Part shown: piece by piece, positions 1 through 64,000 of the stretch | Position numbering within the stretch: the stretch's first letter is position 1 | Layout: every line of letters begins with the position of its first letter | NCBI GenBank assembly: GCA_016186695.1 | Contig: JACPLC010000005.1 | Location: 852-64,851 of the forward strand | DNA length: 64,000 nt | Direction of reading: 5' to 3' | DNA from: Candidatus Kaiserbacteria bacterium | Lineage (GTDB): Bacteria; Patescibacteriota; Minisyncoccia; Phycocordibacterales; UBA2100 | Notes under the pieces: generated by a model | The model's database searches: none | What the model was told of the DNA's origin: nothing | What the model saw: only the letters and a program-made list of their open reading frames with translations | Translations under genes and position numbers: made by a program

Positions 1-1512
1 GAGCTCCTTCTTCACTTCGTCTGAAAGGAGGCCGCTTTTCTTTACCTCGGCGAGCGCCTTCGAGGCTTTCGTATCAAAGAATTCAGCAAGTTGTGCTTCT
101 ACGGCAGAAACTTTTGCTACGGGCACATCGTTAAAGAGTTTCTGCCCCGCGGCGTACAGAATCGCAACCTGCATCTCCATCGCAATCGGCGCACCGTTCT
201 TCTGCTTCAAGATCTCAACCATACGCTGACCAGAGGCAATGCGATCGGCCGTTGCTTTGTCGAGATCCTGCGCAAACTGCATGAACGCTTCAAGTTCGCG
301 AAATTGTGCGAGCTCAAGTTTTAGCCCGCCGGCGACACCTTTCATCGCTTTTTTCTGCGCGTCAGATCCCACGCGCGAAACAGAGATACCAACATCGATC
401 GCCGGCCGTATGCCCTTGTTAAAAAGCTCTGCAACGAGAAATATCTGCCCGTCGGTAATAGAAATAACGTTCGTAGGAATGTACCCCGAAACGTCGCCGT
501 CCTGTGTCTCGATGATGGGAAGCGCGGTAAGAGAGCCTCCGCCTTTTTCCTTCGAAAGACATGCCGCGCGCTCCAGCAGGCGTGAGTGTAGGTAGAAAAT
601 ATCCCCGGGATACGCCTCGCGGCCGGGCGGACGCCGAAGGAGCAAGCTCAATTGGCGATACGCGACTGCCTGTTTTGAAAGGTCGTCGTAGACGACCACC
701 ACGTCGCGGCCGGCATCCATAAAGTATTCTCCGATCGCAACACCCGCGTACGGCGCGAGGAACTGGAGCGCGGCAGGAGCCGAGGCGGGCGCATCGACGA
801 CGATGGTATATTCGAGAGCGCCTGTCTGTCGGAGCTGCTCGACGATACGTGCGGTCTTCGATTCCTTTTGTCCGATTGCGACATAAATACAAATCGGACG
901 CGTCGCTTTCGGCTCGTTGCGCTGGCTGATGATGGTATCAATCGCGATCGTCGTTTTGCCGGTACTGCGATCGCCGATGATGAGCTCGCGCTGGCCGCGG
1001 CCGATCGGGATCATCGCATCGATTGCTTTAATGCCGGTTTGCACCGGCACCGAGACACGCTTTCTATCGATGACTCCGTACGATTCGCGCTCCACCGGCA
1101 TAAGCGTTGTTTTCTTGAAGGGGCCCTTGCCATCGATCGGCTCGCCGAGCGCATTCACGACGCGGCCGAGCAACTCTTCGCCCGAAGGCACCGAGAGCAC
1201 GCGTCCGGTCGATTTCACCGTCATTCCTTCCGCGACCCGCGCCGTGTCGCCCAGGACTGCCGCGCGCACACCGTCTTCTTCGAGGTTCAGCACGAGCCCG
1301 TAGAGCTCTGCCTGTGTCTTCATTGCCTCCGCAAGCTTCTTGCCCTTCCCTTCTTCAAAAAGCAACACTTCGCTCATCACAGCTTTCGAGAGACCGTCGA
1401 TCGCAACAACGCCGTCGCCCACCGCCGTCACGCGCCCCACGTGCTCGCTTTCCACGCTCGGCGCGTGTGCCTCTATCTCTTTGATGATTTTGTCAACGAC
1501 AGTGTTCGCCAT
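1..1512 (-). CDS. atpA: F0F1 ATP synthase alpha subunit (C-terminus runs off the window start)
   Basis: Reverse translation from the start codon at 1510-1512 gives [10 protein letters not shown]...[18 protein letters not shown] (Walker A) and a C-terminus matching ATP synthase alpha. The ORF track misses it because it is truncated at the window edge. Confidence 0.9.
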
Positions 1513-1517
1513 GGTGT

Positions 1518-1904
1518 TTATTGAGTTGCCCGATTATATATCGAAAGCAGGGATTTCTTATAGCTCGCATCATGGAGTCGCTCGCGGCCCTCAAGACGCC
1601 ATCCGCCAATGAGGGAGTCGTCTGCCTGTATCGCGAGATCTTCGGTATCGATACCGAGCTCGTGAAGCGCTTCTTTTGCAGTGCGTTTCGCCGCGGCCGC
1701 ATGCTTTTCGTCTGCAATGGTCAACGTTACTGACTTCTTTGCGCTCTCGCGAGCCGCAATGCGCGCAAATGCGCGGGCTATACGCGGCATGAGCGCTTCG
1801 CGTCCGTGAAGCTTCAGTGTCGCGAGAAGCTTCGAAACTGCCTCTTTGGGCTTCGCGCCTCCCTCCACCATCTCCCAAAGCGCTTGTGCGTATGCATGTT
1901 CCAT
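1518..1904 (-). CDS. atpH: ATP synthase delta (OSCP) subunit, short form
   Basis: 128 aa. The C-terminal [23 protein letters not shown] is OSCP-like, and the gene sits between atpF and atpA. Confidence 0.7.
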
Positions 1905-2052
1905 ACCCGGTTAGTAGAATGTGCCTTTGCGGCAGACGCCTGCCGGCTGCCGCGGCGTGAGCGACCAATTCCCACTCGTTGCACTTTGTATATGTTCTTT
2001 ATTTGTTTTCATAGTTTTTGTAAGCCTAAGGCACATTTCACTACCGGGCATA
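1905..2052. repeat. Copy A of a roughly 150-bp intergenic element with about 21-bp terminal inverted repeats (MITE-like or structured leader)
   Basis: About 85% identical to 38113-38259. Both copies begin right after the start codon of a minus-strand gene (atpH, hpf). The ends cccggttagtagaatgtgcctt / aaggcacatttcactaccggg are inverted repeats, and an internal gcggca..tgccgc hairpin is present. Confidence 0.6.
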
Positions 2053-2535
2053 TTATGAGTGTTTCTCTCTCCCGCCTACGCCAGAGGCTTCGGAACGGGC
2101 AAGCAAAATTTTCTCGGCCGCGAGCATAGCTGCGCGCGCGATCTCGCGCTCACTCTCCTTCAAGGCCTGCCGCTTTGCCTCCTCCGCGCGCGCGGCCGCG
2201 TCTTTGAGCGTCGCTTCCGCACGCGATTCGGCACTCTTCACGATCTCGCCTGCCTTTTCTTCGGCGCGGCCGCGCGCGGCAGCAACGATTCCCTCCGCTT
2301 CACGTGATGCCTCTCCGACGATCCCCTCTCCTTCTGCCTTAGAATCCGCGAGGCGGCGTGCTGCTTCTTCAGCGTCACGCACGCCTTCGGCGATCTTCTT
2401 CCGACGATCGTCGATCATCTTCAAAACAGGATCATAGAGAAAATACCAGAGAACCCCGAGCAAAAGCGCGAAGTTGAACGCCTGCACCAAGAGCAGTTTC
2501 CAATTGATGCCAAAGGCTGCGAATAGCTCGCTCAT
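2053..2535 (-). CDS. atpF: ATP synthase F0 subunit b
   Basis: N-terminal TM helix followed by a long charged Ala/Glu/Arg-rich coiled coil, in operon position. Confidence 0.8.
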   Translation of the reverse strand: MSELFAAFGINWKLLLVQAFNFALLLGVLWYFLYDPVLKMIDDRRKKIAEGVRDAEEAARRLADSKAEGEGIVGEASREAEGIVAAARGRAEEKAGEIVKSAESRAEATLKDAAARAEEAKRQALKESEREIARAAMLAAEKILLARSEASGVGGREKHS

Positions 2536-2559
2536 GTCACGACAGAAAAGTTCACCCGT

Positions 2560-2796
<237 letters not shown>

Positions 2797-2853
2797 TTAT
2801 TCGAGTAATTACTAATCAAGTATGCCGGCATTCTAGCATGGACGATTCCTGTT

Positions 2854-3600
2854 TCAATGTGCCTCCTCGCCATACGGCTCCTCGATCGCGAGCTTGATGA
2901 AAAAGAGCGTGAGAAGCGCAAAAATCGCTGCCTGCAGGAAGCCCACGAATATTTCGAAAAGCATGAGAGGCACGGGCGCGAGGAAGGGCGCAAAGAAAAT
3001 GGCGACCGCGATAATTACCTCGCCGGCGAGGATATTGCCGAAGAGCCGGAACGAGAGCGAAACAACCCGCACAAGCTCGCCGATGAGTTCGATGATGCCG
3101 ATTGCAAATCCCATCGGATTGCGCAGAGGATTCTGGATGAATTTGCTGCCGTATTTCCAGATGCCGATGGCGGCAATGCCGGTGATTTCGATGACGAAGA
3201 AGGAAATGATGGCGAGCACGAGCGGCACGGTGAGGTCGGTGTTTGGCGCACGGAGGAGAGGTTCGTGCATATATTCAAGCGAGCCGATGCCGGGAATGAA
3301 GTGGAGCATGTTGCCCACGAAGATGAAAAGAAAAATGGTCATGAGGAGCGGGAAAAAGCGCCGTGCCATTTCCCTGCTCTCAAGTGTTTCGGCCACATAG
3401 TCGTACACAAAGGTGAAAGCCTCTTCGAGAAGCGTCTGGAGGCGACCGGGGATCATCGCGAGCCTGCCGCGCACGAGGAACGCGAGCGCGACCAGAAGGC
3501 CTATCACTATCCAGCTCGTCACGAGCGTGTTGGTAATGGGAATCCCGAGGAATTCGCCGAGCTTTTCAGCTGCGATCGAGACGTGAATGCCGGACTCCAT
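2854..3600 (-). CDS. atpB: ATP synthase F0 subunit a
   Basis: Multi-TM protein carrying the conserved LSFRLFGNILAGE motif. The internal Met start at 3600 (MESGIHV) is preferred over the ORF-track start at 3696. Confidence 0.85.
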   Translation of the reverse strand: MESGIHVSIAAEKLGEFLGIPITNTLVTSWIVIGLLVALAFLVRGRLAMIPGRLQTLLEEAFTFVYDYVAETLESREMARRFFPLLMTIFLFIFVGNMLHFIPGIGSLEYMHEPLLRAPNTDLTVPLVLAIISFFVIEITGIAAIGIWKYGSKFIQNPLRNPMGFAIGIIELIGELVRVVSLSFRLFGNILAGEVIIAVAIFFAPFLAPVPLMLFEIFVGFLQAAIFALLTLFFIKLAIEEPYGEEAH

Positions 3601-3647
3601 TAGCGCGATTTTAGCACAAAATAGAGACCGGCTGAACGCGAAACGCA

Positions 3648-4262
3648 TCAGCCGGTTTTCAGTTTGTGCACCCAGAGTTCCCGATGCCCGTCCCATTTGA
3701 AACCGAGGGCTCGGGCCGTTCCGTCATAGCGCGCGCTCAGGCGAGTTTGGTGCTCTTTAAGTCTTATAGCGCGTTTCTTCGAATCTTTGATCTTGAACTT
3801 CTTCCCAACGGGATGGTCGTACCAATGGAGCTTACGCGCCGGCACGATACACACCTCGTCATACCAGCCCGTCTCTTGCGCAAGAGTGACGAGAAGCCAT
3901 ACCAATAGACGCTCCCAGCGGATGCTAGAAAATACCTTTTTCTTTCCGCCAACTCCCTGGAGCTGCTCAACTATGAGCATATCCCAATCGGGCTTGAAGC
4001 CCACAAGAGCAACCGGTTTCTTCTTCCACCGCCCTTTCGCGTTGCGAAGAACGATACCGGCTTCGGTATCCCAGTTAATCCCGCCTTCTTCCCAACTGTC
4101 CCGCCCGAAACGCATCCGCATCGAAAGAGCCGGGATTGATTCGGGAGAAACTCCCGCCCGCACAAACGCCGGTACCATCGTCCGGAGAAGCGCGCGGGCA
4201 CGACTTCTGAAGAGCGGCCGGAATCGTCCCCGACAACTCTTTGCATAGTCCGTTATCTGCAC
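3648..4262 (-). CDS. Hypothetical protein upstream of the atp operon
   Basis: 204-aa ORF with coding-like composition and no family I can recognise. Confidence 0.4.
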   Translation of the reverse strand: MQITDYAKSCRGRFRPLFRSRARALLRTMVPAFVRAGVSPESIPALSMRMRFGRDSWEEGGINWDTEAGIVLRNAKGRWKKKPVALVGFKPDWDMLIVEQLQGVGGKKKVFSSIRWERLLVWLLVTLAQETGWYDEVCIVPARKLHWYDHPVGKKFKIKDSKKRAIRLKEHQTRLSARYDGTARALGFKWDGHRELWVHKLKTG

Positions 4263-4316
4263 GTTCGCCTCCCTTAGATTTTGTGGGCAACGACCTGCAC
4301 TATGTAATACAAGAAA

Positions 4317-5186
4317 CTATTCTGTCAAATTTATCCATCGGCGAATCTCCGCGGCAACTTGTTTCTCACCTCCGTGAAAACTATGCTTCACACGCGGAAT
4401 AATGACGACCGTTCCTTTTTGCAAATGCCTCTTAAACCACGTTGCAATTTCCTTTGCGGGTTTCTTAGTGTGCTCATCGTTCCCCGCAAGCAATGCGAGT
4501 GTCGGTATCGAAACAGATGCGAGCACGCGGGGCTTCTTATTTCTCTGGCCGTAAGGAAAGACTTCTTCCGCACTGTCAGGAGTATGCAGACTTAGGAATC
4601 GCTGAGCGTCACAGGGGAACCACATGCCTAAGTGTTCGGGCATCAGAGTACGAGGCTTTCCAGCATGCACAAGCTTCTTCGCGTATGCAACGGATCTCGC
4701 CAACTTTCCTCCCCTATCCTGCTCGATGGCGATCGCGTAGTCGCTCAAAGGTCCAAAAAGAATAATTCCTTTGGCGCCGCGTGTGCCTTTTCTGCTCGCC
4801 CAGTAAAACGCTTTTTGGCAGCCTGTGGAGTGTCCCGCAAGATAGATACTTTTTGCTCCCACCCGACGTGCGAAGTTTACCGCGCCCTGAATGTCATCGG
4901 CACATTCGGCGAACACCTCGTGCGTCGCGCCCGCTAAAACCCATTCAGTTTTCCGGCCACGTTTTCTCTTAATCTCTGTTATTTTCTCGAAACCACGATT
5001 GTTGAACGTCATCACTGCGGTGTCTTTGTTGATGAGCGCCGCGACCATACGCTTCATGCTGAACGCCGAAGCAGTGAGACCGTGTATGAAAATAATCGCG
5101 TTCTTCGGCTTTTTTGGCCCGAACCAGAGTCCGTTCAGGAGATACTTTTTCGGTGTCGTTATCTCGACAACATAACAAGACAGCAT
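4317..5186 (-). CDS. Alpha/beta-fold hydrolase
   Basis: GHSTG nucleophile elbow; IFIHGL oxyanion region; 289 aa. Confidence 0.65.
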   Translation of the reverse strand: MLSCYVVEITTPKKYLLNGLWFGPKKPKNAIIFIHGLTASAFSMKRMVAALINKDTAVMTFNNRGFEKITEIKRKRGRKTEWVLAGATHEVFAECADDIQGAVNFARRVGAKSIYLAGHSTGCQKAFYWASRKGTRGAKGIILFGPLSDYAIAIEQDRGGKLARSVAYAKKLVHAGKPRTLMPEHLGMWFPCDAQRFLSLHTPDSAEEVFPYGQRNKKPRVLASVSIPTLALLAGNDEHTKKPAKEIATWFKRHLQKGTVVIIPRVKHSFHGGEKQVAAEIRRWINLTE

Positions 5187-5272
5187 TGCGTAACTCTAAC
5201 AAAAATTGGGTCCCGCGCGACAGACGCGTCGCGCGGGACAGGATGACCATTCGAATCATCAACGAGCTGCTT

Positions 5273-6469
5273 TTAGCCCCCGACTTCGGAACAACCGTAA
5301 ATCCGAAGCAAGAGTGTGCTCTTTGCCTGCTCAAGTTGGGTCTTCGGAGCAGCACCGATTCCTTTCAGACACCGGAAGGCCCCAACAACTTCCTCTGCTT
5401 GTGCAGGCATGTAGGTGAACCCGAGTAGGGAGGCCGCCTCGAACCCACTCATCATCCGCTTATCGGGCTCGGCACTTTGCATGACAAGTGATAGATCAAG
5501 GCACTTGCCGAACGTCGCCGCATCAGGCGTTGCGTCGTTGCCACCCGCAGGATCTTCGATATACCACCCTTCCGCGCTTTTAATCCAGAGTTGCTTGAGA
5601 GCATTTCCAGCCTCGAGCGCGGCAAGTATCGTGAGATCCTCTTTCTGAAGCACGAACGGGCTTCGCAGGTTGACGTGCCAGAGAATACGCGCCCACTCCT
5701 TCTTGATCCAGTATTTGCGGGAATGAGTGTTGGCTGGCAGTAATGGTTCGTCGAGAACCACCGCTATTTCCCGAAGTCCCCGAAGTATCGTTGCCGGTGC
5801 CCAACGATTTTGATGCTTGCCGAACACCGGAAAGCCGGTGTAGACGAGCACGCGATCGCCAAAGACATAGAATGTCTCACCGCTTCGGAAAATCGGAAGA
5901 ACAGGCTGCGATTTTGACGCTCGCTTTACTGCGAGAAGTCGGTCAATCCAGTTGCGAGTTTTGCCCCGCTCCGCCTTTTGCATCTTGAGCTTGGCGTTGA
6001 TCTTTTGCTGGAGGGCCTCGATGACCCTTTCCGTTTCTTTGCCCCTCCGGAGCAGACAAGGACTGTCGTAGGGCGCAGCCTGATCGCTCAAATGACCCAA
6101 GAAGCGGCACCCTACACCTGCGCCAGTCCATGAGCAGGCATATTCGCACTGTCCGCACTGCTGGAAGGTCGTGTGGCCATACTTGTACGCCGAGGAATCG
6201 AGAGAGGTTCTCTTACCGCCCGGAACAGGAAGTGTGGCCATAAGTGCGGCATGATGAATGGCGAAATCGGAAGCTGCCTCCAGGGCCTTTTCATCCTTAC
6301 CCTGGAGAATTTCGAGTGACTTTCTCACGTAGCCGATGTCGTGGGAATCGCCGCCCTCCTCTTTTCGCAAGAGTGCGATGATGTGTCCAAGGTTCTCATG
6401 ACCGAGCTGGATCAGGGCTTCGTCAGTCCACGCTTGTTTTCGGAATTCGTCGAGACTGAACTTGTGCAT
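5273..6469 (-). CDS. Hypothetical protein with an N-terminal HD-like His/Asp motif and a Cys4 cluster
   Basis: GHENLGH...DSHDIGY, then CGQCEYAC...GAGVGC; 398 aa. Family not recognised. Confidence 0.4.
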   Translation of the reverse strand: MHKFSLDEFRKQAWTDEALIQLGHENLGHIIALLRKEEGGDSHDIGYVRKSLEILQGKDEKALEAASDFAIHHAALMATLPVPGGKRTSLDSSAYKYGHTTFQQCGQCEYACSWTGAGVGCRFLGHLSDQAAPYDSPCLLRRGKETERVIEALQQKINAKLKMQKAERGKTRNWIDRLLAVKRASKSQPVLPIFRSGETFYVFGDRVLVYTGFPVFGKHQNRWAPATILRGLREIAVVLDEPLLPANTHSRKYWIKKEWARILWHVNLRSPFVLQKEDLTILAALEAGNALKQLWIKSAEGWYIEDPAGGNDATPDAATFGKCLDLSLVMQSAEPDKRMMSGFEAASLLGFTYMPAQAEEVVGAFRCLKGIGAAPKTQLEQAKSTLLLRIYGCSEVGG

Positions 6470-6585
6470 TGCATCCTCCTAGGCCTCGTGCAGGCCATTT
6501 CGGATTGTGAGTCAAGGAGCATCACGCGAATCGTGATACCCGGCGTATTGATACGCTCCCTAGGGTAGGATGTCAACGCGATGGA

Positions 6586-7848
6586 CTAGGTACCGTGCTG
6601 CCAGCTTTGGAGATATTTTTTCTGCTCGGGAGTGAGATCATCGATCTCGATGCCCATCGAGGCAAGCTTTAAAGATGCGACGGTCTCTTCTATTTCGTCA
6701 GATACCTCGTAGACCTTCGGCTCAAGGGCAAGCCCTTCGACTGCGCTCAGGGCAAGCCACTCTGCGGCAAGCGCCTGTGTTGAGAAACTCATGTCCATCA
6801 CGCTCGCGGGATGCCCTTCCGCTGCCGCAAGATTGACGAGGCGACCCTCAGAGAGCAGATACACCCTCTTTTTCCCGATCCGATACTCATCAACATTTTC
6901 TCGGACGCGCTTCGGCACGCCGCCGAGCCTTGCGAGATCCTTGATGCTGATTTCCACGTCGAAGTGTCCCGCATTGCACACAAACGCGCCGTCTTTCATG
7001 ACCTTGAAATGTTCGCCGCGGATGACGTCGATGTCGCCGGTGACCGTGCAGAAAAGATCGCCCAAGGGCGCGGCTTCTTCCATCGTCATCACGCGAAAGC
7101 CGTCCATCGCGGCTTCAAGCGCTTTCACGGCGTCGACTTCCGTGACGATGATATTCGCGCCCATACCCCGCGCGCGCATCGCGAGTCCCTTGCCGCACCA
7201 TCCATAGCCGGCAATGACGAAGGTGCGGCCCGCGACGAGCATGTCGGTCGCACGGATGATGGCCTCCAGCGTCGATTGCCCCGTGCCATAGCGGTTGTCG
7301 AAAAGATTTTTGGTCTTCGCATCGTTCACCGCGACAACCGGAATTTTGAGCGCGCCGTCTTTCGCCATCGCGCGAAGGCGTATCACGCCCGTCGTCGTCT
7401 CCTCCGTCGAACCGAGCATCGTGGAAAGAAGCTTCGGGTGATCTTTATGAATTGTTGAGACAAGGTCGGCGCCGTCGTCCATCGTGATGTCCGGTTTTGT
7501 CGCAACAACAGCTTCGATGTGTTTGAAAAAAGTTTTTCGGTCTTCGCCCGAAATCGCAAAGACAGGAATGCCATGCTCGACCACGAGTCCTGCGGCAGCT
7601 TCGTCTTGGGACGAAAGCGGATTGGAGGCGCAGAGCGCGACTGACGCACCGCCTTCTTTGAGCGTAATCATGAGGTTTGCCGTCTCGACGGTCACGTGAA
7701 GGCATGCGCCTACGCGCAGTCCTTTTAACGGCTTTTCCTTCCGGAAACGCTCGCGGATCTGGAGCAAAACGGGCATGTCTTGCGCCGCCCATTCGATGAG
7801 TTTTGCGCCCTCCTTCCCCAGCCGTTTGTCTTTAATGTCGTACTGCAC
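6586..7848 (-). CDS. ahcY: S-adenosyl-L-homocysteine hydrolase
   Basis: 420 aa with an NAD-binding GYGWCGKG motif and alignable to AhcY throughout. Confidence 0.9.
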
Positions 7849-7885
7849 GCGCGGCAGTATAGCGCAAAATCAGGCTTTTTTCACG

Positions 7886-8824
7886 CTATATCGGGAACGC
7901 TTCGCCGTAGCTCTCTTCGTATCGCTTCTTCAATTCAGAAAGCGTGAACCGATGATTTTGTGTGCCCTGCTGCTCTACAGCGTACGCCGCAACAGCGCTA
8001 CCGATTTGTGCGGAAACCTTCGGAGACTCTCCCGCGAGATATCCCGCGATGAATCCTGCGCGGAACGCATCCCCTGCCCCCGTGGGATCGAGTACGTCGG
8101 AAACATGCACCGCCTTCACACGTTCGGTGGCTCCTTTGTGCATCAGGCGGGAGCCGCTTTCGCCGAGCGTTGCCACCACAAGCGGTGTGCGGGCGCAGAG
8201 CTCTTTTTCACTCCATCCCGTCTTTTGCGTGATGAGATCGATCTCATAGTCGTTGCCGAAGAGCCCTGCCGAGCCCTCTATCCCCTTTCGCAAATCGTCC
8301 GCGGAGAGGATCGGAATTTCTTGCGCCGGATCGTAAAAATACGGGATGCCATGCTCGCGATAATGGGCCGGCAATACACGCATGTCATCAGGATTTCCAG
8401 CCCCGACGATCGCGCATGCCGCACCTTCAGTTTCTGGAAGCGCTCCGTATGCCGCCTTCCCTGCTCCGAAGGAAAACGCCGCTATCTGGTTGTCAGCCTT
8501 GTCGGTGATGATGTAGGCGGACGACGTGAGTTCACTCGTATCGATATGCACGCTCTTCGTCGCGATTTTCTGCTCCTCGAGATATTTGCGATACGCTGCA
8601 AAATCAGAGCCTGCCGTCGAGATGATCTCCGGCTCATGTCCCAAAAGCTTAAGGTTGTAGGCAATATTGCCCGCGGTGCCGCCGAAATTTTCTTCTACGC
8701 CATCTACAGCGAAACTTACATTGATGGTGTGCAATTTGTGCGCCAAAAAATGGTCGCGAAAATGCCCCGGAAAATCCATGATGCGATCGTACGCAATCGA
8801 GCCGGAAACGATGACGCGGGACAT
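7886..8824 (-). CDS. PfkB-family carbohydrate/nucleoside kinase, probably adenosine kinase
   Basis: PfkB signatures (GGTAGN, DPTGAGDAF); adjacent to ahcY. Confidence 0.75.
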   Translation of the reverse strand: MSRVIVSGSIAYDRIMDFPGHFRDHFLAHKLHTINVSFAVDGVEENFGGTAGNIAYNLKLLGHEPEIISTAGSDFAAYRKYLEEQKIATKSVHIDTSELTSSAYIITDKADNQIAAFSFGAGKAAYGALPETEGAACAIVGAGNPDDMRVLPAHYREHGIPYFYDPAQEIPILSADDLRKGIEGSAGLFGNDYEIDLITQKTGWSEKELCARTPLVVATLGESGSRLMHKGATERVKAVHVSDVLDPTGAGDAFRAGFIAGYLAGESPKVSAQIGSAVAAYAVEQQGTQNHRFTLSELKKRYEESYGEAFPI

Positions 8825-8845
8825 GGCTCAATTATAGTCCAGAAC

Positions 8846-9343
8846 CTACCACGTACCCGTGTTTTGCATCGATGCCCATGGTTCTGCGAGAGGAAGCGGG
8901 TCGCCCATTTGGAGAAGTTCTATCGAGATGCCGTCGGGCGATTTGATGAACGCGAGCTTGCCGTCGCGGGGCGGGCGGTTGATGGTGACACCCTGCTTCG
9001 TCAACTTTTCGCAAAAGTCGTAGATGTTCTCGACGCCATAGGCGAGATGCCCGAAATTTCTACCGCCGGTGTATTCCTCCGGATCCCCGCCTGCGCCAGG
9101 GCTTCGGCGGGCAGGCCAGTTGTAGGTGAGCTCGAGCACGGGAGCTACGTACGTGCTCATCCCCATCTTTCGCTCTTTTGGCGCTGCGCCCACGTCGTCG
9201 CTTGGCGCTTTGAGAAAAACGTTCGTAAATCTTCCCTTCTCGTTGTCGTATCGATACACCTCTTCGAGCCCGAGCTTCCCACAATAGAAATCAATCGCCT
9301 CCTCGAGATTTTTCACTCTCACCATCGTGTGCAAATAGCGCAT
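8846..9343 (-). CDS. gloA: Glyoxalase I / VOC-family lyase
   Basis: 165 aa with a VOC fold pattern (HTMVRVKNLEEAIDFY...GHLAYGVENI). Confidence 0.65.
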   Translation of the reverse strand: MRYLHTMVRVKNLEEAIDFYCGKLGLEEVYRYDNEKGRFTNVFLKAPSDDVGAAPKERKMGMSTYVAPVLELTYNWPARRSPGAGGDPEEYTGGRNFGHLAYGVENIYDFCEKLTKQGVTINRPPRDGKLAFIKSPDGISIELLQMGDPLPLAEPWASMQNTGTW

Positions 9344-9360
9344 CGTCGTATTCTAGCAAA

Positions 9361-10020
9361 TCATCGCGTTTTATAGATCAGAACCCAGTAGTGTTCCAAG
9401 TTCTTGTACTGAATATTCGTTGCGCGATCACGCAAGAGAGTCCTGAGCTCTCTCTCGGTAGGATAATTCTTGACTACTTCGTGCTTGCTCCCGTCTTCTA
9501 ACGCCCGCAAGCGGTAGTTATTCCCGAGTTCATCTTGCCGGTCATCGGGTCTTTCGGTCACCAGGTTGTTATCCATTAAAACTACTACGGCGCCGGGAAT
9601 GACGTAACTGCTGATCGTGTCTAGGAATCGCGGAAAATCCCGCTTCAAAACATGACTGAGGATAAATCCACCAAAGAGAGCATCGCTTCGCGGAAGATCG
9701 CCTAGCGCATACATGTCCGCGACACGGAACACTACGTTATGTTTCGTATAGGTCTTTTTCTTCGCAAACTCGATGGCGTTCTCGTTTATGTCAGTAGCAG
9801 TTACTATCTTTGCAGTTTGTGCGATCTTTTCTGTCCAAAATCCGGTACCGGCCGCAATTTCTAAAACGTTTTTATTCACGAAGACTTTCTGAAGTATGTG
9901 GATTGACGTCTGAATGTCAGGCTGTCTCGCGCGCTGTTTTTCCTCACTGTATGCGTTTCTGTCGTATTCCGATGCACGATCTCGATAATAGGAGATCATG
10001 TCTCGGTTTATTTCGTTCAT
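9361..10020 (-). CDS. Class I SAM-dependent methyltransferase (paralogue 1)
   Basis: Motif I VLEIAAGTGFWT. About 65% aa identity to the island gene at 49036-49710. Lower GC than the flanking genes, and the start codon abuts the tRNA-Glu 3' end. Confidence 0.7.
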   Translation of the reverse strand: MNEINRDMISYYRDRASEYDRNAYSEEKQRARQPDIQTSIHILQKVFVNKNVLEIAAGTGFWTEKIAQTAKIVTATDINENAIEFAKKKTYTKHNVVFRVADMYALGDLPRSDALFGGFILSHVLKRDFPRFLDTISSYVIPGAVVVLMDNNLVTERPDDRQDELGNNYRLRALEDGSKHEVVKNYPTERELRTLLRDRATNIQYKNLEHYWVLIYKTR

Positions 10021-10021
10021 G

Positions 10022-10093
10022 TGACCCTACGGGGAATCGAACCCCGCTTCCCGCCTTGAGAAGGCGGTGTCCTAGCCGATAGACGATAGGGCC
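10022..10093 (-). tRNA. tRNA-Glu (CUC)
   Basis: Manual cloverleaf: acceptor GGCCCTA/TAGGGTC, anticodon stem CCGCC/GGCGG, loop TTCTCAA, T-arm CGGGGTTCGATTCCCCG. Confidence 0.8.
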
Positions 10094-10159
10094 TTCCGCA
10101 AAATAATACTCAATAAACTATCATTTATCCACTCTCCAACCCTACATACTCTCAAATTC

Positions 10160-10453
10160 TTAAGAATTAGAGAATTCTCTAATGAACCCAACGAACGTTC
10201 TGCCGTACGGAGTTAAGCTATGCTCGATCGTCGTGCCTGCATGCCGCTTCTCGACAAGACCCGCAATGACCAAGCGCCGCACGTGCTCGGAAATTGTCTT
10301 CATGTTGCCTCTTACAGCTTCAACGACTTCACCAAGAGAAATACCGGGCTTCGCGGCGACGAGCAATAGGATCTGAATCCGCCGGTGATTTGCAACACCC
10401 TTGAAATGCCTTTCCAGTTTGCGCGGTCCCTTTGTTTTCTTCTCCTCACCCAT
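10160..10453 (-). CDS. ArsR/SmtB-family HTH transcriptional regulator
   Basis: HTH region ISLGEVVEAVRGNMKTISEHVRRLVIAGLV. The start is probably the internal Met (MGEEKK); the upstream ORF extension to 10540 would cover the palindromic operator. Confidence 0.65.
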   Translation of the reverse strand: MGEEKKTKGPRKLERHFKGVANHRRIQILLLVAAKPGISLGEVVEAVRGNMKTISEHVRRLVIAGLVEKRHAGTTIEHSLTPYGRTFVGFIREFSNS

Positions 10454-10465
10454 ACTCTCACATAC

Positions 10466-10489
10466 TCTCATATTCTTAAGAATATGAGA
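10466..10489. promoter_or_regulatory. Perfect 24-bp palindrome (tctcatattcttaagaatatgaga), candidate ArsR operator
   Basis: Perfect inverted repeat directly upstream of the arsR start, preceded by the tandem 10-mer catactctca x2. An imperfect copy (tctcaaattcttaagaattagaga) lies downstream at 10150-10173. Confidence 0.55.
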
Positions 10490-10521
10490 GTTCTCCCTGT
10501 GAACAACTGGTCTTGGCTTGA

Positions 10522-11835
10522 CTATTTCTTGAGAAGCCACTCGGGCTCTTGGCGGACGAGAAGCTCAACTGCTTTTTCGGGCTCGGCCATCAGCTCTTCC
10601 ACCGTGCGCTCCATGCGCATAGATTGTGAGCCTTTCACGAGAACAATATCGCCCTCGCGCACTTCGTTGCGAAGCTCCTGTCCTACGCGGCGTGCTTCGG
10701 TATGCTCATACTCGCGGATATTTGCCTCCGGCATCCTCGCGTCGAGCGCCGCCTCACCGATAGCGCGCGAGCGGAAGCCGACCGTAAGAAGCATGTCAGC
10801 GCATGCCGCGGCGCGCATGCCCACGGAGCGATGCGCCTCCGACGCATATCTTCCGAGCTCGAGCATGTCGCCAAGTACGGCAATCCTTCGTCCGCCAGAT
10901 GGCGGAGCTTTTACCTCCTTCAGCGTTTCGAGGGCGGAGAGCGCCGCCGCCGGAGAGGAGTTGTAGGTGTCGTCGATGATAGTCGAGCCGTTCACGCCTT
11001 TGATAACGCGCATTCTCCCCGGCGGCGGCGTCCATGCAGCAAGCGCGCGAGTGACACTGGAACTCTCTACTCCTGCAACCTCTGCAACAGCAAACGCTGC
11101 AAGCGCCGCGTACGTACGCGCCCTTCCAAGCGCCCCGATGATCGAGACCGGAATAGCGAGACCGCTGTGCACAAGGCGAAAGCGTGTGCCGATAGCTTTT
11201 CCCTTTTCATATAGAATACCCTGATGCGACGCGGAGAATCGGTTCTGCTTTCCGAATCCAAACGTTGTCACATTTTTGAATTCTTTGCACAGCTCAACCA
11301 TGCGAGCGTCATCACCGTTGAGAATTAACATTCCCCCCTCTTTCACATGCTCCGCAAGTGCGCGCTTCTCATGCGCAAGCTCATCCGGCGAGCGGAAAAA
11401 TTCCACGTGCACCGGAATATCCGGAACACCTGTGATGACCGCAATGTCGGGGCGAAGCCACTTGGCGATACGCCGGATATCATCGGGACGGTCGGCTCCC
11501 ACTTCAACGACAAGCCATGCAGGATACGGCACCCTTCGTATCACGAGTGCAAAACCTTGCACGAGATTGAATGCCCAAAGGAATGGATTTCTCCACGCGT
11601 TCTCCAAGCCGAGGATCGTGAGCGGCACGCCGATGTCGCTGTTGAAACTCTTCTCGCTTTTCCGCACATGCAAAGTGCTTGAGAGCGTTGCGTAAATCGC
11701 GTCTTTAGTCGTTGTCTTTCCCACACTTCCTGTCACTGCTATCACCTTCGGCTTGTAGCGGGAGAGCACGAGTCTCGCCTCCCACGTGAGCAGGAAAACT
11801 ATCGATTTCTTGAAAAAATCGTACATGGTTTTCAC
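10522..11835 (-). CDS. murF: UDP-MurNAc-tripeptide--D-Ala-D-Ala ligase
   Basis: Mur ligase ATP-binding motif VTGSVGKTTTKD; 437 aa; dcw cluster context. Confidence 0.85.
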   Translation of the reverse strand: MKTMYDFFKKSIVFLLTWEARLVLSRYKPKVIAVTGSVGKTTTKDAIYATLSSTLHVRKSEKSFNSDIGVPLTILGLENAWRNPFLWAFNLVQGFALVIRRVPYPAWLVVEVGADRPDDIRRIAKWLRPDIAVITGVPDIPVHVEFFRSPDELAHEKRALAEHVKEGGMLILNGDDARMVELCKEFKNVTTFGFGKQNRFSASHQGILYEKGKAIGTRFRLVHSGLAIPVSIIGALGRARTYAALAAFAVAEVAGVESSSVTRALAAWTPPPGRMRVIKGVNGSTIIDDTYNSSPAAALSALETLKEVKAPPSGGRRIAVLGDMLELGRYASEAHRSVGMRAAACADMLLTVGFRSRAIGEAALDARMPEANIREYEHTEARRVGQELRNEVREGDIVLVKGSQSMRMERTVEELMAEPEKAVELLVRQEPEWLLKK

Positions 11836-12006
11836 TTCATTGTACTAGATAGTGGACATTACCCACTGCGGATATAGACCCAGTCGGTATCCGCAGTGTG
11901 CGAAAGGGGTCGGGAAAACTGTAGTTTTCCTGTGTCGGAGAGCAGCGAAGCGTTGAGAACCGAGGGTTCTCAAAAGGTGATGCGCTTAGGCCAGCGCCAA
12001 AGTGCA

Positions 12007-13728
12007 TCACCTGTCTGGTGGGATATCGTAATAGTTTATCAAGTATTTCGCGATATTGAGAAACGGACGCGCGAGTGTCGCAGAGGCAAACTGCGCACCA
12101 TGCGGCTCGACCGCCACAAGAAACACGATGAATTTCGGATCATGCGCCGGAAAGTAGCCGAAGAATGAGTGGAGGAAACGATCCTCATAATACCCGCCGC
12201 CGCGCGGAAGGGCGATCTGCGCGGTGCCCGTTTTCGCGGCAATCGAATAGTGCTCCTGTTTCAAGACGCCGCCGAGAAGCGCCGTGTCAAAGACCTTTAC
12301 GAGCATGCTGCTCACGGTTTGTACAGTCTCCGGTTTCAATACGCGCGGACCTTTCGCGGGTGTAACGCTCCGGACAATCCCGCTTTCCAATCGAATATCG
12401 GTAACAAGATGCGGCGAGGGGAGGACACCCTCGTTGGCTAGTGCGGCGAGTGCACGAATCATCTCGACGCCCGTCTGTGCAATTCCCTGCCCGAAGGAGG
12501 CCGATGCGTAATCAACGTCGTAGCCGCGGTCGATGCTTCTCACCAACCCCGTCGCCTCGTTCGGCAAGTCGATCCCCGTTTTTTCCCCGAGTCCGAATGC
12601 ATGAATGTATTCGCCAAATACATTGTGCCCGATGCGCCCCTCAATAAACGACGCGCCGAGGTTCAGCGATTGGTTCAATACCTGCTGCATGTCGACGACA
12701 CCGCGCGCTTTGCCATCGTAGTTGCAGATTTTCTTTCCGCTCTTTTCAATGCATCCGCGATCCTCATAGGTGGTTTCCGGTGTGATGACGCCTACGTCTA
12801 TGCCGGTCGCAACGGAGAGCGGCTTCATGATCGAGCCCATTTCGTAAACGTTTTCTACGAGCAGATTCCCAAACACGGATATATCGGCCGTGTTGTAGGT
12901 GTTTGGATCAAAGGCCGGCCGCGCGGCAATCGCTACAATCTCCCCCGTACGCGGATCCATCACGATTCCCGCGGCGGAGCGCGGAGAGTAGGTATCCATG
13001 ACACCATTCAGCGTCTCTTCCAGCCTTGATTGCACCTGCGGCTCGATAGAGGTAATGATGCTTCCATACCCTTCCGCCGGATCGTCCGAAATCGCAGCGC
13101 CGATGTTGGTGAAGATCTCTGCGAACGGATTAACGTAGAGACCGGAACCCGACTTTACAAGCGTCTTTTCGTACCAGCGTTCGAGTCCATAGACACCGAG
13201 CCTGCGGTCGCCCTGATAGCCGACAAAACCCACCGCATGCGCCGCAAGTAGCGCGGCAGGATAGTAGCGCCACTGATCCTGTACGAGCAGTACACCGGGG
13301 ATTTTTTGCGCGCGAATCGCTTCCGCGACTTCATCTGGGATGCGAAACCCTACCTCTTCGTACGGATCATCGGTCTTTGCAACGCTCGCGAAAAACCGCT
13401 CACGATCCACGTTTGCAGACGAAAGTTTTTCAAAAACCGCTTCGGCATCCGTAATCTCCTTCGGTGCGATGGCAAGCCGCCACCCTCCCTGCATCAGGGC
13501 CGCGGCCACGAGATCACCGTCCTTTTCCTTGAAAAATATCGTCCCGCGATCTTCTGTGTCCCGCACATCGGCGACATATTGCCCGAGTGCGCTTTTGCGG
13601 TACTGCTCACCATGTATGACCTGCACGAAATAAAGACGCGCTGCCAAAAGTACTGCCGCCAAAATAAAAATCGCGGAGAGAATCCTCGCGCGACCGACGA
13701 ATCCTGTAGCGCCCAATCTAAATCTCAT
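12007..13728 (-). CDS. ftsI: Penicillin-binding protein 2 / FtsI-type transpeptidase
   Basis: N-terminal TM anchor, SxxK (GSIMKP) and KTGT motifs; 573 aa; follows ftsL. Confidence 0.85.
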   Translation of the reverse strand: MRFRLGATGFVGRARILSAIFILAAVLLAARLYFVQVIHGEQYRKSALGQYVADVRDTEDRGTIFFKEKDGDLVAAALMQGGWRLAIAPKEITDAEAVFEKLSSANVDRERFFASVAKTDDPYEEVGFRIPDEVAEAIRAQKIPGVLLVQDQWRYYPAALLAAHAVGFVGYQGDRRLGVYGLERWYEKTLVKSGSGLYVNPFAEIFTNIGAAISDDPAEGYGSIITSIEPQVQSRLEETLNGVMDTYSPRSAAGIVMDPRTGEIVAIAARPAFDPNTYNTADISVFGNLLVENVYEMGSIMKPLSVATGIDVGVITPETTYEDRGCIEKSGKKICNYDGKARGVVDMQQVLNQSLNLGASFIEGRIGHNVFGEYIHAFGLGEKTGIDLPNEATGLVRSIDRGYDVDYASASFGQGIAQTGVEMIRALAALANEGVLPSPHLVTDIRLESGIVRSVTPAKGPRVLKPETVQTVSSMLVKVFDTALLGGVLKQEHYSIAAKTGTAQIALPRGGGYYEDRFLHSFFGYFPAHDPKFIVFLVAVEPHGAQFASATLARPFLNIAKYLINYYDIPPDR

Positions 13729-14119
13729 TGCGTGCTACGTCGGAGAGGGCTGCATTCCCAGGGCGATGCACGTAGATGGTTTTTGAAACCGGAGAAAGAC
13801 CCAAACGCGTTCCGTCCTCGGGCCCGACCCTCTGCGATATGGCAAAATATTCGCGTTCGAGTTTGGAAACGGCAGTAGCAAGGTTGACCGAATCCGCGAG
13901 GGCCTCTTTCCGCGCGATCACATTTAGGATCGTCGCGCCGACAAAATATGCGTACGCGCATGCGAGAACGACAACGGCGCTGATTAGCAAGCGGAGAAAC
14001 AAGCGCTCCGCAGGATGTTCGGCTGTAAGCGAGAAACCCGGGCGCCTGCCGTGGAAATCAAGCTTCCCCTGAAAAATCGAGGGGGCGTATTTGCTTATTT
14101 TTTGTATGCGGGCTCTCAT
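13718..14119 (-). CDS. ftsL: FtsL-like cell-division membrane protein
   Basis: Small single-TM protein between rsmH and ftsI. Confidence 0.5.
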   Translation of the reverse strand: MRARIQKISKYAPSIFQGKLDFHGRRPGFSLTAEHPAERLFLRLLISAVVVLACAYAYFVGATILNVIARKEALADSVNLATAVSKLEREYFAISQRVGPEDGTRLGLSPVSKTIYVHRPGNAALSDVARNEI

Positions 14120-15080
14120 GTGAAATTGAAATTTTCTCTATGACACGAAGTTTTGCACTGCGCGCGCGAGGATTTTCCTGCTCTTCCTGACGGCTCGGGA
14201 TAATGGGCTTCTTTGAAAGCAGCTTGCCCTCGCTATTCTTTTCCCACTGCGCGAACATACGCTTCACGAGCCTGTCCTCCACACTGTGGAACGATATGAC
14301 CGCTATCCGTCCGCGAGGCTTGAGAAGCTGCCACGCCGCCTGCAAACCTTCCGTGAGCGCGGCAAGCTCATCGTTCACGGCAATGCGAAGCGCCTGAAAG
14401 GTGCGCGTTGCCGGATGAATCCTGCCATGCCGGTACCGTGCGGGAGTTGCCGCAGCGATAGTTTCGGCGAGATCGCGGGATGTCTCGAACGGTTTTTTCT
14501 TTCTCCGCTCGACGAGCGCTTTTGCAATCCGCCGCGAGTATCTCTCGCCGCCGAATCCGTAGAAAATATCAGCGAGCGACTCCTCTCCCCACGTGTTTAC
14601 GATGGTCGCGGCAGTTAGTTCTCCTTCGTCGCCGCTTCCATACGTCATGAGGAGCGGCTCATCGGCTTTGAACGAAAATCCTCTTCCGGAGTCGAGCTGG
14701 TAGGAGCTCCACCCTAGATCGAAGAGAGTCTTCGTTATCGAGACGACGCCGAGCTTTGCAAGCTCATTCACCATATTCCTGAAGTTGCCGTGAAGGAGAC
14801 TGACTCTTGCGTGAGCGCCCGAAAGGCGCATCTCCGCACGCGCTATCGCATCCCTATCCGCGTCTAAGCCTATGAAGAGGCCGTTTCCCCCGAGCCCCTT
14901 CGAGAGCTCCTTCGCATGACCGGCACCACCAAGCGTTGCATCAACGAGAATATCGTCCGGCTGTATATCGAGTGCACGAACTACTTCGTGTAAAAGAACG
15001 GGTTGGTGCGTTGGCCTGCCCCGAGCTTTGTCGAGGGGTGACGGCACCGGGTTGCTGGAGGAAAAATGTCGCGTGCGCAT
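14058..15080 (-). CDS. rsmH: 16S rRNA (cytosine1402-N4)-methyltransferase RsmH/MraW
   Basis: VDATLGGAGHA motif; dcw position after mraZ. Confidence 0.85.
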   Translation of the reverse strand: MRTRHFSSSNPVPSPLDKARGRPTHQPVLLHEVVRALDIQPDDILVDATLGGAGHAKELSKGLGGNGLFIGLDADRDAIARAEMRLSGAHARVSLLHGNFRNMVNELAKLGVVSITKTLFDLGWSSYQLDSGRGFSFKADEPLLMTYGSGDEGELTAATIVNTWGEESLADIFYGFGGERYSRRIAKALVERRKKKPFETSRDLAETIAAATPARYRHGRIHPATRTFQALRIAVNDELAALTEGLQAAWQLLKPRGRIAVISFHSVEDRLVKRMFAQWEKNSEGKLLSKKPIIPSRQEEQENPRARSAKLRVIEKISISHESPHTKNKQIRPLDFSGEA

Positions 15081-15141
15081 ATTTTTTTGATCCTCCAGCT
15101 ACCTCGTGCAATCACTGATAGCTTTGAATGAATGATAGAGA

Positions 15142-15585
15142 TTAGAGAGCGCCAATCTCACCGAGTTTTCTAGCCATCTGCTCTGCATTCCTGTCGATGC
15201 CGCGTTTGTAGCTTCCCCAGCGCTCTGCATCCCAGATTTCGACGCGGTCAGATACTCCTGCGAATACGACCCGCTTCTTGAGTCCGGCAAAATCTTTTTG
15301 GTGCTCGGGAATAAGAATGCGTCCTGCCGCATCCACCTCAATTTCCGCGGCACCCGAGAGCATAAATCGGCTGAACCCCCGCGTTTCTGCCTGCACGAGC
15401 GAAAGCCCCTGGAGCCGTTTTGCGAGTGTCTCCCATGCGCTCCGTGAATATACAAAGAGACAATTGTCGAGTCCTCTCGTGATAACGACGCGTTTCCCGA
15501 GCGCGGAGCGAAATGCTTTCGGAAGCGAAATACGCTTCTTCTCGTCGAGGTTGTGTAGATATTCGCCGATCAACAGATTGGCCAT
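15142..15585 (-). CDS. mraZ: Transcriptional regulator MraZ
   Basis: Two MraZ repeats (LDEKKRISLP and IEVDAAGRILIP). Internal start at MANLLIGEY is preferred. Confidence 0.8.
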   Translation of the reverse strand: MANLLIGEYLHNLDEKKRISLPKAFRSALGKRVVITRGLDNCLFVYSRSAWETLAKRLQGLSLVQAETRGFSRFMLSGAAEIEVDAAGRILIPEHQKDFAGLKKRVVFAGVSDRVEIWDAERWGSYKRGIDRNAEQMARKLGEIGAL

Positions 15586-15713
15586 GTTTCCCACTCTATC
15601 CCACTGCGGTAGAGTATATACCACTATACCCTACCGCAAGGGACTTATCCACACGGCGGTCCTGCGAAAGACTATTCTAGAAATCGTCAAGAAAATGTGT
15701 TATAAAGCAACAA

Positions 15714-17303
15714 ATGCTCCGGATTTTTAAAAAAGCAGATACGGAGACACTCAACGAAATAGCGGAGGAGATGCGCGTGCGGAAAGCGACGAAATTCGTG
15801 ATGCTTTTCTCGATGGGCTCGCAGTTCGACCATCTCATCGTCCAGCGATTGGCAAAACTCGGGGTTTTTGCAGTTGTCGCAGACCCGGCCAGTGTGAAAG
15901 CCGAGGATGTAAAGAAAGCGGCGCCAGCGGGCATCATTCTTTCGGGAGGCCCAGTATCTGTCGCGTACGATGAACCACCGCCGTTCGACGATACGATATT
16001 CAATCTCGGCATCCCGACGCTCGGCGTATGCCTCGGATTTCAGATGTGGGCCAAGCATCTCGGCGCACCGGTGCGACTGCAGGAAAAGCGCGAGTTCGGT
16101 GTCCATACGTTCACACTGAAAGGAGAAGACCCTCTCTTTGCAAGAGTTGCGAAAGAAACGAAAGTCCTTGAAACGCATGGCGATTCTGTTGAAGAAAGTA
16201 CTGCGCTTACAAGCCTCGGCTCGACCGACAACACACCGGTCGCGGCTGGACGAAAGGGTCACCTATGGGGTGTGCAATTCCACCCGGAAGTTACCGATAC
16301 GGAAGCGGGCACACAAATATACGAGAACTTCATGCAGATCTGCGGCATCACCGACCGCTTCCCTGCGCACAATGTGGCGGAGCAAAAGATAGCTGAACTG
16401 AAAAAACTTGTGGGTAGTAAAAAAGTGCTCATCGCGCTCTCCGGAGGCTCCGATTCTTCGGTCGTCGCATATCTTCTCAGGAACACCGGAGCACAACTCA
16501 AAGGCGTATACATTCGGGGCATCGACAGACCCGACGACGAAGCATATGTGAAAAAGTATTTTGGAAGCGCGGATTGGATCGAACTTGAGGTTGCAGACGC
16601 GACGAAAGAATTTCTGAAAGCTCTCAAAGGTAAAACGACGATGCGCGAAAAACGCCTCGCGATGCGCGGTGTGTACAAAGACGTTCTTGAAAAAGAGATC
16701 GAAAAATTCGGCGCAGACTTCATCGCACAAGGCACGCTCTACACAGACCTGCGGGAAAGTGGCCATGGCCATGCGACGGGCGCGGTCGTCGCGGAGATAA
16801 AAGTGCATCACAACGTGAAGCTCGGCTTTTCCGTACCCGAGATCGGGCCGCTTGAGACGGAAGTAAAAGACTCGGCGCGAAGCATCGGCCGCGATATCGG
16901 CGTGCCGGAGGATTTGCTCGTCCGTCACCCATTCCCCGGCCCGGGTCTTGTCGTCCGCATCGAGGGCGAAGTTAACGCCGAAAAGCTCAAAACAGCACGT
17001 GCCGTGGATGGAATCTACATCGAAGAGCTTCGAAAAGCCGGTCTCTATGAGACGGTGTGGCAGGCGGGAGCCGTAGTTACTGCATCTGTGCATACCGAAT
17101 CGAAAGGTGATGGGGCCGGTCTCGGGCACGTCGTTGCGCTCTGGGCTATTTGGAGCGTGAACGGCTTTACCGCACGCTTCGCCCAGCTTCCCTACGAATT
17201 TCTCGACCGCGTCTCGAGACGCATCACGAACGAAGTCCGCGAAGTCGGTGCTGTGGTGTATCGCATCTCCGACAAACCTCCCGCCACTATCGAGTGGGGT
17301 TGA
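15714..17303 (+). CDS. guaA: GMP synthase (glutamine-hydrolysing)
   Basis: GATase domain (GVCLGFQ) plus N-type ATP pyrophosphatase (SGGSDSSV) and a C-terminal dimerisation domain; 529 aa. Confidence 0.9.
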   Translation: MLRIFKKADTETLNEIAEEMRVRKATKFVMLFSMGSQFDHLIVQRLAKLGVFAVVADPASVKAEDVKKAAPAGIILSGGPVSVAYDEPPPFDDTIFNLGIPTLGVCLGFQMWAKHLGAPVRLQEKREFGVHTFTLKGEDPLFARVAKETKVLETHGDSVEESTALTSLGSTDNTPVAAGRKGHLWGVQFHPEVTDTEAGTQIYENFMQICGITDRFPAHNVAEQKIAELKKLVGSKKVLIALSGGSDSSVVAYLLRNTGAQLKGVYIRGIDRPDDEAYVKKYFGSADWIELEVADATKEFLKALKGKTTMREKRLAMRGVYKDVLEKEIEKFGADFIAQGTLYTDLRESGHGHATGAVVAEIKVHHNVKLGFSVPEIGPLETEVKDSARSIGRDIGVPEDLLVRHPFPGPGLVVRIEGEVNAEKLKTARAVDGIYIEELRKAGLYETVWQAGAVVTASVHTESKGDGAGLGHVVALWAIWSVNGFTARFAQLPYEFLDRVSRRITNEVREVGAVVYRISDKPPATIEWG

Positions 17304-17307
17304 TGAC

Positions 17308-18207
17308 ATGAGCAAGCTTACGTGGACGTTTCTCCTCGTCGGCTCGATGGCTGCTATTGCAGCTTTTTATCCGATGGTAAAAATTCTTCATGGCGCAATA
17401 GACCCATACCTCCTTGCGTTCTTCCGCTTCGCGATTGCGTTGCTCGCCCTGTTACCGATCATGGCGGTCCGACATTCGCTCAAACCGCCGCCCATTCGGG
17501 AATGGCCGATCTTCGTCTTTATCGGGCTGTGCGGAGCAACAGCCTCCGTGCTCGTCATCATCGGCATCGGACAGACGAACAGTGTTGTAAGCGCCATCCT
17601 TCTCAACACCAATCCCCTCCTCGTAGCACTCCTCGCGCCCTTCCTCATCACGGAGCAACTTACCCCAACGAAGATCGCTGCGCTTGTCGTTGGCTTTGTG
17701 GGCGTCGTTCTGGTAGTGCTCAACGGACAAAATCTTTCCGCGCTTGTCAGCTCAGAATATTTCTGGGGAGCTGTCATCGTACTCGTCGCAGCCCTCTTTT
17801 CGGGACTCAACAAGATCTATTCAAAGAGACCTGTGAGAACATACGACGGTCTCTACGTGACGTTCTTTGGTGTCGCCTTGGGGACAGTGATGCTTGGAAC
17901 GGTTGTTGCGATATCCGGCATCTTTGCGGAACCAGTGGAACTGACATTGAGGGAGTGGATATTCGTTGTAGCAATCGGCGTATTCTCTTCGGCCATTCCG
18001 TGGACAATATGGAACAGCAGTCTCAAACATCTTGATGTTCACGTGGCGGCATCATTTATGCTTCTCATACCGGTCTTCGCGACACTGTACTCGCTCATCT
18101 TTCTGACAGAGAGCATCACTCCTTGGATGGTCGTCGGAATGATTTTGACAAGCGTCGGCATCTACTTCGTCCAACGTGAAGAGTCTGTATCTGCAACTTC
18201 GGTCTGA
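17308..18207 (+). CDS. EamA/DMT-family transporter
   Basis: About 10 TM helices in two EamA-like repeats. The start is taken at the MSKLTWTF Met. Confidence 0.7.
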   Translation: MSKLTWTFLLVGSMAAIAAFYPMVKILHGAIDPYLLAFFRFAIALLALLPIMAVRHSLKPPPIREWPIFVFIGLCGATASVLVIIGIGQTNSVVSAILLNTNPLLVALLAPFLITEQLTPTKIAALVVGFVGVVLVVLNGQNLSALVSSEYFWGAVIVLVAALFSGLNKIYSKRPVRTYDGLYVTFFGVALGTVMLGTVVAISGIFAEPVELTLREWIFVVAIGVFSSAIPWTIWNSSLKHLDVHVAASFMLLIPVFATLYSLIFLTESITPWMVVGMILTSVGIYFVQREESVSATSV

Positions 18208-18216
18208 CGCGTGTAC

Positions 18217-19083
18217 TTACGGAACCACCTTTGAGATCGCACCGGTCGTTTTATCAACCCGCCAACTCTCTATCGGAATCTTGACCAACGTCCCCCCGTT
18301 CGCGCCGCCAACATACATGCGCACCTTCCACAACACTCCCGAATCTTCTGCCTCCAAGATGTATACCGCTCCCTGCTCCAGTGCTGCATCCCGATAGAGT
18401 GCAAAATCGGGAAGACGCTCGACAAAACCCTTCGCCTCGTCCGCCGTTATGAGCGTAGAGCCATATCCACGTTTAAGTATTTGTTGCGTCCAGTCACTCC
18501 GAACGCTTAGAAGCGCGGCGTCGACGACAGGACCGAGTTTCTCGACGAACGCCGCGAGAACCTCGGTTCGAAACGTTACCTTACTGCCGGCAGGATCTAA
18601 AACGCCAATCTCCCTAAACGCGTACTGACCGGAGCCGTTGTCGAAGAATCCCGTGGCAACGTAGCCGTTGTACTCGGCGCCGACTTCAGGCGTGATCCAG
18701 CCAAAAAAATTGAGACGGTAGTTCTTGTCTCGGGTAAACCCAAGTTCGATCTCTCGTGCAACGGCGGCACGTCCTCCCCTCTCCTGAAGGCGCGGTTCCT
18801 GATGAACAGAAACTGCGATCGTGGCACGGCCGTTCGGTTCGCGTATCAGTTCGGATTCGTAGGAGCTATCGCGACGCACATCGCCAACAATCCAATCCGC
18901 CGGATAGCGCACGGTATAACCCGAATGCGAGATAAAGAGACGTTCGGAAGGAAGCGGCACCATCGACAATCCGACAGCGATCGCGACGAGGGCGAGAAGA
19001 GCGAGAGAGATCGTGCCAACAAACCGCAGGTTTTCGCTGCTCATGCTCCGAACTAAGGCAATAATCTTTTGAACAATGCTCAT
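18217..19083 (-). CDS. Hypothetical membrane-anchored protein
   Basis: N-terminal TM segment followed by a 250-aa extracytoplasmic domain. No family recognised. Confidence 0.45.
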   Translation of the reverse strand: MSIVQKIIALVRSMSSENLRFVGTISLALLALVAIAVGLSMVPLPSERLFISHSGYTVRYPADWIVGDVRRDSSYESELIREPNGRATIAVSVHQEPRLQERGGRAAVAREIELGFTRDKNYRLNFFGWITPEVGAEYNGYVATGFFDNGSGQYAFREIGVLDPAGSKVTFRTEVLAAFVEKLGPVVDAALLSVRSDWTQQILKRGYGSTLITADEAKGFVERLPDFALYRDAALEQGAVYILEAEDSGVLWKVRMYVGGANGGTLVKIPIESWRVDKTTGAISKVVP

Positions 19084-19373
19084 TGTGGTCTACGCTTGAA
19101 ATAGCTCGAACCTGCCGCGCGCGAAGCGCGCGGCGGGAATCCCCGCGAGAAAATGCAGGGCGCGGCGCCTGCCCGTCCGTAGCCTTTGGCGAAGGAGGGA
19201 AGCCGCACCAATGACAATATCAAATTTTTCTTTGCTTCGCACTTCGTAGCTTTAGCGAAGAATGTGGCGGACTAGATTCGAGCGCGAAGCGCACAATTTT
19301 GTTCTTTAAAAAAAGCAGCTCGCCAGGTCTGGGGACGTGGCGAGCCGATGCGAAACGGAGAAGCCGAACGCGC

Positions 19374-19937
19374 TTACTTCTTCTTTTTCTTCGCCGACGG
19401 CAACTTGACGTCGAACGCTTGCGCGAGCGCGACAATGGCCTTGCCCATGCGATTCTTCTTCGTCAGAGGCTTGAGATAGCCGGGGTCTTGCATCTTGCCG
19501 GCGGCGATCTTGGCGGCCATGTCCTTGTGCTGGCGGAGGAACTCGCGGACGATGAGCTGAATCGCCTCCTTCTCGGAGCCGTCGCAGCACGATGCGAGCC
19601 GCTTGCACATCGCCAGATAGTCCTTGAACGAGCTATCGTGATAGCCAACGAAGTCCGGGTCAGTCCGCTTCCCGTTGTGTCCGGCGTCGGCGGCGAAGGC
19701 CGTGAGATTGGCGATGGCCGCGTCGAGGTATTTGGGATGCTTGTGGTGAAGCCGGAATCCCATCGGGTGAGCGAAGCCGCGGAGGTCATACTGCGTCATG
19801 ACGATGGCGCGGTCGATGTTGGCGGTCAGGTACGGTTTGTCCGCGTCCTTTTCCGCGATTGTCGGCGCGAGCCGAATGTGCCGAACGGCCATGAGGGAAT
19901 CCTCCCCTGTTGCGCAAGAAAATTGCCCGTCGGACAA
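19374..19937 (-). CDS. Hypothetical protein with a poly-lysine C-terminus
   Basis: 187-aa ORF ending AKKKKK. Codon usage is consistent with its neighbours. Confidence 0.4.
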   Translation of the reverse strand: MSDGQFSCATGEDSLMAVRHIRLAPTIAEKDADKPYLTANIDRAIVMTQYDLRGFAHPMGFRLHHKHPKYLDAAIANLTAFAADAGHNGKRTDPDFVGYHDSSFKDYLAMCKRLASCCDGSEKEAIQLIVREFLRQHKDMAAKIAAGKMQDPGYLKPLTKKNRMGKAIVALAQAFDVKLPSAKKKKK

Positions 19938-20136
19938 TTCAATCCTGCAAGATCATGCCGACATGTTTATACAACAAAGTAAGGTTGAGCGCAAGCCCGC
20001 GTTCAAAAAATTAGTAATCGAATTTTCTCTCTTGTATGCGTAAAAATTTTCTTTTCCCGAATTCAAAATGCAGTTCGAGCCGATTTGTTCCCGGGCTCCT
20101 TCGCGGTTTTCATTCTAACACCATTCTAAAACCTTG

Positions 20137-20209
20137 TGGACCCGAGGGGTTACGATCCCCTTGCCTCGTGCATGCCATGCACGCGCTCTACCAATTGAGC
20201 TACGGGCCC
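20137..20209 (-). tRNA. tRNA-Ala (GGC)
   Basis: The G3:U70 pair is an Ala identity element; anticodon loop ATGGCAT. The T-loop ATCGTAA is slightly non-canonical. Confidence 0.75.
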
Positions 20210-20241
20210 TGAACGAGCTATCCTATCAAAATTTTTCTTCC

Positions 20242-20796
20242 TTAGAAAACCTGCAGGTCGGAAGGATCGAGTGCAGGAGGATTTGCGAGACACGCTTTCA
20301 GTTCTGCCGTTTGCGTCCAGCCGCACGTTCCGTCTGTCTGCGGCTCGCAGGAAGCTTCTTTGTAGCATACATACTCCGCGCGGTACTCACACGTCGTGAC
20401 GATGTCCCCTGCCTCTTCGGCAGAAACACACAGCTGGCCGCTGCAGCCCGCAACGGCACAACCGTTGAAAGTCATCTCATCCGATGAAGGGACCATCTGG
20501 CGTTCGTTCACAAACGTGCGGCCGTCGGGAGTAGCACATCGCTCCGGATATGACTCCCCGCCCGACTGAACGCCGTCAGTCGTTCGGGCGGGCATAATGG
20601 GAAATCCTGCCGCAACACACTCATCAAAATTTGTTATTGAAAGCAGATACTGCTGCTGTCTATTTTGCGAAAGTGCAACAAGGAGGCCCGCGACAATCGT
20701 GAGAACCACGATGATGCCGATAAGTGTTGTCGTCGAGAGATTGCCCATAGACACAAGCATACCAGACGCGAATCGTGCGGAAATACTACTATCCAC
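20242..20796 (-). CDS. Secreted/membrane-anchored cysteine-rich hypothetical protein
   Basis: N-terminal TM segment followed by 12 or more Cys in the mature part. Confidence 0.45.
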   Translation of the reverse strand: MDSSISARFASGMLVSMGNLSTTTLIGIIVVLTIVAGLLVALSQNRQQQYLLSITNFDECVAAGFPIMPARTTDGVQSGGESYPERCATPDGRTFVNERQMVPSSDEMTFNGCAVAGCSGQLCVSAEEAGDIVTTCEYRAEYVCYKEASCEPQTDGTCGWTQTAELKACLANPPALDPSDLQVF

Positions 20797-20837
20797 TTCT
20801 CTGCACCGGCACAGTGGTATGATGTACAGTACGTTCC

Positions 20838-21335
20838 ATGCAGATTCTCATTCGAGCAGCCGGATGGAGGGATTTCGGCGCCCTTCTACACTTACAACGA
20901 CAAGTCGTTCGTGAATCCGAACACTTGGCGGCAACAGGCGGAGAACGGAAGGAGCCAATCGTCTTTGCTTTTGCAAAAGCGGTTCTGCACCGGAAACGCG
21001 TGCATACACTGCTTGCGCTTAGCGAAAATCAACCGGTCGGCTACATCACGATTGTCTTCGGAAAGTTCCGGAAGGTCGGGGAAACCGCATACATCGTGGT
21101 GGGCGTGCGTGCCTCGCACCGCGGGCATGGTGTCGGCACGGCACTCCTCACCGAGGCCGAGAAATTTGCGCGCTCTCGCAAGATGCACCGGATGGAGCTT
21201 GAGGTGTTTGAGGGCAATGAGGGAGCGGTCCGGCTCTATGAGAAACTCGGCTACGCGATCGAGGGACGCCGCCGCGAGGCGGTAAAGACGCAAAACGGCT
21301 ACTCCGACATCATCTGGATGGGAAAACTGCTCTGA
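20838..21335 (+). CDS. GNAT-family N-acetyltransferase
   Basis: Acetyl-CoA binding motif HRGHGVGTALL; 165 aa. Confidence 0.75.
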   Translation: MQILIRAAGWRDFGALLHLQRQVVRESEHLAATGGERKEPIVFAFAKAVLHRKRVHTLLALSENQPVGYITIVFGKFRKVGETAYIVVGVRASHRGHGVGTALLTEAEKFARSRKMHRMELEVFEGNEGAVRLYEKLGYAIEGRRREAVKTQNGYSDIIWMGKLL

Positions 21336-21370
21336 CTTGTCCGGAATACTTGAAATAGCTCGAATGCTCT

Positions 21371-21961
21371 TTAAAAATTGGGCGGAAGGCTAATAGAAAT
21401 CAGGCCGACCCATATAATGAATACTATTGCTGCGGCGTATACGCCATATTTTCCGATCACGCGACTGAGTTTTTGTGACCATTCGAATTTCTCAACAAGC
21501 CACACCACACCTAGGATGATAAACGAAAGCACGGATGCGATTGATAGGGTCTGAAATAAAAACGGGAACGAAAATATACTTTTCACTGCAAATGATCCGC
21601 AGGAAACATTTGCGCTGGCAAATGCTGTATCAACTATATTCCCGTAAAAACAGTAAAAGTAGCCGAATAATGCTGTTAGAGTCGCATACAAAATTGTGTA
21701 TGTGAGAACAATCTGCACAATTGCACTGCCTGGTTTCTGCGTTAGATTCCTGTAATAAATCTTTCGTGCGATATACAGTAGACTTGGAAAAATAGTCAAG
21801 GTAAGCTCAAATGAGAACATTGTTGGCAAGACTCTGTTGTAAATATCAGCGGCACTTATATTCCATACGGCAAGCCATATAAAAGTAAGAACATTAAAAC
21901 CCAGCCACCAAATAATATACAACCAAAGACGAGGTCTCTTCCGTTCCGTTCTGGGCCACAT
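21371..21961 (-). CDS. Hypothetical integral membrane protein (AT-rich)
   Basis: Five or six TM helices, about 40% GC against about 58% for the surroundings. Confidence 0.5.
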   Translation of the reverse strand: MWPRTERKRPRLWLYIIWWLGFNVLTFIWLAVWNISAADIYNRVLPTMFSFELTLTIFPSLLYIARKIYYRNLTQKPGSAIVQIVLTYTILYATLTALFGYFYCFYGNIVDTAFASANVSCGSFAVKSIFSFPFLFQTLSIASVLSFIILGVVWLVEKFEWSQKLSRVIGKYGVYAAAIVFIIWVGLISISLPPNF

Positions 21962-22158
21962 GATTTAAGCTTAGCACCAATTCATTCCCTGAATTGAATG
22001 CATGTCAAAAATACATTTTTACCGAATGCGAAAGCGTGCCTTTGCATTGCACTTACTCTGCGTCGCCAGTAGACTACGCACGACACCCCGCGTCGTTCCC
22101 CGGTACCACAACGCTCCGCGTTGGCTACGGGGCAGGCAACGGATAGGATAGTTTGAAA

Positions 22159-22230
22159 GCTCCCATAGTTTAATGGATAGAACGTAAGCTTCCGGAGCTT
22201 ATGATCGAGGTTCGATTCCTCGTGGGAGCA
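22159..22230 (+). tRNA. tRNA-Arg (CCG)
   Basis: Cloverleaf with acceptor GCTCCCA/TGGGAGC and anticodon loop TTCCGGA. Confidence 0.85.
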
Positions 22231-22290
22231 CAGAGTGAGATTCCTGCTTGCCCGTCCGTAGCTTTAGCGGAGGCGGGCCGCGGGGATAGT

Positions 22291-23247
22291 TTAGTCGGTC
22301 TCAAAAAGTTCGCTTAAGGATTCGCCGTCTTCGATACGTTGTATTGCCTCACCAAATACCTCACCTACCGACACAACTTCAATTTTTTGTGAAAGCGGCC
22401 TATCGGTCGAGATGGTGTCGGTGATGAAAAGTTTCTTAATGGAGGAGTTGTCGATTATCGAGCTTGCTTCTCCGCTCAATAGGCCGTGAGTCGCGCAGGC
22501 GTATACCTCCCGCGCACCGTTTTCGGTGAGCAGTTTGGCCGCGGTCGCGAGCGTTCCGCTCGTATCTGCCATATCGTCCACAATGAGCGCAATCTTGTCC
22601 TTCACATTCCCGATAAGCTTCATGCGGGTGACTTTGTTGGGCATCTCACGCTCTTTATGGATGATTGCGAGCTCCGCCTCCTTCATCAGACGCTTCGCAT
22701 AGGATTGCGCACGCACGACGCCGCCCACATCGGGAGAAACAACGACGAGATCGTCGGTGTCAATTGCCTTCCCAAAAAATTTCCGCAGATGTGGAATAAA
22801 AACCCTGCGCGCGAGAAGATTGTCGACGATCGCATTCCTAAAGTAGCCGCCGATGGCATCGTTGTGAAGATCCATCGTGAGGAAGCGGTTGGTGCCGAGC
22901 GTCTCGACGATTCCTGCAAAAACGCGCGCCGAGATCGGTTCACGCGGGCGGGATTTTCTGTCCTGCCGCGCGTAGCCGAAGTATGGGACCACGGCCGTTA
23001 TCTCACTCGCCGAAGCTCCGCGCGCGGCGTCTATCGCCAAGAAAAGCCGCACCCAATTTTCTGCGGGCGGCGGCGTGGATTGTAGGAGATAGACGTGCTT
23101 ACCACGGAGATTTTCCAAAAACTGCACGTACTGTTCGCCATCGGAAAAGACCTTGCACTTGATCTTCCCGAGCGGCACTCCGAGCTTTCCCGCAATCTTC
23201 TCCGCGAGTCCGTCGTTCGACCCGAGGCTGAAAATGCGGAAATCCAT
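22291..23247 (-). CDS. prs: Ribose-phosphate pyrophosphokinase
   Basis: PRPP-binding loop DDMADTSGTL; 318 aa. Confidence 0.9.
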   Translation of the reverse strand: MDFRIFSLGSNDGLAEKIAGKLGVPLGKIKCKVFSDGEQYVQFLENLRGKHVYLLQSTPPPAENWVRLFLAIDAARGASASEITAVVPYFGYARQDRKSRPREPISARVFAGIVETLGTNRFLTMDLHNDAIGGYFRNAIVDNLLARRVFIPHLRKFFGKAIDTDDLVVVSPDVGGVVRAQSYAKRLMKEAELAIIHKEREMPNKVTRMKLIGNVKDKIALIVDDMADTSGTLATAAKLLTENGAREVYACATHGLLSGEASSIIDNSSIKKLFITDTISTDRPLSQKIEVVSVGEVFGEAIQRIEDGESLSELFETD

Positions 23248-23261
23248 GAAAAGAGTATACC

Positions 23262-23705
23262 CTAGTGGAGCTTAGGATGCCAGAGAATTACTTCCACATT
23301 CCGCTTCCCTTTGAACGTCCAATGGTGCAAAACAGGATGACCGCGTTTGAAACTGTTACTAACGGCCCTGTCCTTCGGCACGTAAAACCCTATGTGCCGG
23401 TGTTTGCTTCCGTCTTTGAACTTCTTTTCTTCCCACACGAGCACTGCTCCCACGCGGGGGGCACGGACTTTTTTCCAACCGGCCGCCTCGAGCGCCCGAA
23501 CCGTGCCGTCAACTGTGCCATGCGACCTTCGTATGAACTTAAACATGGCGAGGATCGAGGAGACATGGAACGCACACGAGAGCTCGCCGCTTCGCAGAAT
23601 GTCGACCCTTTTCCGGCCAACGCGTGCGTAATACGTGCGAAATATCCTCGCGCCGACGCTGTTTCGGATAGCAGCTAGATACGTTTCAAAAAGTAACGGT
23701 TTCAC
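23262..23705 (-). CDS. Hypothetical protein, possibly a Cys/His hydrolase fold
   Basis: 147 aa with a conserved-looking CAFHVSS ... HIGFY spacing. Family uncertain. Confidence 0.35.
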   Translation of the reverse strand: MKPLLFETYLAAIRNSVGARIFRTYYARVGRKRVDILRSGELSCAFHVSSILAMFKFIRRSHGTVDGTVRALEAAGWKKVRAPRVGAVLVWEEKKFKDGSKHRHIGFYVPKDRAVSNSFKRGHPVLHHWTFKGKRNVEVILWHPKLH

Positions 23706-23890
23706 CTCGACCGAAGAATAACATCACTCGCGAGTACTCGCGATTCAGCTCGCTAGCCGCTATAATCTCTGACGCGCACCCTTAGCTCCCGCCTTCGCTC
23801 AGAAGGTGTCTGAGCTTCGGCGGGCGAGATGTGATTAGTATGATCACTGCTTGCCCTTCGGAGCTCCGAGCTAACTCGGAGCGTAGTAGG

Positions 23891-23964
23891 GCACCCTTAG
23901 CTCAGTTGGTTAGAGCGTTCGATTCACATTCGAAAGGTCTCAGGTTCGAACCCTGAAGGGTGCA
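23891..23964 (+). tRNA. tRNA-Val (CAC)
   Basis: Acceptor GCACCCT/AGGGTGC, anticodon loop TTCACAT, T-arm TCAGGTTCGAACCCTGA. Confidence 0.85.
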
Positions 23965-24108
23965 CAGCCGACATGAGATTTGCCCTGCGGCAAATCGAAT
24001 GCGGTTGTGCAAGCCGGAGCGATGTCGCGAGCGCAAAGGGTGCGAGCGACCGCGAGGCGGGGTCGCGACCGAGCAAGCGGAAGCGAGCGAGAGTTGTGAC
24101 CACAATGG

Positions 24109-24179
24109 CGGGCCGTAGTATACCGGTAGTACACACGCTTCGGGTGCGTGTAGACCGGGTTCGATTCCCGGCGGCCCGA
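24109..24179 (+). tRNA. tRNA-Pro (CGG)
   Basis: Acceptor CGGGCCG/CGGCCCG, anticodon loop TTCGGGT. Confidence 0.8.
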
Positions 24180-24181
24180 CA

Positions 24182-24252
24182 CGGGATGTCGTATAGTGGT
24201 AGTACGCAAGCATGGGGTGCTTGTAGCCCGAGTTCGATTCTCGGCATCCCGA
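24182..24252 (+). tRNA. tRNA-Pro (GGG)
   Basis: Acceptor CGGGATG/CATCCCG, anticodon loop ATGGGGT. Confidence 0.8.
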
Positions 24253-24434
24253 AACGTTGTGAGGGTGCAGCACAGCGCCTTCGCGCTGTGCGTCGAGAAT
24301 CGAACGCCGGAGCGATGCCGAGCGAGCACGCGAGGCAGCGAGGCGGTGGTCAGACCGAGGCGAACGACGGTGAGCCGAGAGGCGAGACCATTTCTCGGCA
24401 TCCCGACAAGGAAATGTTATATTCTCTCATTACC

Positions 24435-24505
24435 GGGCCTATAGGTAAGTGGTATACCGGTGCATTCGCATTGCACAGTCTCGAGTTCGATTCTCGATAG
24501 GTCCA
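24435..24505 (+). tRNA. tRNA-Ala (CGC)
   Basis: G3:U70 pair, anticodon loop TTCGCAT. Confidence 0.8.
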
Positions 24506-24525
24506 CCCAAAGTAGATTCAAGCCT

Positions 24526-25017
24526 TTACACTTTGCACGTCTCGCACTTGCAGTCTCTGCAGCAGGCGCAATCCCCCGCGCGGCAATCGGGACATATATT
24601 GCCCGGACACTTCTTATACGGAATACGGAATGGTCCCGGACCATAGACTTTCACCATGAGGAGTCCGCCGATGATGGCGAGGTTTTTGAGGAACATCGAC
24701 TGCTGCAACGGATCAGCGAGATTCATGTGATACGCGAGTGTCGCAAGAACCGTGAATATCGCAAGCGCAAATGCCGCGATTCTCGCGTGAAAGCCGAGGA
24801 TGAGCGCTATCGCTCCGCCGAGCTCGACAATGATAGTGAGTACTGCCAATATTTCCGGCATTGGAAGTCCCGCCGAGGCGATGTAGGCGACCGCGCCCTC
24901 AAAACCGGTGAGCTTGCTCCAACCTGCTACCAAGAACACAAGCCCGAGTAAGACTCGAGCGAGCACGACGGCATACGTTTTCCACCCCGTCTCGCATTTC
25001 AAACATCCACATCCCAT
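24526..25017 (-). CDS. DoxX-family membrane protein with a Cys-rich C-terminal tail
   Basis: Four TM helices in a DoxX-like pattern, ending CPGNICPDCRAGDCACCRDCKCETCKV. Confidence 0.6.
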   Translation of the reverse strand: MGCGCLKCETGWKTYAVVLARVLLGLVFLVAGWSKLTGFEGAVAYIASAGLPMPEILAVLTIIVELGGAIALILGFHARIAAFALAIFTVLATLAYHMNLADPLQQSMFLKNLAIIGGLLMVKVYGPGPFRIPYKKCPGNICPDCRAGDCACCRDCKCETCKV

Positions 25018-25094
25018 ATGTTTTGAAGGTTAGCGAATATGCACTAAGGGTAGCGCGGATATCTGCGGCGTCAATCCCGACGCTGGGGTCGGGG

Positions 25095-25577
25095 CTATTT
25101 AATGTTCACGATTTTGTACTTCTGCGAGCCTTTGGGCGTATCGAACGAGAACACCTCGCCCCTCTTCTTCGCCATCAGGGCGGAACCCAGCGGCGAGAGG
25201 TGCGAGATCTTGTGTTCCTGCATGTTGGCTTCGGCACTTCCCACTATTTCATAGGTGTGCTCCTCTTTCTCGCCCTGCTTTTGGATGGTCACCGTGCTTC
25301 CGAGTGAAACCGCGTTCCCCTTTCCGCCCTTTCCGTGCTCGATGATACGCGCACGGCTAAGCTCCCCTTCGATCGTCCGGATCCTGTCTTCACTCGCCGC
25401 TTGCAGATTCCGCGCCTCCTCGTATTCAGCATTTTCGGAAAGATCGCCGAGGGATCTGGCGTACTCGAGCTGCTCCGCTATCTCGCGTCGCCGCACCGTT
25501 TTCAAATATTCGAGTTCTTGCGTCAACTCATCGAATTTTTCCTTCGTGAGGTAATTGGCATTATCTTCGTCATTCAT
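25095..25577 (-). CDS. greA: Transcription elongation factor GreA
   Basis: N-terminal coiled coil and C-terminal FKBP-like domain, alignable to GreA; 160 aa. Confidence 0.85.
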   Translation of the reverse strand: MNDEDNANYLTKEKFDELTQELEYLKTVRRREIAEQLEYARSLGDLSENAEYEEARNLQAASEDRIRTIEGELSRARIIEHGKGGKGNAVSLGSTVTIQKQGEKEEHTYEIVGSAEANMQEHKISHLSPLGSALMAKKRGEVFSFDTPKGSQKYKIVNIK

Positions 25578-25725
25578 GCGCGAGCATTATACCCTAGTAA
25601 ATCAAAATGCAAATATCAAAATACAAAGTGACAGAGCGCCGCCCCAGCGGCGCAGGCCAATGAACGCGAATTTTGCTGCACAAAATTCGCACAACAATTT
25701 TGATTTTTGATTTTTGATATTTGAT

Positions 25726-27438
25726 TTATCTGATGTATTCAGGTTTGTTCGCGATGAGCCACTCAAAAAACGGTCGCAAGCCGGGGGCCGCGCCCGAGAG
25801 AGTTCCCGCGCGCGCTTTTTCCAAGACGGCCGCGTATGCATACTGCGGATCCTCAGCCGGCCAGAAGCCGACCGACCACGAATTTATCCACTCGTTCTTG
25901 GGGCCGATCTGCGCGGTGCCCGTTTTTGCCGCGATCGCTATTCCCGACATGTTGAGGACTTTGACCGTCGCATCATGCCGCGTCGAGGTAACAGCCATGC
26001 GCATACCTTCGCGCACCACCTGCAGATACGAATCCGGAATACCAACTGTCTCATATTGCGGTGTCGAGCTTGCCATTATCTGCGGAACTAGAAGCTTGCC
26101 GCCGTTTGCGATAGTCGCGATGAAGCGTGCCGCCTGCAGCGGCGTAATCTGAAATCCATACTGTCCTATCGCCGTGTGGTAGGTGTTCCCGATGCGCCAC
26201 GGATCATCCTCGCCAAAAACTTCGGCTTTCCATTCGGGCGTCGGGATGACTCCCGCCTCCTCTCCCAAAAGCGAGACGCCCGTCGGCTCTCCCAAGCCGA
26301 AGAGTCGTGCGTATTCGTCGATACGCCGTATCCCGAGACCCACCTGCGAACCGTACCCTCCGCCGATGGTGTAGAAGTACTCGTCCGAAGAAACAGCGAG
26401 TGCCTCCCGCATGTCGATCGCTCCATGCACCGTCCAGTCACGATAGACAGACGGTTTTTCAGGATCGTACGGATTCGGGATCGTGATAGCGCCTGTGGAA
26501 ACGACCTCTTTTTCGGGATCAATGATGCCTTCTTGGAGCGCGGCAGCTGCAAGGATCGGCTTCACGATAGAGCCCGGAGCGTACAGGCCGGAAACAGCGC
26601 GGTTCAAAAGCGGTGAGCGCGGATCGTTGCTCGCTGCACGGACTTCTTCGATCTTTCCTGCGGCAAATGCCGCATGGTCGTAGCCTGGGAAACTCGTAAG
26701 CGCAAGAAGTTCACCGGTTTTCACATTCATAATGACGGCAGCGCCACCGACAAATCCCTGCCGATTCGCATGCGCTGAAAGAAGCGAGGAGAGCTTATTC
26801 TGCACTTCTGCGTCGATCGAGAGGATCACGTCCCTCCCGCTTTCGGGCTGATCGATGAGCACCTGTTCCTGCGCTACCCCTGTCGCATCCGTCTCAACCA
26901 TCGTGCTGCCGTTTTTGCCTGCAAGTACAGCATCGAAGGCACGCTCGATTCCCGAAACGCCCGCGGTCTCTTCTCGCCACCACTCCCCACTCGCATCGGC
27001 TTTCGGGTAGCGCACGAACCCGATGAGGTGCGAAAGGCCGGACATGTCAGCATATCCGCGTAGCGCAAACGACAGCGGAGACGTGCTTGAGGCGGGAGCA
27101 ACGTTCCATGCGAGTTTGCGGCCGGTCCTGTCGTAGATCTCGCCGCGCGTCGCAAACACGAGAGAGCGGGAGAGATGGTTCTCGCGGGAGATGTCGGCAT
27201 ATACGGTGCCATTCAGGACTGCTAGATCGAAGAGACGTGCTCCGAAAACAAGGAGGGCGAGTGAGAACGCAAGCCCGACGCCGAGGATCGCGTGGTTCCC
27301 CAGCGGTCCCACAACCCTGCCTTCGAACTGCGGATCGTCGCGACGGGGAAGATTCGAGGAATCGATAAAGATATCTTCGGGCGCAATCTCGCGGACACCC
27401 CATGATTTTCTTCCAAGCAGCATCAGGCCAATATACAA
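25726..27438 (-). CDS. Penicillin-binding protein 2 (elongation-type transpeptidase)
   Basis: TM anchor, SxxK/SxN/KTG motifs; directly upstream of mreDCB. Confidence 0.8.
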   Translation of the reverse strand: MYIGLMLLGRKSWGVREIAPEDIFIDSSNLPRRDDPQFEGRVVGPLGNHAILGVGLAFSLALLVFGARLFDLAVLNGTVYADISRENHLSRSLVFATRGEIYDRTGRKLAWNVAPASSTSPLSFALRGYADMSGLSHLIGFVRYPKADASGEWWREETAGVSGIERAFDAVLAGKNGSTMVETDATGVAQEQVLIDQPESGRDVILSIDAEVQNKLSSLLSAHANRQGFVGGAAVIMNVKTGELLALTSFPGYDHAAFAAGKIEEVRAASNDPRSPLLNRAVSGLYAPGSIVKPILAAAALQEGIIDPEKEVVSTGAITIPNPYDPEKPSVYRDWTVHGAIDMREALAVSSDEYFYTIGGGYGSQVGLGIRRIDEYARLFGLGEPTGVSLLGEEAGVIPTPEWKAEVFGEDDPWRIGNTYHTAIGQYGFQITPLQAARFIATIANGGKLLVPQIMASSTPQYETVGIPDSYLQVVREGMRMAVTSTRHDATVKVLNMSGIAIAAKTGTAQIGPKNEWINSWSVGFWPAEDPQYAYAAVLEKARAGTLSGAAPGLRPFFEWLIANKPEYIR

Positions 27439-27446
27439 TCACGCAC

Positions 27447-27731
27447 TTATCGCGTCAGAAATTCGCTCCGTAGAGGTTCCAATCCCCACATAAGCGCGAG
27501 ACCTGCGAGCGTAAAAAGTGGTAGTGAAGCGAGAAGTCCTTCGCCGCTCGGGGCAAGCCATATGAGATCGACAAAAAGACCGATCGCCGGGATCTCCCAC
27601 GCGGCGAAACGGAATGCGAGCAACACCATCACCAGAAGCGGAACCCATGGCGGCAAGAGGACCGCTCCTAGAAAGCCGAGTGCCGCAAGGAGCGGACGTG
27701 CATTATTAGCGATTCGGTACAACATACACAA
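27447..27731 (-). CDS. mreD: MreD-like small membrane protein
   Basis: Three TM segments; positioned after mreC. Confidence 0.5.
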   Translation of the reverse strand: MCMLYRIANNARPLLAALGFLGAVLLPPWVPLLVMVLLAFRFAAWEIPAIGLFVDLIWLAPSGEGLLASLPLFTLAGLALMWGLEPLRSEFLTR

Positions 27732-28536
27732 ACTGCAGCTTCGAAAGATTCACAGGAGTGCGCACGTAGACACTTTGGTATGCACTCCCTGAATCGGAAG
27801 ACACAGCGCCGACAACGCCGATCAGTCGTCCGCCGAATAGTGCCGAGGTGACCGAATCACCTTCCGCGACCGAAAGCGTACGCGGGGCTTTTGCACGTGC
27901 ATTACCGCCTCCCTGTCCTTCGAAAAGAAGCACGGCCCCCCGAAGTTCTCCTTCGGCAGAAACCCCTGGTGCAAAAACCTCCTTTACGAGCGAACTATGC
28001 TCACCCGCTTCGGTGATCCGCCCGATAACAAAGCTCCTCCCACCCCCCGCCATCACCATGCTTCCCGCGGAAATCCCCTCTGCTGTGCCGGCCCCAACCA
28101 TAAATGTTCCATACGGGGACGAGCGTACGGACGAGACAATCGGCGCGGTTATGCCTCCCGTACTTTCCGCAAGATGAACGACCTCCCGAAGCTCCGCGTT
28201 TTCGTTCTTGAGCGTTTCGATTTCCGCAGTCTCCACTTCGAATTCTATAATTTTTTGCTTCAGAGCATCATTTTCAGTCTGAAGTGAACGGCGACTCGAA
28301 AAATATCCACTTCCGAAGACTGCTGATTCAATCCTCGAACCCGCGCTCCACACAATCATCGAGGCAGTGCGAGCAATGCCACGGAAAAATCCGCCAGAGA
28401 GTATGTCGAGAGCAAATAGTGCAACGACGATAACAGTCGCGATAAGAAGGCGCCTTCTTGCCTTTCTGCGGTCACTCCGTAGGTACGAGCTCATCGTCAG
28501 ACGTGAGTATCGCTTCGCGGTAGCGGTCGATATCAT
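27706..28536 (-). CDS. mreC: Rod shape-determining protein MreC
   Basis: TM segment, coiled coil and C-terminal beta-rich domain; follows mreB. Confidence 0.75.
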   Translation of the reverse strand: MISTATAKRYSRLTMSSYLRSDRRKARRRLLIATVIVVALFALDILSGGFFRGIARTASMIVWSAGSRIESAVFGSGYFSSRRSLQTENDALKQKIIEFEVETAEIETLKNENAELREVVHLAESTGGITAPIVSSVRSSPYGTFMVGAGTAEGISAGSMVMAGGGRSFVIGRITEAGEHSSLVKEVFAPGVSAEGELRGAVLLFEGQGGGNARAKAPRTLSVAEGDSVTSALFGGRLIGVVGAVSSDSGSAYQSVYVRTPVNLSKLQFVYVVPNR

Positions 28537-29551
28537 CGAGAACGACGCTCGTTCCGCGTACGACCGCTGTCAGCGGATCAGGATCAACATTGACTGGAAC
28601 ACCTAGGCTATCGGTCAGAAATTCCGGAAGTCCTCGGATAAGCGCACCTCCCCCCACAAGATGCATACCCCGTTGCATAATGTCGGAAACCAATTCAGGC
28701 GGCGTCGTCTCAAGCACCTCTTTCACGGCCTCGACCAACTCTTCGATGGAATGACCGAGCGCATTGCGCACGTCCTGATCGGAGAGCGAGATCTCACGCG
28801 GCAGCCCCGAAACGAGGTCGCGGCCCCGCGCATACGATTCAACCCGATCGCTCCTCGAGGCGACAGAGGCAAGAGCAATTTTTAGTTCCTCTGCCGTTTT
28901 TTCGCCGATGAGAAGCTTAAATTCGTTCCGAATGTGTGAGACAATGTCGGCATTGAAGCGATCGCCCGCGATGCGCGCGTTTCGCGCATTCACCAATCCG
29001 CCAAGGGAAATGACGCCGATGTCGGTCGTGCCACCGCCGATGTCGACGACCATGCTTCCATGTGGCTCGTGCACCGGAAGCTCAATACCGATTGCCGCCG
29101 CCATCGGTTCTTCCAAGATGAGCACTTCGCGCGCGCCTGCGGCGCGCGCGGCATCCCTGACCGCGCGCACCTCGACAGAGGTGATACCGGAGGGAACACC
29201 GACACACACACGCGGTCCCAAAAGTTTTGTGTGTCCAGCCTGCGCTTTGTTGATGAGATAGGCGAGCATTTCAGAGGTAACCTCGAAGTCGGAGATGACA
29301 CCTTCGACGACGGGTTGTACCGCGACAATGTGTTGCGGCGTTCTCCCGACCATTTCTTTTGCCTGCGCACCCACCGCGACGATTTGCCCCGTTTTCTGGT
29401 TCATCGCGACGAGTGAAGGCTCATTGATAACGATGCCGCGCCCCTTCACGTATACCAACGTGTTTGCGGTACCGAGATCGATGCCGATGTCATTAGAAAA
29501 AAGTCCCAAGATCCTGTCTTTGTACCTGCGCATTCTGTTCATGAAGCTCAT
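28472..29551 (-). CDS. mreB: Rod shape-determining protein MreB
   Basis: Actin fold motifs IGIDLGTANT and DIGGGTTD. The internal start MSFMNRM at 29551 leaves the adjacent proS stop at 29553. Confidence 0.85.
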   Translation of the reverse strand: MSFMNRMRRYKDRILGLFSNDIGIDLGTANTLVYVKGRGIVINEPSLVAMNQKTGQIVAVGAQAKEMVGRTPQHIVAVQPVVEGVISDFEVTSEMLAYLINKAQAGHTKLLGPRVCVGVPSGITSVEVRAVRDAARAAGAREVLILEEPMAAAIGIELPVHEPHGSMVVDIGGGTTDIGVISLGGLVNARNARIAGDRFNADIVSHIRNEFKLLIGEKTAEELKIALASVASRSDRVESYARGRDLVSGLPREISLSDQDVRNALGHSIEELVEAVKEVLETTPPELVSDIMQRGMHLVGGGALIRGLPEFLTDSLGVPVNVDPDPLTAVVRGTSVVLDDIDRYREAILTSDDELVPTE

Positions 29552-29552
29552 A

Positions 29553-30806
29553 TTACTGTTCGAGGTGTCCGATAAGGTCGTTCTCGGAAACGAACATCGT
29601 CGAGCCGGCGGCACGAGAGACGACCTCGACACCTCCCTCCGACATCGTCTTTTCCGAAATAACGAGCCGTTTTGGGATGCCAATCAAATCCGAATCGGCA
29701 AACTTTTCTCCTGCACGCACATCGCGATCGTCGTATAGAGTCTCGATGCCGTTCTCGGAAAGCATTTCGTACAGCCGGTCAGCTTCTGCTGTAACGTCAC
29801 CGTTCCCACCCGAAATGGCAACCAGGTGCGCAGCAAACGGTGCAACCGCCGAAGGCCACGCGAGCCCCTTGCCGTCGGAGAAAACTTCCGCGAGCACTCC
29901 CATCAAACGAGTCGGGCCGATGCCATAGGAGCCCATGATGACATCTTCTTGTTTCCCATCTTTCCCCTTAAAGCGCAAACCGAGTGCTTTCGAGAAGCGC
30001 GTGCCGAGGCTGAAAATATTCCCGACCTCGACGGCCTTCGCCTCCGTGAGCTCGTTTTTCGAGAGTCCGAGGTCTGCGAGTACTTCGGCATTCATTACTT
30101 CCTTGTTGATGGCAATTCGCTTCTCCTTGTGCACATACACTGTATCCTCGCCCACATCGGAGAGACACTGGAACTCGTGGCTATACTTTGAAAATACGCC
30201 GCCGGAGGCGAAGGTGCGGTAGGTCTGCTCGCCGATTCCGAGCCGCTCGAAGATCCGCTGGTACGCGGAAGCGACCGTTTCGTACAGTTTTGTGTGTTCC
30301 TCTTCCGAAGCCGTAAACGTGTAGAGATCTTTCATAAGAAATTCGCGCCCGCGGACGATACCACTCTTGGCGCGCTCCTCATTGCGAAATTTCCACTGGA
30401 TCTGATACACGAGCTTCGGCAGATCGTGGTACGAGGAGATGTGAGAGCGCATGATGCTCGTCAGCGGCTCTTCATGCGTGAAGCCTAACCCAACTTCTCC
30501 GCCATCTTTGAGTTTCGTCTTGAACCAGCTGTCGACGACCGAATCACTCCAACGATCCGTCTGCTCCCATAGCTCTTTCTGCTGCAGGGTCGTCATAAGG
30601 ATTTCCTGCCCGCCGATCTTATTCATCTCGTCGCGGATGACCGCGCTAATGCGCTCGAGAACTCGCAGACCAAGTGGCAGAAGCGAATATACTCCCGCCA
30701 TCTCCTTATGGATGAATCCTGCACGGATGAGCAGCTGGGCGTTTTTTGCGACCTCGTCTTTCGGTGCCTCGCGGCGTGTTTTTGTGAAGAGTTGCGACTG
30801 GCGCAT
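29553..30806 (-). CDS. proS: Prolyl-tRNA synthetase (short form, no insertion domain)
   Basis: Class II aaRS motifs and a C-terminal anticodon-binding domain; 417 aa. Confidence 0.8.
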   Translation of the reverse strand: MRQSQLFTKTRREAPKDEVAKNAQLLIRAGFIHKEMAGVYSLLPLGLRVLERISAVIRDEMNKIGGQEILMTTLQQKELWEQTDRWSDSVVDSWFKTKLKDGGEVGLGFTHEEPLTSIMRSHISSYHDLPKLVYQIQWKFRNEERAKSGIVRGREFLMKDLYTFTASEEEHTKLYETVASAYQRIFERLGIGEQTYRTFASGGVFSKYSHEFQCLSDVGEDTVYVHKEKRIAINKEVMNAEVLADLGLSKNELTEAKAVEVGNIFSLGTRFSKALGLRFKGKDGKQEDVIMGSYGIGPTRLMGVLAEVFSDGKGLAWPSAVAPFAAHLVAISGGNGDVTAEADRLYEMLSENGIETLYDDRDVRAGEKFADSDLIGIPKRLVISEKTMSEGGVEVVSRAAGSTMFVSENDLIGHLEQ

Positions 30807-30879
30807 GGTGCGAGCATTGTAAAGCGCTGCACGCTTCTTGGCAAAGCGTACATTCCTCTCGTCTTACGCGAGCACCTTC

Positions 30880-31851
30880 TTAGGTAAGCAAACGCGCGAT
30901 GTCGTTGTAGGTGACAGTAATCATGAGAACAATAATGAGTGCCACACCGAGCGCATTCAACATCTGGAGAGTGAGTTTGGGCGCGGAGCGGCGCATGATC
31001 GTTTCGATACCCAAGAGGACCAAGCGCCCGCCGTCGAGCGCGGGGATCGGAATGAGGTTGATGATAGCGAGGTTGACGGATATGAAAGCGGCAAGCGCGA
31101 GGACGCGAACGACGGTTATGAACGAGTTCTTCGTTGTCGTGACTGCTTGCACGGCGGCATCCCCCCACGAGAGCGGGCGTGAACTCACGAGAACAACGCC
31201 GACGCCAAGAGCCGGCCGTCCTGCAGCCTCGGGCACGACCGCATGCGCCGGAGTGATATTAGTCGTGCGCTCTTGCCCGGCATGCAGATACGTCAGCGTC
31301 ACGGCTTGTCCGGGATGCGCGCGAATAAAATCCGAGAATGCTTCCGGTGTGAGCTTCATAAGAACGACGTCTTCATCTTCGAGTCCGAGAATTTCGTCGC
31401 CGGCTGTAATCCCCGCCGAATCCGCCGGTGAACCCGGCACAACGTTTGCGATCATGAGTCGCACCACTTCGCCCTCCGCAGGCGTCTCAACGACGCGCGG
31501 AATGCCCGCGTGCAGCGCCGCAGTAAAGAGCGCCCACGCCGCGAGTGCATTCATCGCGACTCCCGCGACGAGGATAAGCGCCTGCACGGCGCGATTGGCA
31601 TCGACAAGACTTCCCGCACCATGTTGCTCCTCACCCACATCGCCAAAGAGACGTACGAAACCGCCAAACGGGATCCAATTCAGCGTATACTCGGTTCCTC
31701 CAAGTCTCCCGACTGTGAACGCTCGCGGCGGATAGCCGATGCCGAACTCCTCGACCCTCACTCTTGAAATTTTGGCAGCAATAAAGTGCCCGAGTTCGTG
31801 CACGACAATAAGGAACACGAGAATTCCGACAACAAGAAGTGCGGTGATCAT
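30880..31851 (-). CDS. Site-2 protease, M50 family (RseP-like) with a PDZ domain
   Basis: HELGH zinc motif in the first TM helix and a downstream LDG motif. Confidence 0.8.
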   Translation of the reverse strand: MITALLVVGILVFLIVVHELGHFIAAKISRVRVEEFGIGYPPRAFTVGRLGGTEYTLNWIPFGGFVRLFGDVGEEQHGAGSLVDANRAVQALILVAGVAMNALAAWALFTAALHAGIPRVVETPAEGEVVRLMIANVVPGSPADSAGITAGDEILGLEDEDVVLMKLTPEAFSDFIRAHPGQAVTLTYLHAGQERTTNITPAHAVVPEAAGRPALGVGVVLVSSRPLSWGDAAVQAVTTTKNSFITVVRVLALAAFISVNLAIINLIPIPALDGGRLVLLGIETIMRRSAPKLTLQMLNALGVALIIVLMITVTYNDIARLLT

Positions 31852-32600
31852 AGTTCTTCTTTAAGCCCGTAGACCTTCCGTAGCCTATCCGCCCACATTG
31901 CCCGGCGAACTTGCCGCATCTGAGAAACGCGCTCCGGGACCATGTGTGGGAACATTCGAGATTCCATTTTTGTTTTTGACTCACCTTTTTCCTTGCTCTG
32001 TTCGGTATCGAGTATTTCACGCAACACGGTATTCAGAAAACTTCGCCGATATTCGTCCGGAATCATGTTGATCTTTTTTCCGATCAGCCGGCGATACTCA
32101 TCGACGCCGGGACCAACAGCTAGCATCCCGAGCAACGCCACCGCGCGAGCAATTCGAACGTGTTCCTTAGGTGGCGTTTCGTGCGGATTTGCAAACGCCC
32201 TGTCCATTAACTCACTGTTCAGGTCGTATCGATCTGTGCCTGGCATATGAGTTGGATATGCATTCTTTTCTTCTGCCACATACTTGCGGTGTTCCGAGTC
32301 CTTAATGCGTCCGAGCTTCTTTTCGACATTCGAATTCAAAGAAGAATCATATAAAAGCGCAAAATCTATATCCGATTGTGCATGATGCTCTCCATGTCGT
32401 TCCCGTGTGCCGTACCCAAGTGCCGACGACCCAAACGGAACTAGGCCGACAAAAGCCTCTTGGCTTCCCATCTCGCGCTGCATTCGCCTAATCACTTTGG
32501 ATAGTTCGGGATTAGGCGTACCGTCACTGTCACGCAGGATAAAAAGCTTCCTCTCCAGTGAGTCGAGGTACCCGGCTCGATATTTCTCCGGGCCTGTCAT
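31848..32600 (-). CDS. Nucleotidyltransferase-fold protein
   Basis: GS..(x)n..DID motif FGSSALGYGTRERHGEHHAQSDIDFAL. Lower GC than its neighbours. Confidence 0.5.
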   Translation of the reverse strand: MTGPEKYRAGYLDSLERKLFILRDSDGTPNPELSKVIRRMQREMGSQEAFVGLVPFGSSALGYGTRERHGEHHAQSDIDFALLYDSSLNSNVEKKLGRIKDSEHRKYVAEEKNAYPTHMPGTDRYDLNSELMDRAFANPHETPPKEHVRIARAVALLGMLAVGPGVDEYRRLIGKKINMIPDEYRRSFLNTVLREILDTEQSKEKGESKTKMESRMFPHMVPERVSQMRQVRRAMWADRLRKVYGLKEEL

Positions 32601-32601
32601 A

Positions 32602-33156
32602 TCAGCTGCTCATCTCTTTCTGCTTTGATTCAAATGCTCCCTCAAGCTCTTTGTTTGCTTTGTCGATGCGCTTTTGTAGTTCGTCTTTGAGATTGAATTT
32701 GTCATCTTCCGTAAGCGCGCTCGTGCGCACCTTTTCCTGAATGTCTTTCCATGCCTCGTCACGCGCTACTCGCACGGTCGTGCGTGCCTCTTCGAGCTTG
32801 CCTTTTGCAAGCTTCACGAGCTGCTCGCGCCGCTCCGAAGTAAGCTCGGGAAAGCTGACGCGCACGATTGCGCCGTCGGAAGAAGTGCCGACGCCTAGAT
32901 TGGCTGCCGAGATCGCCCGCTCGATATCTTTGAGAAGCGACGCGTCGAACGGCTGCACGCGCAGCGTCCGTGCATCTTCGACGCCGACGCTCGCGACCTG
33001 CTTGAGCGGCATCATCGAACCGTAGGCAGAAACTGTCACACTATCGAGAATCGCCGGCGCGGCGCGCCCTGTGCGTAATCCACGATACTCCTTCGCGAGC
33101 CACTCTCTTGCGGCAGCGACTTTTCCATCGAACTGTTTGAAATCGTAGTTGGCCAT
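32602..33156 (-). CDS. frr: Ribosome recycling factor
   Basis: 184 aa, alignable to RRF throughout. Confidence 0.9.
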   Translation of the reverse strand: MANYDFKQFDGKVAAAREWLAKEYRGLRTGRAAPAILDSVTVSAYGSMMPLKQVASVGVEDARTLRVQPFDASLLKDIERAISAANLGVGTSSDGAIVRVSFPELTSERREQLVKLAKGKLEEARTTVRVARDEAWKDIQEKVRTSALTEDDKFNLKDELQKRIDKANKELEGAFESKQKEMSS

Positions 33157-33168
33157 TGCGACACAATA

Positions 33169-33843
33169 TCACATTCGGGGCACGAGGAGCGCGACCTGCT
33201 CTAAAAGCGGCTTCACGAGTGCGCCCCTGTCTGCAACATACTTTCGCGCGCGATAGACCGATTCGAGTCCCTCACGGCAAGTAGCGTGAAGTCCTGCAGC
33301 ATCCGCCTTCTTTCCCACGGCACTCTCCAGCGACGCAAGAAATGAGAGAATCGCCCCGAGATCGCGCTTGTCGTCATCGCCTTTCTCAAGAAGAGGCTTC
33401 AGAAGATCGAGACGTTTCTGCGGAAGGGCGGAGAGAAACTGTTTCGCATCGACCATCTCTTTCTGGAGACGTACATCGTCGAGAACGAGAGTTTGAAGCC
33501 GCGAGCGGAGCGTGGGGAGAAGCGCTTGAGGCGAGTGCACAATGAGAAAAAAGAGGGTGTTGCCTGCTGGCTCTTCGAGCGTTTTGAGAAGTGCGTTTTG
33601 CGCTTCGCGGTTGATATCGGGTGCTGCGATGACGAATACACGCCTTTCTCTGAGGGGACGCAGCGAAGCGCGCTCGCGAAGCTCGCGCGCCTCATCTATG
33701 CCGAAATGCTTGTATGCTCTCACGTACAAGTCGGGGTTCTTTTTTGTGCTGATGCCCTGCTCCTCCAAAAATGCAAGTATGCCGGCAATAATTTGCGGAC
33801 CTCCAGCCACTAGGTGAGTATTCCCCACCAGCTTTGCCTTCAT
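33169..33843 (-). CDS. holB: DNA polymerase III delta-prime subunit
   Basis: AAA+ clamp-loader box (LLKTLEEP, SRLQTL). Internal start at MKAKLVG; 224 aa. Confidence 0.7.
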   Translation of the reverse strand: MKAKLVGNTHLVAGGPQIIAGILAFLEEQGISTKKNPDLYVRAYKHFGIDEARELRERASLRPLRERRVFVIAAPDINREAQNALLKTLEEPAGNTLFFLIVHSPQALLPTLRSRLQTLVLDDVRLQKEMVDAKQFLSALPQKRLDLLKPLLEKGDDDKRDLGAILSFLASLESAVGKKADAAGLHATCREGLESVYRARKYVADRGALVKPLLEQVALLVPRM

Positions 33844-33895
33844 CGCTTGAGTATAGCAATGCGGGGGTATACTGCCGACAAGTAGTAAATCCTCC

Positions 33896-34405
33896 ATGAA
33901 AGACCCGTACCACATCTGGAAAACAGCAATCGGCATCACGCGCTGGATCGGTTCCCCGACGTCGGTTGTGATACACACGGTTCTTTTCGTCGGCGCATTC
34001 GTCGCAGCTTCAGAAGAATTTGTCCCCTTTCAGGAAATGCTTCTCATCCTGACGACAATCGTCTCTCTGGAGGCGATATATCTTTCTATATTTATTCAAA
34101 TGACCATCAACTATACGACGCAAGAACTTGTCGAGGTGAGCGAGGACATCGAGGAAATGCAGGAAGATATCGGTGAGATTCAGGAAGATGTCGGGGAGCT
34201 TCAAGAAAATGTAGAAGAAATCAGTGAGGACGTCGAGGAAATAACGGAAGAAGAAGAGTCGGAAGAAGCCGCGGAAGAACAACGAAAGGCCGAGCAGAAG
34301 AAAACGCTTGTGGATATTCAGACGGATCTGCGGAAACTAATGCAGGACATCACCAAACTCCAGCAATCAGGGCCGAAAGAGAGTCCGCCCGCGAGAACCG
34401 AGTAA
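33896..34405 (+). CDS. DUF1003-like membrane protein with an acidic heptad-repeat tail
   Basis: Two TM helices followed by 5 x (E-D/N-I/V-E/G-E-I/L/M-Q/S/T) repeats. Confidence 0.55.
   Translation: MKDPYHIWKTAIGITRWIGSPTSVVIHTVLFVGAFVAASEEFVPFQEMLLILTTIVSLEAIYLSIFIQMTINYTTQELVEVSEDIEEMQEDIGEIQEDVGELQENVEEISEDVEEITEEEESEEAAEEQRKAEQKKTLVDIQTDLRKLMQDITKLQQSGPKESPPARTE
34142..34246 (+). repeat. 5 x 21-bp in-frame tandem repeat inside the DUF1003-like gene
   Basis: gaggacatcgaggaaatgcag / gaagatatcggtgagattcag / ... read directly from the sequence. Confidence 0.7.
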
Positions 34406-34453
34406 CACTACAACTACAAGGTTCAACCTTGTACCAATTGGCGCCCAATTGAG

Positions 34454-35470
34454 CTATCTTTTGGCGATTATTGCTTTTTTGTACGCATCCAAGTGCTTCA
34501 AGGCTTCACCGGTGCCCATCGCGACGCAAAACGGGGCGTCTTTGGCAAGCCGCGCTCGTACGCCGGTGCGGCGGAAGACGAGCTCGGGAAAGTTCCGAAG
34601 GAGACTCGTCCCGCCTGTCATCACAATGCCGTTGTCGATGATGTCGGCCGCGAGCTCAGGCGGCGTATCCTGCAAAACGTCTTTCATCGCGTTGATGATA
34701 GTGCGCAATTCCTTCCCGATGGCGCGCACTACTTCGTTGGTGCCTATCTCGAGTGAACGCGGCAAGCCCGTGAGATGGTCGCGGCCTTTGACCATCATCA
34801 AAAGTTCCTGTTCGATTGGTACTGCCGAGCCGATGCGTATCTTTACATCCTCGGCCATTTTATCGCCGATGGAGAGGTTGTAGGTTTTCTTGATGTAGTC
34901 TGCGATTGCGCGATCCAGGGCGTTCCCCGCGCACTTGACCGAGGTCGAAGCAACGATACCGCCGAGCGAGATTACCGCGATGTCTGTGGTGCCGCCACCA
35001 ATGTCAACGATCATGTGCCCGCGCGCCTCGTGGATGGGAATTCCTGCGCCGATCGCAGCGAGTATCGGCTCTTTGACGACGTAGGCTTCGCGTGCGCCGG
35101 CCTTCGTCGCAGCCTCCACGACAGCGCGACGTTCGGTAGAGGTAACGCCCGCCGGCACCGAGACCATGACCTCCGGTCGGAAGAGGTTCCACTTTCCGAG
35201 CGACTTTCTTATGTAGTAGCGGAGCATCGCTTCGGTCACGCGGTAGTCGGCAATAACACCGTCTTTCATCGGCCGGTACGCGACGATCTCGTCCGGCGTG
35301 CGCCCCACCATCTCTTTAGCGTCATTGCCGACCGCGAGAATTTTGTTGCCCGCCGTAGAAACAGCCACGACCGACGGTTCGTTCAACACGATCCCCTTCC
35401 CCGGCACGAAGACCAAAACCGTCGTTGTACCAAGATCAATGCCGAGCTTTGGAGCAAACGAGAAGGCCAT
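34454..35470 (-). CDS. MreB-like actin homologue (second paralogue)
   Basis: LGIDLGTT, DIGGGTTD; 338 aa. Confidence 0.8.
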   Translation of the reverse strand: MAFSFAPKLGIDLGTTTVLVFVPGKGIVLNEPSVVAVSTAGNKILAVGNDAKEMVGRTPDEIVAYRPMKDGVIADYRVTEAMLRYYIRKSLGKWNLFRPEVMVSVPAGVTSTERRAVVEAATKAGAREAYVVKEPILAAIGAGIPIHEARGHMIVDIGGGTTDIAVISLGGIVASTSVKCAGNALDRAIADYIKKTYNLSIGDKMAEDVKIRIGSAVPIEQELLMMVKGRDHLTGLPRSLEIGTNEVVRAIGKELRTIINAMKDVLQDTPPELAADIIDNGIVMTGGTSLLRNFPELVFRRTGVRARLAKDAPFCVAMGTGEALKHLDAYKKAIIAKR

Positions 35471-35536
35471 AGAGATAGGGAGTATATCGTATTTACTGCC
35501 CCAAAGTCGAGCGTCAGATGAAGATGGCCGTGCTTC

Positions 35537-35803
35537 CTACTTCTCGTATTTCTCAGGATTCAGCAGATACCAAAACTTCTTGGAAAAATTCTGCGCGTCG
35601 TCGCATACCCGCTTGATATAGTAGAGATCCTTTGTAGGAATTTTCTCCAAGAGCTTCCCCATTCGCCCCATCGATATCGGCGGCAAGCCGTCCCGCACGC
35701 GGCTCGAATTCAGCTTTTTGCAGAAATATTCCATCAGCTCGCCTCGCTCCGTCGCGCGGCTTTTTGTTAGTGCTTTCTTGAGATGCACGCCAATGTGTCT
35801 CAT
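35537..35803 (-). CDS. Hypothetical small protein
   Basis: 88-aa ORF, no family recognised. Confidence 0.3.
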   Translation of the reverse strand: MRHIGVHLKKALTKSRATERGELMEYFCKKLNSSRVRDGLPPISMGRMGKLLEKIPTKDLYYIKRVCDDAQNFSKKFWYLLNPEKYEK

Positions 35804-36089
35804 CGGACCAATAATATACGTTCTCCTACTTGTGTGCTATAAATACGCCGGATCTCATCGCTCTGAAGGTTGTCTTTCCCTGCCACGGCTGGCAGGACGT
35901 GACGCTTTCGGAGCGTGGGGACGGCATTTCACGAATGCCGGGATTGATTATTGGGCTCCACGTGTGCAACCGAGCGTGGCCCACGGAAATCCGGAACGAG
36001 AAATGATGGGAAGCGCCGTCCCGCTCGTTCCTCCCCAGCCGCTCTTGAATCCGACCATCCGCATGAGCCCCTTCTCGCGGTTAGGTCGG

Positions 36090-36136
36090 GGGTCGCGGCG
36101 CAATGTCTCCTGTGCGCCGCGACCTTTCTTTTTTTC
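36090..36136 (+). terminator. Strong rho-independent terminator (12-bp GC stem plus T-tract)
   Basis: ggtcgcggcgca-atgtctcctg-tgcgccgcgacc followed by tttctttttttcc. Confidence 0.7.
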
Positions 36137-36207
36137 CTAACTACCCGCAAAACAAACGCTCTACCCATGAGATAGCGACAGATTATCTCACGGGGTATAG
36201 TTCCCGA

Positions 36208-36750
36208 ATGCGGACAATTTTGCCCTCGAACACAAATCCTGCGCTCCGGAAAATGGCGCGGGATATTCCTATTTCCGAGATAAAGACGAGACGAATTCAG
36301 AACCTCGTGCGGGAGATGAGGGCGCTTCTTAAAAAAGAGGAGTATGGCGTTGCCCTCGCCGCGCCACAGGTTGGCGAGTCTCTGAAACTTTTCATCGTTT
36401 CCGGCCGCGCACTTGCGCGAGGCTCGCGCAATGCCCTCGACGAACCTCAAGACGATGAGGTCAGACCTCATCGGGTCATGCCGGATCAGGTATACATCAA
36501 TCCCGAGCTCATCAAGGTGTCACGAGGAAAGAAAGAAAAACACGAGGGGTGCCTTTCCATCCGCGGCAAGTGGGGCACCGTACCGCGCGCCGAAAAAGCA
36601 ACAATCCGCGCCTACGACGAGCGTGGCGTGCGGTTCACGCGAGGTGCCTCCGGCTTCCTTGCACACATCTTCCAGCACGAGATGGACCACCTGCAGGGCA
36701 TTCTCTATACCGACAAAGCGACCAAGGTCTATGACGAAAAAGAAAAGTGA
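36208..36750 (+). CDS. def: Peptide deformylase
   Basis: GxGxAAxQ (VALAAPQVG), EGCLS and HEMDH motifs. The start is taken at MRTILPS. Confidence 0.85.
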   Translation: MRTILPSNTNPALRKMARDIPISEIKTRRIQNLVREMRALLKKEEYGVALAAPQVGESLKLFIVSGRALARGSRNALDEPQDDEVRPHRVMPDQVYINPELIKVSRGKKEKHEGCLSIRGKWGTVPRAEKATIRAYDERGVRFTRGASGFLAHIFQHEMDHLQGILYTDKATKVYDEKEK

Positions 36751-37618
36751 AATTCAATTTGCCTTTTTCGGCACGCCGGAGCTCGCCGCTGTATTTCTCG
36801 ACGATCTCGAGAAAGACGGACTCATGCCGTCACTCGTCGTTACAACGCCCGACAAATCAAAGGGCAGGGGGATGGCCGTCACTCCCCCGCCGGTAAAAGT
36901 ATGGGCCGAAAAGAAAAAGATACCGGTCCTTCAACCCGAGCGTCTGGACGCTGATTTTCTCTACAAACTACAAACTACTGACTACGATCTGTTTGTAGTT
37001 ATCTACTACGGCAAAATACTCCCGCGCGAAATTTTTTCGATGCCGAAACACGGCACCATTAACATTCACTTCTCGCTCCTTCCGCGCTGGAAGGGAACCT
37101 CCCCGATACGAGCCGCAATATTGAACGACGACCGCAAGGTGGGAACATCGCTTGTTTTGATGGACGAAAAAATTGATCACGGCAGAATCATTGCGCAAAA
37201 AGAATTCCATATAGCGGTATGGCCACCGAGTGCAAAAGCCCTTGAAATCCTCGCAACACACGAAAGTGCAAAACTGTTACGTGCTGTCATCGGACCGTGG
37301 ACTACCGGCGAGATAGAGGCACAGGAGCAAAATCATGATTTGGAAACAATGTGTCCGACACTGGAAAAAGCCAATGGTCTGATCAATTTCGCCGACGACC
37401 CTTACAAAAATCTCCTTAAAATACGTGCCCTTGACAGCACGATCGGCACGCATGCGTTTTTCGAAAGAAACGGAAAGAAAATCCGCGTGCAAATCCTCGA
37501 CGCGCATCTCGAGGGGAAAAAATTGATCATCGACCGCGTAAAACCCGAGGGCAAACGCGAAATGGACTACAAGGATTTTCTGCGCTCGGGTGCAAAACCA
37601 TCAAAAAATAAAAAGTGA
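36731..37618 (+). CDS. fmt: Methionyl-tRNA formyltransferase
   Basis: Begins MTKKKSEIQFAFFGTPELA; contains the SLLPRWKG motif; overlaps the def stop by 20 nt. Confidence 0.85.
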   Translation: MTKKKSEIQFAFFGTPELAAVFLDDLEKDGLMPSLVVTTPDKSKGRGMAVTPPPVKVWAEKKKIPVLQPERLDADFLYKLQTTDYDLFVVIYYGKILPREIFSMPKHGTINIHFSLLPRWKGTSPIRAAILNDDRKVGTSLVLMDEKIDHGRIIAQKEFHIAVWPPSAKALEILATHESAKLLRAVIGPWTTGEIEAQEQNHDLETMCPTLEKANGLINFADDPYKNLLKIRALDSTIGTHAFFERNGKKIRVQILDAHLEGKKLIIDRVKPEGKREMDYKDFLRSGAKPSKNKK

Positions 37619-37743
37619 GGGGATATTGCGTTGCGAGGGTCTTCGCGCATTCCTTAACACAGCGAGGGCGGAAGTGCTTTTCCGTCGAGGACCTTGTCCG
37701 AGCGAAGCGAGTCCCGCAGGCGGAAAACGCTTCCGCCCGAGCG

Positions 37744-38112
37744 CTACCCTCCGAAGCGGAGCAGGCGCTTGGCAAGAGCGCCGCTTTTCCGATACAGGCG
37801 AATGTGGAGCTTCCGCTCGCGACGAAGCTGGCGCTCGGCCTCCTCTTTCACATCATCGATAGCGCCGTTGATACTTTCGGAATTGTTCCGCGCGTAGACA
37901 CGCTCCGCGCCCGGAACGATAATGTGTATTTCCGCAAACCAAATATTCGCACCGTGCCGCGGACGCCCCGCGTCGCGCCCAAGCTCTACTTCGATGCGAG
38001 CGACATCTTCGGAGCCTGCGAGAAGTTTTTGGAGTGACTCGATGCGGCTATCGAGATACGCCTGCACGTCCGGCGTCATCTGGAAGTCGGTTGCTTTGAT
38101 ACGAACGTCCAT
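37744..38112 (-). CDS. hpf: Ribosome hibernation promoting factor (HPF/RaiA)
   Basis: 122 aa; MDVRIKATDFQMTPDVQAYLDSRIESL is typical of HPF. Confidence 0.85.
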   Translation of the reverse strand: MDVRIKATDFQMTPDVQAYLDSRIESLQKLLAGSEDVARIEVELGRDAGRPRHGANIWFAEIHIIVPGAERVYARNNSESINGAIDDVKEEAERQLRRERKLHIRLYRKSGALAKRLLRFGG

Positions 38113-38259
38113 ACCCGGTTAGTAGAATGTGCCTTTGCGGCAAACGCCTGCCGGCTGCCGCGGCGTGAGCGACCAAGTCTCACCTGTTGCACTTTGGATG
38201 CGTTCGCTGTTTGTTTTCATCGTTCGTGTAAGCCTAAGGCACATTACACTACCGGGCAT
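38113..38259. repeat. Copy B of the roughly 150-bp TIR-bearing intergenic element
   Basis: See copy A at 1905-2052. It starts directly after the hpf start codon. Confidence 0.6.
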
Positions 38260-38265
38260 ATGAAT

Positions 38266-38883
38266 TTACTGGGCGACACGCTTATACTTCCCCATCAATT
38301 CCGCCTGCGCGACGACATGACCCTCCATCGCCCGCAAGACATCTGCCTTCGAAGCGCCCGCGGGAAGATCAAGCATCGTGTCGAGCGCAAAGAGCTTGAA
38401 GAAATAGCGGTGTTCGCTCGGCTCGTACTCTCGCGGCGGGCAGGGCCCTGTGTATTGATTCTTCCCCGCTCCATTTGCACCTGCTGTGCCCGCGCTTCCG
38501 GATTGTGCGATTTCCGTCGTTGCCGGTGGAATATTGAAGAGTGTCCAGTGATCAAACGAATCGATGCCGCGCTCTTGTTTAAAAACCTGCGGAATGTCGG
38601 GATCGTCCATCAGAAGTGCGAGACTCTTTGTTCCATCGGGCACACCCGAAATAAGAAGCGGCGGGCTCACGTTCTCGGCATCGCAGGTAAATTGCGAAGG
38701 AATGCTCGCGCTACTCGAAAACGCCGGACTCGTAAGTGAAAGTGCCATAGATTCTGACGATGAACTGGTAATCCCCGAAGTATCCCCGAGGAGCATGGAG
38801 CTACGATTAAACGCGTACCACGCGCCCACGCCTACGATGATAGCCGATATCCCGATGAGTACGTAGGTGTTGCGCATCATGAA
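38266..38883 (-). CDS. YbhB/YbcL (PEBP, Raf-kinase-inhibitor-like) family protein
   Basis: LLMDDPDIP...DHWTLFNIP PEBP signature. An N-terminal TM or signal segment is present. The start is probably the MMRNTYV Met. Confidence 0.75.
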   Translation of the reverse strand, partial: FMMRNTYVLIGISAIIVGVGAWYAFNRSSMLLGDTSGITSSSSESMALSLTSPAFSSSASIPSQFTCDAENVSPPLLISGVPDGTKSLALLMDDPDIPQVFKQERGIDSFDHWTLFNIPPATTEIAQSGSAGTAGANGAGKNQYTGPCPPREYEPSEHRYFFKLFALDTMLDLPAGASKADVLRAMEGHVVAQAELMGKYKRVAQ

Positions 38884-38929
38884 GTGAGTATACCATTGCC
38901 GTTTGCGCACACTGAAGAAGTAATCTGGT

Positions 38930-40048
38930 ATGATGCGCCGCGTCAGAGTGCATATGGCAAAAAGGACATTCATCGGCATTTTCGTCGGCGTGCTCGCTTT
39001 CTCAGGCTACACGCTCTGGAGCGAGAGCAGGACAATACAGGCGGGAGGCGGCGCACAGGAAGAAACGGCTTCTGCGGATACGTCTGGCTCGGATGAGACT
39101 GCGGAAACGCCAAGCAAGAAAACCATCGAAGGCCTTGCGCATGCATGGCAGAGTTTTAACAACTGCTCGTCGGTCGGGCTTATGGTCGCGCTTTCCCACT
39201 GGGACATCCTAGACAGCCAAGAGGGTATCGCGGAGGCAACACGGCCGTGGAACAACCCGAGCGGAAATAACGACGATAAATCGGTCACGCTCTATGAACT
39301 CGCCGCCTATGCCGAAGGCGAGCACGGGCTCGTATCATTTGTGCGTCCAAATGGGACAATCGAGCTTCTGAAAAAATTCATCGCGAACGATATTCCCGTC
39401 GTCGCGCGCACGCTCACGTACGCTGACAAAGACATGGTGCACTACCGCGTCGTGCGGGGCTACGACGATGAAGCGGGAGTCATCATCGAAAGCGACGGCA
39501 TCAACGGCCCGAAGTTCTCCGTTTCGTATGACGACTGGATGCATCTCTGGAAGGACTACAACTACTCGTATCTCATTGCCGTTCCGTCGGAGAAAAAGGC
39601 GCTCGTCGAGCGGATTTTGGGAAGCGAGCGCGACGAGAGAGCGGCGTGGCAAAACGCAAAGGCACGCGCAGAGAGTGGATTATCGAAAAACCCCTCCGAC
39701 ATATTCGCCCACTACAACCTCGTTACTGCGCTCTATTACCTCGGCGACTATGAAGACACCGTACGTGAGTTCGAGAAGATTGAGTCGCGTCTCACGCGCA
39801 GAGTACTGTGGTATCAGCACGAGCCCATTGATGCTTATTTCCGGCTCGGGAATTACGACCGCGTCCTTGTTCTCACCGATGGCGTCATTAACGACAACAA
39901 CAAATCCGTTTCCGAACTCTACGTGCTGCGCGGAAAGGTGTTTGAGAGCCGAGGCGATACTGCCGCCGCGCGCGCCGAATACGAAAAGGCCCTGCTCTAC
40001 AACAAACACCTCCAATCGGCCAAAGATGCGCTCGCCGCCTTGCCCTGA
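38930..40048 (+). CDS. C39-like peptidase domain protein with C-terminal TPR repeats
   Basis: N-terminal TM segment, a Cys..His papain-like spacing (NCSSVGLM ... HYRVVRGYDD) and a TPR-like C-terminus. Confidence 0.55.
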   Translation: MMRRVRVHMAKRTFIGIFVGVLAFSGYTLWSESRTIQAGGGAQEETASADTSGSDETAETPSKKTIEGLAHAWQSFNNCSSVGLMVALSHWDILDSQEGIAEATRPWNNPSGNNDDKSVTLYELAAYAEGEHGLVSFVRPNGTIELLKKFIANDIPVVARTLTYADKDMVHYRVVRGYDDEAGVIIESDGINGPKFSVSYDDWMHLWKDYNYSYLIAVPSEKKALVERILGSERDERAAWQNAKARAESGLSKNPSDIFAHYNLVTALYYLGDYEDTVREFEKIESRLTRRVLWYQHEPIDAYFRLGNYDRVLVLTDGVINDNNKSVSELYVLRGKVFESRGDTAAARAEYEKALLYNKHLQSAKDALAALP

Positions 40049-40074
40049 GCGTGTTGAAGGGACTTGGCAGTTAA

Positions 40075-40455
40075 CTACTTCTTTTCTTTACTATAGTCGT
40101 ACCACACAGCCTCGATGTTGTTGCCGTCTGCATCGTGAACAAACGCCGCATAGTAGCCGACCCAGTAGTCGGTACGATAACCCGGTTTACCGTTGTCCTT
40201 CCCACCCGCGGCAAGCGCTTCTTTGTAAAAATTGTCTACCGACGTCTTGTCTTTTGCCTCAAAAGCTACGTGACCCGGCACAACTTTCTCTTTCTCCCCT
40301 ATCCAAAAGCTCGTCTGCCCGCCCTCCATGTAGCCCCCGGCCTTCCACTCCGGATGGTCTTGCGTGAATTCGTAACCGACGGGCTTCAGAGCCTCCCGAT
40401 AAAACTCTTTCGCCGTTTGGTAACTGCTCACCGCAATGCTCGCGTGCGCGATCAT
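40075..40455 (-). CDS. VOC/glyoxalase-family protein
   Basis: 126 aa with a VOC fold pattern. Confidence 0.6.
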   Translation of the reverse strand: MIAHASIAVSSYQTAKEFYREALKPVGYEFTQDHPEWKAGGYMEGGQTSFWIGEKEKVVPGHVAFEAKDKTSVDNFYKEALAAGGKDNGKPGYRTDYWVGYYAAFVHDADGNNIEAVWYDYSKEKK

Positions 40456-40591
40456 ATTTTTGCATTGTTAGCACTGATAACTTTGCGTACAACAACAATT
40501 GTACGCAGTGCACGTGTACAAACAATGGGCCAAGTCTTACGACAGTAATAACGCTTTATTTTTCCACGTTCTTCGCTATACTGCGCGGGAT

Positions 40592-40663
40592 TCCGGGGTA
40601 ACTCAATGGTAGAGTGACTCCCTGTTAAGGAGTAAGTTGTGGGTTCGAGTCCCACCCCCGGAG
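40592..40663 (+). tRNA. tRNA-Asn (GUU); integration target of an island
   Basis: Acceptor TCCGGGG/CCCCGGA, anticodon loop CTGTTAA, T-arm GTGGGTTCGAGTCCCAC. Confidence 0.85.
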
Positions 40664-42147
40664 CTAGGTGAGACAGCAGACAGTTTACGGATAGTGTCAT
40701 ACGGTTTTCGCAAGGCAAACCGTAGCTCTTTTCCTTTCACTGTCGAGTTCTGAAGTAAGTACGCTAGAATCTCCCGTTTTTCATCCGGTTCAGAACTTCC
40801 GAAGATTTCTCCGAAGCGTTTGGAGATGCTCAGCAGCGTCCCAACATGGATGTGATAGCGATGGTCGGCCTTCGTGTGTTGCTCCATCTCCGCATTCAGT
40901 CGATCCTGCGACTCCTTCAGTTCTCGTAATTTATTATCATACTCATCGGTGGTAATACTCCCGTCCAGTCGAAGGTCCAGTAGGCTTTGTATTCGCTTTT
41001 GGGCCTTGTCGTACTCCGCACGTATGCGTTTAACCTCGCGCTCGTAGAACACCGCCTCGCTATCGTGGCTCTGACGAAGTTCGGTTACCAACCGTTCGTG
41101 CACTTGGTCCGGGACGTTTTCGAATTCCTTGAAAAGCGCGTGGAGCGGTTTCAGGAGGTCCTCTTCCGACGTATATACTCGCTTGCAAATACCTTTCGCA
41201 TTCGTGCAGGAGTAGTAGATGTACTTGCCCTTCTTCAGTTCGGGGCTCATGAGACAGCCGCAATCTTCGCAGCGAAGTATTCCTTTCAGGGCAAACGGCT
41301 TCGAGAGTATTTTCGAACGCTTGTCGCCCCTGCCTTCACAGACGTCCCGGCATCTTTCGAACAGTTCTTGAGATATCAGACGTGCATATTTGTGCTTGTG
41401 TTCTCCGTGCTTCCTCGATTGCGCGAAACCGATGTAGAAGCGATCCTTCAGAATTCGCTCTACATTGCTACGCGACAACTTCTGGCCTTTGAGCCCTCGT
41501 AGGCCGAGCTTGGTTATCTCTATCCAGAGTGCGCGAATCGAATACGAACCTGAGGCATATAGCTCGAAAAGCTTCACGATCAGATGGGCGCGCTTCGGAT
41601 CCGGAACGATATCATTCAAGATAACTTTTCCTTCGGCATCCTTTTTCTTATCACGGATGTATCCGATCGGCGGGTGTCCGGTGAATTCTCCATTACGGCG
41701 CTTATGCTCGAACGTGCGCTTTACGTTGTCGCTCAACTGCAAGATATACGCATGTGCCATGAGTACTCCCATCTCCCAGCGGATGATGTCCGCGCTGTTG
41801 GAATGCCTGTGTATGACCAGATTCTCGCGGTAGAAGTGAATCTCGACCTTGCCCTCTTTCACTAACTCGTCCAAGTACACCATGTCCTTGAATGAACGCA
41901 TGAGGCGGTCGATCGTATCGAACACGACCGCCATACATTCGTTGGTGCGTTCCCCCTCTTTCACCACGCTTTCTAATGCCTCCCTGAACCGCTTACGCTC
42001 TCCACGAGTGGACGATTCTTCGATCTTGTAAGTCTTCCAATGCTCGAGACCTCCTTTTTGCTTCACGTAGTCCGAGACTCGCATGATTTGAGCTTCGTTC
42101 GAATCTTGCTCTTTGTCGGAAACGCGAGCGATGATTGCAGATTTCAT
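40603..42147 (-). mobile_element. Large serine recombinase (integrase)
   Basis: N-terminal resolvase domain with catalytic Ser (IIARVSDKEQ), a Cys-cluster zinc ribbon (CEDCGC...CTNAKGIC) and a coiled coil. The last 61 nt of the ORF are antisense to tRNA-Asn. Confidence 0.85.
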
Positions 42148-42160
42148 ATATTTGTTATTG

Positions 42161-43282
42161 TTATTTTACTCTAATTTTCCTCTTAATTTTCCCCAGCAGG
42201 CGGACGGGTTTGTACGCCCGCAGCTGAGCGTTCATCTCCTCGTACCATTCTTCGGGCCGCAACCCCACGAGGGCGGCACCTATGCTACGCAGGCTTTTCA
42301 CGAGGCTGTACCACGTCGCTACGCGCCTTTTGGAGAGCGCGAGCGTGTTTCTTAGTCCTCCCATACCGCCTTCGTCTTGCGCGAGAGCCAGCAGCCCCAC
42401 GAGGCGAATCGCGTGTGCGACCCCTATACCCCGTCGGGCAAGCATGATGTCGCGCAGCAACGCTTGCGGTCCCGTTCGACGCGAGAAAAGTATCGCGTCA
42501 TCTCTGTTCGCGAGCTTCTCCCAGTAATGAAGAATGACCGCCTTACTCACTTTTAACGAGAATGCTTTCCTGAACGTGAAAGCATCACCGTGGCCCACAC
42601 TCACGAGCAGTCGGCGTAGCTTCTCTTTTCTTGTCAGCCGCACCTCGAATCTCACGATGCTATCTTCCTGAGATAACACCTCCATCGTTTCTTCGTCGAG
42701 CTCTCGCTCAAGTTCCGCGAGCTTGTCGTACACCGAAATCATGTGCGACTTCGTGTACCACTGCACTCCCGTTCCGTCGTTCGAATACTTCACGTTCGTC
42801 TGCTCGATGCGTCGGTTGGCGTTGATTTTCGCCAATTGACCGATGACATGAGAAGCCGAATGCACTCTTTTTAGGATGACGTTCTTCGAGTAGTGGATCT
42901 TGGCTATCTCCGCTTGTCGCAGACATACGTCGGAGACCTCTACCCCCATCCTCGAAACCCGATCCTGCAGAAGCGCAATCACCGTCTCGAAATGACGTTC
43001 CGTCAGCTCGTCGAGATTGTGACCAAAGACGAGCTTCGGAGCGGAGAACTGGACATGCATGAACGAGATGCTCTTACCGTCGCGCCACGACACGTATCCC
43101 GTAAGGAGCGGAAAATACATACCTCGCGCCACATCCTCCGGAGGCGCATCCTTGACGTATCTTCCATAACCGCGCCCGGTAGCGCGGAACTCCCATCCCT
43201 CCCACTCACGACTGCCATCGCACTTGATCCTCCTCGGCAGTGTCGCTTGCATGGGAATAGTCATGACCACCGTGTCGATCAT
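42161..43282 (-). CDS. Rep_trans-like rolling-circle replication initiation protein (putative)
   Basis: Motifs SVYDK and VRFEVRLTRKE resemble the RstA/RepC FYDK ... RFELE signature; 373 aa. Confidence 0.5.
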   Translation of the reverse strand: MIDTVVMTIPMQATLPRRIKCDGSREWEGWEFRATGRGYGRYVKDAPPEDVARGMYFPLLTGYVSWRDGKSISFMHVQFSAPKLVFGHNLDELTERHFETVIALLQDRVSRMGVEVSDVCLRQAEIAKIHYSKNVILKRVHSASHVIGQLAKINANRRIEQTNVKYSNDGTGVQWYTKSHMISVYDKLAELERELDEETMEVLSQEDSIVRFEVRLTRKEKLRRLLVSVGHGDAFTFRKAFSLKVSKAVILHYWEKLANRDDAILFSRRTGPQALLRDIMLARRGIGVAHAIRLVGLLALAQDEGGMGGLRNTLALSKRRVATWYSLVKSLRSIGAALVGLRPEEWYEEMNAQLRAYKPVRLLGKIKRKIRVK

Positions 43283-43527
43283 GGATCTTGGTTCGGAACT
43301 TCACCCGCATAGAGGTGCGGATTTTCTCGCTTGTCGATCCGTAGGAGGAGAGCGTACAGGCCGACGATATTGCTCTTCGATTCGAAGTCCTCGAAGATTT
43401 CATTTACGATCCGTTCGATGGATGAGTCGTTTTCTTTCTCTTTCATCTGATAATCGATGCTTGCGCGACAGTCGGATAGGACGGGCTCGACGGTCCCATC
43501 GCGCGTTCTAATGAGCTCACGAAGCAA
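43279..43527 (-). CDS. Hypothetical small protein translationally coupled to rep
   Basis: 82 aa; overlaps the rep start by 4 nt. Confidence 0.35.
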   Translation of the reverse strand: MLRELIRTRDGTVEPVLSDCRASIDYQMKEKENDSSIERIVNEIFEDFESKSNIVGLYALLLRIDKRENPHLYAGEVPNQDP

Positions 43528-44153
43528 TCTCCGCTAGCCAACCTCCGTCCGCAAAATGCGCGACGTGAAGTGTTTTGTATAAAAACAAAACGCCCCAGCT
43601 TATGAAGGGTCGTGTACCGAGCGCTTGGCTCAGTCAGCGACCTCTCATCACCTGGAGGCGTTTCCTTCGCTTGGGATCAAATGCAAGTGATCCGGCGACT
43701 ATCGACTTTGAATCATCCTCTAAACATCGATAGCGTAAACGTGGCTTACACCACGGCGAGAACGATTTGTCCTCGCGGCATTGTCTCGAAAACGAGACGA
43801 TCAAACAGGTATCGCGATTACGCGATACAAAGATCTATCCAACTGTTATTAATTATACACTATTCGTAGCCGAAAATCCAGCCCCAATATCCACAGAGGT
43901 GAACCAACAATCCTTTCTGTTTTCTGGAATCGCAGGAACAAAAGTTTTTATCAGAGAAGAACTTGGCTCGCGCACCGGTATCGTATTGTAGCTTTTTAGC
44001 CTTGTATGGGACCCGTAAACGACCCCCAGACCCGTTCCGGAATTCCACCGATGCGAAGTAAAAACTGAATGTTTTGAAGGACTAATTAGGGGACACCAAA
44101 GTTCTTGCTCGTCGCAATGGTCGGGTGACGAGAGTGTTAACCATGTCATAACC

Positions 44154-44720
44154 ATGAACACATACGGAAAGCGTACGTCATACCCGATACGTAAGATCGC
44201 CGTGCGAAGCAGCGTGCAAGACAAGAAGCATCCACTTCGCGAGGTGATCGAGAAATGTATCGGCACTCACGATCTTCGCGTAGTAGTCGAGGAAGATTTC
44301 TCCACGATAAGCGCCATGAAGCGCGACGACGTCGTAGCCTTCATTTGCAGCATCGTGCGGGAGGGAAAAGTTCTATCGCAAGGACGGGGTAGCGTAATTC
44401 TCCCCTCCAGCGGTCGATTTCTGACTCGGAGTGTGCATTCGGCGTTCAATTCGTCCATCGCGGATGCCGCAATCCGGGCCACGAAGGTGCTGGACACCTT
44501 TCGCTGCGGAAACGAGACGAATACTGTCAGCCCCATTGGCGAGGCGTACAGAGCGAAAGAGGACGAAGAGTCTGCTCCTGCAACGGACAGGCAAAAATCC
44601 TACTTGCGCGAGCTCATCCAAATCAACCTCGACGAAGATGAGCGTGAGAAGTGGGAATCGCAGCTTGGAGAGCTCACCAAGCAAGAAGCGTCTCGCATGA
44701 TCGCTTCATTCCAGCGATAG
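44154..44720 (+). CDS. Hypothetical protein (island cargo)
   Basis: 188-aa ORF. Confidence 0.35.
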   Translation: MNTYGKRTSYPIRKIAVRSSVQDKKHPLREVIEKCIGTHDLRVVVEEDFSTISAMKRDDVVAFICSIVREGKVLSQGRGSVILPSSGRFLTRSVHSAFNSSIADAAIRATKVLDTFRCGNETNTVSPIGEAYRAKEDEESAPATDRQKSYLRELIQINLDEDEREKWESQLGELTKQEASRMIASFQR

Positions 44721-44774
44721 TCACGTACTACTAGGCGGTGGCTCTATTGAGCCGCCGCCTGGTGTGCGATTTTA

Positions 44775-44996
44775 TCACTTCACGAAGTAGGAAATGCTCT
44801 TGCCGTACATCCGGGCGAATCGCTTTAGCTCCACTACATCCACCCGTTGCTGCCCCGACTCCACGTTGGAGACGTGCGACTGCGGACGATTGAGCTTCTT
44901 TGCGACCTGTACCTGCGTAAGGCCGGCATCAAGACGGGCCTTCCGAAGACGTTCGACGAAATAAGCGTACTCCTTGGTGTGAATAGACTTCTTCAT
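44775..44996 (-). CDS. XRE-family HTH transcriptional regulator
   Basis: LTQVQVAKKLNRPQSHVSNVESGQQ is a classic Cro/CI HTH. Confidence 0.8.
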   Translation of the reverse strand: MKKSIHTKEYAYFVERLRKARLDAGLTQVQVAKKLNRPQSHVSNVESGQQRVDVVELKRFARMYGKSISYFVK

Positions 44997-45089
44997 AGAG
45001 CAAAGGCTCTATCCAAGAAGCCGATATCCAAAATCCTGATATTATGCTAGGCTCTATCAGCTCGCTTTTTACCAAAAAAATACACTTGT

Positions 45090-45344
45090 ATGTTCAAAAT
45101 AGTCGTGATTATTGCAGATATCGTATTGGGCGGTCTCATGTTGCTCAACCTCATTTTCGATGGTGCGCCAGCCTACTTCGACGCAAAAGACGTGTTTATC
45201 ATCACGGCTCTGCTCTTCGTGAACGTCGCTGCACTGTTCTGGAACTACGAGGCCAAAGATTTGATCACCTTGTATTTCCGACGGAAAGCGTTGGAACAGC
45301 AGAAGAAAATCGACGACCTCAAAGGGTCATCACAAGCGATATGA
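45090..45344 (+). CDS. Small membrane protein
   Basis: Two TM helices. Translationally coupled (ATGA) to the next ORF. Confidence 0.45.
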   Translation: MFKIVVIIADIVLGGLMLLNLIFDGAPAYFDAKDVFIITALLFVNVAALFWNYEAKDLITLYFRRKALEQQKKIDDLKGSSQAI

Positions 45345-45817
45345 GCGACGCGGTCGACGACAGTACACGATGGAGGAGGAACATACTCTGGGCTCTGGGT
45401 TTACTCGCTGCAGTGGTAATCGTCACGTTCTCATACGGTCTTGCAGAGTACTTTGTGCTCGACCGTATCGCACCTCATTTCCCCCACTACACGGACGAGG
45501 ACACAGCGAGAATATTCGGCCCGCTGTATGGTTACGATTCGGACATCACACAGTACGCGGCGCATCCGCTGGCAGTCGCGATCAATTCCACAATCGACGC
45601 AATGCGAGATGATGTGGAGACGCGGTCAAAAGCCCTTCTCGACGACGTGTATTCTGTCATGGAGACCATCCTGATTTTCTTGGCCGGCGTATTCGCCATT
45701 CTTGCGATTCGCTCGTCAGATTCGTCAAAGCGACGCTATATCGCCCTTATGTTAACAGTTCTTTCGGGCGTCGCACTCGTCGTCTGGATAGCCACAACGC
45801 TTAGTAAGGTATTATGA
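45341..45817 (+). CDS. Membrane protein
   Basis: Internal start at MSDAVDD. TM helices at both ends. Confidence 0.4.
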   Translation: MSDAVDDSTRWRRNILWALGLLAAVVIVTFSYGLAEYFVLDRIAPHFPHYTDEDTARIFGPLYGYDSDITQYAAHPLAVAINSTIDAMRDDVETRSKALLDDVYSVMETILIFLAGVFAILAIRSSDSSKRRYIALMLTVLSGVALVVWIATTLSKVL

Positions 45818-45829
45818 ACCCATTAACCT

Positions 45830-46765
45830 ATGGGACTCGATCCAGCACAGGGGTACAAAACGAGGCGTGGAAAGATGTTAATCGGCACTGCAGAAGATAT
45901 TCTCCGCTCTCCTGCAGCCAAGAGATACAAAGGTAAGATACAGCTCGTTTTCACATCACCACCCTTTCCGTTGAATAGGAAGAAGAAATACGGGAATCAT
46001 CAAGGGGAACGATACGTTGAATGGTTGGGAGATATGGCTCTTTTGTTGAAGGAGTACCTTACAGAGAATGGGTCAATCGTTATGGAGATGGGCAATGCGT
46101 GGCAACCTGGCGCTCCCGTCATGTCCACGTTGGCACTACGCTCGTTACTCGCTTTTCAGGACAAGGCAAATCTTCATCTCTGTCAGCAATTTATATGCTA
46201 TAACCCCGCTCGTTTGCCCGGCCCAGCGCAATGGGTTACGGTGGAGCGGGTTCGAGTAAAGGACTCTTTTACTCACGTTTGGTGGATGTCACCAAACGAG
46301 CGGCCCAAAGCCGATAATCGTCGGGTGTTAAAGGCTTACAGCAAAGCCATGTTGCAGCTGCTTGCCACAAAGAAATACAATGCCGGAAAGCGTCCTTCTG
46401 AGCATTCCATCGGTGCGAAATCGTTTCTGAAAAATAATGAGGGTGCTATTCCATCGAACGTCTTGACCTTGTCCAACACTCGAACCAACGACCAGTATCA
46501 GCTCTATTGTCGTACACACGGCTTGCAGGTGCATCCCGCTAGGATGCAAATGGATCTCGCAGATTTCTTCATCAAATTTCTGACAGAGCCGGGAGACCTA
46601 GTGTTGGATCCTTTTGCAGGAAGCAACACTACGGGGGCTTCCGCCGAGAGATTGAAACGTCGTTGGATATCGATAGAACCCAATCAAGAGTACGTGAAAG
46701 GTTCATATGGCAGGTTCGCAGAAGAAAACGAAAACAAAAAATATGACGACGCAAAATTTATTTAG
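45830..46765 (+). CDS. Beta-class DNA methyltransferase (N4-cytosine or N6-adenine)
   Basis: Motif IV VFTSPPF at the N-terminus and motif I DPFAGSNTTG near the C-terminus. This is the beta-class order, and SPPF favours m4C. Confidence 0.8.
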   Translation: MGLDPAQGYKTRRGKMLIGTAEDILRSPAAKRYKGKIQLVFTSPPFPLNRKKKYGNHQGERYVEWLGDMALLLKEYLTENGSIVMEMGNAWQPGAPVMSTLALRSLLAFQDKANLHLCQQFICYNPARLPGPAQWVTVERVRVKDSFTHVWWMSPNERPKADNRRVLKAYSKAMLQLLATKKYNAGKRPSEHSIGAKSFLKNNEGAIPSNVLTLSNTRTNDQYQLYCRTHGLQVHPARMQMDLADFFIKFLTEPGDLVLDPFAGSNTTGASAERLKRRWISIEPNQEYVKGSYGRFAEENENKKYDDAKFI

Positions 46766-49034
46766 CATCCTCTTGAAAGCCGACACGTGTGCCGACGTGG
46801 AGGCAGCGATTACTCAATTTGAGAATGAGCACTCTGCTGAATGTACGTGGGTTCCCGTTGGGAAAAAAGATAACAATTCCGGTCCAATCAATATTGCTGC
46901 GGATCCGGGACGTTCCCTTGTGGAGCGTCTAACCAACGCAGTGGACGCCGTTCTCGAACGTGAGCACGAAGTGCGCGGCGGAAGCCCCGTCTGTCGAACA
47001 CCGCGTGAGGCTGCAAGTGCATGGCTGGGTATCCCGTCTGGAGGTCTCAGTGAAATGACGCAGCAGGCTCGGCGTGATCATGCGAATAATGTGATCATTC
47101 GTATCACCGAGGGTGAAGGTAGCAGAGAGGCTCGAACTGTAGAAGTGAGAGATCAAGGAATTGGGATTACGCCCGATCGCGTACCGACTACCATTCTTAG
47201 CTTGAATGAAAGTAATAAATGGCAAAAGCATTATCTTGCCGGAACATTCGGGCAAGGAGGATCGAGTACGTTTGCGGCCTCAGACTACACTCTCATCGCA
47301 AGCCGATACAAGGACGAACCTGTCGTTGGGTTTACTGTGGTGAAGTATCGCGACTTACCCCCAGATCTATTTAAGACTGGCCATTATGTGTATCTCGTTC
47401 TCAACAGCGCAGTGCTTCAGGCGGAGATTCCCGTTGAGGAATTCACTCGCGGCACGTTAGTCAAACATTTCGGCTACGACCTCACTTCGTATTCATCTCC
47501 TTTAGGGCCAAATAGCATATACGGTTTGCTAAACCAAACGCTCTTTGATCCGATTCTACCAATCTGGCTGGATAGCCGAGTACACAACTACCGCCGTGTA
47601 ATCAAAGGCTCTCGTAACGCGCTAAATGGCGCACTCGACGAAGGAGATGAGGGTTCTGGTCCAAAACTGTCACACAGCGCGCGGATGTTCTACATAAATC
47701 TTGGGGAATTCGGACAAATCGGCGTTGAATATTGGGTGTTAGAACGACCGAGTAAACAGGACAAACGTCCGTCGGCGGCATTCGTGAACCCCACGAAACC
47801 AATCATCCTCACTATCAACGGTCAGAACCAAGAAGAGATGTCCGCACTGCTCATACGCAAAAATTCGGAATTGCCCTATCTCTCGCAACGATTGATTTGT
47901 CACGTTGATTGTAATGGCTTGCACGCCGATGCGAAACGCTCGCTCTTTTCCTCCACCCGAGAAGGTGCACGCCGGGGGCTCATACACGACCTCATACAAA
48001 AGGAGATTATTCGCATACTACGCTCGGATGACGAGCTTACCCGTCTCAATGAAGAAGCCCGCAAGCAAGGAGCACAGGAGATGGATCAAAATGCCGTACA
48101 GCAGATGCGAAAAGAAGTCGCCAGAATTCTACAGATGCAGGGAGTAAACGTAGGAGATATCGGCGGCCTTGAAGTATCGACTGGAGATGGGGGAGGGTTA
48201 GATCGACCTCGGAAACCGACTCCGCCACGGCCACCAGTCGTTCCTATACCTCTGAAGGAGCCACCAACGTATATAAAAATACTATGGGATGAGGGAGAGG
48301 AGATTCCTTTTCATCCCGAACAACGGCGGTATATAAGAATCGAAACAGATGCAGAAAGCCGCTATCACAGAGCAAACGCGGAATCATCGCCAACTAACTT
48401 CATTGTGTCTGGAGAAGGCCTCGTATTGAAAGGCACCACGTCGTTGCAGGGAGGCCGCATGCGTGCCGTTTTTGAAGCTTCACCTAACGCTGAAGTCGGC
48501 GAGGGCGGGACAATTCGCGTTGAAATGACACGAAAGGGCCTCCCGACACTTACGGATGAAAGAAAATTCAAATTTGTTGTGCCTCCGCCAGTTCGTCAAA
48601 GCGAAAGCAAGCTTACCTTGCCGCCCTTTAGAGTGCAGCCAGTAGAGGGACCCGAGGATGCTCGGTGGACGGGTTTAGGTTGGCCTGACGACATCAACAT
48701 TCTTGCTTCTTCAGCGGAAATGGAGAATGGCGAACTCGTTATTTATTACTCCACCGTATTTCCTCGCTTCGCTTCCGCAAGAACTGCCTTCGAAAATCGC
48801 GACGCCGCATTGGTTTCGTCGTTCATAAAGCGCTACGAAATCTGGCTCGCAGTTCATTCATTTCTCTGGCATCGAGATCAAAGTACAACAGAGCCCGCTA
48901 ATCAAACGGAAGAGATGATTGCCGCAGCCGAGGCGCATGAGCAGCAAGAACGCTGCCGCATAGCAACCCTCTCCACGCTCTTCGCATCACGTGAGGCAAG
49001 ATTTTCCCAGGCTCCGCTTGAAGAACACGAGTAG
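46743..49034 (+). CDS. Large GHKL-ATPase domain protein (MORC/paraMORC-like), candidate restriction/defence partner of the methyltransferase
   Basis: GHKL N-box (LTNAVDAV), G1 box (VRDQGIGI) and G2 box (GTFGQGGSS) in the first 200 aa, followed by about 550 aa with no recognised family. Overlaps the end of the MTase. Confidence 0.6.
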   Translation: MTTQNLFSILLKADTCADVEAAITQFENEHSAECTWVPVGKKDNNSGPINIAADPGRSLVERLTNAVDAVLEREHEVRGGSPVCRTPREAASAWLGIPSGGLSEMTQQARRDHANNVIIRITEGEGSREARTVEVRDQGIGITPDRVPTTILSLNESNKWQKHYLAGTFGQGGSSTFAASDYTLIASRYKDEPVVGFTVVKYRDLPPDLFKTGHYVYLVLNSAVLQAEIPVEEFTRGTLVKHFGYDLTSYSSPLGPNSIYGLLNQTLFDPILPIWLDSRVHNYRRVIKGSRNALNGALDEGDEGSGPKLSHSARMFYINLGEFGQIGVEYWVLERPSKQDKRPSAAFVNPTKPIILTINGQNQEEMSALLIRKNSELPYLSQRLICHVDCNGLHADAKRSLFSSTREGARRGLIHDLIQKEIIRILRSDDELTRLNEEARKQGAQEMDQNAVQQMRKEVARILQMQGVNVGDIGGLEVSTGDGGGLDRPRKPTPPRPPVVPIPLKEPPTYIKILWDEGEEIPFHPEQRRYIRIETDAESRYHRANAESSPTNFIVSGEGLVLKGTTSLQGGRMRAVFEASPNAEVGEGGTIRVEMTRKGLPTLTDERKFKFVVPPPVRQSESKLTLPPFRVQPVEGPEDARWTGLGWPDDINILASSAEMENGELVIYYSTVFPRFASARTAFENRDAALVSSFIKRYEIWLAVHSFLWHRDQSTTEPANQTEEMIAAAEAHEQQERCRIATLSTLFASREARFSQAPLEEHE

Positions 49035-49035
49035 T

Positions 49036-49710
49036 ATGAACGGAGAAAACGGAATCAACCGAGACATGATCTCCTACTACAAGGATCGTGCCCAAGAATA
49101 CGACAGAAAGGCGTACGACCCCCATGAACAACCCGAAAGACAAGCTGATATCAAGGAGGCCTCTCGGATACTTCAGGATGTTTTCACAGGCAAGAGTGTC
49201 CTCGAAATCGCAGCGGGACCGGGATTCTGGACCACGATAATCGCACAAGCAGCGAAGTCAATTACTGCAACCGACGTGAACGAAGCGGTCATCGATCTAG
49301 CCCGAAAAAAACAGTACCCTGAAGGCAAAGTGACGTTCCGTGTTGCCGACATGTACGCACTCGGAGACATGCCTCTACACGACGCATTGTTCGGAGGATT
49401 TATTTTCAGTCACATTCTCAAGCAGGACTACGACAAGTTTCTAGACGCCATCAATGGCTACGTCCGCCCCGGGGGGAGTGTGGTACTGATGGACAACAAC
49501 AGAACTCTTACTCCGAGACCGGCGGACAGGACTGATGAGCAAGGAAACAACTATCGGCTGCGAACACTCGAAGATGGAAGTAAACACGAAATCGTCAAGA
49601 ACTATCCAACCCAGGAGGAACTCAGGTCTGTGCTACGCAATCGCTCAACCGGTATGGATTTTAAGAACATGGAGCATTACTGGATTTTGACGTATCGAAC
49701 CAGTACCTGA
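49036..49710 (+). CDS. Class I SAM-dependent methyltransferase (paralogue 2)
   Basis: About 65% aa identity to the gene at 9361-10020. The start at MNGENG abuts the GHKL gene stop. Confidence 0.7.
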   Translation: MNGENGINRDMISYYKDRAQEYDRKAYDPHEQPERQADIKEASRILQDVFTGKSVLEIAAGPGFWTTIIAQAAKSITATDVNEAVIDLARKKQYPEGKVTFRVADMYALGDMPLHDALFGGFIFSHILKQDYDKFLDAINGYVRPGGSVVLMDNNRTLTPRPADRTDEQGNNYRLRTLEDGSKHEIVKNYPTQEELRSVLRNRSTGMDFKNMEHYWILTYRTST

Positions 49711-49842
49711 ACGACAACGCGAAGTATCGGTACGACCCCAGCAATCTTTCCGACTGGAAGAAGCTGAAGTTCTAGAGAACACTGCAGAAAAGCCCCGGTT
49801 GTACACCCGGGGCTTCTTGACACCTATGCGCGGTGCTATACT

Positions 49843-50021
49843 CAGTTGATCTCGACGATGGTTGCTCCGCTGGCCCAGTCTTTCACCTTCTGAGCCGACT
49901 GTTTTGCGGCGTAGCGTGTAGTATACGCTTCGCTCACGGCAACAATTTCGCCGTTGCCCGCCTTGAGCCTCCAACGTTCTCCTTTTGCCCGATCTGTGTA
50001 GATCTCAAACTTAGAAGCCAT
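49843..50021 (-). CDS. DUF1508 (YegP-like) small protein
   Basis: 59-aa ORF below the ORF-track length cutoff: MASKFEIYTDRAKGERWRLKAGNGEIVAVSEAYTTRYAAKQSAQKV. Confidence 0.6.
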
Positions 50022-50159
50022 TGTTGTTTGGTTTTATCATTTAACCCAGAGCGTCTGTACAGAGAACGGTTCGACTACGCCATTACCACTCTGGTGATGT
50101 CATTTTACCGAGTCGGTAATAGCATTGTCAACACAATTTGGTATGTATATAATGTGGAT

Positions 50160-50510
50160 ATGGTAAACCCGGAGAATAAGTACACTTTTATTGGGCAGCG
50201 AATTCGTGAAGCGCGAGAGACGGCGCACCTGTCTCAGCGCGAACTTGCCGAGAAACTCGGTTATGAGTCCGCAACGGCAATTTCATACATCGAGTCCGGC
50301 GAACGAAAGGTTTCGGTGGTCGACCTCGAGCAAATCGCCACCATCCTCGATAAGGACATCCGCTACTTCGTCGGGCGAGAGGACCAGCAGCCCAACGTCC
50401 GTGTCGCGCTTCGCGCTGAGACGGGACTCGATAAGAAGGACCAGGATGCCATCCTCCACATCATCGAGATGGCGAAGAAAAGAGCGAAGAAAGATGGAAC
50501 CGACAAATGA
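50160..50510 (+). CDS. XRE-family HTH regulator
   Basis: LSQRELAEKLGYESATAISYIESGER HTH. A TATAAT box lies 9 nt upstream. Confidence 0.75.
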   Translation: MVNPENKYTFIGQRIREARETAHLSQRELAEKLGYESATAISYIESGERKVSVVDLEQIATILDKDIRYFVGREDQQPNVRVALRAETGLDKKDQDAILHIIEMAKKRAKKDGTDK

Positions 50511-51021
50511 CAGAGCACGGATAGGATCGGCCAGAATCCTCGCGAGGGATCTTATTAAACGATGCAAAATCAAAGAACCACCTGTTTCTCTTGGCAGCAT
50601 CATCATCCTTCTGCAGAGAACACACGACCTGAACCTCTATCCAGCGGTGGATTTTTCAGACAGGCTCTCGGCTATTCTCGTAACGGTTGAGGATGAGTCT
50701 GTGTCCACTCGAAGGGATGAGATTCATTTCAACGAGAACCATAGCTGGCACCGGAGGCGTTTCTCTATCGCCCATGAAATCGGGCATCTCCTTTTCAACA
50801 CGACATGCAACCAGACCGGCGTGTTCTCATACGACGCGTCTTCGCCAAACGAAACTGAAGCAAATGCGTTCGCTTCGGAGCTTCTCATGCCCCTCTCTTT
50901 TCTTAAGGCCGATTTCAAACGAGGTGCGGCACAAGTACCTGAACTTGCGTGGCGGTACATCGTAAGCAAGGAGGCCATGGGCTGGAAAATAGCGAGCACC
51001 AACCTACTGACGCGAGTATAA
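50494..51021 (+). CDS. ImmA/IrrE-family metallopeptidase
   Basis: HEIGH zinc motif (IAHEIGHLLF). Overlaps the preceding XRE gene, the classic repressor/protease pair. Confidence 0.7.
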   Translation: MEPTNDRARIGSARILARDLIKRCKIKEPPVSLGSIIILLQRTHDLNLYPAVDFSDRLSAILVTVEDESVSTRRDEIHFNENHSWHRRRFSIAHEIGHLLFNTTCNQTGVFSYDASSPNETEANAFASELLMPLSFLKADFKRGAAQVPELAWRYIVSKEAMGWKIASTNLLTRV

Positions 51022-51086
51022 CGACCGATGGACCGTCCGCCGACCGGGGGCCCGTAAAGGGCCCCTCCGGGTCTGGCGGACGGTTT

Positions 51087-52889
51087 TCATGCACACATGC
51101 CCCCTCCTATGCCAAAGACATGTACCTGGACAGTGTAGGCACGTATTGCAGGTCGCGAACTGCTATAATCCAATCGACCGTCTTGAAGGCGCTTAGTTCT
51201 GAATGCGTCCAACGACCGGAGCAGAGCACCTGAAGTAGTCGGTAAATGACTGGGTCGGGTGTTAACAGAGGGCTTTTTTGAGGTTCGAGAATGTAATCGG
51301 ACTTCCGGAAGCTCTAACGGAGAAATTGGTGCAGGAATAGGCAAACCACCGCTTGGGACAACAGTTTCGGCGGTGTTTTGCATTGGTTCGAGAATTGCGT
51401 TGACCTTTGGCATCCAGTCAGCAAGGAAGCCGAAGGGTTTTGTGTACGATGGCACGACCTGTCCCTTGAGCACCGACACGCTGGAGAACGCATACGACAA
51501 GAGCAGTCGGCGTTCCTCCACGGTGGCTTTCTCACTATGGTAGATGTCCTGCGCACGCAAGGCAAGCTCGTGGATGGCGATACCGACCTTGTAATACTCC
51601 GTGTTGTCCGATTTGAGATTGTCGAGCGCCCCCACCAGACCTTCTTCTTCCTCGGTGAACTCTTTGAGCCGCTGGTCGTAAAACGGGACGGTAATCCTGC
51701 CGTCGAGCTTATCGTCGTACATCACACGCTTACGCTGCTGTATGCGCTCAAGGGAGTTGTTTATGGACTGCACCTGCGCGTCGTGGTATTCGATTTCCTC
51801 GCTGTGGCTCTCTTTGAGTGCCTTTGTGAGCACTGCAAGCACCTTCGCGCCACGAGGGGCTACAGCGACAGCGTGAGGCAACAGACGGGCTTCCAAGTCC
51901 TCCTGACGTATGTATTGCTTTTTCTCGCCCAGTTGGGCTTTACACTGCTTACAGCCGCCATACCACTGTCCCTTCTGCCGCTCCCACGTAACGGTTTTCT
52001 TGCACGCACCGCATAGCACCTTGCCCTGTAGCTCTTTGAGGTGCTTACCGTAGTACGGGCGCGGACGACCGCCATTCAGCTTCTCTCGAACCCCATCGAA
52101 CAGGTCTTTTGATATGAGCGGCTCGTGCTTCCCCTGATACAACACGTCCTTCCACAAAAACTTCCCGTAGTAAAACGGGTCTGAAAGTAGCCGGTGTACC
52201 GCGCTCTTTACCACCTTACTCCCGCCCCGACTGCGTAAGCCGAGAACGTACATTTTTTCAGTGAGCGCCTTGATGGAGTAACTTCCTGTTGCGTAGAGCG
52301 TGAACATCTGTTTGATGAGTGGAGCGACTTTCTCATCAACCACGTGGATTTTATGTCCCTTCTCACCGACGGACTTGTATCCCAGCGGCGGCTTCGTTGG
52401 CAGCCACCCCTGCGATATTTTTTCCTTCTGACCCTTCTGCACATTCTCTGACAACAATCTGACGTAATACTCGGCTGTAGCCACTTTTACACGCCACATA
52501 AACCATTCGTGCGATTTCGAGTTTTTGTGAAGCACGCACCCCTCTTTCGCGAGGTGTATCTGGTGATTTTCGTTCTCCATCAGCCACTGGTCAATGGCGG
52601 GTACATCGGCAAAGTTTCTAGTCAGGCGGTCTGTGGTCTCAACAATGATGACGGGGACTTTGCACTTACGCACATAGTTAAGCATTTCCTTGAAGGTCTT
52701 TCTGTCAATTTTACCGCTCGCACTTTCCGAAATCTGAAATACTTTCGAGATTTCGAAATTGTTTTCATTTCGCGATGCATATTCCTTCAAAAACTTCTCC
52801 TGTGCCGGAAGTGAATATCCCGTTTCTTCCTGCTCTTTTGAAGACACACGAGCGAATATAACAGCCAATGTTTTCTTTTTGGTTTCCAT
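51087..52889 (-). mobile_element. Large serine recombinase (second copy)
   Basis: AVIFARVSSKEQ catalytic region, a recombinase domain, a zinc ribbon (CGACKK...CKQCK) and a coiled coil; 600 aa. Confidence 0.85.
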
Positions 52890-53620
52890 ACAGTTTGTTA
52901 CCTAATTTTATCAGTTAGCCAATAAGCTCATAGTGAGCGAAATGCACAATTTTCAAGTCATAGATTTTTGTATTTAGTGAACTTTGGGTAAAGCGAGCTC
53001 CAAATCCCTCGTGTAGAAGGGATTTGATTAGAGAGCGTTTGCCCGTTTTCTCTCGGCACTCTCTTGCGGGAAACTTGAAAGCTCGTGAGAGCCCAACTCC
53101 GCATCTTGCGGCGACCAGTGATGCTTACGCATCGCACGCTTGCACGTGGGTTTGCCTGAAGGACATTGAAGTTTTTTTGTGTCGCAATCCCGCTACATCT
53201 CAACGACATTTCGTACGATGCGAACTTTGGTATAAAGCGTCGCCCCGTATCGCCGGTCTTTTTTAGCGTCGCTTACCGGCTCTACCCCTCCCGACGTTGG
53301 CATCAGCGCCAAAACCTGCCTCGATTTACATCGGAGCAGGTTCTGATGTTGGGCGTCCGCGATGGTCAATTTTTGCGAGCAGGTTGAAATACGAAACCCA
53401 CCCGAGAAGTACCTCTCTGGCTTCGTCGAAGCTCAAATCAACGCCGTAATCGTCCTTCGCGGCGTTCCTGAACTCCTCTACGGTCTGTTCGCTGACCATA
53501 GAGCCAGCTTATTCATTGACCCTATCTGCCTTACATACGGCACTGCTATCTCCATCAAGAAGAAAATGGCTCTACGCCGTCGCTAAATATCGGATATGAA
53601 CAGTACGAAAGGCAGAGACC

Positions 53621-54301
53621 CTACACTTTGATGACTTTGTATGCGGGATTTATGCGATACCCGCTATCTTTTTTTCCTTGAATGACCTCACCTCCATCAA
53701 TCTTGAGAAACTTTTTGATATTCTTTCTGATTTTAGCAATTTCGGTTCGTACCTGTTGCTTGTTCTTGCGTTCCAAACGCTCTGCAATCTCGCCAGTCAT
53801 ACGATACCCGTCGTTCTCGACAAGGTGGCTCAATATCCTGAACCTGTCGCTAGTAGCTTCCATCGCATAGCAGAGCTTGCCCTTCGGCTCGCACCAAAAG
53901 TTGCCGTCCTTATCAATATAAAGATGCGTTCCCGGCGGAGAAATTAACTTCTTTTCCCCGAACACCTTCTCCTCATATTCTTTGGCACGGGATAGAAAGT
54001 CCGTCGGGAATTGAATTGCCCAAGTGTCCTCCTGATACATATCTTCTTCGGCGGCGTCTTCTCTGCTATGGAATATTCTTCGCGTTATCAATCCCTGTTG
54101 CATAAATTGCTCTAGCACACGACGAATTTGCAGGTGATTGAGTTGGGCGACTTTTTCCAAGGCAGCGGCATCAAAATAGACGTAGTCGAATGGGATATAT
54201 CCAAGCTCGAACTCGTTCTGTAACACAGCGAGTATCGCAAGCAGTTTTTTACTCGCATCAGTCATAGTGGCTACAATACCTAACCTGCCAGTTTTTGCCA
54301 A
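53621..54301 (-). CDS. Putative winged-helix transcriptional regulator
   Basis: C-terminal OmpR-like wHTH pattern (GYRMTGEIAERLE...IRKNIKKFLKIDGGEVIQ...GYRI). Confidence 0.45.
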   Translation of the reverse strand: MAKTGRLGIVATMTDASKKLLAILAVLQNEFELGYIPFDYVYFDAAALEKVAQLNHLQIRRVLEQFMQQGLITRRIFHSREDAAEEDMYQEDTWAIQFPTDFLSRAKEYEEKVFGEKKLISPPGTHLYIDKDGNFWCEPKGKLCYAMEATSDRFRILSHLVENDGYRMTGEIAERLERKNKQQVRTEIAKIRKNIKKFLKIDGGEVIQGKKDSGYRINPAYKVIKV

Positions 54302-54313
54302 TCTGTATTACGA

Positions 54314-54514
54314 GTGATACACTTGCCGTCAATGGCAGAAAAAAACTACCGCATTGAGGATGCAAGGAAACTGCTTGGTGTGAGTGTGAGGTCTATGTAT
54401 CGGTACATCTCCGAAAAGAAGCTTCGGGCGACAAAAATCGGACACTGGCGTATCAGCGAGGCGGACATAAAAAGGTTCATTGCGGAGAGAACAAATATCA
54501 GGAAGCACAAATAA
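54314..54514 (+). CDS. Excisionase-family HTH (HTH_17-like) DNA-binding protein
   Basis: LLGVSVRSMYRYISEKKLRATKIGHWRISEADIKRF. Confidence 0.6.
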   Translation: MIHLPSMAEKNYRIEDARKLLGVSVRSMYRYISEKKLRATKIGHWRISEADIKRFIAERTNIRKHK

Positions 54515-54518
54515 GTGT

Positions 54519-54719
54519 ATGAAACACGACCACTGGGTAAACATTGAAGAAATCAAGCCGCCGATGGGCGAATTGAAATTTGCTGCCAAAGCTACGATAC
54601 ACGAAATCGGCAAGGGTGAAGTAGACCACGGTCTTGGAGAAGTGTGGGGCAAGACGCGGGAGGAAGCTACCCAAAAAATGAATGAGAAAATCAAGCAGTG
54701 GCTTGAGACACAACAATAA
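54519..54719 (+). CDS. Hypothetical small protein
   Basis: 66-aa ORF immediately upstream of mod. Confidence 0.3.
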   Translation: MKHDHWVNIEEIKPPMGELKFAAKATIHEIGKGEVDHGLGEVWGKTREEATQKMNEKIKQWLETQQ

Positions 54720-54721
54720 CT

Positions 54722-56510
54722 ATGGACGATAAGGAAATCGCACAGGAAAAAGAGAGGCAAATATTTCGACTTCAAAAGGAAAACGAAAAGCTAAAGAAAT
54801 CAATCAAGACCCAAAGATACGGGCTTGTTTGGGCGGACGTACCGGAAGCTTTCGATGATGATGTAGAAAACAAACTTCCTATATTTGAGGAAGTATCCAA
54901 GCTCGCAATAAAGAGCAAGGACGAAAAACCAACGCACATTTTGATTGAGGGTGATAACTATCACGCACTTACTTGTTTGAGCTACACACACAAGGGCAAG
55001 ATTGATGTCATTTACATAGACCCCCCCCTATAACACCGGCTCTGATGGTTTCCGCTACAAGGACAAACGTATTCTGGACAGGTATCCCGACGGCACAGAA
55101 GTACCAAAAGACCATCCATTCCGACACAGTTACTGGCTTTCTTTTATGAGCAAGAGGTTGGAACTTGCAAAAAGCTTGCTCAAAAAGAACGGGGCAATTT
55201 TTATTTCAATAAACGAAGATGAGTTCGCTCAACTCAAGCTACTGTGCGACCAAATATTCAATCCGGAAAACTATCTAGCGATGTTTACAATCAAGGTTCG
55301 ACACGAGGAGCGTATCCTCAAAGGCGATAAAGATTTTCACGAAGTTGTGGAGTACTTACTGATGTATCGGGCTAGTTCAGAATATAAAACGGTGAAAAAG
55401 ATTTACGATAACACTTCTCTCGACGAATATGTGTACCAAATAGTCGAAAAGACCAAGAGACCAAAAACAATCAAGCTCGGTAACAAAACCGTGGAGGTAT
55501 TCTCCCCTCAAGAATATGAGGTGGTAAAGGTGTCTTCGAACGCCAACAACCTAAAAAAGATAAACATTCGGGGTTCTATAAAGGAAGGCAACAGTAGTGG
55601 TCGTTTTTATATGGCTTACCTTGAACCGCTCAAAACAAAGGGCGTTTTATACAAAGTGTCCGATATGGGAAATGATAAATTCGGATACCGATATTTCCTC
55701 ACACCGATGAAGTTATCTCGCGTGAATGGTGATTACTTTCAGGGAGTGCCGTTGGGTATAAAGGATACGAAAGAAGTACCGTACCCGAACTATTTTGATT
55801 TTGAAAAGGACTTCAATTCAGTCGGCTATGAGGGTGGCGTTAATTTCGGTGGCGGCAAGAAACCCGTCAATTTTCTCAAGCGCATCATAGGTATCGGCTC
55901 TATGAACAAGTCGGCAGTGGTGCTGGACTTCTTCGCAGGTTCGGGAAGTACAGGAGAAGCGGTGATGAAAATGAACGAAGACGATAAGGGTACTCGCCAG
56001 TTCATTCTCATTACCAATAACTACGAACTCGTAAAAGATAAGGTCTATAAACCAATGGAGGAGGCGTGCTATCCTCGCATAAAAAATGTCATCAAGGGCT
56101 TCAATGGTAACAAAGGGGTTGGAAATTCTGCAAAGTACTACCGCACGGGGTTCGTCGGCAAACACAGTATCGCTGATGCAGATGATAGAGATAAGTTGCA
56201 ACTCGCGCATCACGCAGGAGAGATGCTTTCAGTTGCAGAAAATACACTTGAACTCGTGGAGGAAAATGAATACTGGCAAATCTTTGAGAGTAAAGACCTT
56301 TACACCGCCGTCTACTTTCGGGAGGAATACAACGAGTTTGATGATTTCATTGGTCGAGTTCGGAAGCTAAAAAAACCGGTATCCGTATATGTTTTTAGCT
56401 GGGAGGACGACCCATTCGTCGCGGATTTTGAGGACAATCCAAACATTACAGTAAAGACAATCCCGCAACCAATACTCGAAATCTATAAGCAAATCTATAA
56501 CCTCCTATGA
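54722..56510 (+). CDS. mod: Type III restriction-modification methyltransferase Mod, split by a frameshift at a poly-C tract
   Basis: N-terminal EGDNYHAL, then IYIDPP followed by a run of 8 C, after which YNTGSDGFRYKDKR continues in the +1 frame (ORF 55146-56510). Motif I DFFAGSGSTGEA lies near the C-terminus. With 7 C residues the protein would be a single product of about 596 aa. Confidence 0.8.
55021..55028 (+). repeat. Poly(C)8 homopolymeric tract inside the mod DPPY codons
   Basis: The sequence reads ata gac ccc ccc cta taa, which gives a premature stop. Seven C residues would restore gac ccc ccc tat aac acc (DPPYNT). Confidence 0.85.
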
Positions 56511-58897
56511 CCCTTGCGCCTCTCAAATTCCAAAGAGATGCCGTTGAAAATCTTACAGAGGTTTTTGTAAAGCTATGGAAGAAGACCGAAAGAAAACTAC
56601 CGATAGTGCTCAAATCTCCAACTGGTAGCGGCAAAACATTTATAACCGCCCTTTTAATTCGAGGTCTCAACCATCTACCGCAGTGGTCGGAAGATAAGGC
56701 GTTCATCTGGATTACCTTCAGCGATGAGATTGCAATGCAGAGCAAGGAAAAGTTCGGCAGATATTTTGAGAACAATCTCGAAAATAACACGCTTACCGTA
56801 CAGGACATCAATCGAGGCAAACTGTACGCAAACGATATTCTTTTCCTCAACTGGCAAAAAGTAGTCCAAGACAATGCGACTACCCGTCGTCTCAAATTAC
56901 GACGACCAGACAAGGAGGATGAAAGAAAAGAAAGTGGCAAATACTTTGAGGACTTTATCGAGGGTACTAAAGAAGAAGGACGAGAAATTGTCCTTGTTAT
57001 TGATGAGGCGCACAAGAACGTGGATACCGAGCTAGCACAACATATCGTATCAATGATAGACCCTAAAATTGTGCTTCACGTCTCTGCAACACCAGCTGAC
57101 GGCATAGTTGCAGAAGCCGCAGAACATAATAGCTTCGTTAAAGTAGACCGCGAAGAAGTCGTTGCAGAAGGACTTATCAAAGAGAGTATTGTTTTGCAGT
57201 CCGAAGAAGATTTGAAGAAAATGGGTGGTAAAGACCTTGATGAAGTTCTTCTGCAACTCGGAATAGACAAGCGAGAAACACTCGTAAAGGAGTACAAAAA
57301 ACTCGACAAAAATGTAAATCCTCTAGTTCTTATTCAGCTCCCGAACGACGACACTCGCCTTGTTGAAGCTGGCGAACGAACAAAAGAAGAAGTGGTGATG
57401 TCTTTTCTAGTCAAACAAGGCGTCAAGGAGCACAAAATTGCACGCTGGTTTGACGGGAAAAAGGAAAATATGGAGGGCATTACAGACAATGAAAGTGATG
57501 TCGATTTTATGCTTTTCAAGCAAGCCGCGGGTACGGGCTGGGATTGCCCGCGCGCATCCATTCTCGTGATGTTCAGAGAAATAACCTCAAACACTTTCTA
57601 CAAACAAACGGTCGGTCGCATCTTGCGAATGCCAGAACCACAGTTGAGAGACGATTACAAAAGCAGTCCTCTCCTTCGACGCGGCTACCTCTTCACCAAC
57701 TATCGGCGCAATCAGGTACAGATACCCGACCAAAATGACAACAATAAAGCCCAAACGCAGTCAGCGCACATCCGTTCCGGAGTACAAAACATTTCACTGC
57801 AATCCGACTACATTCCCCGTGTTGATTATGGCGACATTCCGCGCTCCTATAAATTCCAAGAAAGCTTCAGGAAATCGTTTGATGAGCATTTTGGTCTCGC
57901 GAAGGGCGACATACTCGGAAAGGCGCAGGAAAAATTAAAGAGTAAAAAACTTGACCTCGATGGCACTCTTCTGAACGCGATAGTAGCTGACGCCGAGTTT
58001 TCTGACTTCGACCAACTCGCATTCGAATTCGTGAAGAAAGGTAACGATGTTTCTCTTGAAATGTCAGTAAGCGATATTGAAAAGACCTTCAATTACCTCT
58101 GCTATCAGTTGCTCCAAGAACAGGAAGATGAACAGGCAAAATACGCTAACATTGCTCGTTCGTGGAGCGTCTTAAAATCAGCAATCCGTATCTGGTTCAA
58201 GGGCGTGCTGGGAGAAGATAGCTCATATTATTATCGCGTGTTCATCAAGGACATCCAAAAAGGTGCTGAAAGCGTGTTTCGACCTGCAATCACCAAAGCT
58301 CTCCGCGATTTCAAACCCATTGCACAGAAACTTATTGCTGACCGAAAGAAAGAGGTTGAGGAGAGAGAAAGTCCTGTCTTTACTGTTCAGTCAGAATATC
58401 AATACACAGACGACTATCGGGAAGTGCCGCAAAAACTTTGCGTCCTCGATACTTTCTATCTATTGTCTTCATATACTGGGCGCGATAACGAAATGAACTT
58501 CATCAAATACTTGGAGCAAAAGAAAGGAAAAATTGAATGGTGGTTCAAAAATGGCAATCAAGGCAAGGATTACTTCGCTGTTCGGTATATAAATTCGGAG
58601 ACGGGCAAAGAAGAACTATTTTATCCCGACTGGATTGTCCTTTTCAAGGACGGACGTATCGGCATATTTGACACAAAGAAAGGACGTACGGCTACTGATG
58701 CTGACACTGCCGATAAGGCAAGAGCTTTGCAAGCCAAAATAAAAGAATTCGGCAAAAAATATCTCGGCGGTATTGCGATTGAAGAAGCTGGTGTCTGGTA
58801 TTGCAACGATAGCTCCGAATACACATTCAAGGGGGGTCAGTCCGTCAATGACAGCAAGGGCTGGAAACCATTCGAGACGCTTTTTAATTATGTATGA
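56507..58897 (+). CDS. res: Type III restriction enzyme Res subunit (SF2 helicase plus nuclease)
   Basis: Walker A SPTGSGKT, DEAH box VIDEAH and later helicase motifs. ATGA overlap with the mod stop. Confidence 0.85.
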   Translation: MTLAPLKFQRDAVENLTEVFVKLWKKTERKLPIVLKSPTGSGKTFITALLIRGLNHLPQWSEDKAFIWITFSDEIAMQSKEKFGRYFENNLENNTLTVQDINRGKLYANDILFLNWQKVVQDNATTRRLKLRRPDKEDERKESGKYFEDFIEGTKEEGREIVLVIDEAHKNVDTELAQHIVSMIDPKIVLHVSATPADGIVAEAAEHNSFVKVDREEVVAEGLIKESIVLQSEEDLKKMGGKDLDEVLLQLGIDKRETLVKEYKKLDKNVNPLVLIQLPNDDTRLVEAGERTKEEVVMSFLVKQGVKEHKIARWFDGKKENMEGITDNESDVDFMLFKQAAGTGWDCPRASILVMFREITSNTFYKQTVGRILRMPEPQLRDDYKSSPLLRRGYLFTNYRRNQVQIPDQNDNNKAQTQSAHIRSGVQNISLQSDYIPRVDYGDIPRSYKFQESFRKSFDEHFGLAKGDILGKAQEKLKSKKLDLDGTLLNAIVADAEFSDFDQLAFEFVKKGNDVSLEMSVSDIEKTFNYLCYQLLQEQEDEQAKYANIARSWSVLKSAIRIWFKGVLGEDSSYYYRVFIKDIQKGAESVFRPAITKALRDFKPIAQKLIADRKKEVEERESPVFTVQSEYQYTDDYREVPQKLCVLDTFYLLSSYTGRDNEMNFIKYLEQKKGKIEWWFKNGNQGKDYFAVRYINSETGKEELFYPDWIVLFKDGRIGIFDTKKGRTATDADTADKARALQAKIKEFGKKYLGGIAIEEAGVWYCNDSSEYTFKGGQSVNDSKGWKPFETLFNYV

Positions 58898-59343
58898 AAC
58901 TCCTAACGGAAAAATTCGTCCAAGACAACATCATCGAATACCTATTCCGTAAGGGGTGGAGCAGAAATCTGCGGAGTAGGAATACTGACGAGCACGGCGT
59001 AGATATAAAGGTACGGAACAACAATTTTGCACGCTACTGGCTCATCGAGTGCAAGGGCGACGCCTCCAAGACAGCAAAGTATCCCCGCTCTCATCGTGAA
59101 GTATGCTTCAATCTCGCACTTGGACAAATCATCACGCGGATGAAAAGCGACGGGAAACGCGGCTATAAGTACGGGTATAAATATGGTGTCGGTTTCCCCG
59201 CGAGCTTCGAGGATTTGGTCGTCCGGCGCTTGCCGTCCAATGTCGCCGACAAGCTCAATCTTTATGTTTTCCTTGTAGATGGTAAAGGCAAGGTCGCACT
59301 CTATGACTGGAAAATGTTAAGAGTATTGCAATCCTCAAAATGA
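58894..59343 (+). CDS. Small PD-(D/E)xK-like (restriction endonuclease fold) protein
   Basis: GVDIKV ... YWLIECKG fits D ... E-x-K spacing. 149 aa. ATGA overlaps with both res and the OLD gene. Confidence 0.45.
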   Translation: MKLLTEKFVQDNIIEYLFRKGWSRNLRSRNTDEHGVDIKVRNNNFARYWLIECKGDASKTAKYPRSHREVCFNLALGQIITRMKSDGKRGYKYGYKYGVGFPASFEDLVVRRLPSNVADKLNLYVFLVDGKGKVALYDWKMLRVLQSSK

Positions 59344-60989
59344 AAATAACTCGACTGCTCATCAAAAACTTCAAGTCCTTCAAGTCAGAAAGGATAGATT
59401 TTCGCGGTTTGATGGCGTTCATAGGAGAGAACAATGCAGGAAAGTCGAACGTGCTAAAGGCGCTCGATTTGTTCTTCAAGGACACAAAGAAACTCGACGA
59501 GGAGTATTTCAACAACAGCGCAGAGCACATCGTCATTCAAGTTTGGTTCAATAATTTAAACGATGACGCGAAGGAAACATTTAAGAAATATCTGCTCGAT
59601 GACAACGAAACAGTAGTACTTAGAAAAGAGTATTCGTTCCACGACGAAGATATGACGTTTTCGGGCGTCATACTTGGTGATAAGTTAGATGCGAAAGATA
59701 AAAAGGATGCTGTAGAAATTCTCGATAAAACCGAGATAGAACCTTTCACCTCCACGGAAAAGACCTACTACTGGAAATCCAAACCGTTTGGCTGGTCAGC
59801 CATCGCAACCGGATATCTACCCGATTTTCTCTATGTCCCAGCAGTCAAAGACGCAAAAGAGGAGGTAAAAGTTGCAGACAAGTCGAGGTTCGGACAAATC
59901 ATAAATGCAATGCTTGGCAGCGTCCTCCAGAACGTTGATTTAGTACGCATCAACGAAGAGTTTACGAAACTTCTGATGGGTGAAAATTCTAATCAGGATG
60001 GGCGCATCGCGCAACTCAAAGAGTTTGAGACGATGTTGAGTGAAAAACTTTCCGCACAGATGCGTGGTACGACAATCAAGCTAGACATCACTCCACCAAC
60101 ACTGAAAGATGTTTTCCAGTCGGGTACAAAGATACTGGTAGATGATGGTGTCTCCACAGCAGTGGAAAATAAGGGGCACGGGCTACAGAGGTCGGTAATA
60201 TTCGTGATTTTTCGAGCATACGCAGACCTTCTTAAAAAGGAACAAGGCGAGAAAGCAAAAGCGCTCATATTTGGTATAGAAGAACCCGAGCTTTATCTGC
60301 ACCCCCAGATGCAGAGGTCAATGTTCAGCATCCTGAAAGAGGTTGCGCAAACAGACCAAGTAGTATTCACGACACACTCAAGCTTCTTCGTGGATATGGC
60401 TAACTATCAGTCAATAGGTATAGTCGTCAAGAAAGATATCGAGACAGGCACGAAAATCATCCAGCACCAAGAGGATATATTTCCGCAGAGCGAAGAAAAA
60501 AAGCAGTTTCGACTACTCACAGAGTTTGACCCAGAAAGAAGTGAACTTTTCTTTGGGAAGAAAGTTGTGCTAGTCGAGGGAGATACAGAGAAGGTGGTGT
60601 TACCGATTATCGCAACCAAAATCAATCCAAAATATGTCTTCTACGACTACGGTATTACCGTCGTTGAGTGTGCGAGTAAGGAAATGATGCCCTTCTTCGT
60701 GAAAGTGCTCAACGCTTTTCGTATCCCATACACCGCTATCTATGACAGCGACAATGCCAACAGCGAGGAAAGTAAAAGGATAGAAGCAGAGGTTGCATCA
60801 TCTGGCGGTATGGGGCGAACTGAAATCATTGAACCTGACTTTGAGAAAATGTGTGCCGGTGATGGAGTAGCTATACCAACTGGCGGCAGTAAACCCTTTA
60901 AGGCGTTCAAGTGTTTCAAGGAGCTTGAAGCGGAAAAGATACCGAAACGGCTCAGAGAAATCATCGAAAAAATCTTTACCGAAGCATAA
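59340..60989 (+). CDS. OLD-family ATP-dependent nuclease (ABC ATPase plus TOPRIM)
   Basis: Walker A GENNAGKSN, Walker B LIFGIEEPELYLHPQ, H-loop FTTHS and TOPRIM VVLVEGDTEKVVLPII ... YDSDN; 549 aa. Confidence 0.75.
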   Translation: MKITRLLIKNFKSFKSERIDFRGLMAFIGENNAGKSNVLKALDLFFKDTKKLDEEYFNNSAEHIVIQVWFNNLNDDAKETFKKYLLDDNETVVLRKEYSFHDEDMTFSGVILGDKLDAKDKKDAVEILDKTEIEPFTSTEKTYYWKSKPFGWSAIATGYLPDFLYVPAVKDAKEEVKVADKSRFGQIINAMLGSVLQNVDLVRINEEFTKLLMGENSNQDGRIAQLKEFETMLSEKLSAQMRGTTIKLDITPPTLKDVFQSGTKILVDDGVSTAVENKGHGLQRSVIFVIFRAYADLLKKEQGEKAKALIFGIEEPELYLHPQMQRSMFSILKEVAQTDQVVFTTHSSFFVDMANYQSIGIVVKKDIETGTKIIQHQEDIFPQSEEKKQFRLLTEFDPERSELFFGKKVVLVEGDTEKVVLPIIATKINPKYVFYDYGITVVECASKEMMPFFVKVLNAFRIPYTAIYDSDNANSEESKRIEAEVASSGGMGRTEIIEPDFEKMCAGDGVAIPTGGSKPFKAFKCFKELEAEKIPKRLREIIEKIFTEA

Positions 60990-61585
60990 CGTTCTTGAAT
61001 GTAATGTAAGTAGAGTTATGGCACATAGAAGAAGTAAGAAAAGCGAGCCACTCTCGGAGGAGACGATACAAGCACTGATACAACTCGGCGCAGTTTTACG
61101 ACCTGTCGTCAACCGTCTCGTAACCGAGGGAAAGGCGAAAGTAGTGAATGGAAAAATGATTTTCCTCACCAAAAATGCTAACGATTGAAGAAATCAGAGA
61201 CACCCTGCCGGATAGGGGCAAAGACCTGTCCGACGAGCAGCTCTTGAAGCTCCGCGATGATATGTACGGGCTTGCACAGATTTGTTTCGACGTATGGCTA
61301 GCCAAGAAAAATAAAAACGGAGTAAAATCGCAGGATGACGCATCGAACGACCGATGACATACCGGAGGACGAGGAGACCCGCCGCCTGATGCGCGAGCAC
61401 GAGGTGGATGCTGACACTGCCGAGAAAGCGCAGGAGCTTATTGACGAAGGAATGGACGAGGACGAAGCGATTGAACTTGCCGGCGAACTTTGATAGAGTA
61501 CACGCAATGCAACGGAGGAACTTTAGATAGCCGCCCGTAAACAGCCGCACGCCTTGCGGTTGTTTTGGGTGGCTTTTCTATTTTG

Positions 61586-61656
61586 CCTTCGTAGCTCAAC
61601 GGCAGAGCGCACCTCCGAAACGGGCGAGATGGTGGTTCAACTCCACCCGAAGGCAC
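61586..61656 (+). tRNA. tRNA-like gene with a non-canonical anticodon arm, possibly tRNA-Phe (GAA)
   Basis: Perfect acceptor (GCCTTCG/CGAAGGC), D-arm and T-arm (GGTGGTTCAACTCCACC). The anticodon stem has an A:C mismatch and the loop reads CCGAAAC, with C33 in place of U. Confidence 0.5.
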
Positions 61657-61659
61657 ACG

Positions 61660-61732
61660 CCCTCGTAGCTCAATGGACAGAGCGAGACGCTTCTATCGTC
61701 AAGGTTGCAGGTTCAAGTCCTGCCGAGGGCAC
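61660..61732 (+). tRNA. tRNA-Arg (UCU)
   Basis: Acceptor GCCCTCG/CGAGGGC, anticodon loop CTTCTAT, T-arm GCAGGTTCAAGTCCTGC. Confidence 0.8.
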
Positions 61733-62664
61733 TAGCTAATCGCAAACCTCTCCATCGTCTGAAAGACCCGCTCCGATTTCTCTTTCACCGAAGTTTCGTC
61801 GTCATACACGATGAGCATTTCCATCGAGCGGTGGCGGCTGAACTTCCGCACGTCCCGCACATCCATAGTTTTGAGTAGTTCGGTAATGTAGAAGTGCCGG
61901 AAGCCGTGCACTGTTTTCTCAATGCCAAGCTCTTTGCATAGCCCTCCAACCTCTCTTTTTATCGTCATCGTGCTCATCCGCTCGGTCTTCCGGTTGCCCA
62001 AGCTCCTGAACAACGCCCCATCGGTGAGTTTATGGATTTTCAGGTACTCCTTGAGCGCCTTGACCGTCGTCGGTGCGAGATAGATTGCTTCTTTATCATC
62101 CTCGCCCTTGCCCTGAACGTACGCGACCTTCCGGTGCAGTTTTACATCTTCCACGTCCAGCCGGACAATTTCAATCTGCCGTAGCCCTTGAAACGCCAAT
62201 AATGAAAACAGCGCCCGCAGGCGACTGTTTCTCGGCGTGTTTGGGAGATATTTGAGCTTCACGCCAAGCAAAAGTATTTCGTTATCAGTAAGCCCCTGCC
62301 GTCTATGTCTTTTCCTCTGTCTGAAAAACTTTACGCCTTGCACGACGCCAAGTGGTATCATCCCTCGCCGTTCCAACTCTTTGAGCAAGACCCTCGCCGT
62401 CGCAAGATATTTGTTTTTCGTGGACACGCTGTAGTCCGTGCGTTCGAGGTGTCGCTTGAACGACAGCAAGCTCTCCCGATTGAAGCCGTGCGAGTGAACG
62501 TATGAAAGAAAAAGACCTACCCGCGCGGAGTAGTCCTTTCTCGTGGTCTCGGAAACATCAAGACCGTCAAATATCCAGCCGGCGTTTGCCCTCGGCTTAC
62601 GTATGACGCTTGGTAGCTTCATTTTCATATTCGATGTGGACGACACGTAAGCCCTTCTCCTCAA
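61732..62664 (-). mobile_element. Tyrosine recombinase / phage-type integrase abutting the tRNA-Arg 3' end
   Basis: Catalytic C-terminus with R...HGFRHF...LIVYDD. The stop lies next to the tRNA 3' end. The true start is probably an internal Met (MKLPSV) at about 62622. Confidence 0.8.
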
Positions 62665-63013
62665 GGGTGGGAGTAATGGTGGTATACCGGTGGCATTTCC
62701 GGTAATCGGCTTCGGCGCACATCACGCAGACCCGCGTCCCTTTCTTTGCCAGAGCGACAAGTTCTTCGATGGCATCGTCCCAGCCCACGTTTACCCCTCT
62801 ACCACCGAGGTTCTGTCCTCGGTAGAGGTATTGGATGTCCCGCTTGGCTAGCTCGCTACCAAGGGGCTTTTTGGAGAAATGCGGGGAAAACCGGCTCGCA
62901 GGTATTGACCGTACATCGGCTACAATCTCAATCCGGTGTTTTTTGAGAGTAGCGATAAAGGTTTCGAGGGACTTATTACTGTGCCCAATCGAGGCGATAG
63001 TTGCGTGCTTCAT
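62597..63013 (-). CDS. DUF488-family protein
   Basis: IASIGHSNKSLETFIATLKKHRIEIVADVRSIPASRFSPHF matches the DUF488 N-terminal signature. Confidence 0.55.
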   Translation of the reverse strand: MKHATIASIGHSNKSLETFIATLKKHRIEIVADVRSIPASRFSPHFSKKPLGSELAKRDIQYLYRGQNLGGRGVNVGWDDAIEELVALAKKGTRVCVMCAEADYRKCHRYTTITPTLEEKGLRVVHIEYENEATKRHT

Positions 63014-63085
63014 AGTGGTTGTAGGGTCAACCTAACAAGCACCACCTCGATTGCAAATAAGGCAGTGCACAAGTGCAGACGTTCG

Positions 63086-63583
63086 TCAGTACGCGATTGT
63101 CCGATGATTTGTTCCCATCACTCCGTCGAAGAATATGACGAACTCGTGGAAGCCCGTATTTCCATTCTTTGTGTACTTTGCGATAAAATGCTTGTCGTAT
63201 AACTCTTGCTCTGCTGTTGTCGCCTCATCTGCCAGTACTTTGTTTCTCAACGCGGCAGCCGACGCATTATCAAACACCGAGATAAAGGCGTTGCGGTCAT
63301 TTTGCGTATCGTTCTTTATTTTCTCGCCCAGCGCCACCATATCCATTTCGTTTAGATACTCAGGCGAGATGACAACCGCTTTACCTTCGCCACCGTTCGG
63401 AATAGTCCACCGGTCTACGGTTTGGTAAGAGATTTGTTTCGTCTGCTGTGTCTGCACCGGTGGCGGTGAAGACGACTGACTTGGTGTCTCATCGAGTGCC
63501 GCCACGATGATGCCGAACCCGAAAAAGACAGCCAACCCGATAACCCACCACTTCTTGTAAAAAGGTTTTTTCTCCTGCTCCAT
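63086..63583 (-). CDS. Hypothetical membrane-anchored protein
   Basis: N-terminal TM segment, a Pro/Gln/Ser-rich linker and a 110-aa domain. Confidence 0.4.
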   Translation of the reverse strand: MEQEKKPFYKKWWVIGLAVFFGFGIIVAALDETPSQSSSPPPVQTQQTKQISYQTVDRWTIPNGGEGKAVVISPEYLNEMDMVALGEKIKNDTQNDRNAFISVFDNASAAALRNKVLADEATTAEQELYDKHFIAKYTKNGNTGFHEFVIFFDGVMGTNHRTIAY

Positions 63584-64000
63584 AGCTTTGATTGCTTCTG
63601 CTAATCAATCACTCCGACAAAGTGATTGTCGGTAGCAGGATTTTTGTATACACAAAGCCCGCTACCAGAAAAGCGCCTTGCGGCAACTTCTACCAGCGTT
63701 TCCACTGGTAACGCGACGAACGCTCTGATAACGGGTTTTCTATGTTCGTCGCGCTTTCCGAGACCATATCTCGTAGCAACTACCACAAGGGTTAGGTCTC
63801 CAACTTATTAGGTTGTAATCAAAGGGTATCAAAAACAGCCCTATATTCAATGACTTTGTGGACGTTCCGTACCGTGTTGTAGCGTAAGGGTAAACGGGGC
63901 GTACACTTGCCGTCGAGAGGTCAATCTGTAATCGCGTCAGTGTAAGTATCCTTATCGTCCGGCGCATTCGCTTTTATGATGTTTTTCAAGCCAATGTTAT

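Follow-up and report, generated by a model that had tools for sequence, protein, structure and literature searches.

The 64,000-nucleotide stretch of DNA analysed here (the window) carries two closely similar repeats that are almost certainly copies of a MITE (miniature inverted-repeat transposable element) widespread in Candidatus Kaiserbacteria (Parcubacteria, CPR). Each copy is seated on the start codon of the downstream gene, which it has duplicated, and carries a short reading frame that stops 6 nt before that codon. Taken as one statement, a MITE that combines start-codon duplication with a translational relay to the host gene is probably what these repeats represent. The narrower proposal, that the relay is what would make the insertion tolerable, is one toward which the sequences incline by a small measure.

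In a pairwise alignment, positions 1900-2053 and 38108-38261 are 90% identical over 154 nt without gaps. The original prediction had recognized the repeat correctly, although it put the identity at about 85%. A 21-nt arm probe (up to 3 mismatches) matches the window at these two places only, with 0 matches expected from 100 shuffles, and an HMM built from 105 family members found no third copy in the 64-kb window. Each copy has the same strand as the gene that follows it, and all neighbouring genes are on the minus strand. The gene order, confirmed with Pfam, is atpB, atpE, atpF, element, atpH (OSCP) at copy A and PEBP-family gene, element, hpf (Ribosomal_S30AE) at copy B. The inserted DNA in each copy amounts to 147 nt, consisting of the element and one ATG. 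The features of the two copies are as follows.

1902..1904, minus strand: atpH start codon, the 3' copy of the duplicated ATG, opening the 128-aa OSCP ORF
1905..2051, minus strand: copy A, 147 nt, between atpF and atpH, delimited by the alignment to copy B and by the empty junction in L164, L169 and L170
1905..1927, minus strand: copy A terminal inverted repeat, 3' arm, AAGGCACATTCTACTAACCGGGT, holding at 1911-1913 the TAA that closes the relay frame, 6 nt short of the atpH ATG
1911..2012, minus strand: copy A relay reading frame, from the loop ATG at 2010-2012 (in CTATGAAAAC) through 33 codons to TAA
1929..1953, minus strand: copy A internal GC hairpin ("hairpin 2"), GCGGCAGCCGGCAGGCGTCTGCCGC, from folds and from compensatory changes over 105 copies
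2028..2048, minus strand: copy A 5' arm of the terminal inverted repeat, CCCGGTAGTGAAATGTGCCTT, with an in-frame ATG at 2034-2036
2049..2051, minus strand: copy A 5' copy of the duplicated ATG, still in its native setting TAA-T-ATG, with the atpF stop at 2053-2055
38110..38112, minus strand: hpf start codon, the 3' copy of the duplicated ATG, opening the 122-aa Ribosomal_S30AE ORF
38113..38259, minus strand: copy B, 147 nt, between the PEBP-family gene and hpf, delimited by the empty orthologous junctions in L171-L174
38113..38135, minus strand: copy B terminal inverted repeat, 3' arm, holding at 38119-38121 the TAA that closes the relay frame
38119..38220, minus strand: copy B relay reading frame, from the loop ATG at 38218-38220 to TAA, 6 nt before the hpf ATG
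38137..38161, minus strand: copy B internal GC hairpin ("hairpin 2"), from folds and compensatory changes
38236..38256, minus strand: copy B 5' arm of the terminal inverted repeat, with an in-frame ATG at 38242-38244
38257..38259, minus strand: copy B 5' copy of the duplicated ATG, 6 nt past the PEBP stop (38266-38268)

The TAAtATG context of the 5' ATG in copy A is identical in the empty site of L164, and the copy A relay frame is also open from the 5' ATG at 2051 (46 codons). The 21-bp terminal inverted repeats that had been described at the outset pair over 21 bp in both copies, and the internal GC hairpin not only folds but also covaries in relatives. At their upstream end the copies had been thought to reach the upstream stop, from which they are in fact separated by gaps of 1 nt and 6 nt. 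The second copy of the start codon at this upstream end had been overlooked; the 148-bp spacer includes 147 nt of inserted DNA.

Several other features were noted in the window. A LOOT RNA (Rfam RF03000; 54 bits against a gathering score of 46.4) lies at 63670-63798 on the minus strand. A 514-aa large serine recombinase with Resolvase, Recombinase and Zn_ribbon_recom domains is encoded at 40592-42147 (minus strand), and the 3' end of its gene overlaps a tRNA-Asn (40592-40664, plus strand); this overlap may be the edge of an integrated element. Positions 9949-10017 and 49048-49116, 39 kb apart, form a 69-nt inverted repeat with 81% complementarity, one of the two sites adjoining a tRNA-Glu. The 36-nt palindrome ACTCTCATATTCTTAAGAATATGAGAGT occurs twice, at 10144-10179 and 10460-10495, with a spacing of 316 nt.

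Two arm cores gave 45 matches at 43 loci in 24 species-representative assemblies, with at most 8 copies per assembly. Most of these assemblies are labelled Candidatus Kaiserbacteria and the others only Parcubacteria or Patescibacteria, several of the MAG labels being generic. Metagenomes, mostly from aquifer samples, supplied at least 120 further stretches when searched with the 3' arm alone, a query that required neither an ATG nor the 5' arm. Pooled and deduplicated, the collection holds at least 134 unique copies at no fewer than 111 distinct sites; the patterns used to gather them were exact ones of 22 nt, a few aquifer data sets contributed most of the copies, and the copies are related by descent, so that the counts are non-independent. 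The range of the element and its copies per genome are lower bounds, and sites were clustered and ORFs called mechanically. Viral contigs gave no match to the element.

Filled and empty versions of the same site are found side by side. Seven ortholog pairs among the loci consist of one filled and one empty member (for example, L025 is filled and L035 empty), and at secY, purD and ruvX the element is present in one genome and the site empty in another. The atpF and atpH genes of L164, L169 and L170 are separated by one base and have no element between them, the L164 junction, cattcaTAAtATGgaacac, being exactly the window sequence minus 147 nt. In four further relatives (L171-L174; hpf 85-94% identical) the PEBP stop lies 1-7 nt before the hpf ATG. 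Because these orthologous junctions are empty, both window copies are insertions, and for the atpF-atpH spacer, which the original prediction had already interpreted in this way, the L164 junction is direct proof. The further checks proposed with that prediction, namely counting copies, comparing orthologous atpF-atpH junctions and folding, gave many dispersed copies in many genomes, empty sites in relatives and stable folds, respectively. In L010, L035, L049, L050, L054, L084, L088, L101, L118 and L121 two or three consecutive genes each have a copy of their own; the three copies in L050 lie within 2.4 kb, and the two in L035, which are nearly identical, precede neighbouring genes for small membrane proteins.

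At 102 of the 111 listed sites (92%) the 3' end of the element is followed directly by [T/C][A/G]TG opening at least 60 codons, and at all listed sites it is oriented in the sense of the downstream gene. At the 9 exceptions a gene of the same sense begins no more than about 20 nt downstream. Three extra copies obtained with the HMM, and thus without the search pattern, are likewise situated at starts. The triplets on the two sides of the element always agree (ATG/ATG at 92 and GTG/GTG at 2 of the listed sites). An additional A follows the 5' ATG at 14 sites, and the host gene begins with ATGA in 14 of these 14, compared with 30 of the other 80 (Fisher test, 6.6e-6). These 14 copies are spread over several sequence subfamilies, showing that the extra A derives from the target and not from the element lineage. 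Copies away from starts, together with a sister family described below, are flanked by repeats of TATAA, TTTG or TGTA. Of 94 listed sites, 81 have T and 13 have C immediately before the 5' ATG and none has a purine, compared with 41% purine at ordinary starts. The element therefore makes a site-dependent target-site duplication of 3-5 bp on the start codon, (T/C)ATG(A), with a preference for YATG (TATR-like). The duplication leaves one ATG, at the 5' end, in its native upstream and initiation context, while the ATG at the 3' end restores the ORF of the host gene.

The host genes belong to roughly 85-90 unrelated families. Judged from their N-terminal sequences, they include what we take to be rplP, nusG, infB, secY, mraY, mreB, trmD and purD. 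The start of mreB is occupied in six site clusters and that of hpf in two. Tight operon junctions are enriched among the filled sites: in 47% of them the gene upstream stops 0-10 nt ahead of the 5' ATG, compared with 17% of ordinary starts.

Since the duplication varies with the site, it points to staggered cuts by a transposase that would be of the DDE type, and for the same reason mobilisation by an HUH enzyme or a site-specific recombinase is unlikely. No long element bounded by the arms of this element, as an autonomous partner would be, was found in the 1.18 Mb of collected loci. An IS4/IS5-type insertion sequence with a 268-aa DDE_Tnp_1 protein is present at L172 1625-2634, just downstream of the hpf gene of this relative; its ends, CTGTGAATAACGAAAC, are flanked by GTTA. 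It was rejected as the partner, its ends being different from the MITE arms.

The element is about 143-147 nt long, and the distance from the 5' ATG to the 3' ATG is 146-165 nt among the listed sites. Its longest frame has at most 50 codons, with one read-through exception, so that it is of MITE size and has no transposase gene inside. Read in the sense of the host gene, the consensus begins with the flank, (T)ATG, CCCGGTAGTGAAATGTGCCTT, an A-rich loop containing CTATGAAAAC and a variable hairpin, and continues with the GC hairpin, AAAGGCACATTCTACT(A/G)AC(C/T/G)GGGT, ATG and the host ORF. With its small size, lack of a transposase gene, terminal inverted repeats, site-following duplication and dispersed copies that are present or absent at a given site, the element has the properties of a MITE, apart from an autonomous partner, which the 1.18 Mb of collected loci did not yield. 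The suggestion that it might be a MITE with a specific target is supported by the dispersed copies, the empty orthologous sites and the site-dependent duplication.

When the element is folded in gene sense, the arms form a closing stem of 21 bp in which one bulged A and one A/C mismatch are conserved (105-107 copies). This stem encloses an unpaired stretch rich in A, together with a variable hairpin and the GC hairpin. The folding energies of the two window copies are -58 and -62 kcal/mol (z = -4.4 and -4.0), and in the minimum-energy folds of both the base of the stem takes up the host AUG in pairing. Hairpin 2 and a short GGC/GCC helix are strongly conserved and show compensatory changes over 105 copies. 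In the arms 24 G-U pairs were counted against 9 A-C pairs, a modest excess that is only suggestive of an RNA fold rather than a DNA fold. Consensus scans found neither a sigma-70 promoter nor an intrinsic terminator in either window copy. A search of Rfam, with the whole window at gathering scores and with the element at E values up to 10, gave no relevant family.

The signals for initiation in these genomes were assessed from 443 ordinary gene starts taken from loci L001-L163 and the window. Words of four nucleotides resembling a Shine-Dalgarno (SD) sequence lie upstream of 12% of them. A -10-like TANNNT ending exactly at -7 precedes 78 genes (18%), compared with 5-18 genes (1-4%) at neighbouring positions, and the commonest of these words are TATAAT, TAGAAT and TATACT. 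This pattern of upstream words suggests that leaderless mRNAs are widespread and that Shine-Dalgarno sequences are not used in these Kaiserbacteria. According to a published survey, about half of the Parcubacteria lack the anti-SD motif (PMC9297842). Genomes of this kind offer hardly any untranslated leader where an insertion could be neutral. The element had been thought to supply the ribosome-binding site of its host gene. In the sense of an SD sequence this is contradicted by the lack of such a signal in the genomes; what the element does supply is an exposed ATG and a short frame. A split Shine-Dalgarno box brought near the AUG by the stem was also rejected, SD-like words not being enriched at ordinary starts.

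The A-rich loop, which is unpaired, contains an ATG that opens about 34 codons (range about 31-50). At 98 of the 107 listed sites this frame comes to its stop either at -6 or by overlapping the host start as ATGA. Coupled gene pairs of bacteria show the same arrangement, with a stop 6 nt before the next start or an ATGA overlap. The frame of the loop ATG is shared, in most copies, by the duplicated 5' ATG and the ATG of the 5' arm. The frame of the 5'-arm ATG reaches the stop at the host start in 89 of the 107 listed sites, and the duplicated 5' ATG opens 46-47 codons in most copies, with the TAA or TGA stop in the 3' arm at -6. An N-terminal extension of the host protein and translational bypass were both rejected on account of the in-frame stop 6 nt before the host ATG, found in 45 of 47 copies.

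The relay frame is open in 91 of 107 copies, compared with 12 and 24 for the other two frames. Because the copies share ancestry, signs of frame preservation that inheritance would not produce were sought. Two independent indels were scored, as 72 or 73 nt before hairpin 2 and 28 or 30 nt from hairpin 2. The combinations 72+28 (20 sites) and 73+30 (41 sites) preserve the frame. The combination 72+30 occurs at 17 sites, 16 of them at ATGA hosts, where alone the shifted frame can stop, in the ATGA overlap; the fourth combination, 73+28, occurs at 3 sites only. Frame-shifted variants of the element are thus found almost exclusively at ATGA hosts. Among copies without the extra A, the host begins with ATGA in 11 of 12 when the length modulo 3 is 2 and in 14 of 60 when it is 0 (Fisher p = 1.4e-5), the host genes being all different. 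Counts of stops that only one or two copies possess are 5, 13 and 13 for the three frames and, at non-ATGA hosts, 0, 9 and 5, the relay frame having 0 of the 14. This count replaced a nearest-neighbour test of stop gain, in which indels and neighbouring changes were ignored and the avoidance of stops was weak and non-significant (25/1031 versus 33/959 and 36/1060). The relay peptide itself is not conserved: it ends in ...CRKGTFY or ...AKAHSTxxV according to frame class, and its middle varies freely. We infer that what is conserved would be the ability of ribosomes to translate across the element and to terminate where the host gene starts, rather than the peptide.

In the proposed mechanism ribosomes would start on the element, either at the exposed loop AUG or at the 5' AUG, which they would reach through leaderless initiation or through coupling with the gene upstream. 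While translating the relay frame they would melt the 21-25 bp closing stem in which the host AUG is buried, terminate at the stop in the 3' arm and then reinitiate on the host gene. The host gene would in this way remain translated, and the insertion would do little harm. Such a relay fits an organism that appears to start translation without Shine-Dalgarno sequences, using leaderless mRNAs or stop-start coupling. There are, however, observations that do not fit easily. Nine of the 107 listed sites are without a relay-competent frame, and at 14 listed sites the frame of the 5' ATG has only 3 codons. The stable closing stem should hinder initiation at the 5' ATG as well. Covariation in the arms would be expected of transposon ends too and so does not prove a role as RNA, and the conservation of hairpin 2 and of the GGC/GCC helix is left without an explanation.

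The same MITE might instead be tolerated by means of RNase III, which would cut the stem of 21-25 bp as it does the repeats of Correia elements (PMC10969869). The product would be a downstream mRNA with a very short unstructured leader, translatable in an organism prone to leaderless initiation. The long, near-perfect stem with its conserved bulge and mismatch agrees with such cleavage, as does the leaderless-type promoter geometry common in these genomes. However, the product would begin about 10 nt upstream of the AUG and hence not be truly leaderless. Moreover, the open frame, its stop at -6 or in the ATGA overlap, and the link between frame class and ATGA hosts are left unexplained. Tolerance by way of such processing is considered unlikely.

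It is equally doubtful that the element is a mobile cis-regulatory module, in which the fold made up of closing stem, three-way junction and hairpin 2 would respond to a signal or be bound by a protein, so that many housekeeping genes would come under one translational control. The compensatory changes do extend beyond the arms to hairpin 2 and the GGC/GCC helix, the same genes (mreB and hpf, in the site clusters counted above) keep insertions across species, and the host AUG is sequestered in the folds. Against this, the host genes are highly diverse, close relatives differ in the presence of the element, no partner or ligand is indicated, Rfam gave no match, and the fold could serve transposition instead. 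Processing by RNase III and a regulatory fold could both be compatible with the relay.

An element-borne promoter, with TACTAA-N6-ATG in the 3' arm mimicking the local -10 signal and giving a leaderless host mRNA, is rejected as very improbable. The 3' arm does place TACTAA or TACTGA at -12 to -7, where native genes have a TANNNT ending at -7, but the T at -7 by which the native signal is defined is missing from the hexamer, a -35-like box is absent because the covarying hairpin occupies its place, the consensus scans were empty, and the frame of the relay is not explained. The element is hardly to be taken for a non-mobile conserved leader or small-protein gene, that is, for common regulation of atpH and hpf (as the original prediction had also considered) or a functional peptide of 33-50 aa: in spite of the significantly stable folds and the open frame, the sites of relatives are empty at both hpf and atpH, the at least 111 sites are at unrelated genes of some 85-90 families, the copies have a target-site duplication, the peptide differs between subfamilies and frame classes, and Rfam has no matching family.

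The element can be compared with known systems. Correia elements of Neisseria (CREE/NEMIS) are likewise MITEs; they measure about 100-155 bp, have long terminal inverted repeats that make a long RNA stem, and are transcribed together with the genes beside them. They duplicate TA, and their distance from genes is variable. In contrast, the Kaiserbacteria element duplicates the start codon, is found at that codon in 92% of the listed sites and carries a frame ending at the host start, and the repeat sequences of the two are unrelated. With (T/C)ATG(A) duplicated instead of TA and no Correia repeat present, it is not a Correia element. The only Neisseria-related match in Rfam was nse_sRNA, with 15 bits against a gathering score of 75.

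Rickettsia palindromic elements (RPEs) are about 150 bp long, occur in a reduced genome and survive inside expressed genes in a manner that respects translation (PMC10969869). The present element is similarly a palindromic mobile element of about 150 bp in a reduced genome. However, an RPE lies in frame inside an ORF, to which it adds a peptide, whereas the Kaiserbacteria element lies before the ORF and is separated from it by the in-frame stop in 45 of 47 copies, and it is therefore not an RPE.

ERIC/IRU and REP/REPIN sequences of Proteobacteria are also short imperfect palindromes in transcribed intergenic DNA of operons, with compensatory changes in their arms, but neither is tied to start codons or has a conserved pass-through frame. 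REP/REPIN sequences depend on RAYT (HUH) transposases and do not duplicate their target. A derivation from these or from IS200/IS605 was rejected, because the present element has a site-dependent duplication and its ends pair mutually, without separate terminal hairpins. Curated cis-regulatory RNAs of Rfam, such as the raiA motif and ribosomal leaders, were rejected in the same way, there being no match and the orthologous sites being empty. The stop-start geometry at the element frame is the same as in termination-reinitiation coupling (ATGA and TAATG overlaps), the difference being that the upstream "gene" is here a mobile, non-conserved frame; the likeness is one of mechanism and not of family membership.

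The Chunjie MITE of Geobacter uraniireducens has reportedly inserted into an operon and left it undisturbed; we know of no description of start-codon duplication or a relay frame for it. Full-text searches of the literature found no precedent for MITEs that duplicate start codons, and a 2024 review of prokaryotic MITEs has nothing on start codons (PMC10969869). We therefore regard the element as a new form of MITE, duplicating the start codon and carrying a putative relay ORF.

Relatives and remnants of the element, and a further small insert, were seen among the collected loci. The sister family is represented by L002 1416-1559 (minus strand), which is the same as L117 2784-2927, and by L109 1546-1691. 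Its arm cores, GGTTTGCCTT / AAGGCAAACT, have compensatory changes, and it is flanked by TGTA/TGTA or TATAA/TATAA, away from start codons; the L002 copy lies about 50 nt upstream of a standard copy. At L037 2732-2882 the arms are normal and the interior is inverted, the flanks being GTG/GTG and the real gene start 17 nt downstream. Recombination of one arm with the other looks to have inverted the interior of this copy. At L057 (about 484-540, minus strand) there is a solo 3' arm with no 5' arm nearby, and an ordinary ORF ends at the TAA of the arm (...KGTFY*), so that a remnant of the element now gives the gene its last codons and its stop. Being a remnant at the end of an ordinary ORF, this arm was rejected as the end of an autonomous partner. 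The atpF-atpH junction of other Kaiserbacteria has a different palindromic insert of about 75 nt, AGCCAATAGGGTATGG...CCATAAACCCTATTGGCT, between the atpF stop TAG and the atpH ATG (L165 and L166, 1425-1500; L167, 1424-1500; L168, about 410-490). It looks like a second family of small mobile elements that uses gene junctions.

The use of start codons may be built into the element, with a transposase directed to initiation sites, instead of being what selection has left. It would then be a mobile translational coupler that also gates dozens of housekeeping genes per genome by one shared RNA fold, among them those for ATP synthase, ribosomal proteins, secY, infB, nusG, mreB and hpf. We give little credence to this possibility; if true, bacteria that initiate without Shine-Dalgarno sequences would have a layer of translational control that is mobile and spans the genome.

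Copies of the element lengthen operon junctions and create spurious small ORFs, and they may mislead gene callers on start positions in Kaiserbacteria genomes. The element also gives indirect evidence on how translation starts in the CPR, namely without Shine-Dalgarno sequences, with leaderless geometry and with stop-start coupling. Descriptions of MITEs usually place them in intergenic DNA, or within genes and in frame in the case of Rickettsia. A family seated almost exclusively on start codons, which it duplicates, with a pass-through frame that stops at the host start, would be a new route by which selfish DNA persists in a streamlined genome poor in spacers.

Follow-up and report, generated by a model that had tools for sequence, protein, structure and literature searches.

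Attachment cores of 5-11 nt are expected for serine recombinases, and an attL-type site is normally no target for a serine integrase. The locus analysed here lies in a 64,000-nt stretch of a Candidatus Kaiserbacteria (CPR) genome, hereafter the window, and most probably consists of about 24 kb of foreign DNA at the end of a tRNA-Asn gene, formed by two stacked mobile elements (Table 1). The foreign DNA was found to span position 40665 to approximately position 64867 of an extended contig (~24.2 kb), its right end falling ~0.9 kb past the end of the window. The extension was built with Logan contig L012, which matches the final 2314 nt of this stretch at 100% identity, and the right-hand att sites, located outside the window, are based on this single metagenomic contig.

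Comparison with relatives lacking the island, as proposed in a first-pass annotation of the window, revealed an empty tRNA-Asn site in L007. This relative, in which one flank protein is 74% identical, is collinear on both sides of the locus: on the left between 28.7 kb and the tRNA-Asn end, on the right from extended-contig position 65.2 kb onward. Between the collinear flanks, L007 contains only 1.3 kb, without a recombinase, and carries the same tRNA-Asn, with one base different and no recombinase adjoining it. These data support that the L007 locus is an empty site and that the DNA studied here was integrated at tRNA-Asn, as had been claimed. Within the same population, neither excised circle, empty site nor polymorphism was seen, every Logan contig breaking inside the tRNAs. 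L007 is the sole relative with a comparable tRNA-Asn locus, L008-L011 not being collinear there, which leaves some room for the extra DNA being ancestral and having been lost or rearranged in L007. Nevertheless, this is highly improbable: the DNA is bracketed exactly by att repeats, its content comprises recombinases, a Rep protein and defence genes, the same element types are found at tRNA genes of many unrelated contigs, and its GC content is below that of the host. The drop from 58% to 40-48% GC described earlier was not confirmed, with values of 54.6% and 55.4% in the host flanks, 51.2% in element 1, 47.0% in element 2, and 44.5% only in the RM/OLD block.

Table 1. Features of the tRNA-Asn locus. 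Positions are those of the window unless the extended contig is indicated.
Feature	Position	Strand	Support or remark
tRNA-Asn(GTT), integration target, intact	40592..40664	+	ARAGORN; Rfam tRNA 71.8 bits
attL of element 1: core ACCCCCGGAGC, then element DNA TAGGTGAG	40654..40664	+	
Element 1, plasmid-like integrative element, 10.56 kb	40665..51222	.	att cores at both ends
LSR1, integrated-form ORF, 514 aa	40603..42147	-	Pfam Resolvase + Recombinase + Zn_ribbon_recom
Rolling-circle-type replication initiator (gpII/Phage_CRI-like)	42161..43282	-	PF05144, 30 bits, E=5.5e-7, over cut-off
82-aa ORF upstream of Rep, kept with backbone	43279..43527	-	tblastx: L027, L046-L048, L054, L070, L111
188-aa protein, kept in element-1-like loci	44154..44720	+	tblastx: L032, L035, L111
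XRE-type regulator	44775..44996	-	HTH_3/HTH_31; L111 homolog
Cargo: type II N6/N4 DNA methyltransferase, 763-aa GHKL-like protein, SAM methyltransferase (mad2-like)	45875..49710	+	
XRE + ImmA/IrrE (M78) pair	50097..51021	+	HTH_3, Peptidase_M78
P arm of element 1, native LSR1 C-terminal tail (circular form)	51107..51222	-	
Hybrid junction, attR of element 1/attL of element 2: ACGACCGGAGC then AGAGCACC	51212..51222	+	9/11 match to tRNA core
Element 2, ~13.5 kb, 47% GC	51223..64000, on to extended-contig ~64711 (~0.7 kb past window)	.	
LSR2, second large serine recombinase, present ORF 600 aa	51087..52889	-	Pfam Resolvase + Recombinase
Conserved 57-aa ORF upstream of LSR2	53326..53499	-	Called in L004-L006; tblastx in L107, L108
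HTH_17 (excisionase/MerR-type) protein	54332..54514	+	PF12728, E=1.7e-14
Type III mod methyltransferase, split	54722..56510	+	PADLOC MTase_III
Type III res helicase-nuclease subunit	56507..58897	+	PF04851; PADLOC REase_III
149-aa protein + OLD-family ATPase-TOPRIM nuclease	58894..60989	+	AAA_15 + OLD-like_TOPRIM; PADLOC Old, E=6e-90
tRNA-Phe(GAA) + tRNA-Arg(TCT)	61585-61656, 61659-61732	+	Left of element-2 attR
Xer-like tyrosine recombinase	61732..62664	-	PF00589
DUF488 protein + 165-aa protein	62597..63583	-	PF04343, PADLOC PDC-M45B; block kept in L108-L110
LOOT RNA (RF03000)	63670..63798	-	54 bits vs gathering score 46.4
225-aa gene, 3' end, start past window	63921..64000	-	Gene call in L012, L013
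attR of element 2, core GGAGC	extended-contig 64707-64711		Past window

The boundaries of both elements are defined by four junctions, all of which share the motif GGAGC. At the first, between tRNA-Asn and element 1, the sequence reads ACCCCCGGAGC/TAGGTGAG; the second reads ACGACCGGAGC/AGAGCACC, the third CCACTGGAGC/CACAAGC and the fourth ACCCCCGGAGC/CAAACAG. The exact 11-nt tRNA end was found at two sites only, 40654 and 64868 of the extended contig, with degenerate copies of the core at 51212-51222 and around 64707, and 155 bp separate the last two att copies, to the right of element 2. The two bases following GGAGC are CA in L007 and in the far copy, but TA at 40654-40664; CA is the ancestral state, retained by the far copy, whose flank also resembles that of L007. 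A search for direct repeats of this tRNA segment had been suggested; none of 16 nt or longer exists, and the shared core is 5-11 nt long. L004 and L021, which were assembled independently, both contain the junction between elements 1 and 2 unbroken.

In both elements, the reading frame of a large serine recombinase (LSR) runs across one of these junctions. LSR1 has a catalytic Ser10 that does not vary in alignment A2. In agreement with the arrangement noted previously, its ORF shares 62 nt with tRNA-Asn in antisense orientation, and its last 19 residues (tail SSGGGTRTHNLLLNRESLYH, coding left of 40665) correspond to the tRNA translated in antisense. Joining 40665 to 51222 restores an in-frame LSR1 of 532 aa ending in SSGRWTHSELSAFKTVDWIIAVRDLQYVPTLSRYMSLA followed by the stop codon, a tail that aligns with that of the closest homolog (P0001, in L111). 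LSR2, which shares 31% identity with LSR1 (BLASTP), extends into element 1: at the 51212-51222 junction, its coding switches from its own sequence to that of the element-1 P arm. When LSR2 is joined to the arm at 64711, an in-frame protein of 590 aa is obtained whose tail, LLQWRYAFRTYDWASIYPEPQFHIENLNRLLSLAV, matches the LSR2-clade protein P0196; LSR2 homologs end in LLRG or LLRR directly before the stop codon, or in tRNA-antisense tails. The att sites and the restored tails support the tandem accretion of two serine-recombinase elements that the first-pass annotation had put forward.

The genes listed in that annotation (Rep, XRE, XRE plus ImmA, 600-aa LSR, HTH_17 protein, type III mod/res, OLD, and the MTase/GHKL-like/SAM-MTase module) were all found, and PADLOC detected the defence cargo. 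LSR1 and the rolling-circle Rep form the backbone of element 1, which is also present in L111 and in most of 80 related loci. The Rep had been described as Rep_trans-like; the replication initiator is indeed present, but Rep_trans (PF02486) scores 16.2 bits, under the cut-off of 29.6, and it is the Phage_CRI family that passes. It also matches the replication protein phrog_702. The cargo methyltransferase matches PF01555 and PADLOC MTase_II (E=2e-88) and the SAM methyltransferase matches PADLOC mad2 (E=6e-18), with the 763-aa GHKL-like protein of this module showing only a weak match to HATPase_c and nothing in PADLOC, NCBIfam or PHROG. No family match in Pfam, PHROGs or NCBIfam was obtained for the 188-aa protein. 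In element 2, the 730-bp region upstream of LSR2, previously regarded as non-coding, contains a conserved 57-aa ORF. The type III RM/OLD genes are present, but mod carries a +1 frameshift at a C8 tract (55021-55028) within its DPPY motif, compared with an intact gene in L063; the 149-aa ORF is kept in L065. No replication gene is recognisable in element 2, and no recombination directionality factor was identified in the island, for which the HTH_17 protein may be a candidate.

As an alternative to plasmid-like elements, the locus might hold one degraded prophage or two. The Rep matches the filamentous-phage gpII family, XRE/ImmA pairs are frequent in prophages, a TerS-like ORF adjoins the LOOT/tyrosine-recombinase block in L108, and two related contigs are named "Bacteriophage sp." in GenBank; these records, however, are unverified, unannotated fragments with host tRNAs. 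Capsid, tail, terminase, portal and pI/Zot morphogenesis genes are absent from both elements according to Pfam, PHROGs and NCBIfam, the recombinase family is nearly absent from IMG/VR (one distant match only), and complete relatives are just 9-10.5 kb long, with RM cargo in most of them. A prophage origin is therefore unlikely, and both elements are better described as plasmid-like.

The right-hand part of element 2 was initially interpreted in a different way, as a ~21-kb island running from tRNA-Asn to the tRNA-Phe/tRNA-Arg pair, followed by a separate tyrosine-integrase element at tRNA-Arg that runs to the right. The rise in GC at 61 kb and the stop codon of the tyrosine recombinase, which abuts the tRNA-Arg 3' end as is often seen for integrases at tRNA genes, fit this layout, which we nevertheless consider improbable. 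Neither the tRNA-Asn core nor an L007-like flank is present near 61.5 kb, whereas both are found at 64.87 kb, and synteny with L007 returns further right still; a repeat of the tRNA-Arg end was not found. The recombinase, which had been reported to read away from the island, lies on the minus strand and points toward the tRNAs, and is Xer-like, with XerA, XerC and XerD as best NCBIfam matches, all under cut-off. In addition, related serine-recombinase elements (L041, L046, L047) carry tRNA-Arg(TCT) within them, next to the P end, and the five-part block that includes the tyrosine recombinase, DUF488, 165-aa protein and LOOT RNA recurs within L108, another LSR2-type element, without a tRNA beside it. 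There, the tyrosine recombinase homolog shows 56% identity and the LOOT RNA occupies the syntenic place (78 bits). The LSR2 native-tail region and the attR of element 2 come after the 225-aa gene. Hence, tRNA-Phe, tRNA-Arg and the tyrosine recombinase are all inside element 2, and constitute neither the right border of the foreign DNA nor a new element.

The 225-aa gene, LOOT RNA, 165-aa gene, DUF488 and tyrosine recombinase make up a 2.9-kb module. Element 2 could itself be a composite in which this module was inserted at the tRNA-Arg 3' end, before the P arm, an option compatible with the main model that we regard as possible, though not the favoured one. The distance from the P-arm tail to tRNA-Arg(TCT) is ~100-130 nt in L041, L046 and L047 versus 2.9 kb here, the tRNA end is touched by the recombinase stop codon, and the block is portable, appearing in another context in L108. 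On the other hand, the block is not flanked by direct repeats of the tRNA-Arg end, no tRNA remnant adjoins the recombinase homolog in L108, and a Xer-like enzyme would suit the resolution of dimers of a circular replicon just as it would suit integration.

Taken together, the results probably reflect integrative elements that accumulated in tandem at the tRNA-Asn 3' end. The anatomy, the repeats, the empty site in the relative, the restored reading frames and the family-wide tRNA/recombinase overlap were obtained by computation, and we infer the chemistry, the order of events, current mobility and whatever role the tail swap may have. Each element would bring its own LSR, with attP inside the 3' end of that LSR gene and one attP arm mimicking the terminal nucleotides of the tRNA, with which it would have GGAGC and at most ACCCCCGGAGC in common. 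Recombination of the circular element with the tRNA end would insert it leaving the tRNA intact, swap the last 30-40 residues of the LSR for others encoded by the antisense tRNA, and move the arm coding for the native tail to the far end of the element. Since the tRNA end would be regenerated at each insertion, a further element could enter there and push older ones outward. The oldest entry was probably a now-degraded element that left the 155-bp remnant, followed by element 2 and, most recently, by element 1. Given that attL-type sites are normally unused, the entry of element 1 beside element 2 would need an LSR1 that tolerates a foreign right half-site.

The same organization was found beyond this genome. 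Among 80 metagenomic loci with LSR1 relatives, 41 have an LSR ORF whose 3' end shares 6-114 nt with a tRNA lying in antisense, the tRNAs involved being mostly Asn (27), followed by Ser (4), His (3), Gln (2), and Trp, Asp, Ile, Arg and Thr (1 each). In each of the two clades, ~70% of 120 proteins end in tails of the tRNA-antisense or WLRG type, and complete element-1 relatives are delimited by direct repeats of 13-24 nt that lie 9-10.5 kb apart. These data point to a widespread, apparently undescribed family of large serine recombinases that targets the ends of tRNA genes and whose attachment site is embedded in the recombinase coding region itself.

A search with the flanking C39/TPR protein returned matches in genomes of Candidatus Kaiserbacteria and other Patescibacteria, and the related locus L007 was found to be collinear with the window from position 28.7 kb through tRNA-Asn, which differs by one base; the genes located 3' of tRNA-Asn in L007 are not present in the window. 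The final 2314 nt of the window are matched at 100% identity by the Logan contig L012, which adds 8.3 kb, and coordinates beyond 64000 refer to this extended contig. From about 65.2 kb, the sequence is again syntenic with L007, over a 399-aa gene and genes encoding a P-type ATPase, Carb_kinase, and DUF2238. Since synteny resumes only at this point, about 24 kb in the genome analyzed here correspond to 1.3 kb in L007, the only informative relative, in which no recombinase lies between tRNA-Asn and the syntenic host genes. As expected of a tRNA island, the additional DNA is absent from the same tRNA-Asn site in this single relative, and the ancestral region considered as an alternative in the first-pass annotation, with the same genes in relatives and no flanking recombinase, does not agree with the 1.3 kb of L007. 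The positions of the three tRNA genes given in that annotation were reproduced (see table), but the tRNA-Phe/tRNA-Arg pair, which had been taken as the right edge of the island, was found to lie inside the extra DNA.

Base composition also differed from that of the host, with 51.2% GC in element 1, a modest gap, and 47.0% in element 2, against 54.6 and 55.4% in the host flanks. The drop to about 40-48% from 40.6 kb onward that had been described earlier is correct in direction, the region being lower than the host (about 55%), but not in extent: GC is 51% over 40.7-51.2 kb, and a value of 44.5% was found in the RM/OLD block only. Two low-GC 1-kb bins were also observed in the host region of 53-58%, one at 9001-10000 (49.4%), which holds tRNA-Glu, and one at 21001-22000 (46.6%), between tRNA-Ala and tRNA-Arg(CCG). 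The strain is present in runs SRR12113420, -424, -430, -384, -385, and -422. Among the Logan contigs of the population, neither an empty site nor a circle or polymorphism was found. The contigs of the strain, obtained by exact-protein look-ups, are short and all break inside tRNAs, namely in tRNA-Asn at 40647 (left) and about 40635 (right) and inside the tRNA pair; the break zones of all its short-read contigs are 40617-40666 and 61535-61686, and base 40617, the sole tRNA-Asn difference from L007, is one of the break points. Because tRNA k-mers are common to related organisms, these breaks are uninformative on excision or island polymorphism.

Features of the two stacked elements, with predicted attachment-site junctions (slash, junction; att, attachment site; attL and attR, element borders)
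Feature	Position	Strand	Remarks
tRNA-Asn	40592-40664
LSR1, large serine recombinase of element 1	40603-42147	minus	514 aa; Pfam
Rep of element 1	42161-43282		gpII/Phage_CRI-like
Element 1 cargo			type II N6/N4 methyltransferase; 763-aa protein with weak GHKL signal; mad2-like SAM methyltransferase
Element 1 regulators			XRE regulators; XRE + ImmA pair
LSR2, second serine recombinase (element 2)	51087-52889		31% identical to LSR1
Element 2, small genes			HTH_17 protein; conserved 57-aa ORF and 214-aa ORF upstream of LSR2
Element 2, defense genes			type III mod and res; 149-aa ORF and OLD nuclease
tRNA-Phe	61585-61656
tRNA-Arg(TCT)	61659-61732
Tyrosine recombinase	61732-62664	minus	reads toward the tRNAs
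LOOT RNA (RF03000)	63670-63798	minus
LOOT RNA in related locus L108	1381-1504	plus	78 bits
Conserved block of element 2			225-aa gene, LOOT RNA, 165-aa gene, DUF488, tyrosine recombinase
attL of element 1			ACCCCCGGAGC/TAGGTGAG
attR of element 1 / attL of element 2			ACGACCGGAGC/AGAGCACC
attR of element 2			CCACTGGAGC/CACAAGC
Outermost attR			ACCCCCGGAGC/CAAACAG

Both recombinases possess the resolvase catalytic domain PF00239 (E=1.7e-12 for LSR1 and 1.2e-19 for LSR2), with R8 and S10, including the serine nucleophile, invariant in a 32-sequence alignment (A2), and both match the recombinase domain PF07508. For the zinc ribbon PF13408, LSR1 exceeds the cut-off (35.6 bits) and LSR2 falls short of it (17.4 versus 25.3); the CxxC...CxxC cysteines are visible in the LSR2 sequence. 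In LSR1, the final 19 residues correspond to tRNA-Asn translated in antisense. When 31 LSR1 homologs (46-61% identity) were aligned, conservation extended up to the motif ...LRKPFDxVLxLAxxPxxL, after which the proteins diverge into three types of ends: tails such as (E/G)QDSNLxP, the antisense of the tRNA T-arm; a short end in which WLRG is followed directly by a stop codon, located inside the shared core in this clade; and a conserved tail, hereafter native, of the form LDxFRTxxWxxIxxEL...

There is a single further exact copy of the final 11 nt of tRNA-Asn, ACCCCCGGAGC; the copies at 40654 and 64868 provide the far-border repeat expected of a tRNA-integrated island, the far copy being on one contig (L012) outside the window. 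This copy is followed by CA and a flank like that found 3' of tRNA-Asn in L007, and represents the original end of the integration site, now displaced. The proposed search for repeats of the tRNA-Asn 3' segment yielded no long repeat: no 16-mer (at most 1 mismatch) of the tRNA-Asn, tRNA-Phe, or tRNA-Arg end occurs elsewhere in 40-72 kb, and a generic repeat finder returned chance-level families only. Degenerate cores are present at 51212-51222, within the 3' end of LSR2 (ACGACCGGAGC), and at 64705-64711 of the extended contig (CTGGAGC), and GGAGC is common to all four junctions. Judging from the junction sequences alone, crossover would be confined to GGAGC/CCGGAGC, and the predicted attB comprises the tRNA-Asn end and the CAAACAGG flank.

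Fusing LSR1 at 40665 with the DNA on the left side of the 51222 core yields, without any indel, a 532-aa protein ending in SSGRWTHSELSAFKTVDWIIAVRDLQYVPTLSRYMSLA and a stop codon, and the restored tail aligns over its full length with the corresponding end, ELDGFRTAEWRKALQEIGLIPILSRLVAV plus stop, of the closest homolog (P0001). For LSR2, the equivalent fusion of 51223 with the DNA on the left side of the 64711 core yields 590 aa, with an end, LLQWRYAFRTYDWASIYPEPQFHIENLNRLLSLAV and a stop, matching MLTWRDAFRDYEWNKAFPDPEYAVKEMNKLLALV plus stop of the LSR2-clade protein P0196. Predicted limits of 40665-51222 for element 1 (10.56 kb) and of 51223 to about 64711 for element 2 (13.5 kb) are supported by these two independent in-frame restorations, each of which matches the right clade. 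Compared with the attP-like DNA of the contig encoding P0001 (L111), the window has 16 extra nt behind the FRT codons and is offset by 1 nt at the core; in our own reading of the alignment, and not as a tool output, the two shifts would jointly hold the tail in the LSR1 frame. On the tentative reading given below, this compensation would suggest that the native tail of element 1 is under selection as a protein.

The tandem accretion proposed in the first-pass annotation is thus supported, with the borders and the roles of the tyrosine recombinase and tRNA pair corrected. With the tRNA end restored at every insertion, the youngest element is inferred to be the one adjacent to the tRNA. For element 1 to have entered beside element 2, LSR1 would have had to tolerate element-2 DNA as its right half-site, which is not expected of canonical serine integrases; this half-site may be loosely specified, since the host flanks are variable across the family. 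No match to the attP junction of element 1 was found in IMG/VR. The 155-bp stretch that separates the last two att copies (63% GC, hairpin-rich) is probably the leftover of an older element. This spacer, at L012 7479-7634, about 0.7-0.9 kb past the window end, contains three short hairpins with TTCG/TCTC loops, bracketed by AAGCCCCCG...CGGGGGCTT, and may represent either a small structured RNA or what is left of a third element.

To extend these observations, 80 metagenomic loci of LSR1 relatives were fetched and their tRNAs predicted with ARAGORN. In 41 of them, a tRNA on the opposite strand overlaps the end of the recombinase ORF by 6-114 nt, the targets being tRNA-Asn (27 loci), Ser (4), His (3), Gln (2), and Trp, Asp, Ile, Arg, and Thr (one each). 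In complete relatives, the tRNA end forms part of direct repeats of 13-24 nt, spaced 9-10.5 kb apart. The antisense-tRNA tails, the 41 overlaps, and the repeats including the tRNA end thus point to an attP located inside the 3' coding end of the recombinase gene, where it mimics the tRNA end, and the LSR2 clade shows the same attP/tRNA-end pattern as the LSR1 clade. A tentative and, in our estimate, rather doubtful reading is that these proteins form a large clade of serine integrases, in Patescibacteria with outliers in other metagenomes, which use tRNA ends as attB and carry attP in their own 3' coding end. Each would exist as two isoforms, with the native tail in the circular form and the tRNA-antisense tail in the integrated form, and through its tail the enzyme may itself sense whether the element is integrated, biasing integration against excision. 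On this reading, the elements also carry tRNA-Arg(TCT) beside attP, and some of them LOOT RNA.

No terminal overlaps indicative of circular contigs were found among the related loci, only one distant match to the recombinase family was found in IMG/VR, and PDB contained no sequence match to LSR1. Our literature searches retrieved no paper on serine recombinases with tRNA targets in Patescibacteria/CPR. In the related locus L041, the targeted tRNA-Asn is interrupted by a group I intron (11464-11815; RF00028, 63 bits), and was missed by ARAGORN because the intron splits the tRNA. One LSR1 homolog with 49% identity (P0067) is labelled Candidatus Woesearchaeota archaeon (DPANN), which points either to a binning error or to spread of these elements across domains. 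Two unverified GenBank entries from human feces, both titled "Bacteriophage sp.", likewise encode recombinases with 34% identity to LSR1, located in L113 (MT836653.1, 7583-9156) and L114 (MT837677.1, 841-2403), with 3' ends overlapping an antisense tRNA-Glu and tRNA-Leu, respectively. These fragments look like host DNA with integrated elements and not phage genomes, and the overlaps indicate that the tRNA/recombinase arrangement is not confined to groundwater Patescibacteria.

Most of the genes listed in the first-pass annotation were recovered using Pfam, PADLOC, PHROGs, and NCBIfam. Most relatives of element 1 share a backbone composed of an 82-aa ORF, Rep, and LSR in one direction, while the stretch from this backbone to the far end holds cargo that varies and is often a type III RM system. 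Rep, previously described as Rep_trans-like, is indeed of a rolling-circle type, but of the gpII/Phage_CRI kind: PF05144 passes (30 versus a cut-off of 21.7) and phrog_702 also matches, whereas the threshold of PF02486 (Rep_trans, pT181-type) was not reached (16.2 bits versus 29.6). This likeness to gpII raised the possibility of an inovirus prophage; apart from Rep, no virion or filamentous-phage morphogenesis gene, including the pI/Zot ATPase and coat genes, was found with Pfam and PHROGs among the ORFs of either element, and that possibility is considered unlikely. Given the lack of virion genes, the near-absence from IMG/VR, and a Rep without matches in PLSDB plasmids or PDB, the elements were read as integrative, rolling-circle plasmid-like elements and not as prophages. 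Within the cargo, the MADS multi-gene set was incomplete: only the SAM methyltransferase matched, to mad2 (E=6e-18), and the adjoining 763-aa protein had no PADLOC match.

No recognizable Rep was found in element 2, and tblastn with the Rep of element 1 gave no match in 52.8-54.4 kb or in the remainder of the island. Upstream of LSR2, the 730 bp that had been considered non-coding hold the conserved 57-aa ORF (53326-53499, minus strand), which occupies the same place in the related loci L107 and L108, whose far att site falls past the flank retrieved. In the type III system, res is intact and mod is split by a +1 frameshift at a C8 tract (55021-55028) in the DPPY motif, giving ORFs of 103 and 454 aa; the homolog in L063 is intact, and the same frameshift was found in the independent contig L004. 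It could reflect a phase-variable OFF state or decay. The identity of the OLD nuclease was established by matches to AAA_15 (E=7e-42), OLD-like_TOPRIM (E=3e-17), and PADLOC Old (E=6e-90). Element 2 carries tRNA-Phe and tRNA-Arg; AGA is used about twice as often in element genes as in host genes and Phe codons are commoner in element 2, a codon bias consistent with element-borne tRNA-Arg(TCT) and tRNA-Phe.

The tyrosine recombinase had been interpreted as the start of a new element reading away from the island; its orientation is the opposite, toward the tRNA pair. Its best family matches are XerA, XerC, and XerD, all below the cut-off, and the block to which it belongs recurs in loci L108-L110, inside an LSR2-type element at tRNA-Asn, with 56% identity between the recombinases of L108 and element 2. 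Owing to this recurrence and to the Xer matches, the gene was assigned to element 2, where it is perhaps a multimer resolvase. A phage-type tyrosine-integrase element at tRNA-Arg was rejected, since the tRNA 3' repeat required at its far border was not found: there is no tRNA-Arg 3' repeat of at least 16 nt (at most 1 mismatch), and the best local alignments, of 10-14 nt, fall at irrelevant positions. The block could also be a small module once inserted at the element-borne tRNA-Arg. The P arm, the far arm encoding the native LSR tail, lies about 100-130 nt from an element-borne tRNA-Arg(TCT) in L041, L046, and L047, and 2.9 kb from it here; no att repeats were found for the tyrosine recombinase, and an insertion of this kind is unsupported by repeats.

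The LOOT RNA lies in a conserved arrangement (2xx-aa gene/LOOT/16x-aa gene/DUF488/Xer-like recombinase) in LSR2-type elements of two unrelated contigs. To our knowledge, it is an orphan motif known from metagenomes only; a literature search on LOOT RNA retrieved no paper on the motif, which hereby gains a concrete genomic context. Just outside the block, L108 1-390 contains an ORF (...AMWYLERKRPQEF...) presumably resembling a phage small-terminase/HTH protein, and some LSR2-type elements may accordingly be larger or virus-related.

Known serine integrases enter protein-coding genes or intergenic sites. With those of phages (Bxb1, phiC31, A118, TP901-1), to which identity is about 24-25%, LSR1 and LSR2 share the resolvase, recombinase, and zinc-ribbon set, as well as a short common core without long direct repeats, but they differ in targeting the tRNA 3' end and in having attP within the 3' coding end of the recombinase itself. 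The largest published survey of LSR targets makes no mention of tRNA (PMC10083194), and in mycobacteriophages tRNA targets are assigned to tyrosine integrases, with a core of 25-76 nt at tRNA sites (PMC8092301). Islands and prophages of tyrosine integrases at tRNAs are the closest systems in target choice: the tRNA 3' end is entered and preserved, the integrase gene adjoins the tRNA, and tandem arrays with defense and RM cargo form at one tRNA. Here, by contrast, a serine recombinase adjoins the tRNA, the shared core is 5-24 nt, and the sole tyrosine recombinase is Xer-like and internal to element 2.

By analogy, the closest functional counterpart would be the SCC elements (SCCmec, ACME), whose Ccr serine recombinases act at the 3' end of staphylococcal rlmH/orfX. 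In both cases, circular elements enter a conserved gene at its 3' end, the gene is not inactivated, and the site is regenerated, giving tandem composite islands with repeated short integration-site sequences. The elements described here differ in their target (a tRNA, not rlmH), their host (a Patescibacterium), the single recombinase per element instead of a CcrA/CcrB pair or CcrC, a recombinase gene that spans attP, and the rolling-circle Rep backbone. Compared with Rep_trans/gpII (Phage_CRI) replicons, with which element 1 shares the PF05144 and phrog_702 matches of its Rep, Rep is coupled here to an integrase and filamentous-phage morphogenesis genes are lacking. SSV-type archaeal integrases are split by integration. 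Integration-dependent immunity in mycobacteriophages, touched on in PMC8092301, is likewise comparable in having an att site inside a coding sequence and a C-terminus that differs between integrated and free forms. Unlike in these systems, the gene here encodes a serine recombinase of which only the final 30-40 residues are exchanged, and in one sub-clade, with its stop codon inside the core, there is no change.

The family-level pattern aside, the locus is itself ordinary in kind, consisting of integrated elements with defense cargo at a tRNA; the recombinase family is worth following up. As a rule of thumb, tyrosine integrases are associated with tRNA genes and serine integrases with protein-coding genes; the present locus and its relatives point to an exception, a widespread serine-integrase family aimed at tRNA 3' ends. 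We know of few mobile elements and almost no genetic tools in Patescibacteria (CPR), for which these small elements (9-13 kb), with predicted att sites, a Rep, and a safe site at tRNA-Asn, are candidate integration vectors. Stacking at one regenerating site, with RM/OLD-type cargo in each element, would also offer a route to a defense island in a very small genome.

What the first reader, a model, noticed from the sequence alone, without database searches (positions are those of the whole stretch)
54722..60989. Four-gene translationally coupled defence operon: Type III mod-res fused in series with a small PD-(D/E)xK-like protein and an OLD-family ATPase/TOPRIM nuclease
All three gene junctions are 4-nt ATGA overlaps (56507-56510, 58894-58897, 59340-59343), which implies one transcript with coupled translation. 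The first two genes are a canonical Type III restriction-modification pair. The OLD-family protein has Walker A/B, H-loop and TOPRIM motifs readable in the sequence. Known OLD systems occur alone (class 1) or with a UvrD-like helicase (class 2, Gabija); no helicase is present here. Its immediate partner instead is a 149-aa protein with D..ExK spacing typical of restriction endonuclease folds. I do not recognise an Old-like nuclease paired with a small REase-fold protein and hard-wired downstream of a Type III RM operon as a described system.
Basis: partly seen in the sequence, partly recalled or inferred. Interest (0 to 1): 0.8.

Follow-up and report, generated by a model that had tools for sequence, protein, structure and literature searches.

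The report
Stacked restriction, small nuclease and OLD genes
This is a compact operon on a mobile element of a Candidatus Kaiserbacteria genome that strings together three separable anti-phage modules (a Type III restriction-modification pair whose methylase gene is frameshifted, a small stand-alone restriction-fold nuclease, and a class 1 OLD nuclease); it is not a new dedicated four-gene system.

Summary
The ORFs and all three ATGA overlaps are real. The OLD protein is a class-1-type ABC-ATPase/Toprim nuclease. The 149-aa protein has a PD-(D/E)xK fold with invariant D37, E52 and K54.

Two corrections matter.

1. mod is not intact. A C8 run at 55021-55028 lies inside the catalytic DPPY motif and splits the gene into 103-aa and 454-aa ORFs. 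The same C8 is present in three independent assemblies. It is the only C or G run of 7 or more in the 64 kb window.

2. The small-protein/OLD pair is not conserved. None of about 120 non-redundant loci that encode the small protein has an OLD orthologue. In eight other contexts of the nearest OLD relatives (59-86% identity) the small gene is absent. One of them is a syntenic mod-res-OLD operon.

The small protein belongs to a family found mostly in CPR bacteria (264 clusters at 50% identity). Its genes sit at the tail of Type I, II, IIG and III R-M operons. Some members are fused to HARE-HTH or RAMA domains. The gene downstream of it is hypervariable (OLD, RloC-like AAA_13, KAP, Schlafen, caspase).

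Best reading: three modules stacked on a serine-recombinase element. A PrrC/PARIS-like "R-M guardian" role for OLD remains possible but untested. Moderate-to-low interest.

The parts
54332..54514 (+). HTH_17 (excisionase/MerR-like) small DNA-binding protein. It is the first gene of the co-directional cluster and is the likely regulator or excisionase of the element.
   Evidence: PHROG excisionase/regulator 2e-09. Pfam HTH_17 on the identical Logan contig. The same gene precedes the R-M genes in L002, L071, L074, L072 and L163. Promoter-like sites lie at 54248-54277 and 54295-54323.
54722..55033 (+). mod, N-terminal fragment (103 aa). It ends prematurely just after ...IDPP.
   Evidence: ORF list; sequence; called as 103 aa in three independent assemblies.
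55021..55028 (+). C8 homopolymer inside methyltransferase motif IV (DPPY). One base too many, giving a +1 frameshift. Candidate slipped-strand switch or inactivating mutation.
   Evidence: It is the only C or G run of 7 or more in 64 kb, and removing one C restores a 595-aa Mod. Identical in three assemblies. Six related mod genes encode DPPY with interrupted C runs.
55029..56510 (+). mod, remainder in the shifted frame: TRD plus motif I FFAGSGST at 55929-55952. The annotated ORF starts at the ATG at 55146.
   Evidence: On the repaired protein, Pfam N6_N4_Mtase 2e-29 and PADLOC MTase_III 3e-59; motif positions.
56507..58897 (+). res: SF2 helicase-like ATPase (SPTGSGKT aa 37-44, IDEAH aa 165-169) with a C-terminal PD...D-x-K nuclease motif (YPDW aa 706-709, FDTKKG aa 721-726).
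   Evidence: Pfam ResIII 1.2e-19 and PADLOC REase_III 1.6e-15; motifs; 74% identical to the res of L071. No sequence match in PDB.
58894..59343 (+). 149-aa solo PD-(D/E)xK nuclease-fold protein (D37, E52, K54). It is distantly Mrr_cat/NOV_C-like and belongs to an R-M-tail family found mostly in CPR bacteria.
59340..60989 (+). Class-1-type OLD nuclease: N-terminal ABC ATPase plus C-terminal Toprim.
   Evidence: Pfam AAA_15 and OLD-like_TOPRIM. PADLOC Old 6e-90. TsOLD 6P74 1e-28. 100% identical to an NCBI protein annotated 'ATP-dependent endonuclease [Candidatus Kaiserbacteria bacterium]'.
51087..52889 (-). Large serine recombinase at the left side of the low-GC segment. Probable integrase of the element that carries the operon.
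   Evidence: Pfam Resolvase plus Recombinase. GC is 43-46% across 54-61 kb against 52-58% over most of the window. Sister elements L001, L071 and L159 have the same layout.
61585..62664 (.). Right-hand context: tRNA-Phe and tRNA-Arg (+) followed by a tyrosine recombinase (-). The same tyrosine recombinase plus DUF488 flank follows OLD in L071 and L072.
   Evidence: Four of the five Logan loci stop at window position 61534 (the fifth at 61382), about 50 nt before tRNA-Phe.

Best explanation
The locus is a compact, probably single-transcript cargo operon of a serine-recombinase integrative element in a Candidatus Kaiserbacteria (CPR) genome. It concatenates three separable defence modules.

1. 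A Type III R-M pair. As assembled, mod is out of frame because of a C8 run in the DPPY motif. Type III Res depends on Mod for DNA recognition (established knowledge), so both methylation and restriction should be off, or reduced to whatever slippage restores (inferred).

2. A solo 149-aa Mrr/NOV_C-like PD-(D/E)xK endonuclease. It belongs to a family whose genes lie co-directionally at the 3' end of R-M operons of every type. Some members are fused to predicted modified-DNA readers (HARE-HTH, RAMA). It most likely acts as an autonomous DNA nuclease that supplements R-M, for example a minimal modification-dependent or break-processing nuclease (inferred).

3. A class 1 OLD enzyme, an ATP-driven Toprim exo/endonuclease that works as a self-contained module (shown for P2 Old and TsOLD, inferred here).

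The small protein and OLD are neighbours by modular assembly, not obligate partners. The 4-nt overlaps reflect genome compaction and co-expression, not a dedicated four-part machine.
For: - Domain identities.
- Frameshift.
- The small gene is an indel in an otherwise syntenic operon. L071 has HTH_17-mod-res-OLD, with Res 74% and OLD 86% identical, and the same right flank of tyrosine recombinase plus DUF488. There is no small gene, only 23 nt between res and old.
- OLD relatives occur in nine different contexts: after a NucS_C-like/DUF5655 gene (L074), after RmuC (L160), after a Type II R-M (L164), before DUF2130 (L159), beside divergent Type IIG or methyltransferase genes (L072, L163), or alone (L077).
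- Small-protein census: about 120 non-redundant loci, 0 with an OLD orthologue. 49 of 82 have a same-strand gene 50 nt or less upstream.
- Upstream genes are HsdR/HsdS/HsdM, ResIII, N6_N4 and D12 methyltransferases, Eco57I-type enzymes and DUF6997 REases.
- 62 downstream neighbours fall into 57 sequence clusters. They include RloC-like AAA_13, KAP NTPase, Schlafen-AlbA_2, caspase, NTP_transf_2 and HsdR.
- The family is almost entirely solo 130-160-aa proteins. The only fusions found are to HARE-HTH and RAMA, domains described as fused to restriction endonucleases of R-M systems (PMC4738411).
- Extra REase-fold nucleases attached to Type I and III R-M operons have been noted before (PMC3506569).
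- 107 of 837 old genes were already reported in lineage-specific operons, including defence operons (PMC6755086).
Against: - Three consecutive ATGA overlaps are tighter than the ~10% background, which would also fit functional coupling.
- In three of nine OLD contexts the gene directly upstream encodes a PD-(D/E)xK-type nuclease domain (window small protein, L074 NucS_C-like, L160 RmuC). This could be non-orthologous displacement of a real OLD partner.
- Seven of nine OLD contexts have R-M or methyltransferase genes within one to three genes, so a functional link between OLD and R-M is not excluded.
- My gene calls in fetched loci are crude (greedy longest ORFs). The Pfam census covered only 40, 30 and 30 neighbours.
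- The structural model is of medium confidence, with pLDDT below 50 for residues 30-48 around D37.
Confidence: 0.7

Rival explanations
1. R-M guardian model. OLD is functionally tied to the adjacent R-M as a second-line, abortive-infection-type effector. The same would apply to the other NTPase or effector genes found in the slot after the small gene. Like PrrC with EcoprrI, or PARIS with Ocr, the effector would be released when phage anti-restriction factors disable the R-M enzyme. The small nuclease might serve as adaptor or sensor.
For: - Seven of nine OLD-clade contexts have R-M or methyltransferase genes next door. Three are mod-res-(x)-OLD operons with divergent Mod and Res: L074 Mod matches the window Mod only locally (34-52% identity over about a third of its length) and its Res gave no blastp match, yet OLD is 72% identical.
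- The slot after the small gene holds RloC/PrrC-type AAA_13 ATPases three times, plus KAP, Schlafen and a caspase, all typical suicide effectors.
- PrrC and PARIS show that ABC-ATPase nucleases can guard R-M (PMC2610378, PMC10802264, PMC12707154).
Against: - OLD relatives also occur with no R-M (L077, L159).
- Adjacency to R-M is expected for any cargo of these defence-rich elements, and no control rate was measured.
- In this window the R-M partner is frameshifted.
- The small gene has no conserved neighbour on either side.
- No interaction data exist.
Confidence: 0.2
2. This is a dedicated, previously undescribed four-gene system in which the 149-aa REase-fold protein is the obligate partner of OLD (a new OLD class), hard-wired to Type III R-M.
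For: - Three ATGA overlaps.
- No PADLOC, Pfam or NCBIfam model matches the small protein.
- L074 has a different nuclease-like gene in the same position between res and old.
Against: - 0 of about 120 small-protein loci carry OLD.
- In the eight other OLD-clade contexts examined the small gene is absent.
- L071 is the same operon without it.
- hhalign finds no relation between the small family and the L074 middle gene.
Confidence: 0.05
3. The small protein is an XisH-like accessory factor of the element's large serine recombinase, controlling excision or integration as XisH does for XisF in Anabaena. On this view it is not a defence nuclease.
For: - 9 of 39 loci with at least 5 kb on both sides contain a serine recombinase. 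In about ten loci the small gene is directly convergent with one.
Against: - No Pfam XisH hit at E ≤ 1 in 33 members, whereas 22 hit Mrr_cat and 18 hit NOV_C.
- No XisI-like partner was seen.
- Most loci show no recombinase, and the gene is operonic with R-M genes.
- The fusions are to R-M reader domains.
Confidence: 0.07
4. The mod frameshift is plain decay, or an assembly artefact, rather than a switch. On this view the R-M half of the operon is dead and only the small nuclease and OLD are under selection.
For: - The C8 allele is fixed in every assembly seen.
- No C7 or C9 variant was observed.
- CPR phase variation at C tracts is undocumented, as far as I know.
Against: - res is full length and 74% identical to its L071 orthologue over 99% of its length.
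- The remainder of mod has no further stops over 1.48 kb.
- The tract is the only long C or G run in 64 kb and lies exactly where one slip toggles the catalytic motif, whereas relatives use mixed Pro codons.
- Homopolymer slippage is the usual switch for Type III mod genes (PMC12707154).
- An artefact is unlikely in three independent assemblies.
Confidence: 0.35

Closest known systems
Class 1 OLD nucleases (P2 Old; Thermus scotoductus OLD, PDB 6P74)
   Same: [quoted passage not shown]
- No UvrD helicase, reverse transcriptase or separate AriB partner.
- Best HMM hit is PADLOC 'Old' (300 bits), and the best PDB match is TsOLD at 1e-28.
- 549 aa, a class-1-like length.
   Different: - Class 1 genes are described as isolated genes not near other defence genes (PMC10568477). 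This clade sits in operons or islands with R-M in seven of nine contexts.
- Schiltz et al. did record 107 of 837 old genes in lineage-specific operons (PMC6755086).
Restriction-linked ABC-ATPase effectors: PrrC within EcoprrI, RloC, and PARIS (AriA/AriB)
   Same: - An ABC-ATPase-driven nuclease encoded in or beside an R-M locus.
- The slot after the small gene holds RloC-like AAA_13 genes in sister loci L001, L088 and L095.
- The idea of layered 'guardian' defence (PMC2610378, PMC12707154).
   Different: - The effector domain here is a DNA-type Toprim fused to the ATPase. It is not an anticodon nuclease (PrrC/RloC) and not a split AriA+AriB.
- No evidence of silencing by the R-M enzyme or of activation by anti-restriction proteins.
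- The R-M is Type III, not Type I.
Mrr_cat / NOV_C (DUF3883) type PD-(D/E)xK restriction nuclease domains, including the HARE-HTH- and RAMA-fused endonucleases of R-M systems
   Same: - D-x14-E-x-K catalytic signature, alpha-beta-beta-beta-alpha-beta core, and weak profile hits (Mrr_cat in 22 of 33 members, NOV_C in 18 of 33).
- About ten family members are fused to HARE-HTH or RAMA, the architecture described for R-M-associated endonucleases (PMC4738411).
   Different: - The window protein is a solo 149-aa domain with no reader or DNA-binding domain.
- It is below Pfam thresholds (Mrr_cat E = 0.11).
- No biochemical data exist for any member.
XisH (fdxN element excision controlling factor, PDB 2okf)
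   Same: - Similar size.
- Occurs on elements with large serine recombinases.
   Different: - No sequence-profile similarity.
- No XisI partner.
- Operonic with R-M genes rather than with the recombinase.
Phase-variable Type III mod genes (phasevarions)
   Same: A homopolymer tract inside the mod ORF whose length sets the reading frame (PMC12707154).
   Different: - The tract lies in catalytic motif IV rather than in the usual 5' repeat region.
- No length variation was observed in the three assemblies.
- The organism is a CPR bacterium, not a host-adapted pathogen.

Membership tests
Type III restriction-modification | Mod: beta-class N6/N4 methyltransferase, with motif IV (DPPY) upstream of motif I (FxGxG) and a TRD between them, as one intact ORF. 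| tested here: not met
   The motifs and their order are present only after deleting one C of the C8 run. As assembled, mod is split into 103-aa and 454-aa ORFs.
Type III restriction-modification | Res: SF2 helicase-like ATPase with a C-terminal PD-(D/E)xK nuclease, encoded directly after mod. | tested here: met
   Pfam ResIII 1.2e-19; PADLOC REase_III 1.6e-15; Walker A, DEAH, and the PD...DxK motif at aa 706-726; ATGA overlap with mod.
Type III restriction-modification | ATP-dependent cleavage that requires Mod-bound, inversely oriented, unmethylated sites. | not testable with these tools
   Biochemical property.
OLD family, class 1 | N-terminal ABC ATPase plus C-terminal Toprim in one protein. 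| tested here: met
   AAA_15 7e-42; OLD-like_TOPRIM 3e-17; motifs located.
OLD family, class 1 | Closer to class 1 exemplars than to class 2 (GajA). | tested here: met
   PADLOC Old 300.6 bits against a best GajA of 163. TsOLD 6P74 1.1e-28 against GajA about 3e-09.
OLD family, class 1 | Isolated single gene, not in an operon with partner genes. | tested here: not met
   Last gene of an overlapping four-gene operon. Relatives are variably operonic or alone.
Gabija (class 2 OLD) | Adjacent UvrD/PcrA/Rep-like helicase GajB. | tested here: not met
   No SF1 helicase ORF within the element. The downstream ORFs are 87 and 60 aa with no hits.
PARIS | Separate AriA ATPase and AriB (DUF4435 Toprim) genes. 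| tested here: not met
   A single fused protein. The AriA model matches only the ATPase part, aa 1-351.
Retron-associated OLD (class 3) | Adjacent reverse transcriptase and ncRNA. | tested here: not met
   No RT ORF nearby. NCBIfam retron_eff_Eco8 scores 62.7 bits against a cut-off of 250. An ncRNA was not searched for.
PD-(D/E)xK nuclease superfamily (Mrr_cat/NOV_C-like) | Catalytic D...(D/E)xK triad on a restriction-endonuclease-like alpha/beta core. | tested here: met
   [not shown]
PD-(D/E)xK nuclease superfamily (Mrr_cat/NOV_C-like) | Significant match to the Pfam family models. | tested here: inconclusive
   Window protein: Mrr_cat E = 0.11, below threshold. Across homologues the best NOV_C hit is 1e-05 and the best Mrr_cat hit is 0.025.
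XisH | Sequence membership in Pfam XisH and an XisI partner. | tested here: not met
   No XisH hit at E ≤ 1 in 33 members. No conserved neighbour of any kind. Only structural resemblance.
R-M guardian systems (PrrC/PARIS-like) | Effector held inactive by the R-M enzyme or a sensor, and triggered by phage anti-restriction factors. | not testable with these tools
   Only gene adjacency is available.

The most novel reading that the evidence does not exclude
In CPR bacteria there may be a real tripartite supermodule: R-M operon, then small PD-(D/E)xK protein, then an interchangeable suicide effector. In this reading the highly conserved small nuclease (63-88% identity among the 120 closest homologues, which come from several candidate phyla) is the common hub. 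It would couple the state of any R-M enzyme, or the DNA ends it makes, to whichever effector follows. The effectors seen are OLD here, and RloC-like AAA_13, KAP NTPase, Schlafen or caspase elsewhere. This would be a generalised, plug-and-play version of the PrrC-EcoprrI guardian principle. It would also define a new context class for OLD nucleases.
Probability: 0.1. Interest if true: 0.7.

Novelty: new member of a known kind. Interest (0 to 1): 0.3.

Why it matters
The locus is a clear example of how streamlined CPR genomes pack independent immune modules into one overlapping operon on a mobile element. It therefore cautions against reading tight gene overlap as proof of a dedicated multi-protein system.

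Three smaller points may be useful to specialists.

1. An unannotated, well-conserved small restriction-fold family (264 clusters at 50% identity) habitually trails R-M operons of all types. It is absent from Pfam, PADLOC, NCBIfam and PHROGs.

2. A class-1-type OLD clade is usually embedded next to R-M systems. This differs from the textbook statement that class 1 OLD genes are isolated.

3. A homopolymer sits exactly in the DPPY motif of a Type III mod gene in a CPR bacterium. If its length varies, that would extend phase-variable R-M to this radiation.

Tried and rejected
- Sequence search of the small-protein profile against PDB found only a chance Csy4 hit at E = 0.95.
- The single sequence gave no significant hit (E ≤ 0.01) in Pfam, NCBIfam, PADLOC or PHROGs; the best were PADLOC PDC-M02A at E = 0.038 and Pfam Mrr_cat at E = 0.11. 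Across homologues PADLOC gave only weak mREase_II hits, best 0.007.
- tblastn of the small protein against PLSDB plasmids and INPHARED phages gave no match.
- IMG/VR gave one distant small-protein homologue and no OLD relative, so a phage origin is not supported.
- hhalign of the small family against the L074 NucS_C-like/DUF5655 protein showed no relation.
- A search for att-like repeats or a duplicated tRNA-Asn fragment bounding the element found nothing. The only result was an isolated 17-nt repeat.
- Sigma-70 promoter and terminator scans showed no enrichment over shuffles. They are of doubtful relevance in CPR.
- The AFDB50 fold library was unavailable.
- Gabija, PARIS and retron assignments were considered and rejected.
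- The idea of a recurrent ~270-aa partner downstream of the small gene was rejected, because those proteins do not cluster.


Full report
**1. What is in the sequence**

On the + strand, ORFs at 56507-58897 (796 aa), 58894-59343 (149 aa) and 59340-60989 (549 aa) follow one another with ATGA start/stop overlaps. The preceding ORF 55146-56510 overlaps the first of them in the same way.

In my crude gene calls, about 10% of same-strand junctions are 4-nt overlaps. That is 117 of 1193 in the fetched CPR loci, and 5 of 47 in the window including these three. Three in a row therefore marks a tight operon.

The segment has 43-46% G+C against 52-58% over most of the window. To its left lie a large serine recombinase (51087-52889, minus strand), a 226-aa minus-strand ORF without hits, and an HTH_17 excisionase-like gene. 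To its right lie two short ORFs without hits, tRNA-Phe and tRNA-Arg (61585-61732), a tyrosine recombinase and a DUF488 gene.

The OLD protein is 100% identical to an NCBI protein from 'Candidatus Kaiserbacteria bacterium'. The window is therefore from a CPR/Patescibacteria genome.

**2. The mod gene is frameshifted**

It is not. The ORF from 54722 ends at 55033 after ...IDPPL*.

The sequence reads ATAGA-CCCCCCCC-TATAACACC. With seven C it would encode D-P-P-Y-N-T, the catalytic motif IV of N6/N4 methyltransferases. Removing one C gives a 595-aa protein that matches N6_N4_Mtase (2e-29) and PADLOC MTase_III (3e-59).

The C8 run is the only C or G homopolymer of 7 or more in the 64 kb window. It is present, within 100% identical sequence, in Logan assemblies of three different runs. 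A sequencing artefact is therefore unlikely.

Six related mod genes encode DPPY with mixed proline codons, such as GAC-CCA-CCC and GAT-CCT-CCA. The uninterrupted tract is peculiar to this allele.

The rest of mod and the whole of res are free of further stop codons. Res is 74% identical over 99% of its length to its orthologue in L071.

Homopolymer slippage is the classical on/off switch of Type III mod genes (PMC12707154). No length variant was seen here, so a switch and recent inactivation remain open alternatives.

Type III Res needs Mod to recognise DNA (established knowledge). The assembled allele should therefore be phenotypically R-M-off without being toxic (inference).

**3. The OLD protein**

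- Pfam AAA_15 (7e-42) and OLD-like_TOPRIM (3e-17) cover the protein.
- Walker A, the signature-like GHGLQR, Walker B/D-loop, H-loop and the Toprim E and DxD motifs are all present.
- The best PADLOC model is 'Old' (6e-90, 300 bits, nearly full length). The best GajA model scores 163 bits. AriA matches only the ATPase half.
- The nearest solved structure is the class 1 Thermus scotoductus OLD 6P74 (1e-28), against GajA at about 3e-9.
- No SF1 helicase, reverse transcriptase or separate Toprim gene is nearby.

It is a class-1-type OLD and not Gabija, PARIS or a retron effector.

**4. The 149-aa protein**

It has at least 381 homologues. The 120 best are 63-88% identical, and those that carry a name are from CPR lineages. 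D37, E52 and K54 are invariant.

AlphaFold2 with 33 sequences gave pLDDT 71 and pTM 0.69, with an alpha-beta-beta-alpha-beta core. The catalytic loop region, residues 30-48, is poorly modelled.

- Foldseek also ranks XisH first, with probability 0.98 and TM about 0.5.
- By sequence, 22 of 33 members give weak Mrr_cat hits and 18 of 33 give NOV_C (DUF3883) hits, best 1e-5. None hits XisH.
- A profile search of 1.84 billion representatives found 264 clusters at E ≤ 1e-3, and the listed hits are almost all 130-160-aa solo proteins. Eight of the ten longer members I scanned are fusions, seven to HARE-HTH (N- or C-terminal) and one to RAMA/DUF4357.
- HARE-HTH and RAMA are described as fused to the endonucleases of R-M systems and are proposed readers of modified DNA (PMC4738411, PMC11037411).

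The protein is best described as a solo Mrr/NOV_C-like restriction-nuclease domain.

**5. Is the small+OLD pair conserved? No**

Small-protein census. I fetched 59 loci from one-genome-per-species contigs and 80 from metagenomes. After removing duplicates, about 120 loci remained. None has an OLD orthologue anywhere in the flanks.

- The small gene usually lies a few nucleotides downstream of a same-strand gene (49 of 82 loci with enough upstream sequence).
- A Pfam census of upstream genes found Type I HsdR/HsdS/HsdM, ResIII, N6_N4 and D12 methyltransferases, Eco57I-type enzymes, DUF6997 REases and DndB.
- Mod-res-small arrangements recur in L031, L148, L154 and L157.
- The downstream gene is hypervariable. 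62 neighbours fall into 57 sequence clusters.
- Among the close homologues sampled, the downstream gene is RloC-like AAA_13 (L001, L088, L095), KAP NTPase (L084), Schlafen-AlbA_2 (L079), a caspase (L137), NTP_transf_2 (L085) or HsdR/ResIII (L028, L039).

OLD census. Nine contexts of the OLD clade (59-100% identity) are listed below.

| Locus | OLD identity | Arrangement |
|---|---|---|
| Window | 100% | HTH_17-mod-res-small-OLD |
| L071 | 86% | HTH_17-mod-res-OLD, no small gene, same tyrosine recombinase/DUF488 right flank |
| L159 | 85% | OLD followed by DUF2130, no R-M |
| L072 | 80% | OLD alone beside a divergent Type IIG R-M |
| L074 | 72% | HTH_17-mod-res-(NucS_C-like+DUF5655)-OLD |
| L077 | 71% | Alone, in a complete Nomurabacteria genome |
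| L160 | 69% | RmuC-OLD |
| L164 | 65% | D12 methyltransferase-RE_SacI-OLD |
| L163 | 59% | Divergent methyltransferases, OLD, GmrSD |

The two genes are thus independent modules that happen to be adjacent here.

**6. Mechanism**

Shown:
- Domain content, the overlaps and the frameshift.
- Modular distribution of the small gene and of OLD.

Inferred:
- The genes are co-transcribed from upstream of the HTH_17 gene.
- The R-M module is currently off or slippage-dependent.
- The small protein is an active metal-dependent DNA endonuclease that works on its own. Related fused forms suggest targeting of modified DNA.
- OLD acts as an ATP-dependent Toprim exo/endonuclease, as shown for P2 Old and TsOLD (PMC10568477, PMC7049728).

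A guardian role for OLD is plausible from the recurrent R-M adjacency and from the RloC-like genes in the same slot. In that role, OLD would be activated when anti-restriction factors disable the R-M enzyme, as for PrrC or PARIS (PMC2610378, PMC10802264, PMC12707154). It is untested, and OLD relatives also occur without R-M.

**7. Comparison with the literature and novelty**

- Reviews state that class 1 OLD genes are single genes not close to other defence genes (PMC10568477). The original survey already listed 107 of 837 old genes in lineage-specific operons, including defence operons (PMC6755086).
- Additional REase-fold nucleases and other toxin-like domains attached to Type I and III R-M operons were described in general terms in 2012 (PMC3506569).
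- My literature searches found no description of this small family or of an OLD/Type III operon in CPR bacteria.

The locus is a new member of known kinds of system, not a new system. What is mildly new is the unannotated small family, the R-M-embedded OLD clade, and the DPPY homopolymer.

**8. Limits**

- Gene calls in fetched loci are simple longest-ORF calls.
- The Pfam censuses sampled 30-40 neighbours each.
- No control rate of R-M adjacency was computed.
- The structural model is of medium confidence.
- No multimer prediction or read-level data were available.

Noticed in passing
window 40592-42147: A second large serine recombinase (514 aa, minus strand) has a 3' end that runs into tRNA-Asn (40592-40664). 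The same recombinase-abutting-tRNA layout occurs in L071 (tRNA-Ala) and L001 (tRNA-Ser). This suggests a family of tRNA-targeting serine-recombinase elements in CPR bacteria, and tandem accretion of elements across about 40.6-61.5 kb of the window.
   Followed up: partly
window 45830-49034: An N6_N4 DNA methyltransferase (311 aa, SPPF motif) overlaps the start of a 775-aa protein that has no Pfam hit. This may be a second R-M-like or other defence pair in the same island. It is followed by a SAM methyltransferase (48991-49710) and an XRE-HTH/ImmA-type M78 peptidase pair (about 49.8-51.0 kb).
   Followed up: partly
window 61534 (just before tRNA-Phe at 61585): Four of the five independent Logan loci that carry the operon stop at exactly this position (the fifth stops at 61382). 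The longest contig (16,563 bp) would start near window position 44,970, where G+C also drops. This could be an element boundary or population heterogeneity. No att repeat was found.
   Followed up: partly
window 58697-58713 and 61407-61423: A 17-nt exact direct repeat (GATGCTGACACTGCCGA) brackets the res 3' end, the small gene, OLD and the two short ORFs. There is no extended similarity around it. It may be chance (rough expectation about 0.01-0.02) or a recombination scar.
   Followed up: partly
L074 8123-9004 (also L075, L076): In the Adlerbacteria mod-res-x-OLD operon, the gene between res and OLD encodes a 293-aa protein with a NucS_C-like nuclease region (E = 1e-4) plus DUF5655. It overlaps OLD by 4 nt and is unrelated to the small family by hhalign. 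A DUF5655-like ORF also follows the small gene in L149.
   Followed up: partly
L001, L088, L095, L084, L079, L137, L085 (gene after the small-protein homologue): The slot directly downstream of the small gene holds RloC/PrrC-type AAA_13 ATPases (three loci), a KAP NTPase, a Schlafen-AlbA_2 protein, a caspase-like peptidase or a nucleotidyltransferase. This is a hypervariable effector slot next to R-M operons.
   Followed up: partly
P0267, P0269, P0277, P0296, P0270, P0281, P0305, P0247: Rare members of the small family, 220-240 aa long, are fused N- or C-terminally to HARE-HTH or to RAMA/DUF4357 domains.
   Followed up: yes
L022, L024, L025, L128-L131, L134, L143, L149: In a subfamily of small-protein homologues at roughly 50-57% identity (Saccharibacteria and relatives), the gene is directly convergent with, or adjacent to, a 430-460-aa serine recombinase. 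The distance is often only -4 to +3 nt.
   Followed up: no
window 54519-54719 and 60925-61357: Short ORFs flank the operon. One of 66-79 aa lies between HTH_17 and mod, and two of 87 aa and 60 aa lie after OLD. None has a hit in Pfam or PHROGs, and all are conserved in the identical Logan contigs.
   Followed up: no
record titles (e.g. L007, L010, L015): Several contigs that carry the family are labelled 'uncultured Gammaproteobacteria' or 'Acidobacteriaceae', although they have CPR-like content. One of them is the very contig (CAYVOI010000001.1) on which one search found P0002. The labels look like placeholders or mislabels, so the taxonomic spread outside CPR may be overstated.
   Followed up: no

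Follow-up and report, generated by a model that had tools for sequence, protein, structure and literature searches.

A one-base poly(C) frameshift within the catalytic motif of a Type III mod gene from Candidatus Kaiserbacteria, probably a recent insertion

We analysed a window of 64,000 nucleotides (64 kb), whose proteins match a Candidatus Kaiserbacteria MAG, in agreement with the Patescibacteria setting that a preliminary description of this DNA had proposed. On its plus strand the window carries an operon that begins with an HTH_17 (MerR/excisionase-type) gene of 60 aa (54332..54514) and a 66-aa ORF with no assigned function (54519..54719), and continues with a Type III mod gene that is split between two reading frames (54722..55033 and 55020..56510). 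Directly downstream of mod lies res (56507..58897), which encodes a 796-aa Type III restriction subunit of the ResIII/SF2 helicase type (PF04851 ResIII, 1e-19; PADLOC REase_III). It is followed by the gene for a 149-aa protein, p149 (58894..59343), and by a gene for a 549-aa OLD-family ATPase/TOPRIM nuclease (59340..60989; AAA_15 and OLD-like_TOPRIM; PADLOC Old, 6e-90). The res, p149 and OLD genes are all intact. The mod-res, res-p149 and p149-OLD junctions are 4-nt overlaps of the ATGA type, with p149 sharing 4 nt with res at its start and 4 nt with OLD at its end, and no Shine-Dalgarno-like motif was seen ahead of the overlapping starts of the operon, including the res ATG. The sole decent promoter-like site (54295-54323) is found upstream of the HTH_17 gene and the 66-aa ORF. 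Homologues of the HTH_17 protein (33-41% identity) stand upstream of mod in the closest relatives (loci L005, L006, L054-L059 and L113), and this protein may be the controller of the restriction-modification (R-M) operon.

The operon block (~52 to 61.5 kb) has a GC content of 44%, compared with about 54% in the rest of the window. On one side it is bordered by a large serine recombinase gene (51087-52889, minus strand), the second serine recombinase of the window after one at 40603-42147 (minus strand) that abuts a tRNA-Asn gene. On the other side lie tRNA-Phe and tRNA-Arg (61585-61732), followed by a tyrosine integrase gene (61732-62664, minus strand). The region 40592-62664 as a whole is a mosaic of mobile and defence DNA. 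It includes a second methylase module (45830-49710), in which PADLOC recognises a Type II N6/N4 methyltransferase (MTase_II, 2e-88). The module also has a protein of 775 aa that matches no family and is a candidate for the restriction or effector partner, together with a SAM methyltransferase that gave a mad2-like match; an HTH/ImmA-type (Peptidase_M78) pair follows. Two Logan contigs (L001 and L002) both stop at 61534, just ahead of tRNA-Phe, which suggests an island boundary or a strain-variable one; a search for att-type direct repeats delimiting the island returned only short, chance-level matches. Elsewhere in the window, genes for tRNA-Pro(CGG) and tRNA-Pro(GGG) are adjacent at 24109-24252. 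The p149 protein had no Pfam, NCBIfam or PADLOC match, and its 90%-identity cluster comprises 77 members across Paceibacteria (Nomurabacteria, Zambryskibacteria and others). Since p149 and OLD adjoin mod-res in none of the 129 homologous loci that we fetched, they are probably a defence module of two genes in its own right, appended to the operon.

The 5' fragment of mod encodes 103 aa ending in ...VIYIDPPL* and is recorded at NCBI as MBI2612809.1 (HYW59_03315), annotated 'hypothetical protein'. Its last codons (55019-55033) read GAC CCC CCC CTA TAA, that is, D P P L stop, and contain a poly(C)8 tract (55021..55028, plus strand) composed of the third base of the Asp codon GAC, the two Pro codons CCC of motif IV and one extra C. 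The 3' part lies in the +1 frame, which is open from 55020 to its stop at 56510, begins with TPPYNTGSDG... and carries the target recognition domain (TRD) and motif I (FAGSGSTG, encoded at 55932-55955). The first start codon in this frame is an ATG at 55146, from which a 454-aa ORF (P0020) was called. Thus the break within the DPPY codons was located correctly from the outset. Deletion of one C fuses 54722-56510 into a 595-aa Mod with DPPYNTG at residues 100-106 and FAGSGSTG at residues 404-411, and the corrected protein matches PF01555 N6_N4_Mtase (E = 2e-29) and PADLOC MTase_III (5e-37). After removal of one C, DPPY therefore lies N-terminal to the TRD and to motif I (FxGxG), as in a Type III Mod of the N6-adenine methyltransferase kind; the ORF as sequenced is broken. 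Together with a res gene whose start overlaps the mod stop, this bears out the original assignment to Type III. The accompanying proposal that either C7 or C10 restores an intact Mod holds for C7. With C10 the frame is likewise open, over 596 aa, but motif IV becomes DPPPY and is thereby disrupted, which leaves C7 as the only length with the native catalytic motif. For annotation, one mod gene accounts for both the 103-aa 'hypothetical protein' and the 454-aa ORF, which are its two halves. In the NCBI MAG the 5' fragment and Res bear consecutive accession numbers (MBI2612809 and MBI2612810), which evidently leaves the 3' part of mod without a protein entry in that assembly.

Indel errors classically fall in homopolymers, and a sequencing or assembly artefact over a true C7 genome with an intact mod would produce the same picture. 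However, the 103-aa product specific to C8 is present in seven separately assembled Logan runs (SRR12113384, 385, 420, 422, 424, 430 and 431) and in the independently assembled NCBI Candidatus Kaiserbacteria MAG. In the contigs obtained from six of the seven runs the tract is C8, and they match the window at 100% identity over 1.1-16.4 kb; such flanks indicate accurate reads. At the consensus level, the tract length is C8 in all eight assemblies with the locus (seven SRA runs and the MAG). A look-up of the exact proteins that C6, C7, C9 and C10 alleles would encode found none of them in a collection of 15 billion proteins, and the C7 product occurs in no assembly; nor did we find any near-identical mod between 83% and 100% identity, the closest full-length relative being 83% identical at the aa level. 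All of the data come from a single project, which we take to be BioProject PRJNA640378 (He et al. 2021, groundwater). A consensus homopolymer error repeated across separate assemblies of different runs is very unlikely, and we regard an artefact as the origin of the eighth C as extremely improbable. The assemblies show zero SNPs over 16 kb and therefore probably sample one clonal population, so that they are not independent tests of tract stability and say little on low-frequency tract variants.

The C8 tract is notable for its location, not for existing. It is the sole G/C homopolymer of at least 7 bases within the 64 kb window, and C or G runs of this length are not over-represented there (2 overlapping matches vs 3.6 +/- 2.3 in dinucleotide-preserving shuffles). 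The Asp-Pro-Pro codons alone already dictate C-CC-CC, and GAC CCC CCC is expected at ~2% of DPP sites given the island's own codon frequencies; an ancestral C7 would thus be an unremarkable synonymous accident. CCC CCC is used at 0/20 Pro-Pro dipeptides in 21 long host ORFs sampled from window positions 1-44000, which, together with the lack of any other G/C run of at least 7 bases in the window, fits a genome that avoids G/C homopolymers.

Tract length in orthologous mod genes, a comparison that the preliminary description had called for, gave no sign of a maintained repeat. The 129 homologous loci, 49 from species-representative genomes and 80 from metagenomes, span Patescibacteria, Bacteroidota, Omnitrophota, Spirochaetota, Bacillota and other groups, and the source genome is not among them. 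At their 125 DPPYNT sites, no C run reached 7, and thus C8 was absent; the maximum was 6 (GAC CCC CCN), seen at 9 sites. The closest relative (L054, 83% aa identity) has GAC CCG CCT TAC, and the next-closest have GAC CCG CCC, GAC CCA CCA and GAT CCG CCG. In all close relatives mod is one unbroken ORF followed by res, and the mod-res pairing is present in most relatives whose contig reaches downstream. The Res protein can be aligned from end to end, at 63-72% identity, with its counterparts in those close relatives that have the whole gene on the contig. Among 2.9 million viral contigs, we found five intact GAC-C7-TAYAAYAC sites and no C8 lesion at DPPYN. Two further loci were considered as parallel frameshifts and rejected: L031 (Marinilabiliaceae MAG, 8001-9038) has a mod without its N-terminal part, including DPPY, and is a truncated or pseudogene copy, and in L034 (Lachnospiraceae MAG) motif IV reads DFPY with no frameshift.

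Apart from the extra C, no pseudogene decay was seen in mod by any of three measures. The corrected Mod keeps every invariant column of a 34-sequence alignment, and it has 2 private deviations at near-invariant columns, compared with 0-5 in the 16 closest intact relatives. In a relative-rate check its mean identity to outgroups was 65.7%, vs 63.6-67.1% for the relatives. Either the frameshift is therefore young relative to protein divergence or it is reversible. Without secondary lesions, a switch held OFF fits as well as a very recent loss. Any 8-base G/C run mutates faster than ordinary sequence, and a reversible OFF state and a dead gene are inseparable from consensus assemblies alone.

We consider it probable that a genuine and recent +1 C insertion in a natural C7 run has silenced a horizontally acquired Type III mod. 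R-M genes are often lost from mobile DNA of this kind. In the sequence of events that we envisage, the ancestral state would have been GAC CCC CCC, the C7 run of the Asp-Pro-Pro of motif IV, and one C would have been gained at this slippery hot spot in the recent past to give C8. Translation from the mod ATG would then end at IDPPL*, ahead of the catalytic Tyr, so that no active methyltransferase would be made. The tract, being a hot spot of mutation, may also revert to C7.

A mod that is OFF beside a translationally coupled res and OLD had been thought to pose a puzzle of self-restriction. To our knowledge, OLD-family nucleases do not depend on methylation, so that the OLD gene would pose no such threat. 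The res start is coupled to the 3' frame of mod, which would be out of reach for ribosomes that initiate at the mod ATG. Site recognition in Type III systems is the task of Mod, which guides Res, and Res is more abundant when Mod is expressed, probably because Mod stabilises it (PMC3874151). Res would thus be silent as well, being dependent on Mod for both site recognition and stability. With Res dependent on Mod and res coupled to an untranslated frame, the entire Type III system is probably OFF, in which case no self-restriction would arise and the puzzle dissolves. If the insertion is an ordinary silencing mutation, this Type III system is not to be counted as active, and the locus is simply a null allele, still young, of an R-M system gained by horizontal transfer.

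The preliminary description had favoured a dedicated phase-variation switch, that is, a true contingency locus in which slipped-strand mispairing toggles C7 (ON) and C8 or C6 (OFF), and with it methylation and restriction or a phasevarion, and the sampled population is OFF. The position of the frameshift, exactly in a homopolymer where one step gives a perfect gene, speaks for this, as does the otherwise undamaged state of mod and res. It is well established that homopolymers and simple sequence repeats (SSRs) switch Type III mod genes, with candidates also in environmental species (PMC5909438), and in Mycoplasma the switching of CpG methylases relies on poly(G) tracts of 6-11 bases that lie mid-gene (PMC9465063). 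In the survey of Atack et al. 2018, by contrast, a Type III mod was taken as phase-variable only if its mononucleotide tract had at least 9 bases, although shorter tracts may vary (PMC5909438); the tract here has 8, and its ON length would be only 7. Length was invariant at the consensus level across the eight assemblies, and the ON allele is not on record. No relative keeps the repeat (0/125 sites with a run of at least 7). The tract also lies inside the catalytic motif, where DPPPY at C10 leaves a single ON length. G/C homopolymers are not enriched in the window, and the 20 Pro-Pro pairs of the sampled host ORFs never use CCC CCC. Such a contingency locus is in our view unlikely, and a selected, regularly switching one is weakly supported and not favoured by this evidence.

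Some full-length Mod might nevertheless be made from the C8 allele, either by a +1 slip of tRNA-Pro on CCC-C or by RNA-polymerase slippage. DPP is a strong stalling motif. A +1 slip may be aided by stalling at Asp-Pro-Pro and by what comes next, the rare CUA codon (5% of Leu codons across the sampled host ORFs) and then UAA; the +1 frame reads TPPYNTG. Since both frames read Pro-Pro across the tract, a slip anywhere within it would give the native DPPY. [quoted passage not shown] The tRNA-Pro(GGG), which reads CCC and is among the tRNAs that slip +1 on CCC-C (PMC4519876), is encoded in the window. Yet the expected yield is about 1% or less, and the arrangement occurs in no relative and is hence neither programmed nor inherited. 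By comparison with programmed +1 frameshifting of the prfB type, the slippery CCC-C and the rare CUA are present, whereas an upstream SD-like stimulator, retention in orthologues and any conserved recoding signal are absent. We therefore hold recoding on the C8 allele to be highly improbable.

A working ON/OFF switch of restriction and methylation, set in the catalytic-motif codons of a mod gene of an episymbiotic CPR bacterium (Kaiserbacteria), with an OFF state that may be leaky through the +1 tRNA-Pro slip, is on these grounds decidedly unlikely. If the switch were true, Patescibacteria would gain their first reported epigenetic or defence switch under phase variation, and stochastic epigenetic and defence switching, known so far from host-adapted pathogens and mycoplasmas, would reach ultra-small groundwater symbionts. 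A literature search for phase variation in Patescibacteria found no report, which upholds the earlier statement that it is undocumented there. The insertion in a C7 run that we favour belongs to a familiar class, homopolymer frameshifts in Type III mod genes being well known; its setting in a groundwater CPR bacterium is new.

The architecture of the operon resembles that of EcoP1I and EcoP15I, in which a beta class Mod (motif IV, TRD, motif I) is followed by an SF2-helicase Res and both recognition and the stability of Res require Mod. In contrast to these systems, to which the sequence is distant (family-level matches only), the operon described here has an HTH gene upstream and the p149 and OLD module downstream. 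The locus also resembles the phasevarion mod genes (modA, modB and modD of Haemophilus and Neisseria; modH, modJ and modL of Helicobacter pylori, with G[n] tracts), in that a Type III mod ORF is broken by a change in repeat length (PMC5909438; PMC3874151), one-step slippage would restore the frame and a mod-res operon is present. Unlike them, it has a tract below the threshold of at least 9 bases (8, with ON at 7), and this tract lies in the DPPY codons and not in a length-tolerant 5' region. It is furthermore shared with no relative and shows no length polymorphism, res is intact, and the host is a groundwater CPR bacterium and not a host-adapted pathogen. The CpG methyltransferases of Mycoplasma agalactiae offer a further parallel, as a short homopolymer in the middle of the ORF (6-11 bases there) leads to truncated products (PMC9465063). 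In M. agalactiae, however, every strain has the tract, with lengths that differ from strain to strain and within strains (PMC9465063), whereas here a single length is private to one lineage. Finally, the locus shares with ordinary R-M frameshift pseudogenes a single homopolymer indel in a horizontally acquired, low-GC defence island, and differs from them in showing no secondary decay, so that the lesion is either very young or reversible.
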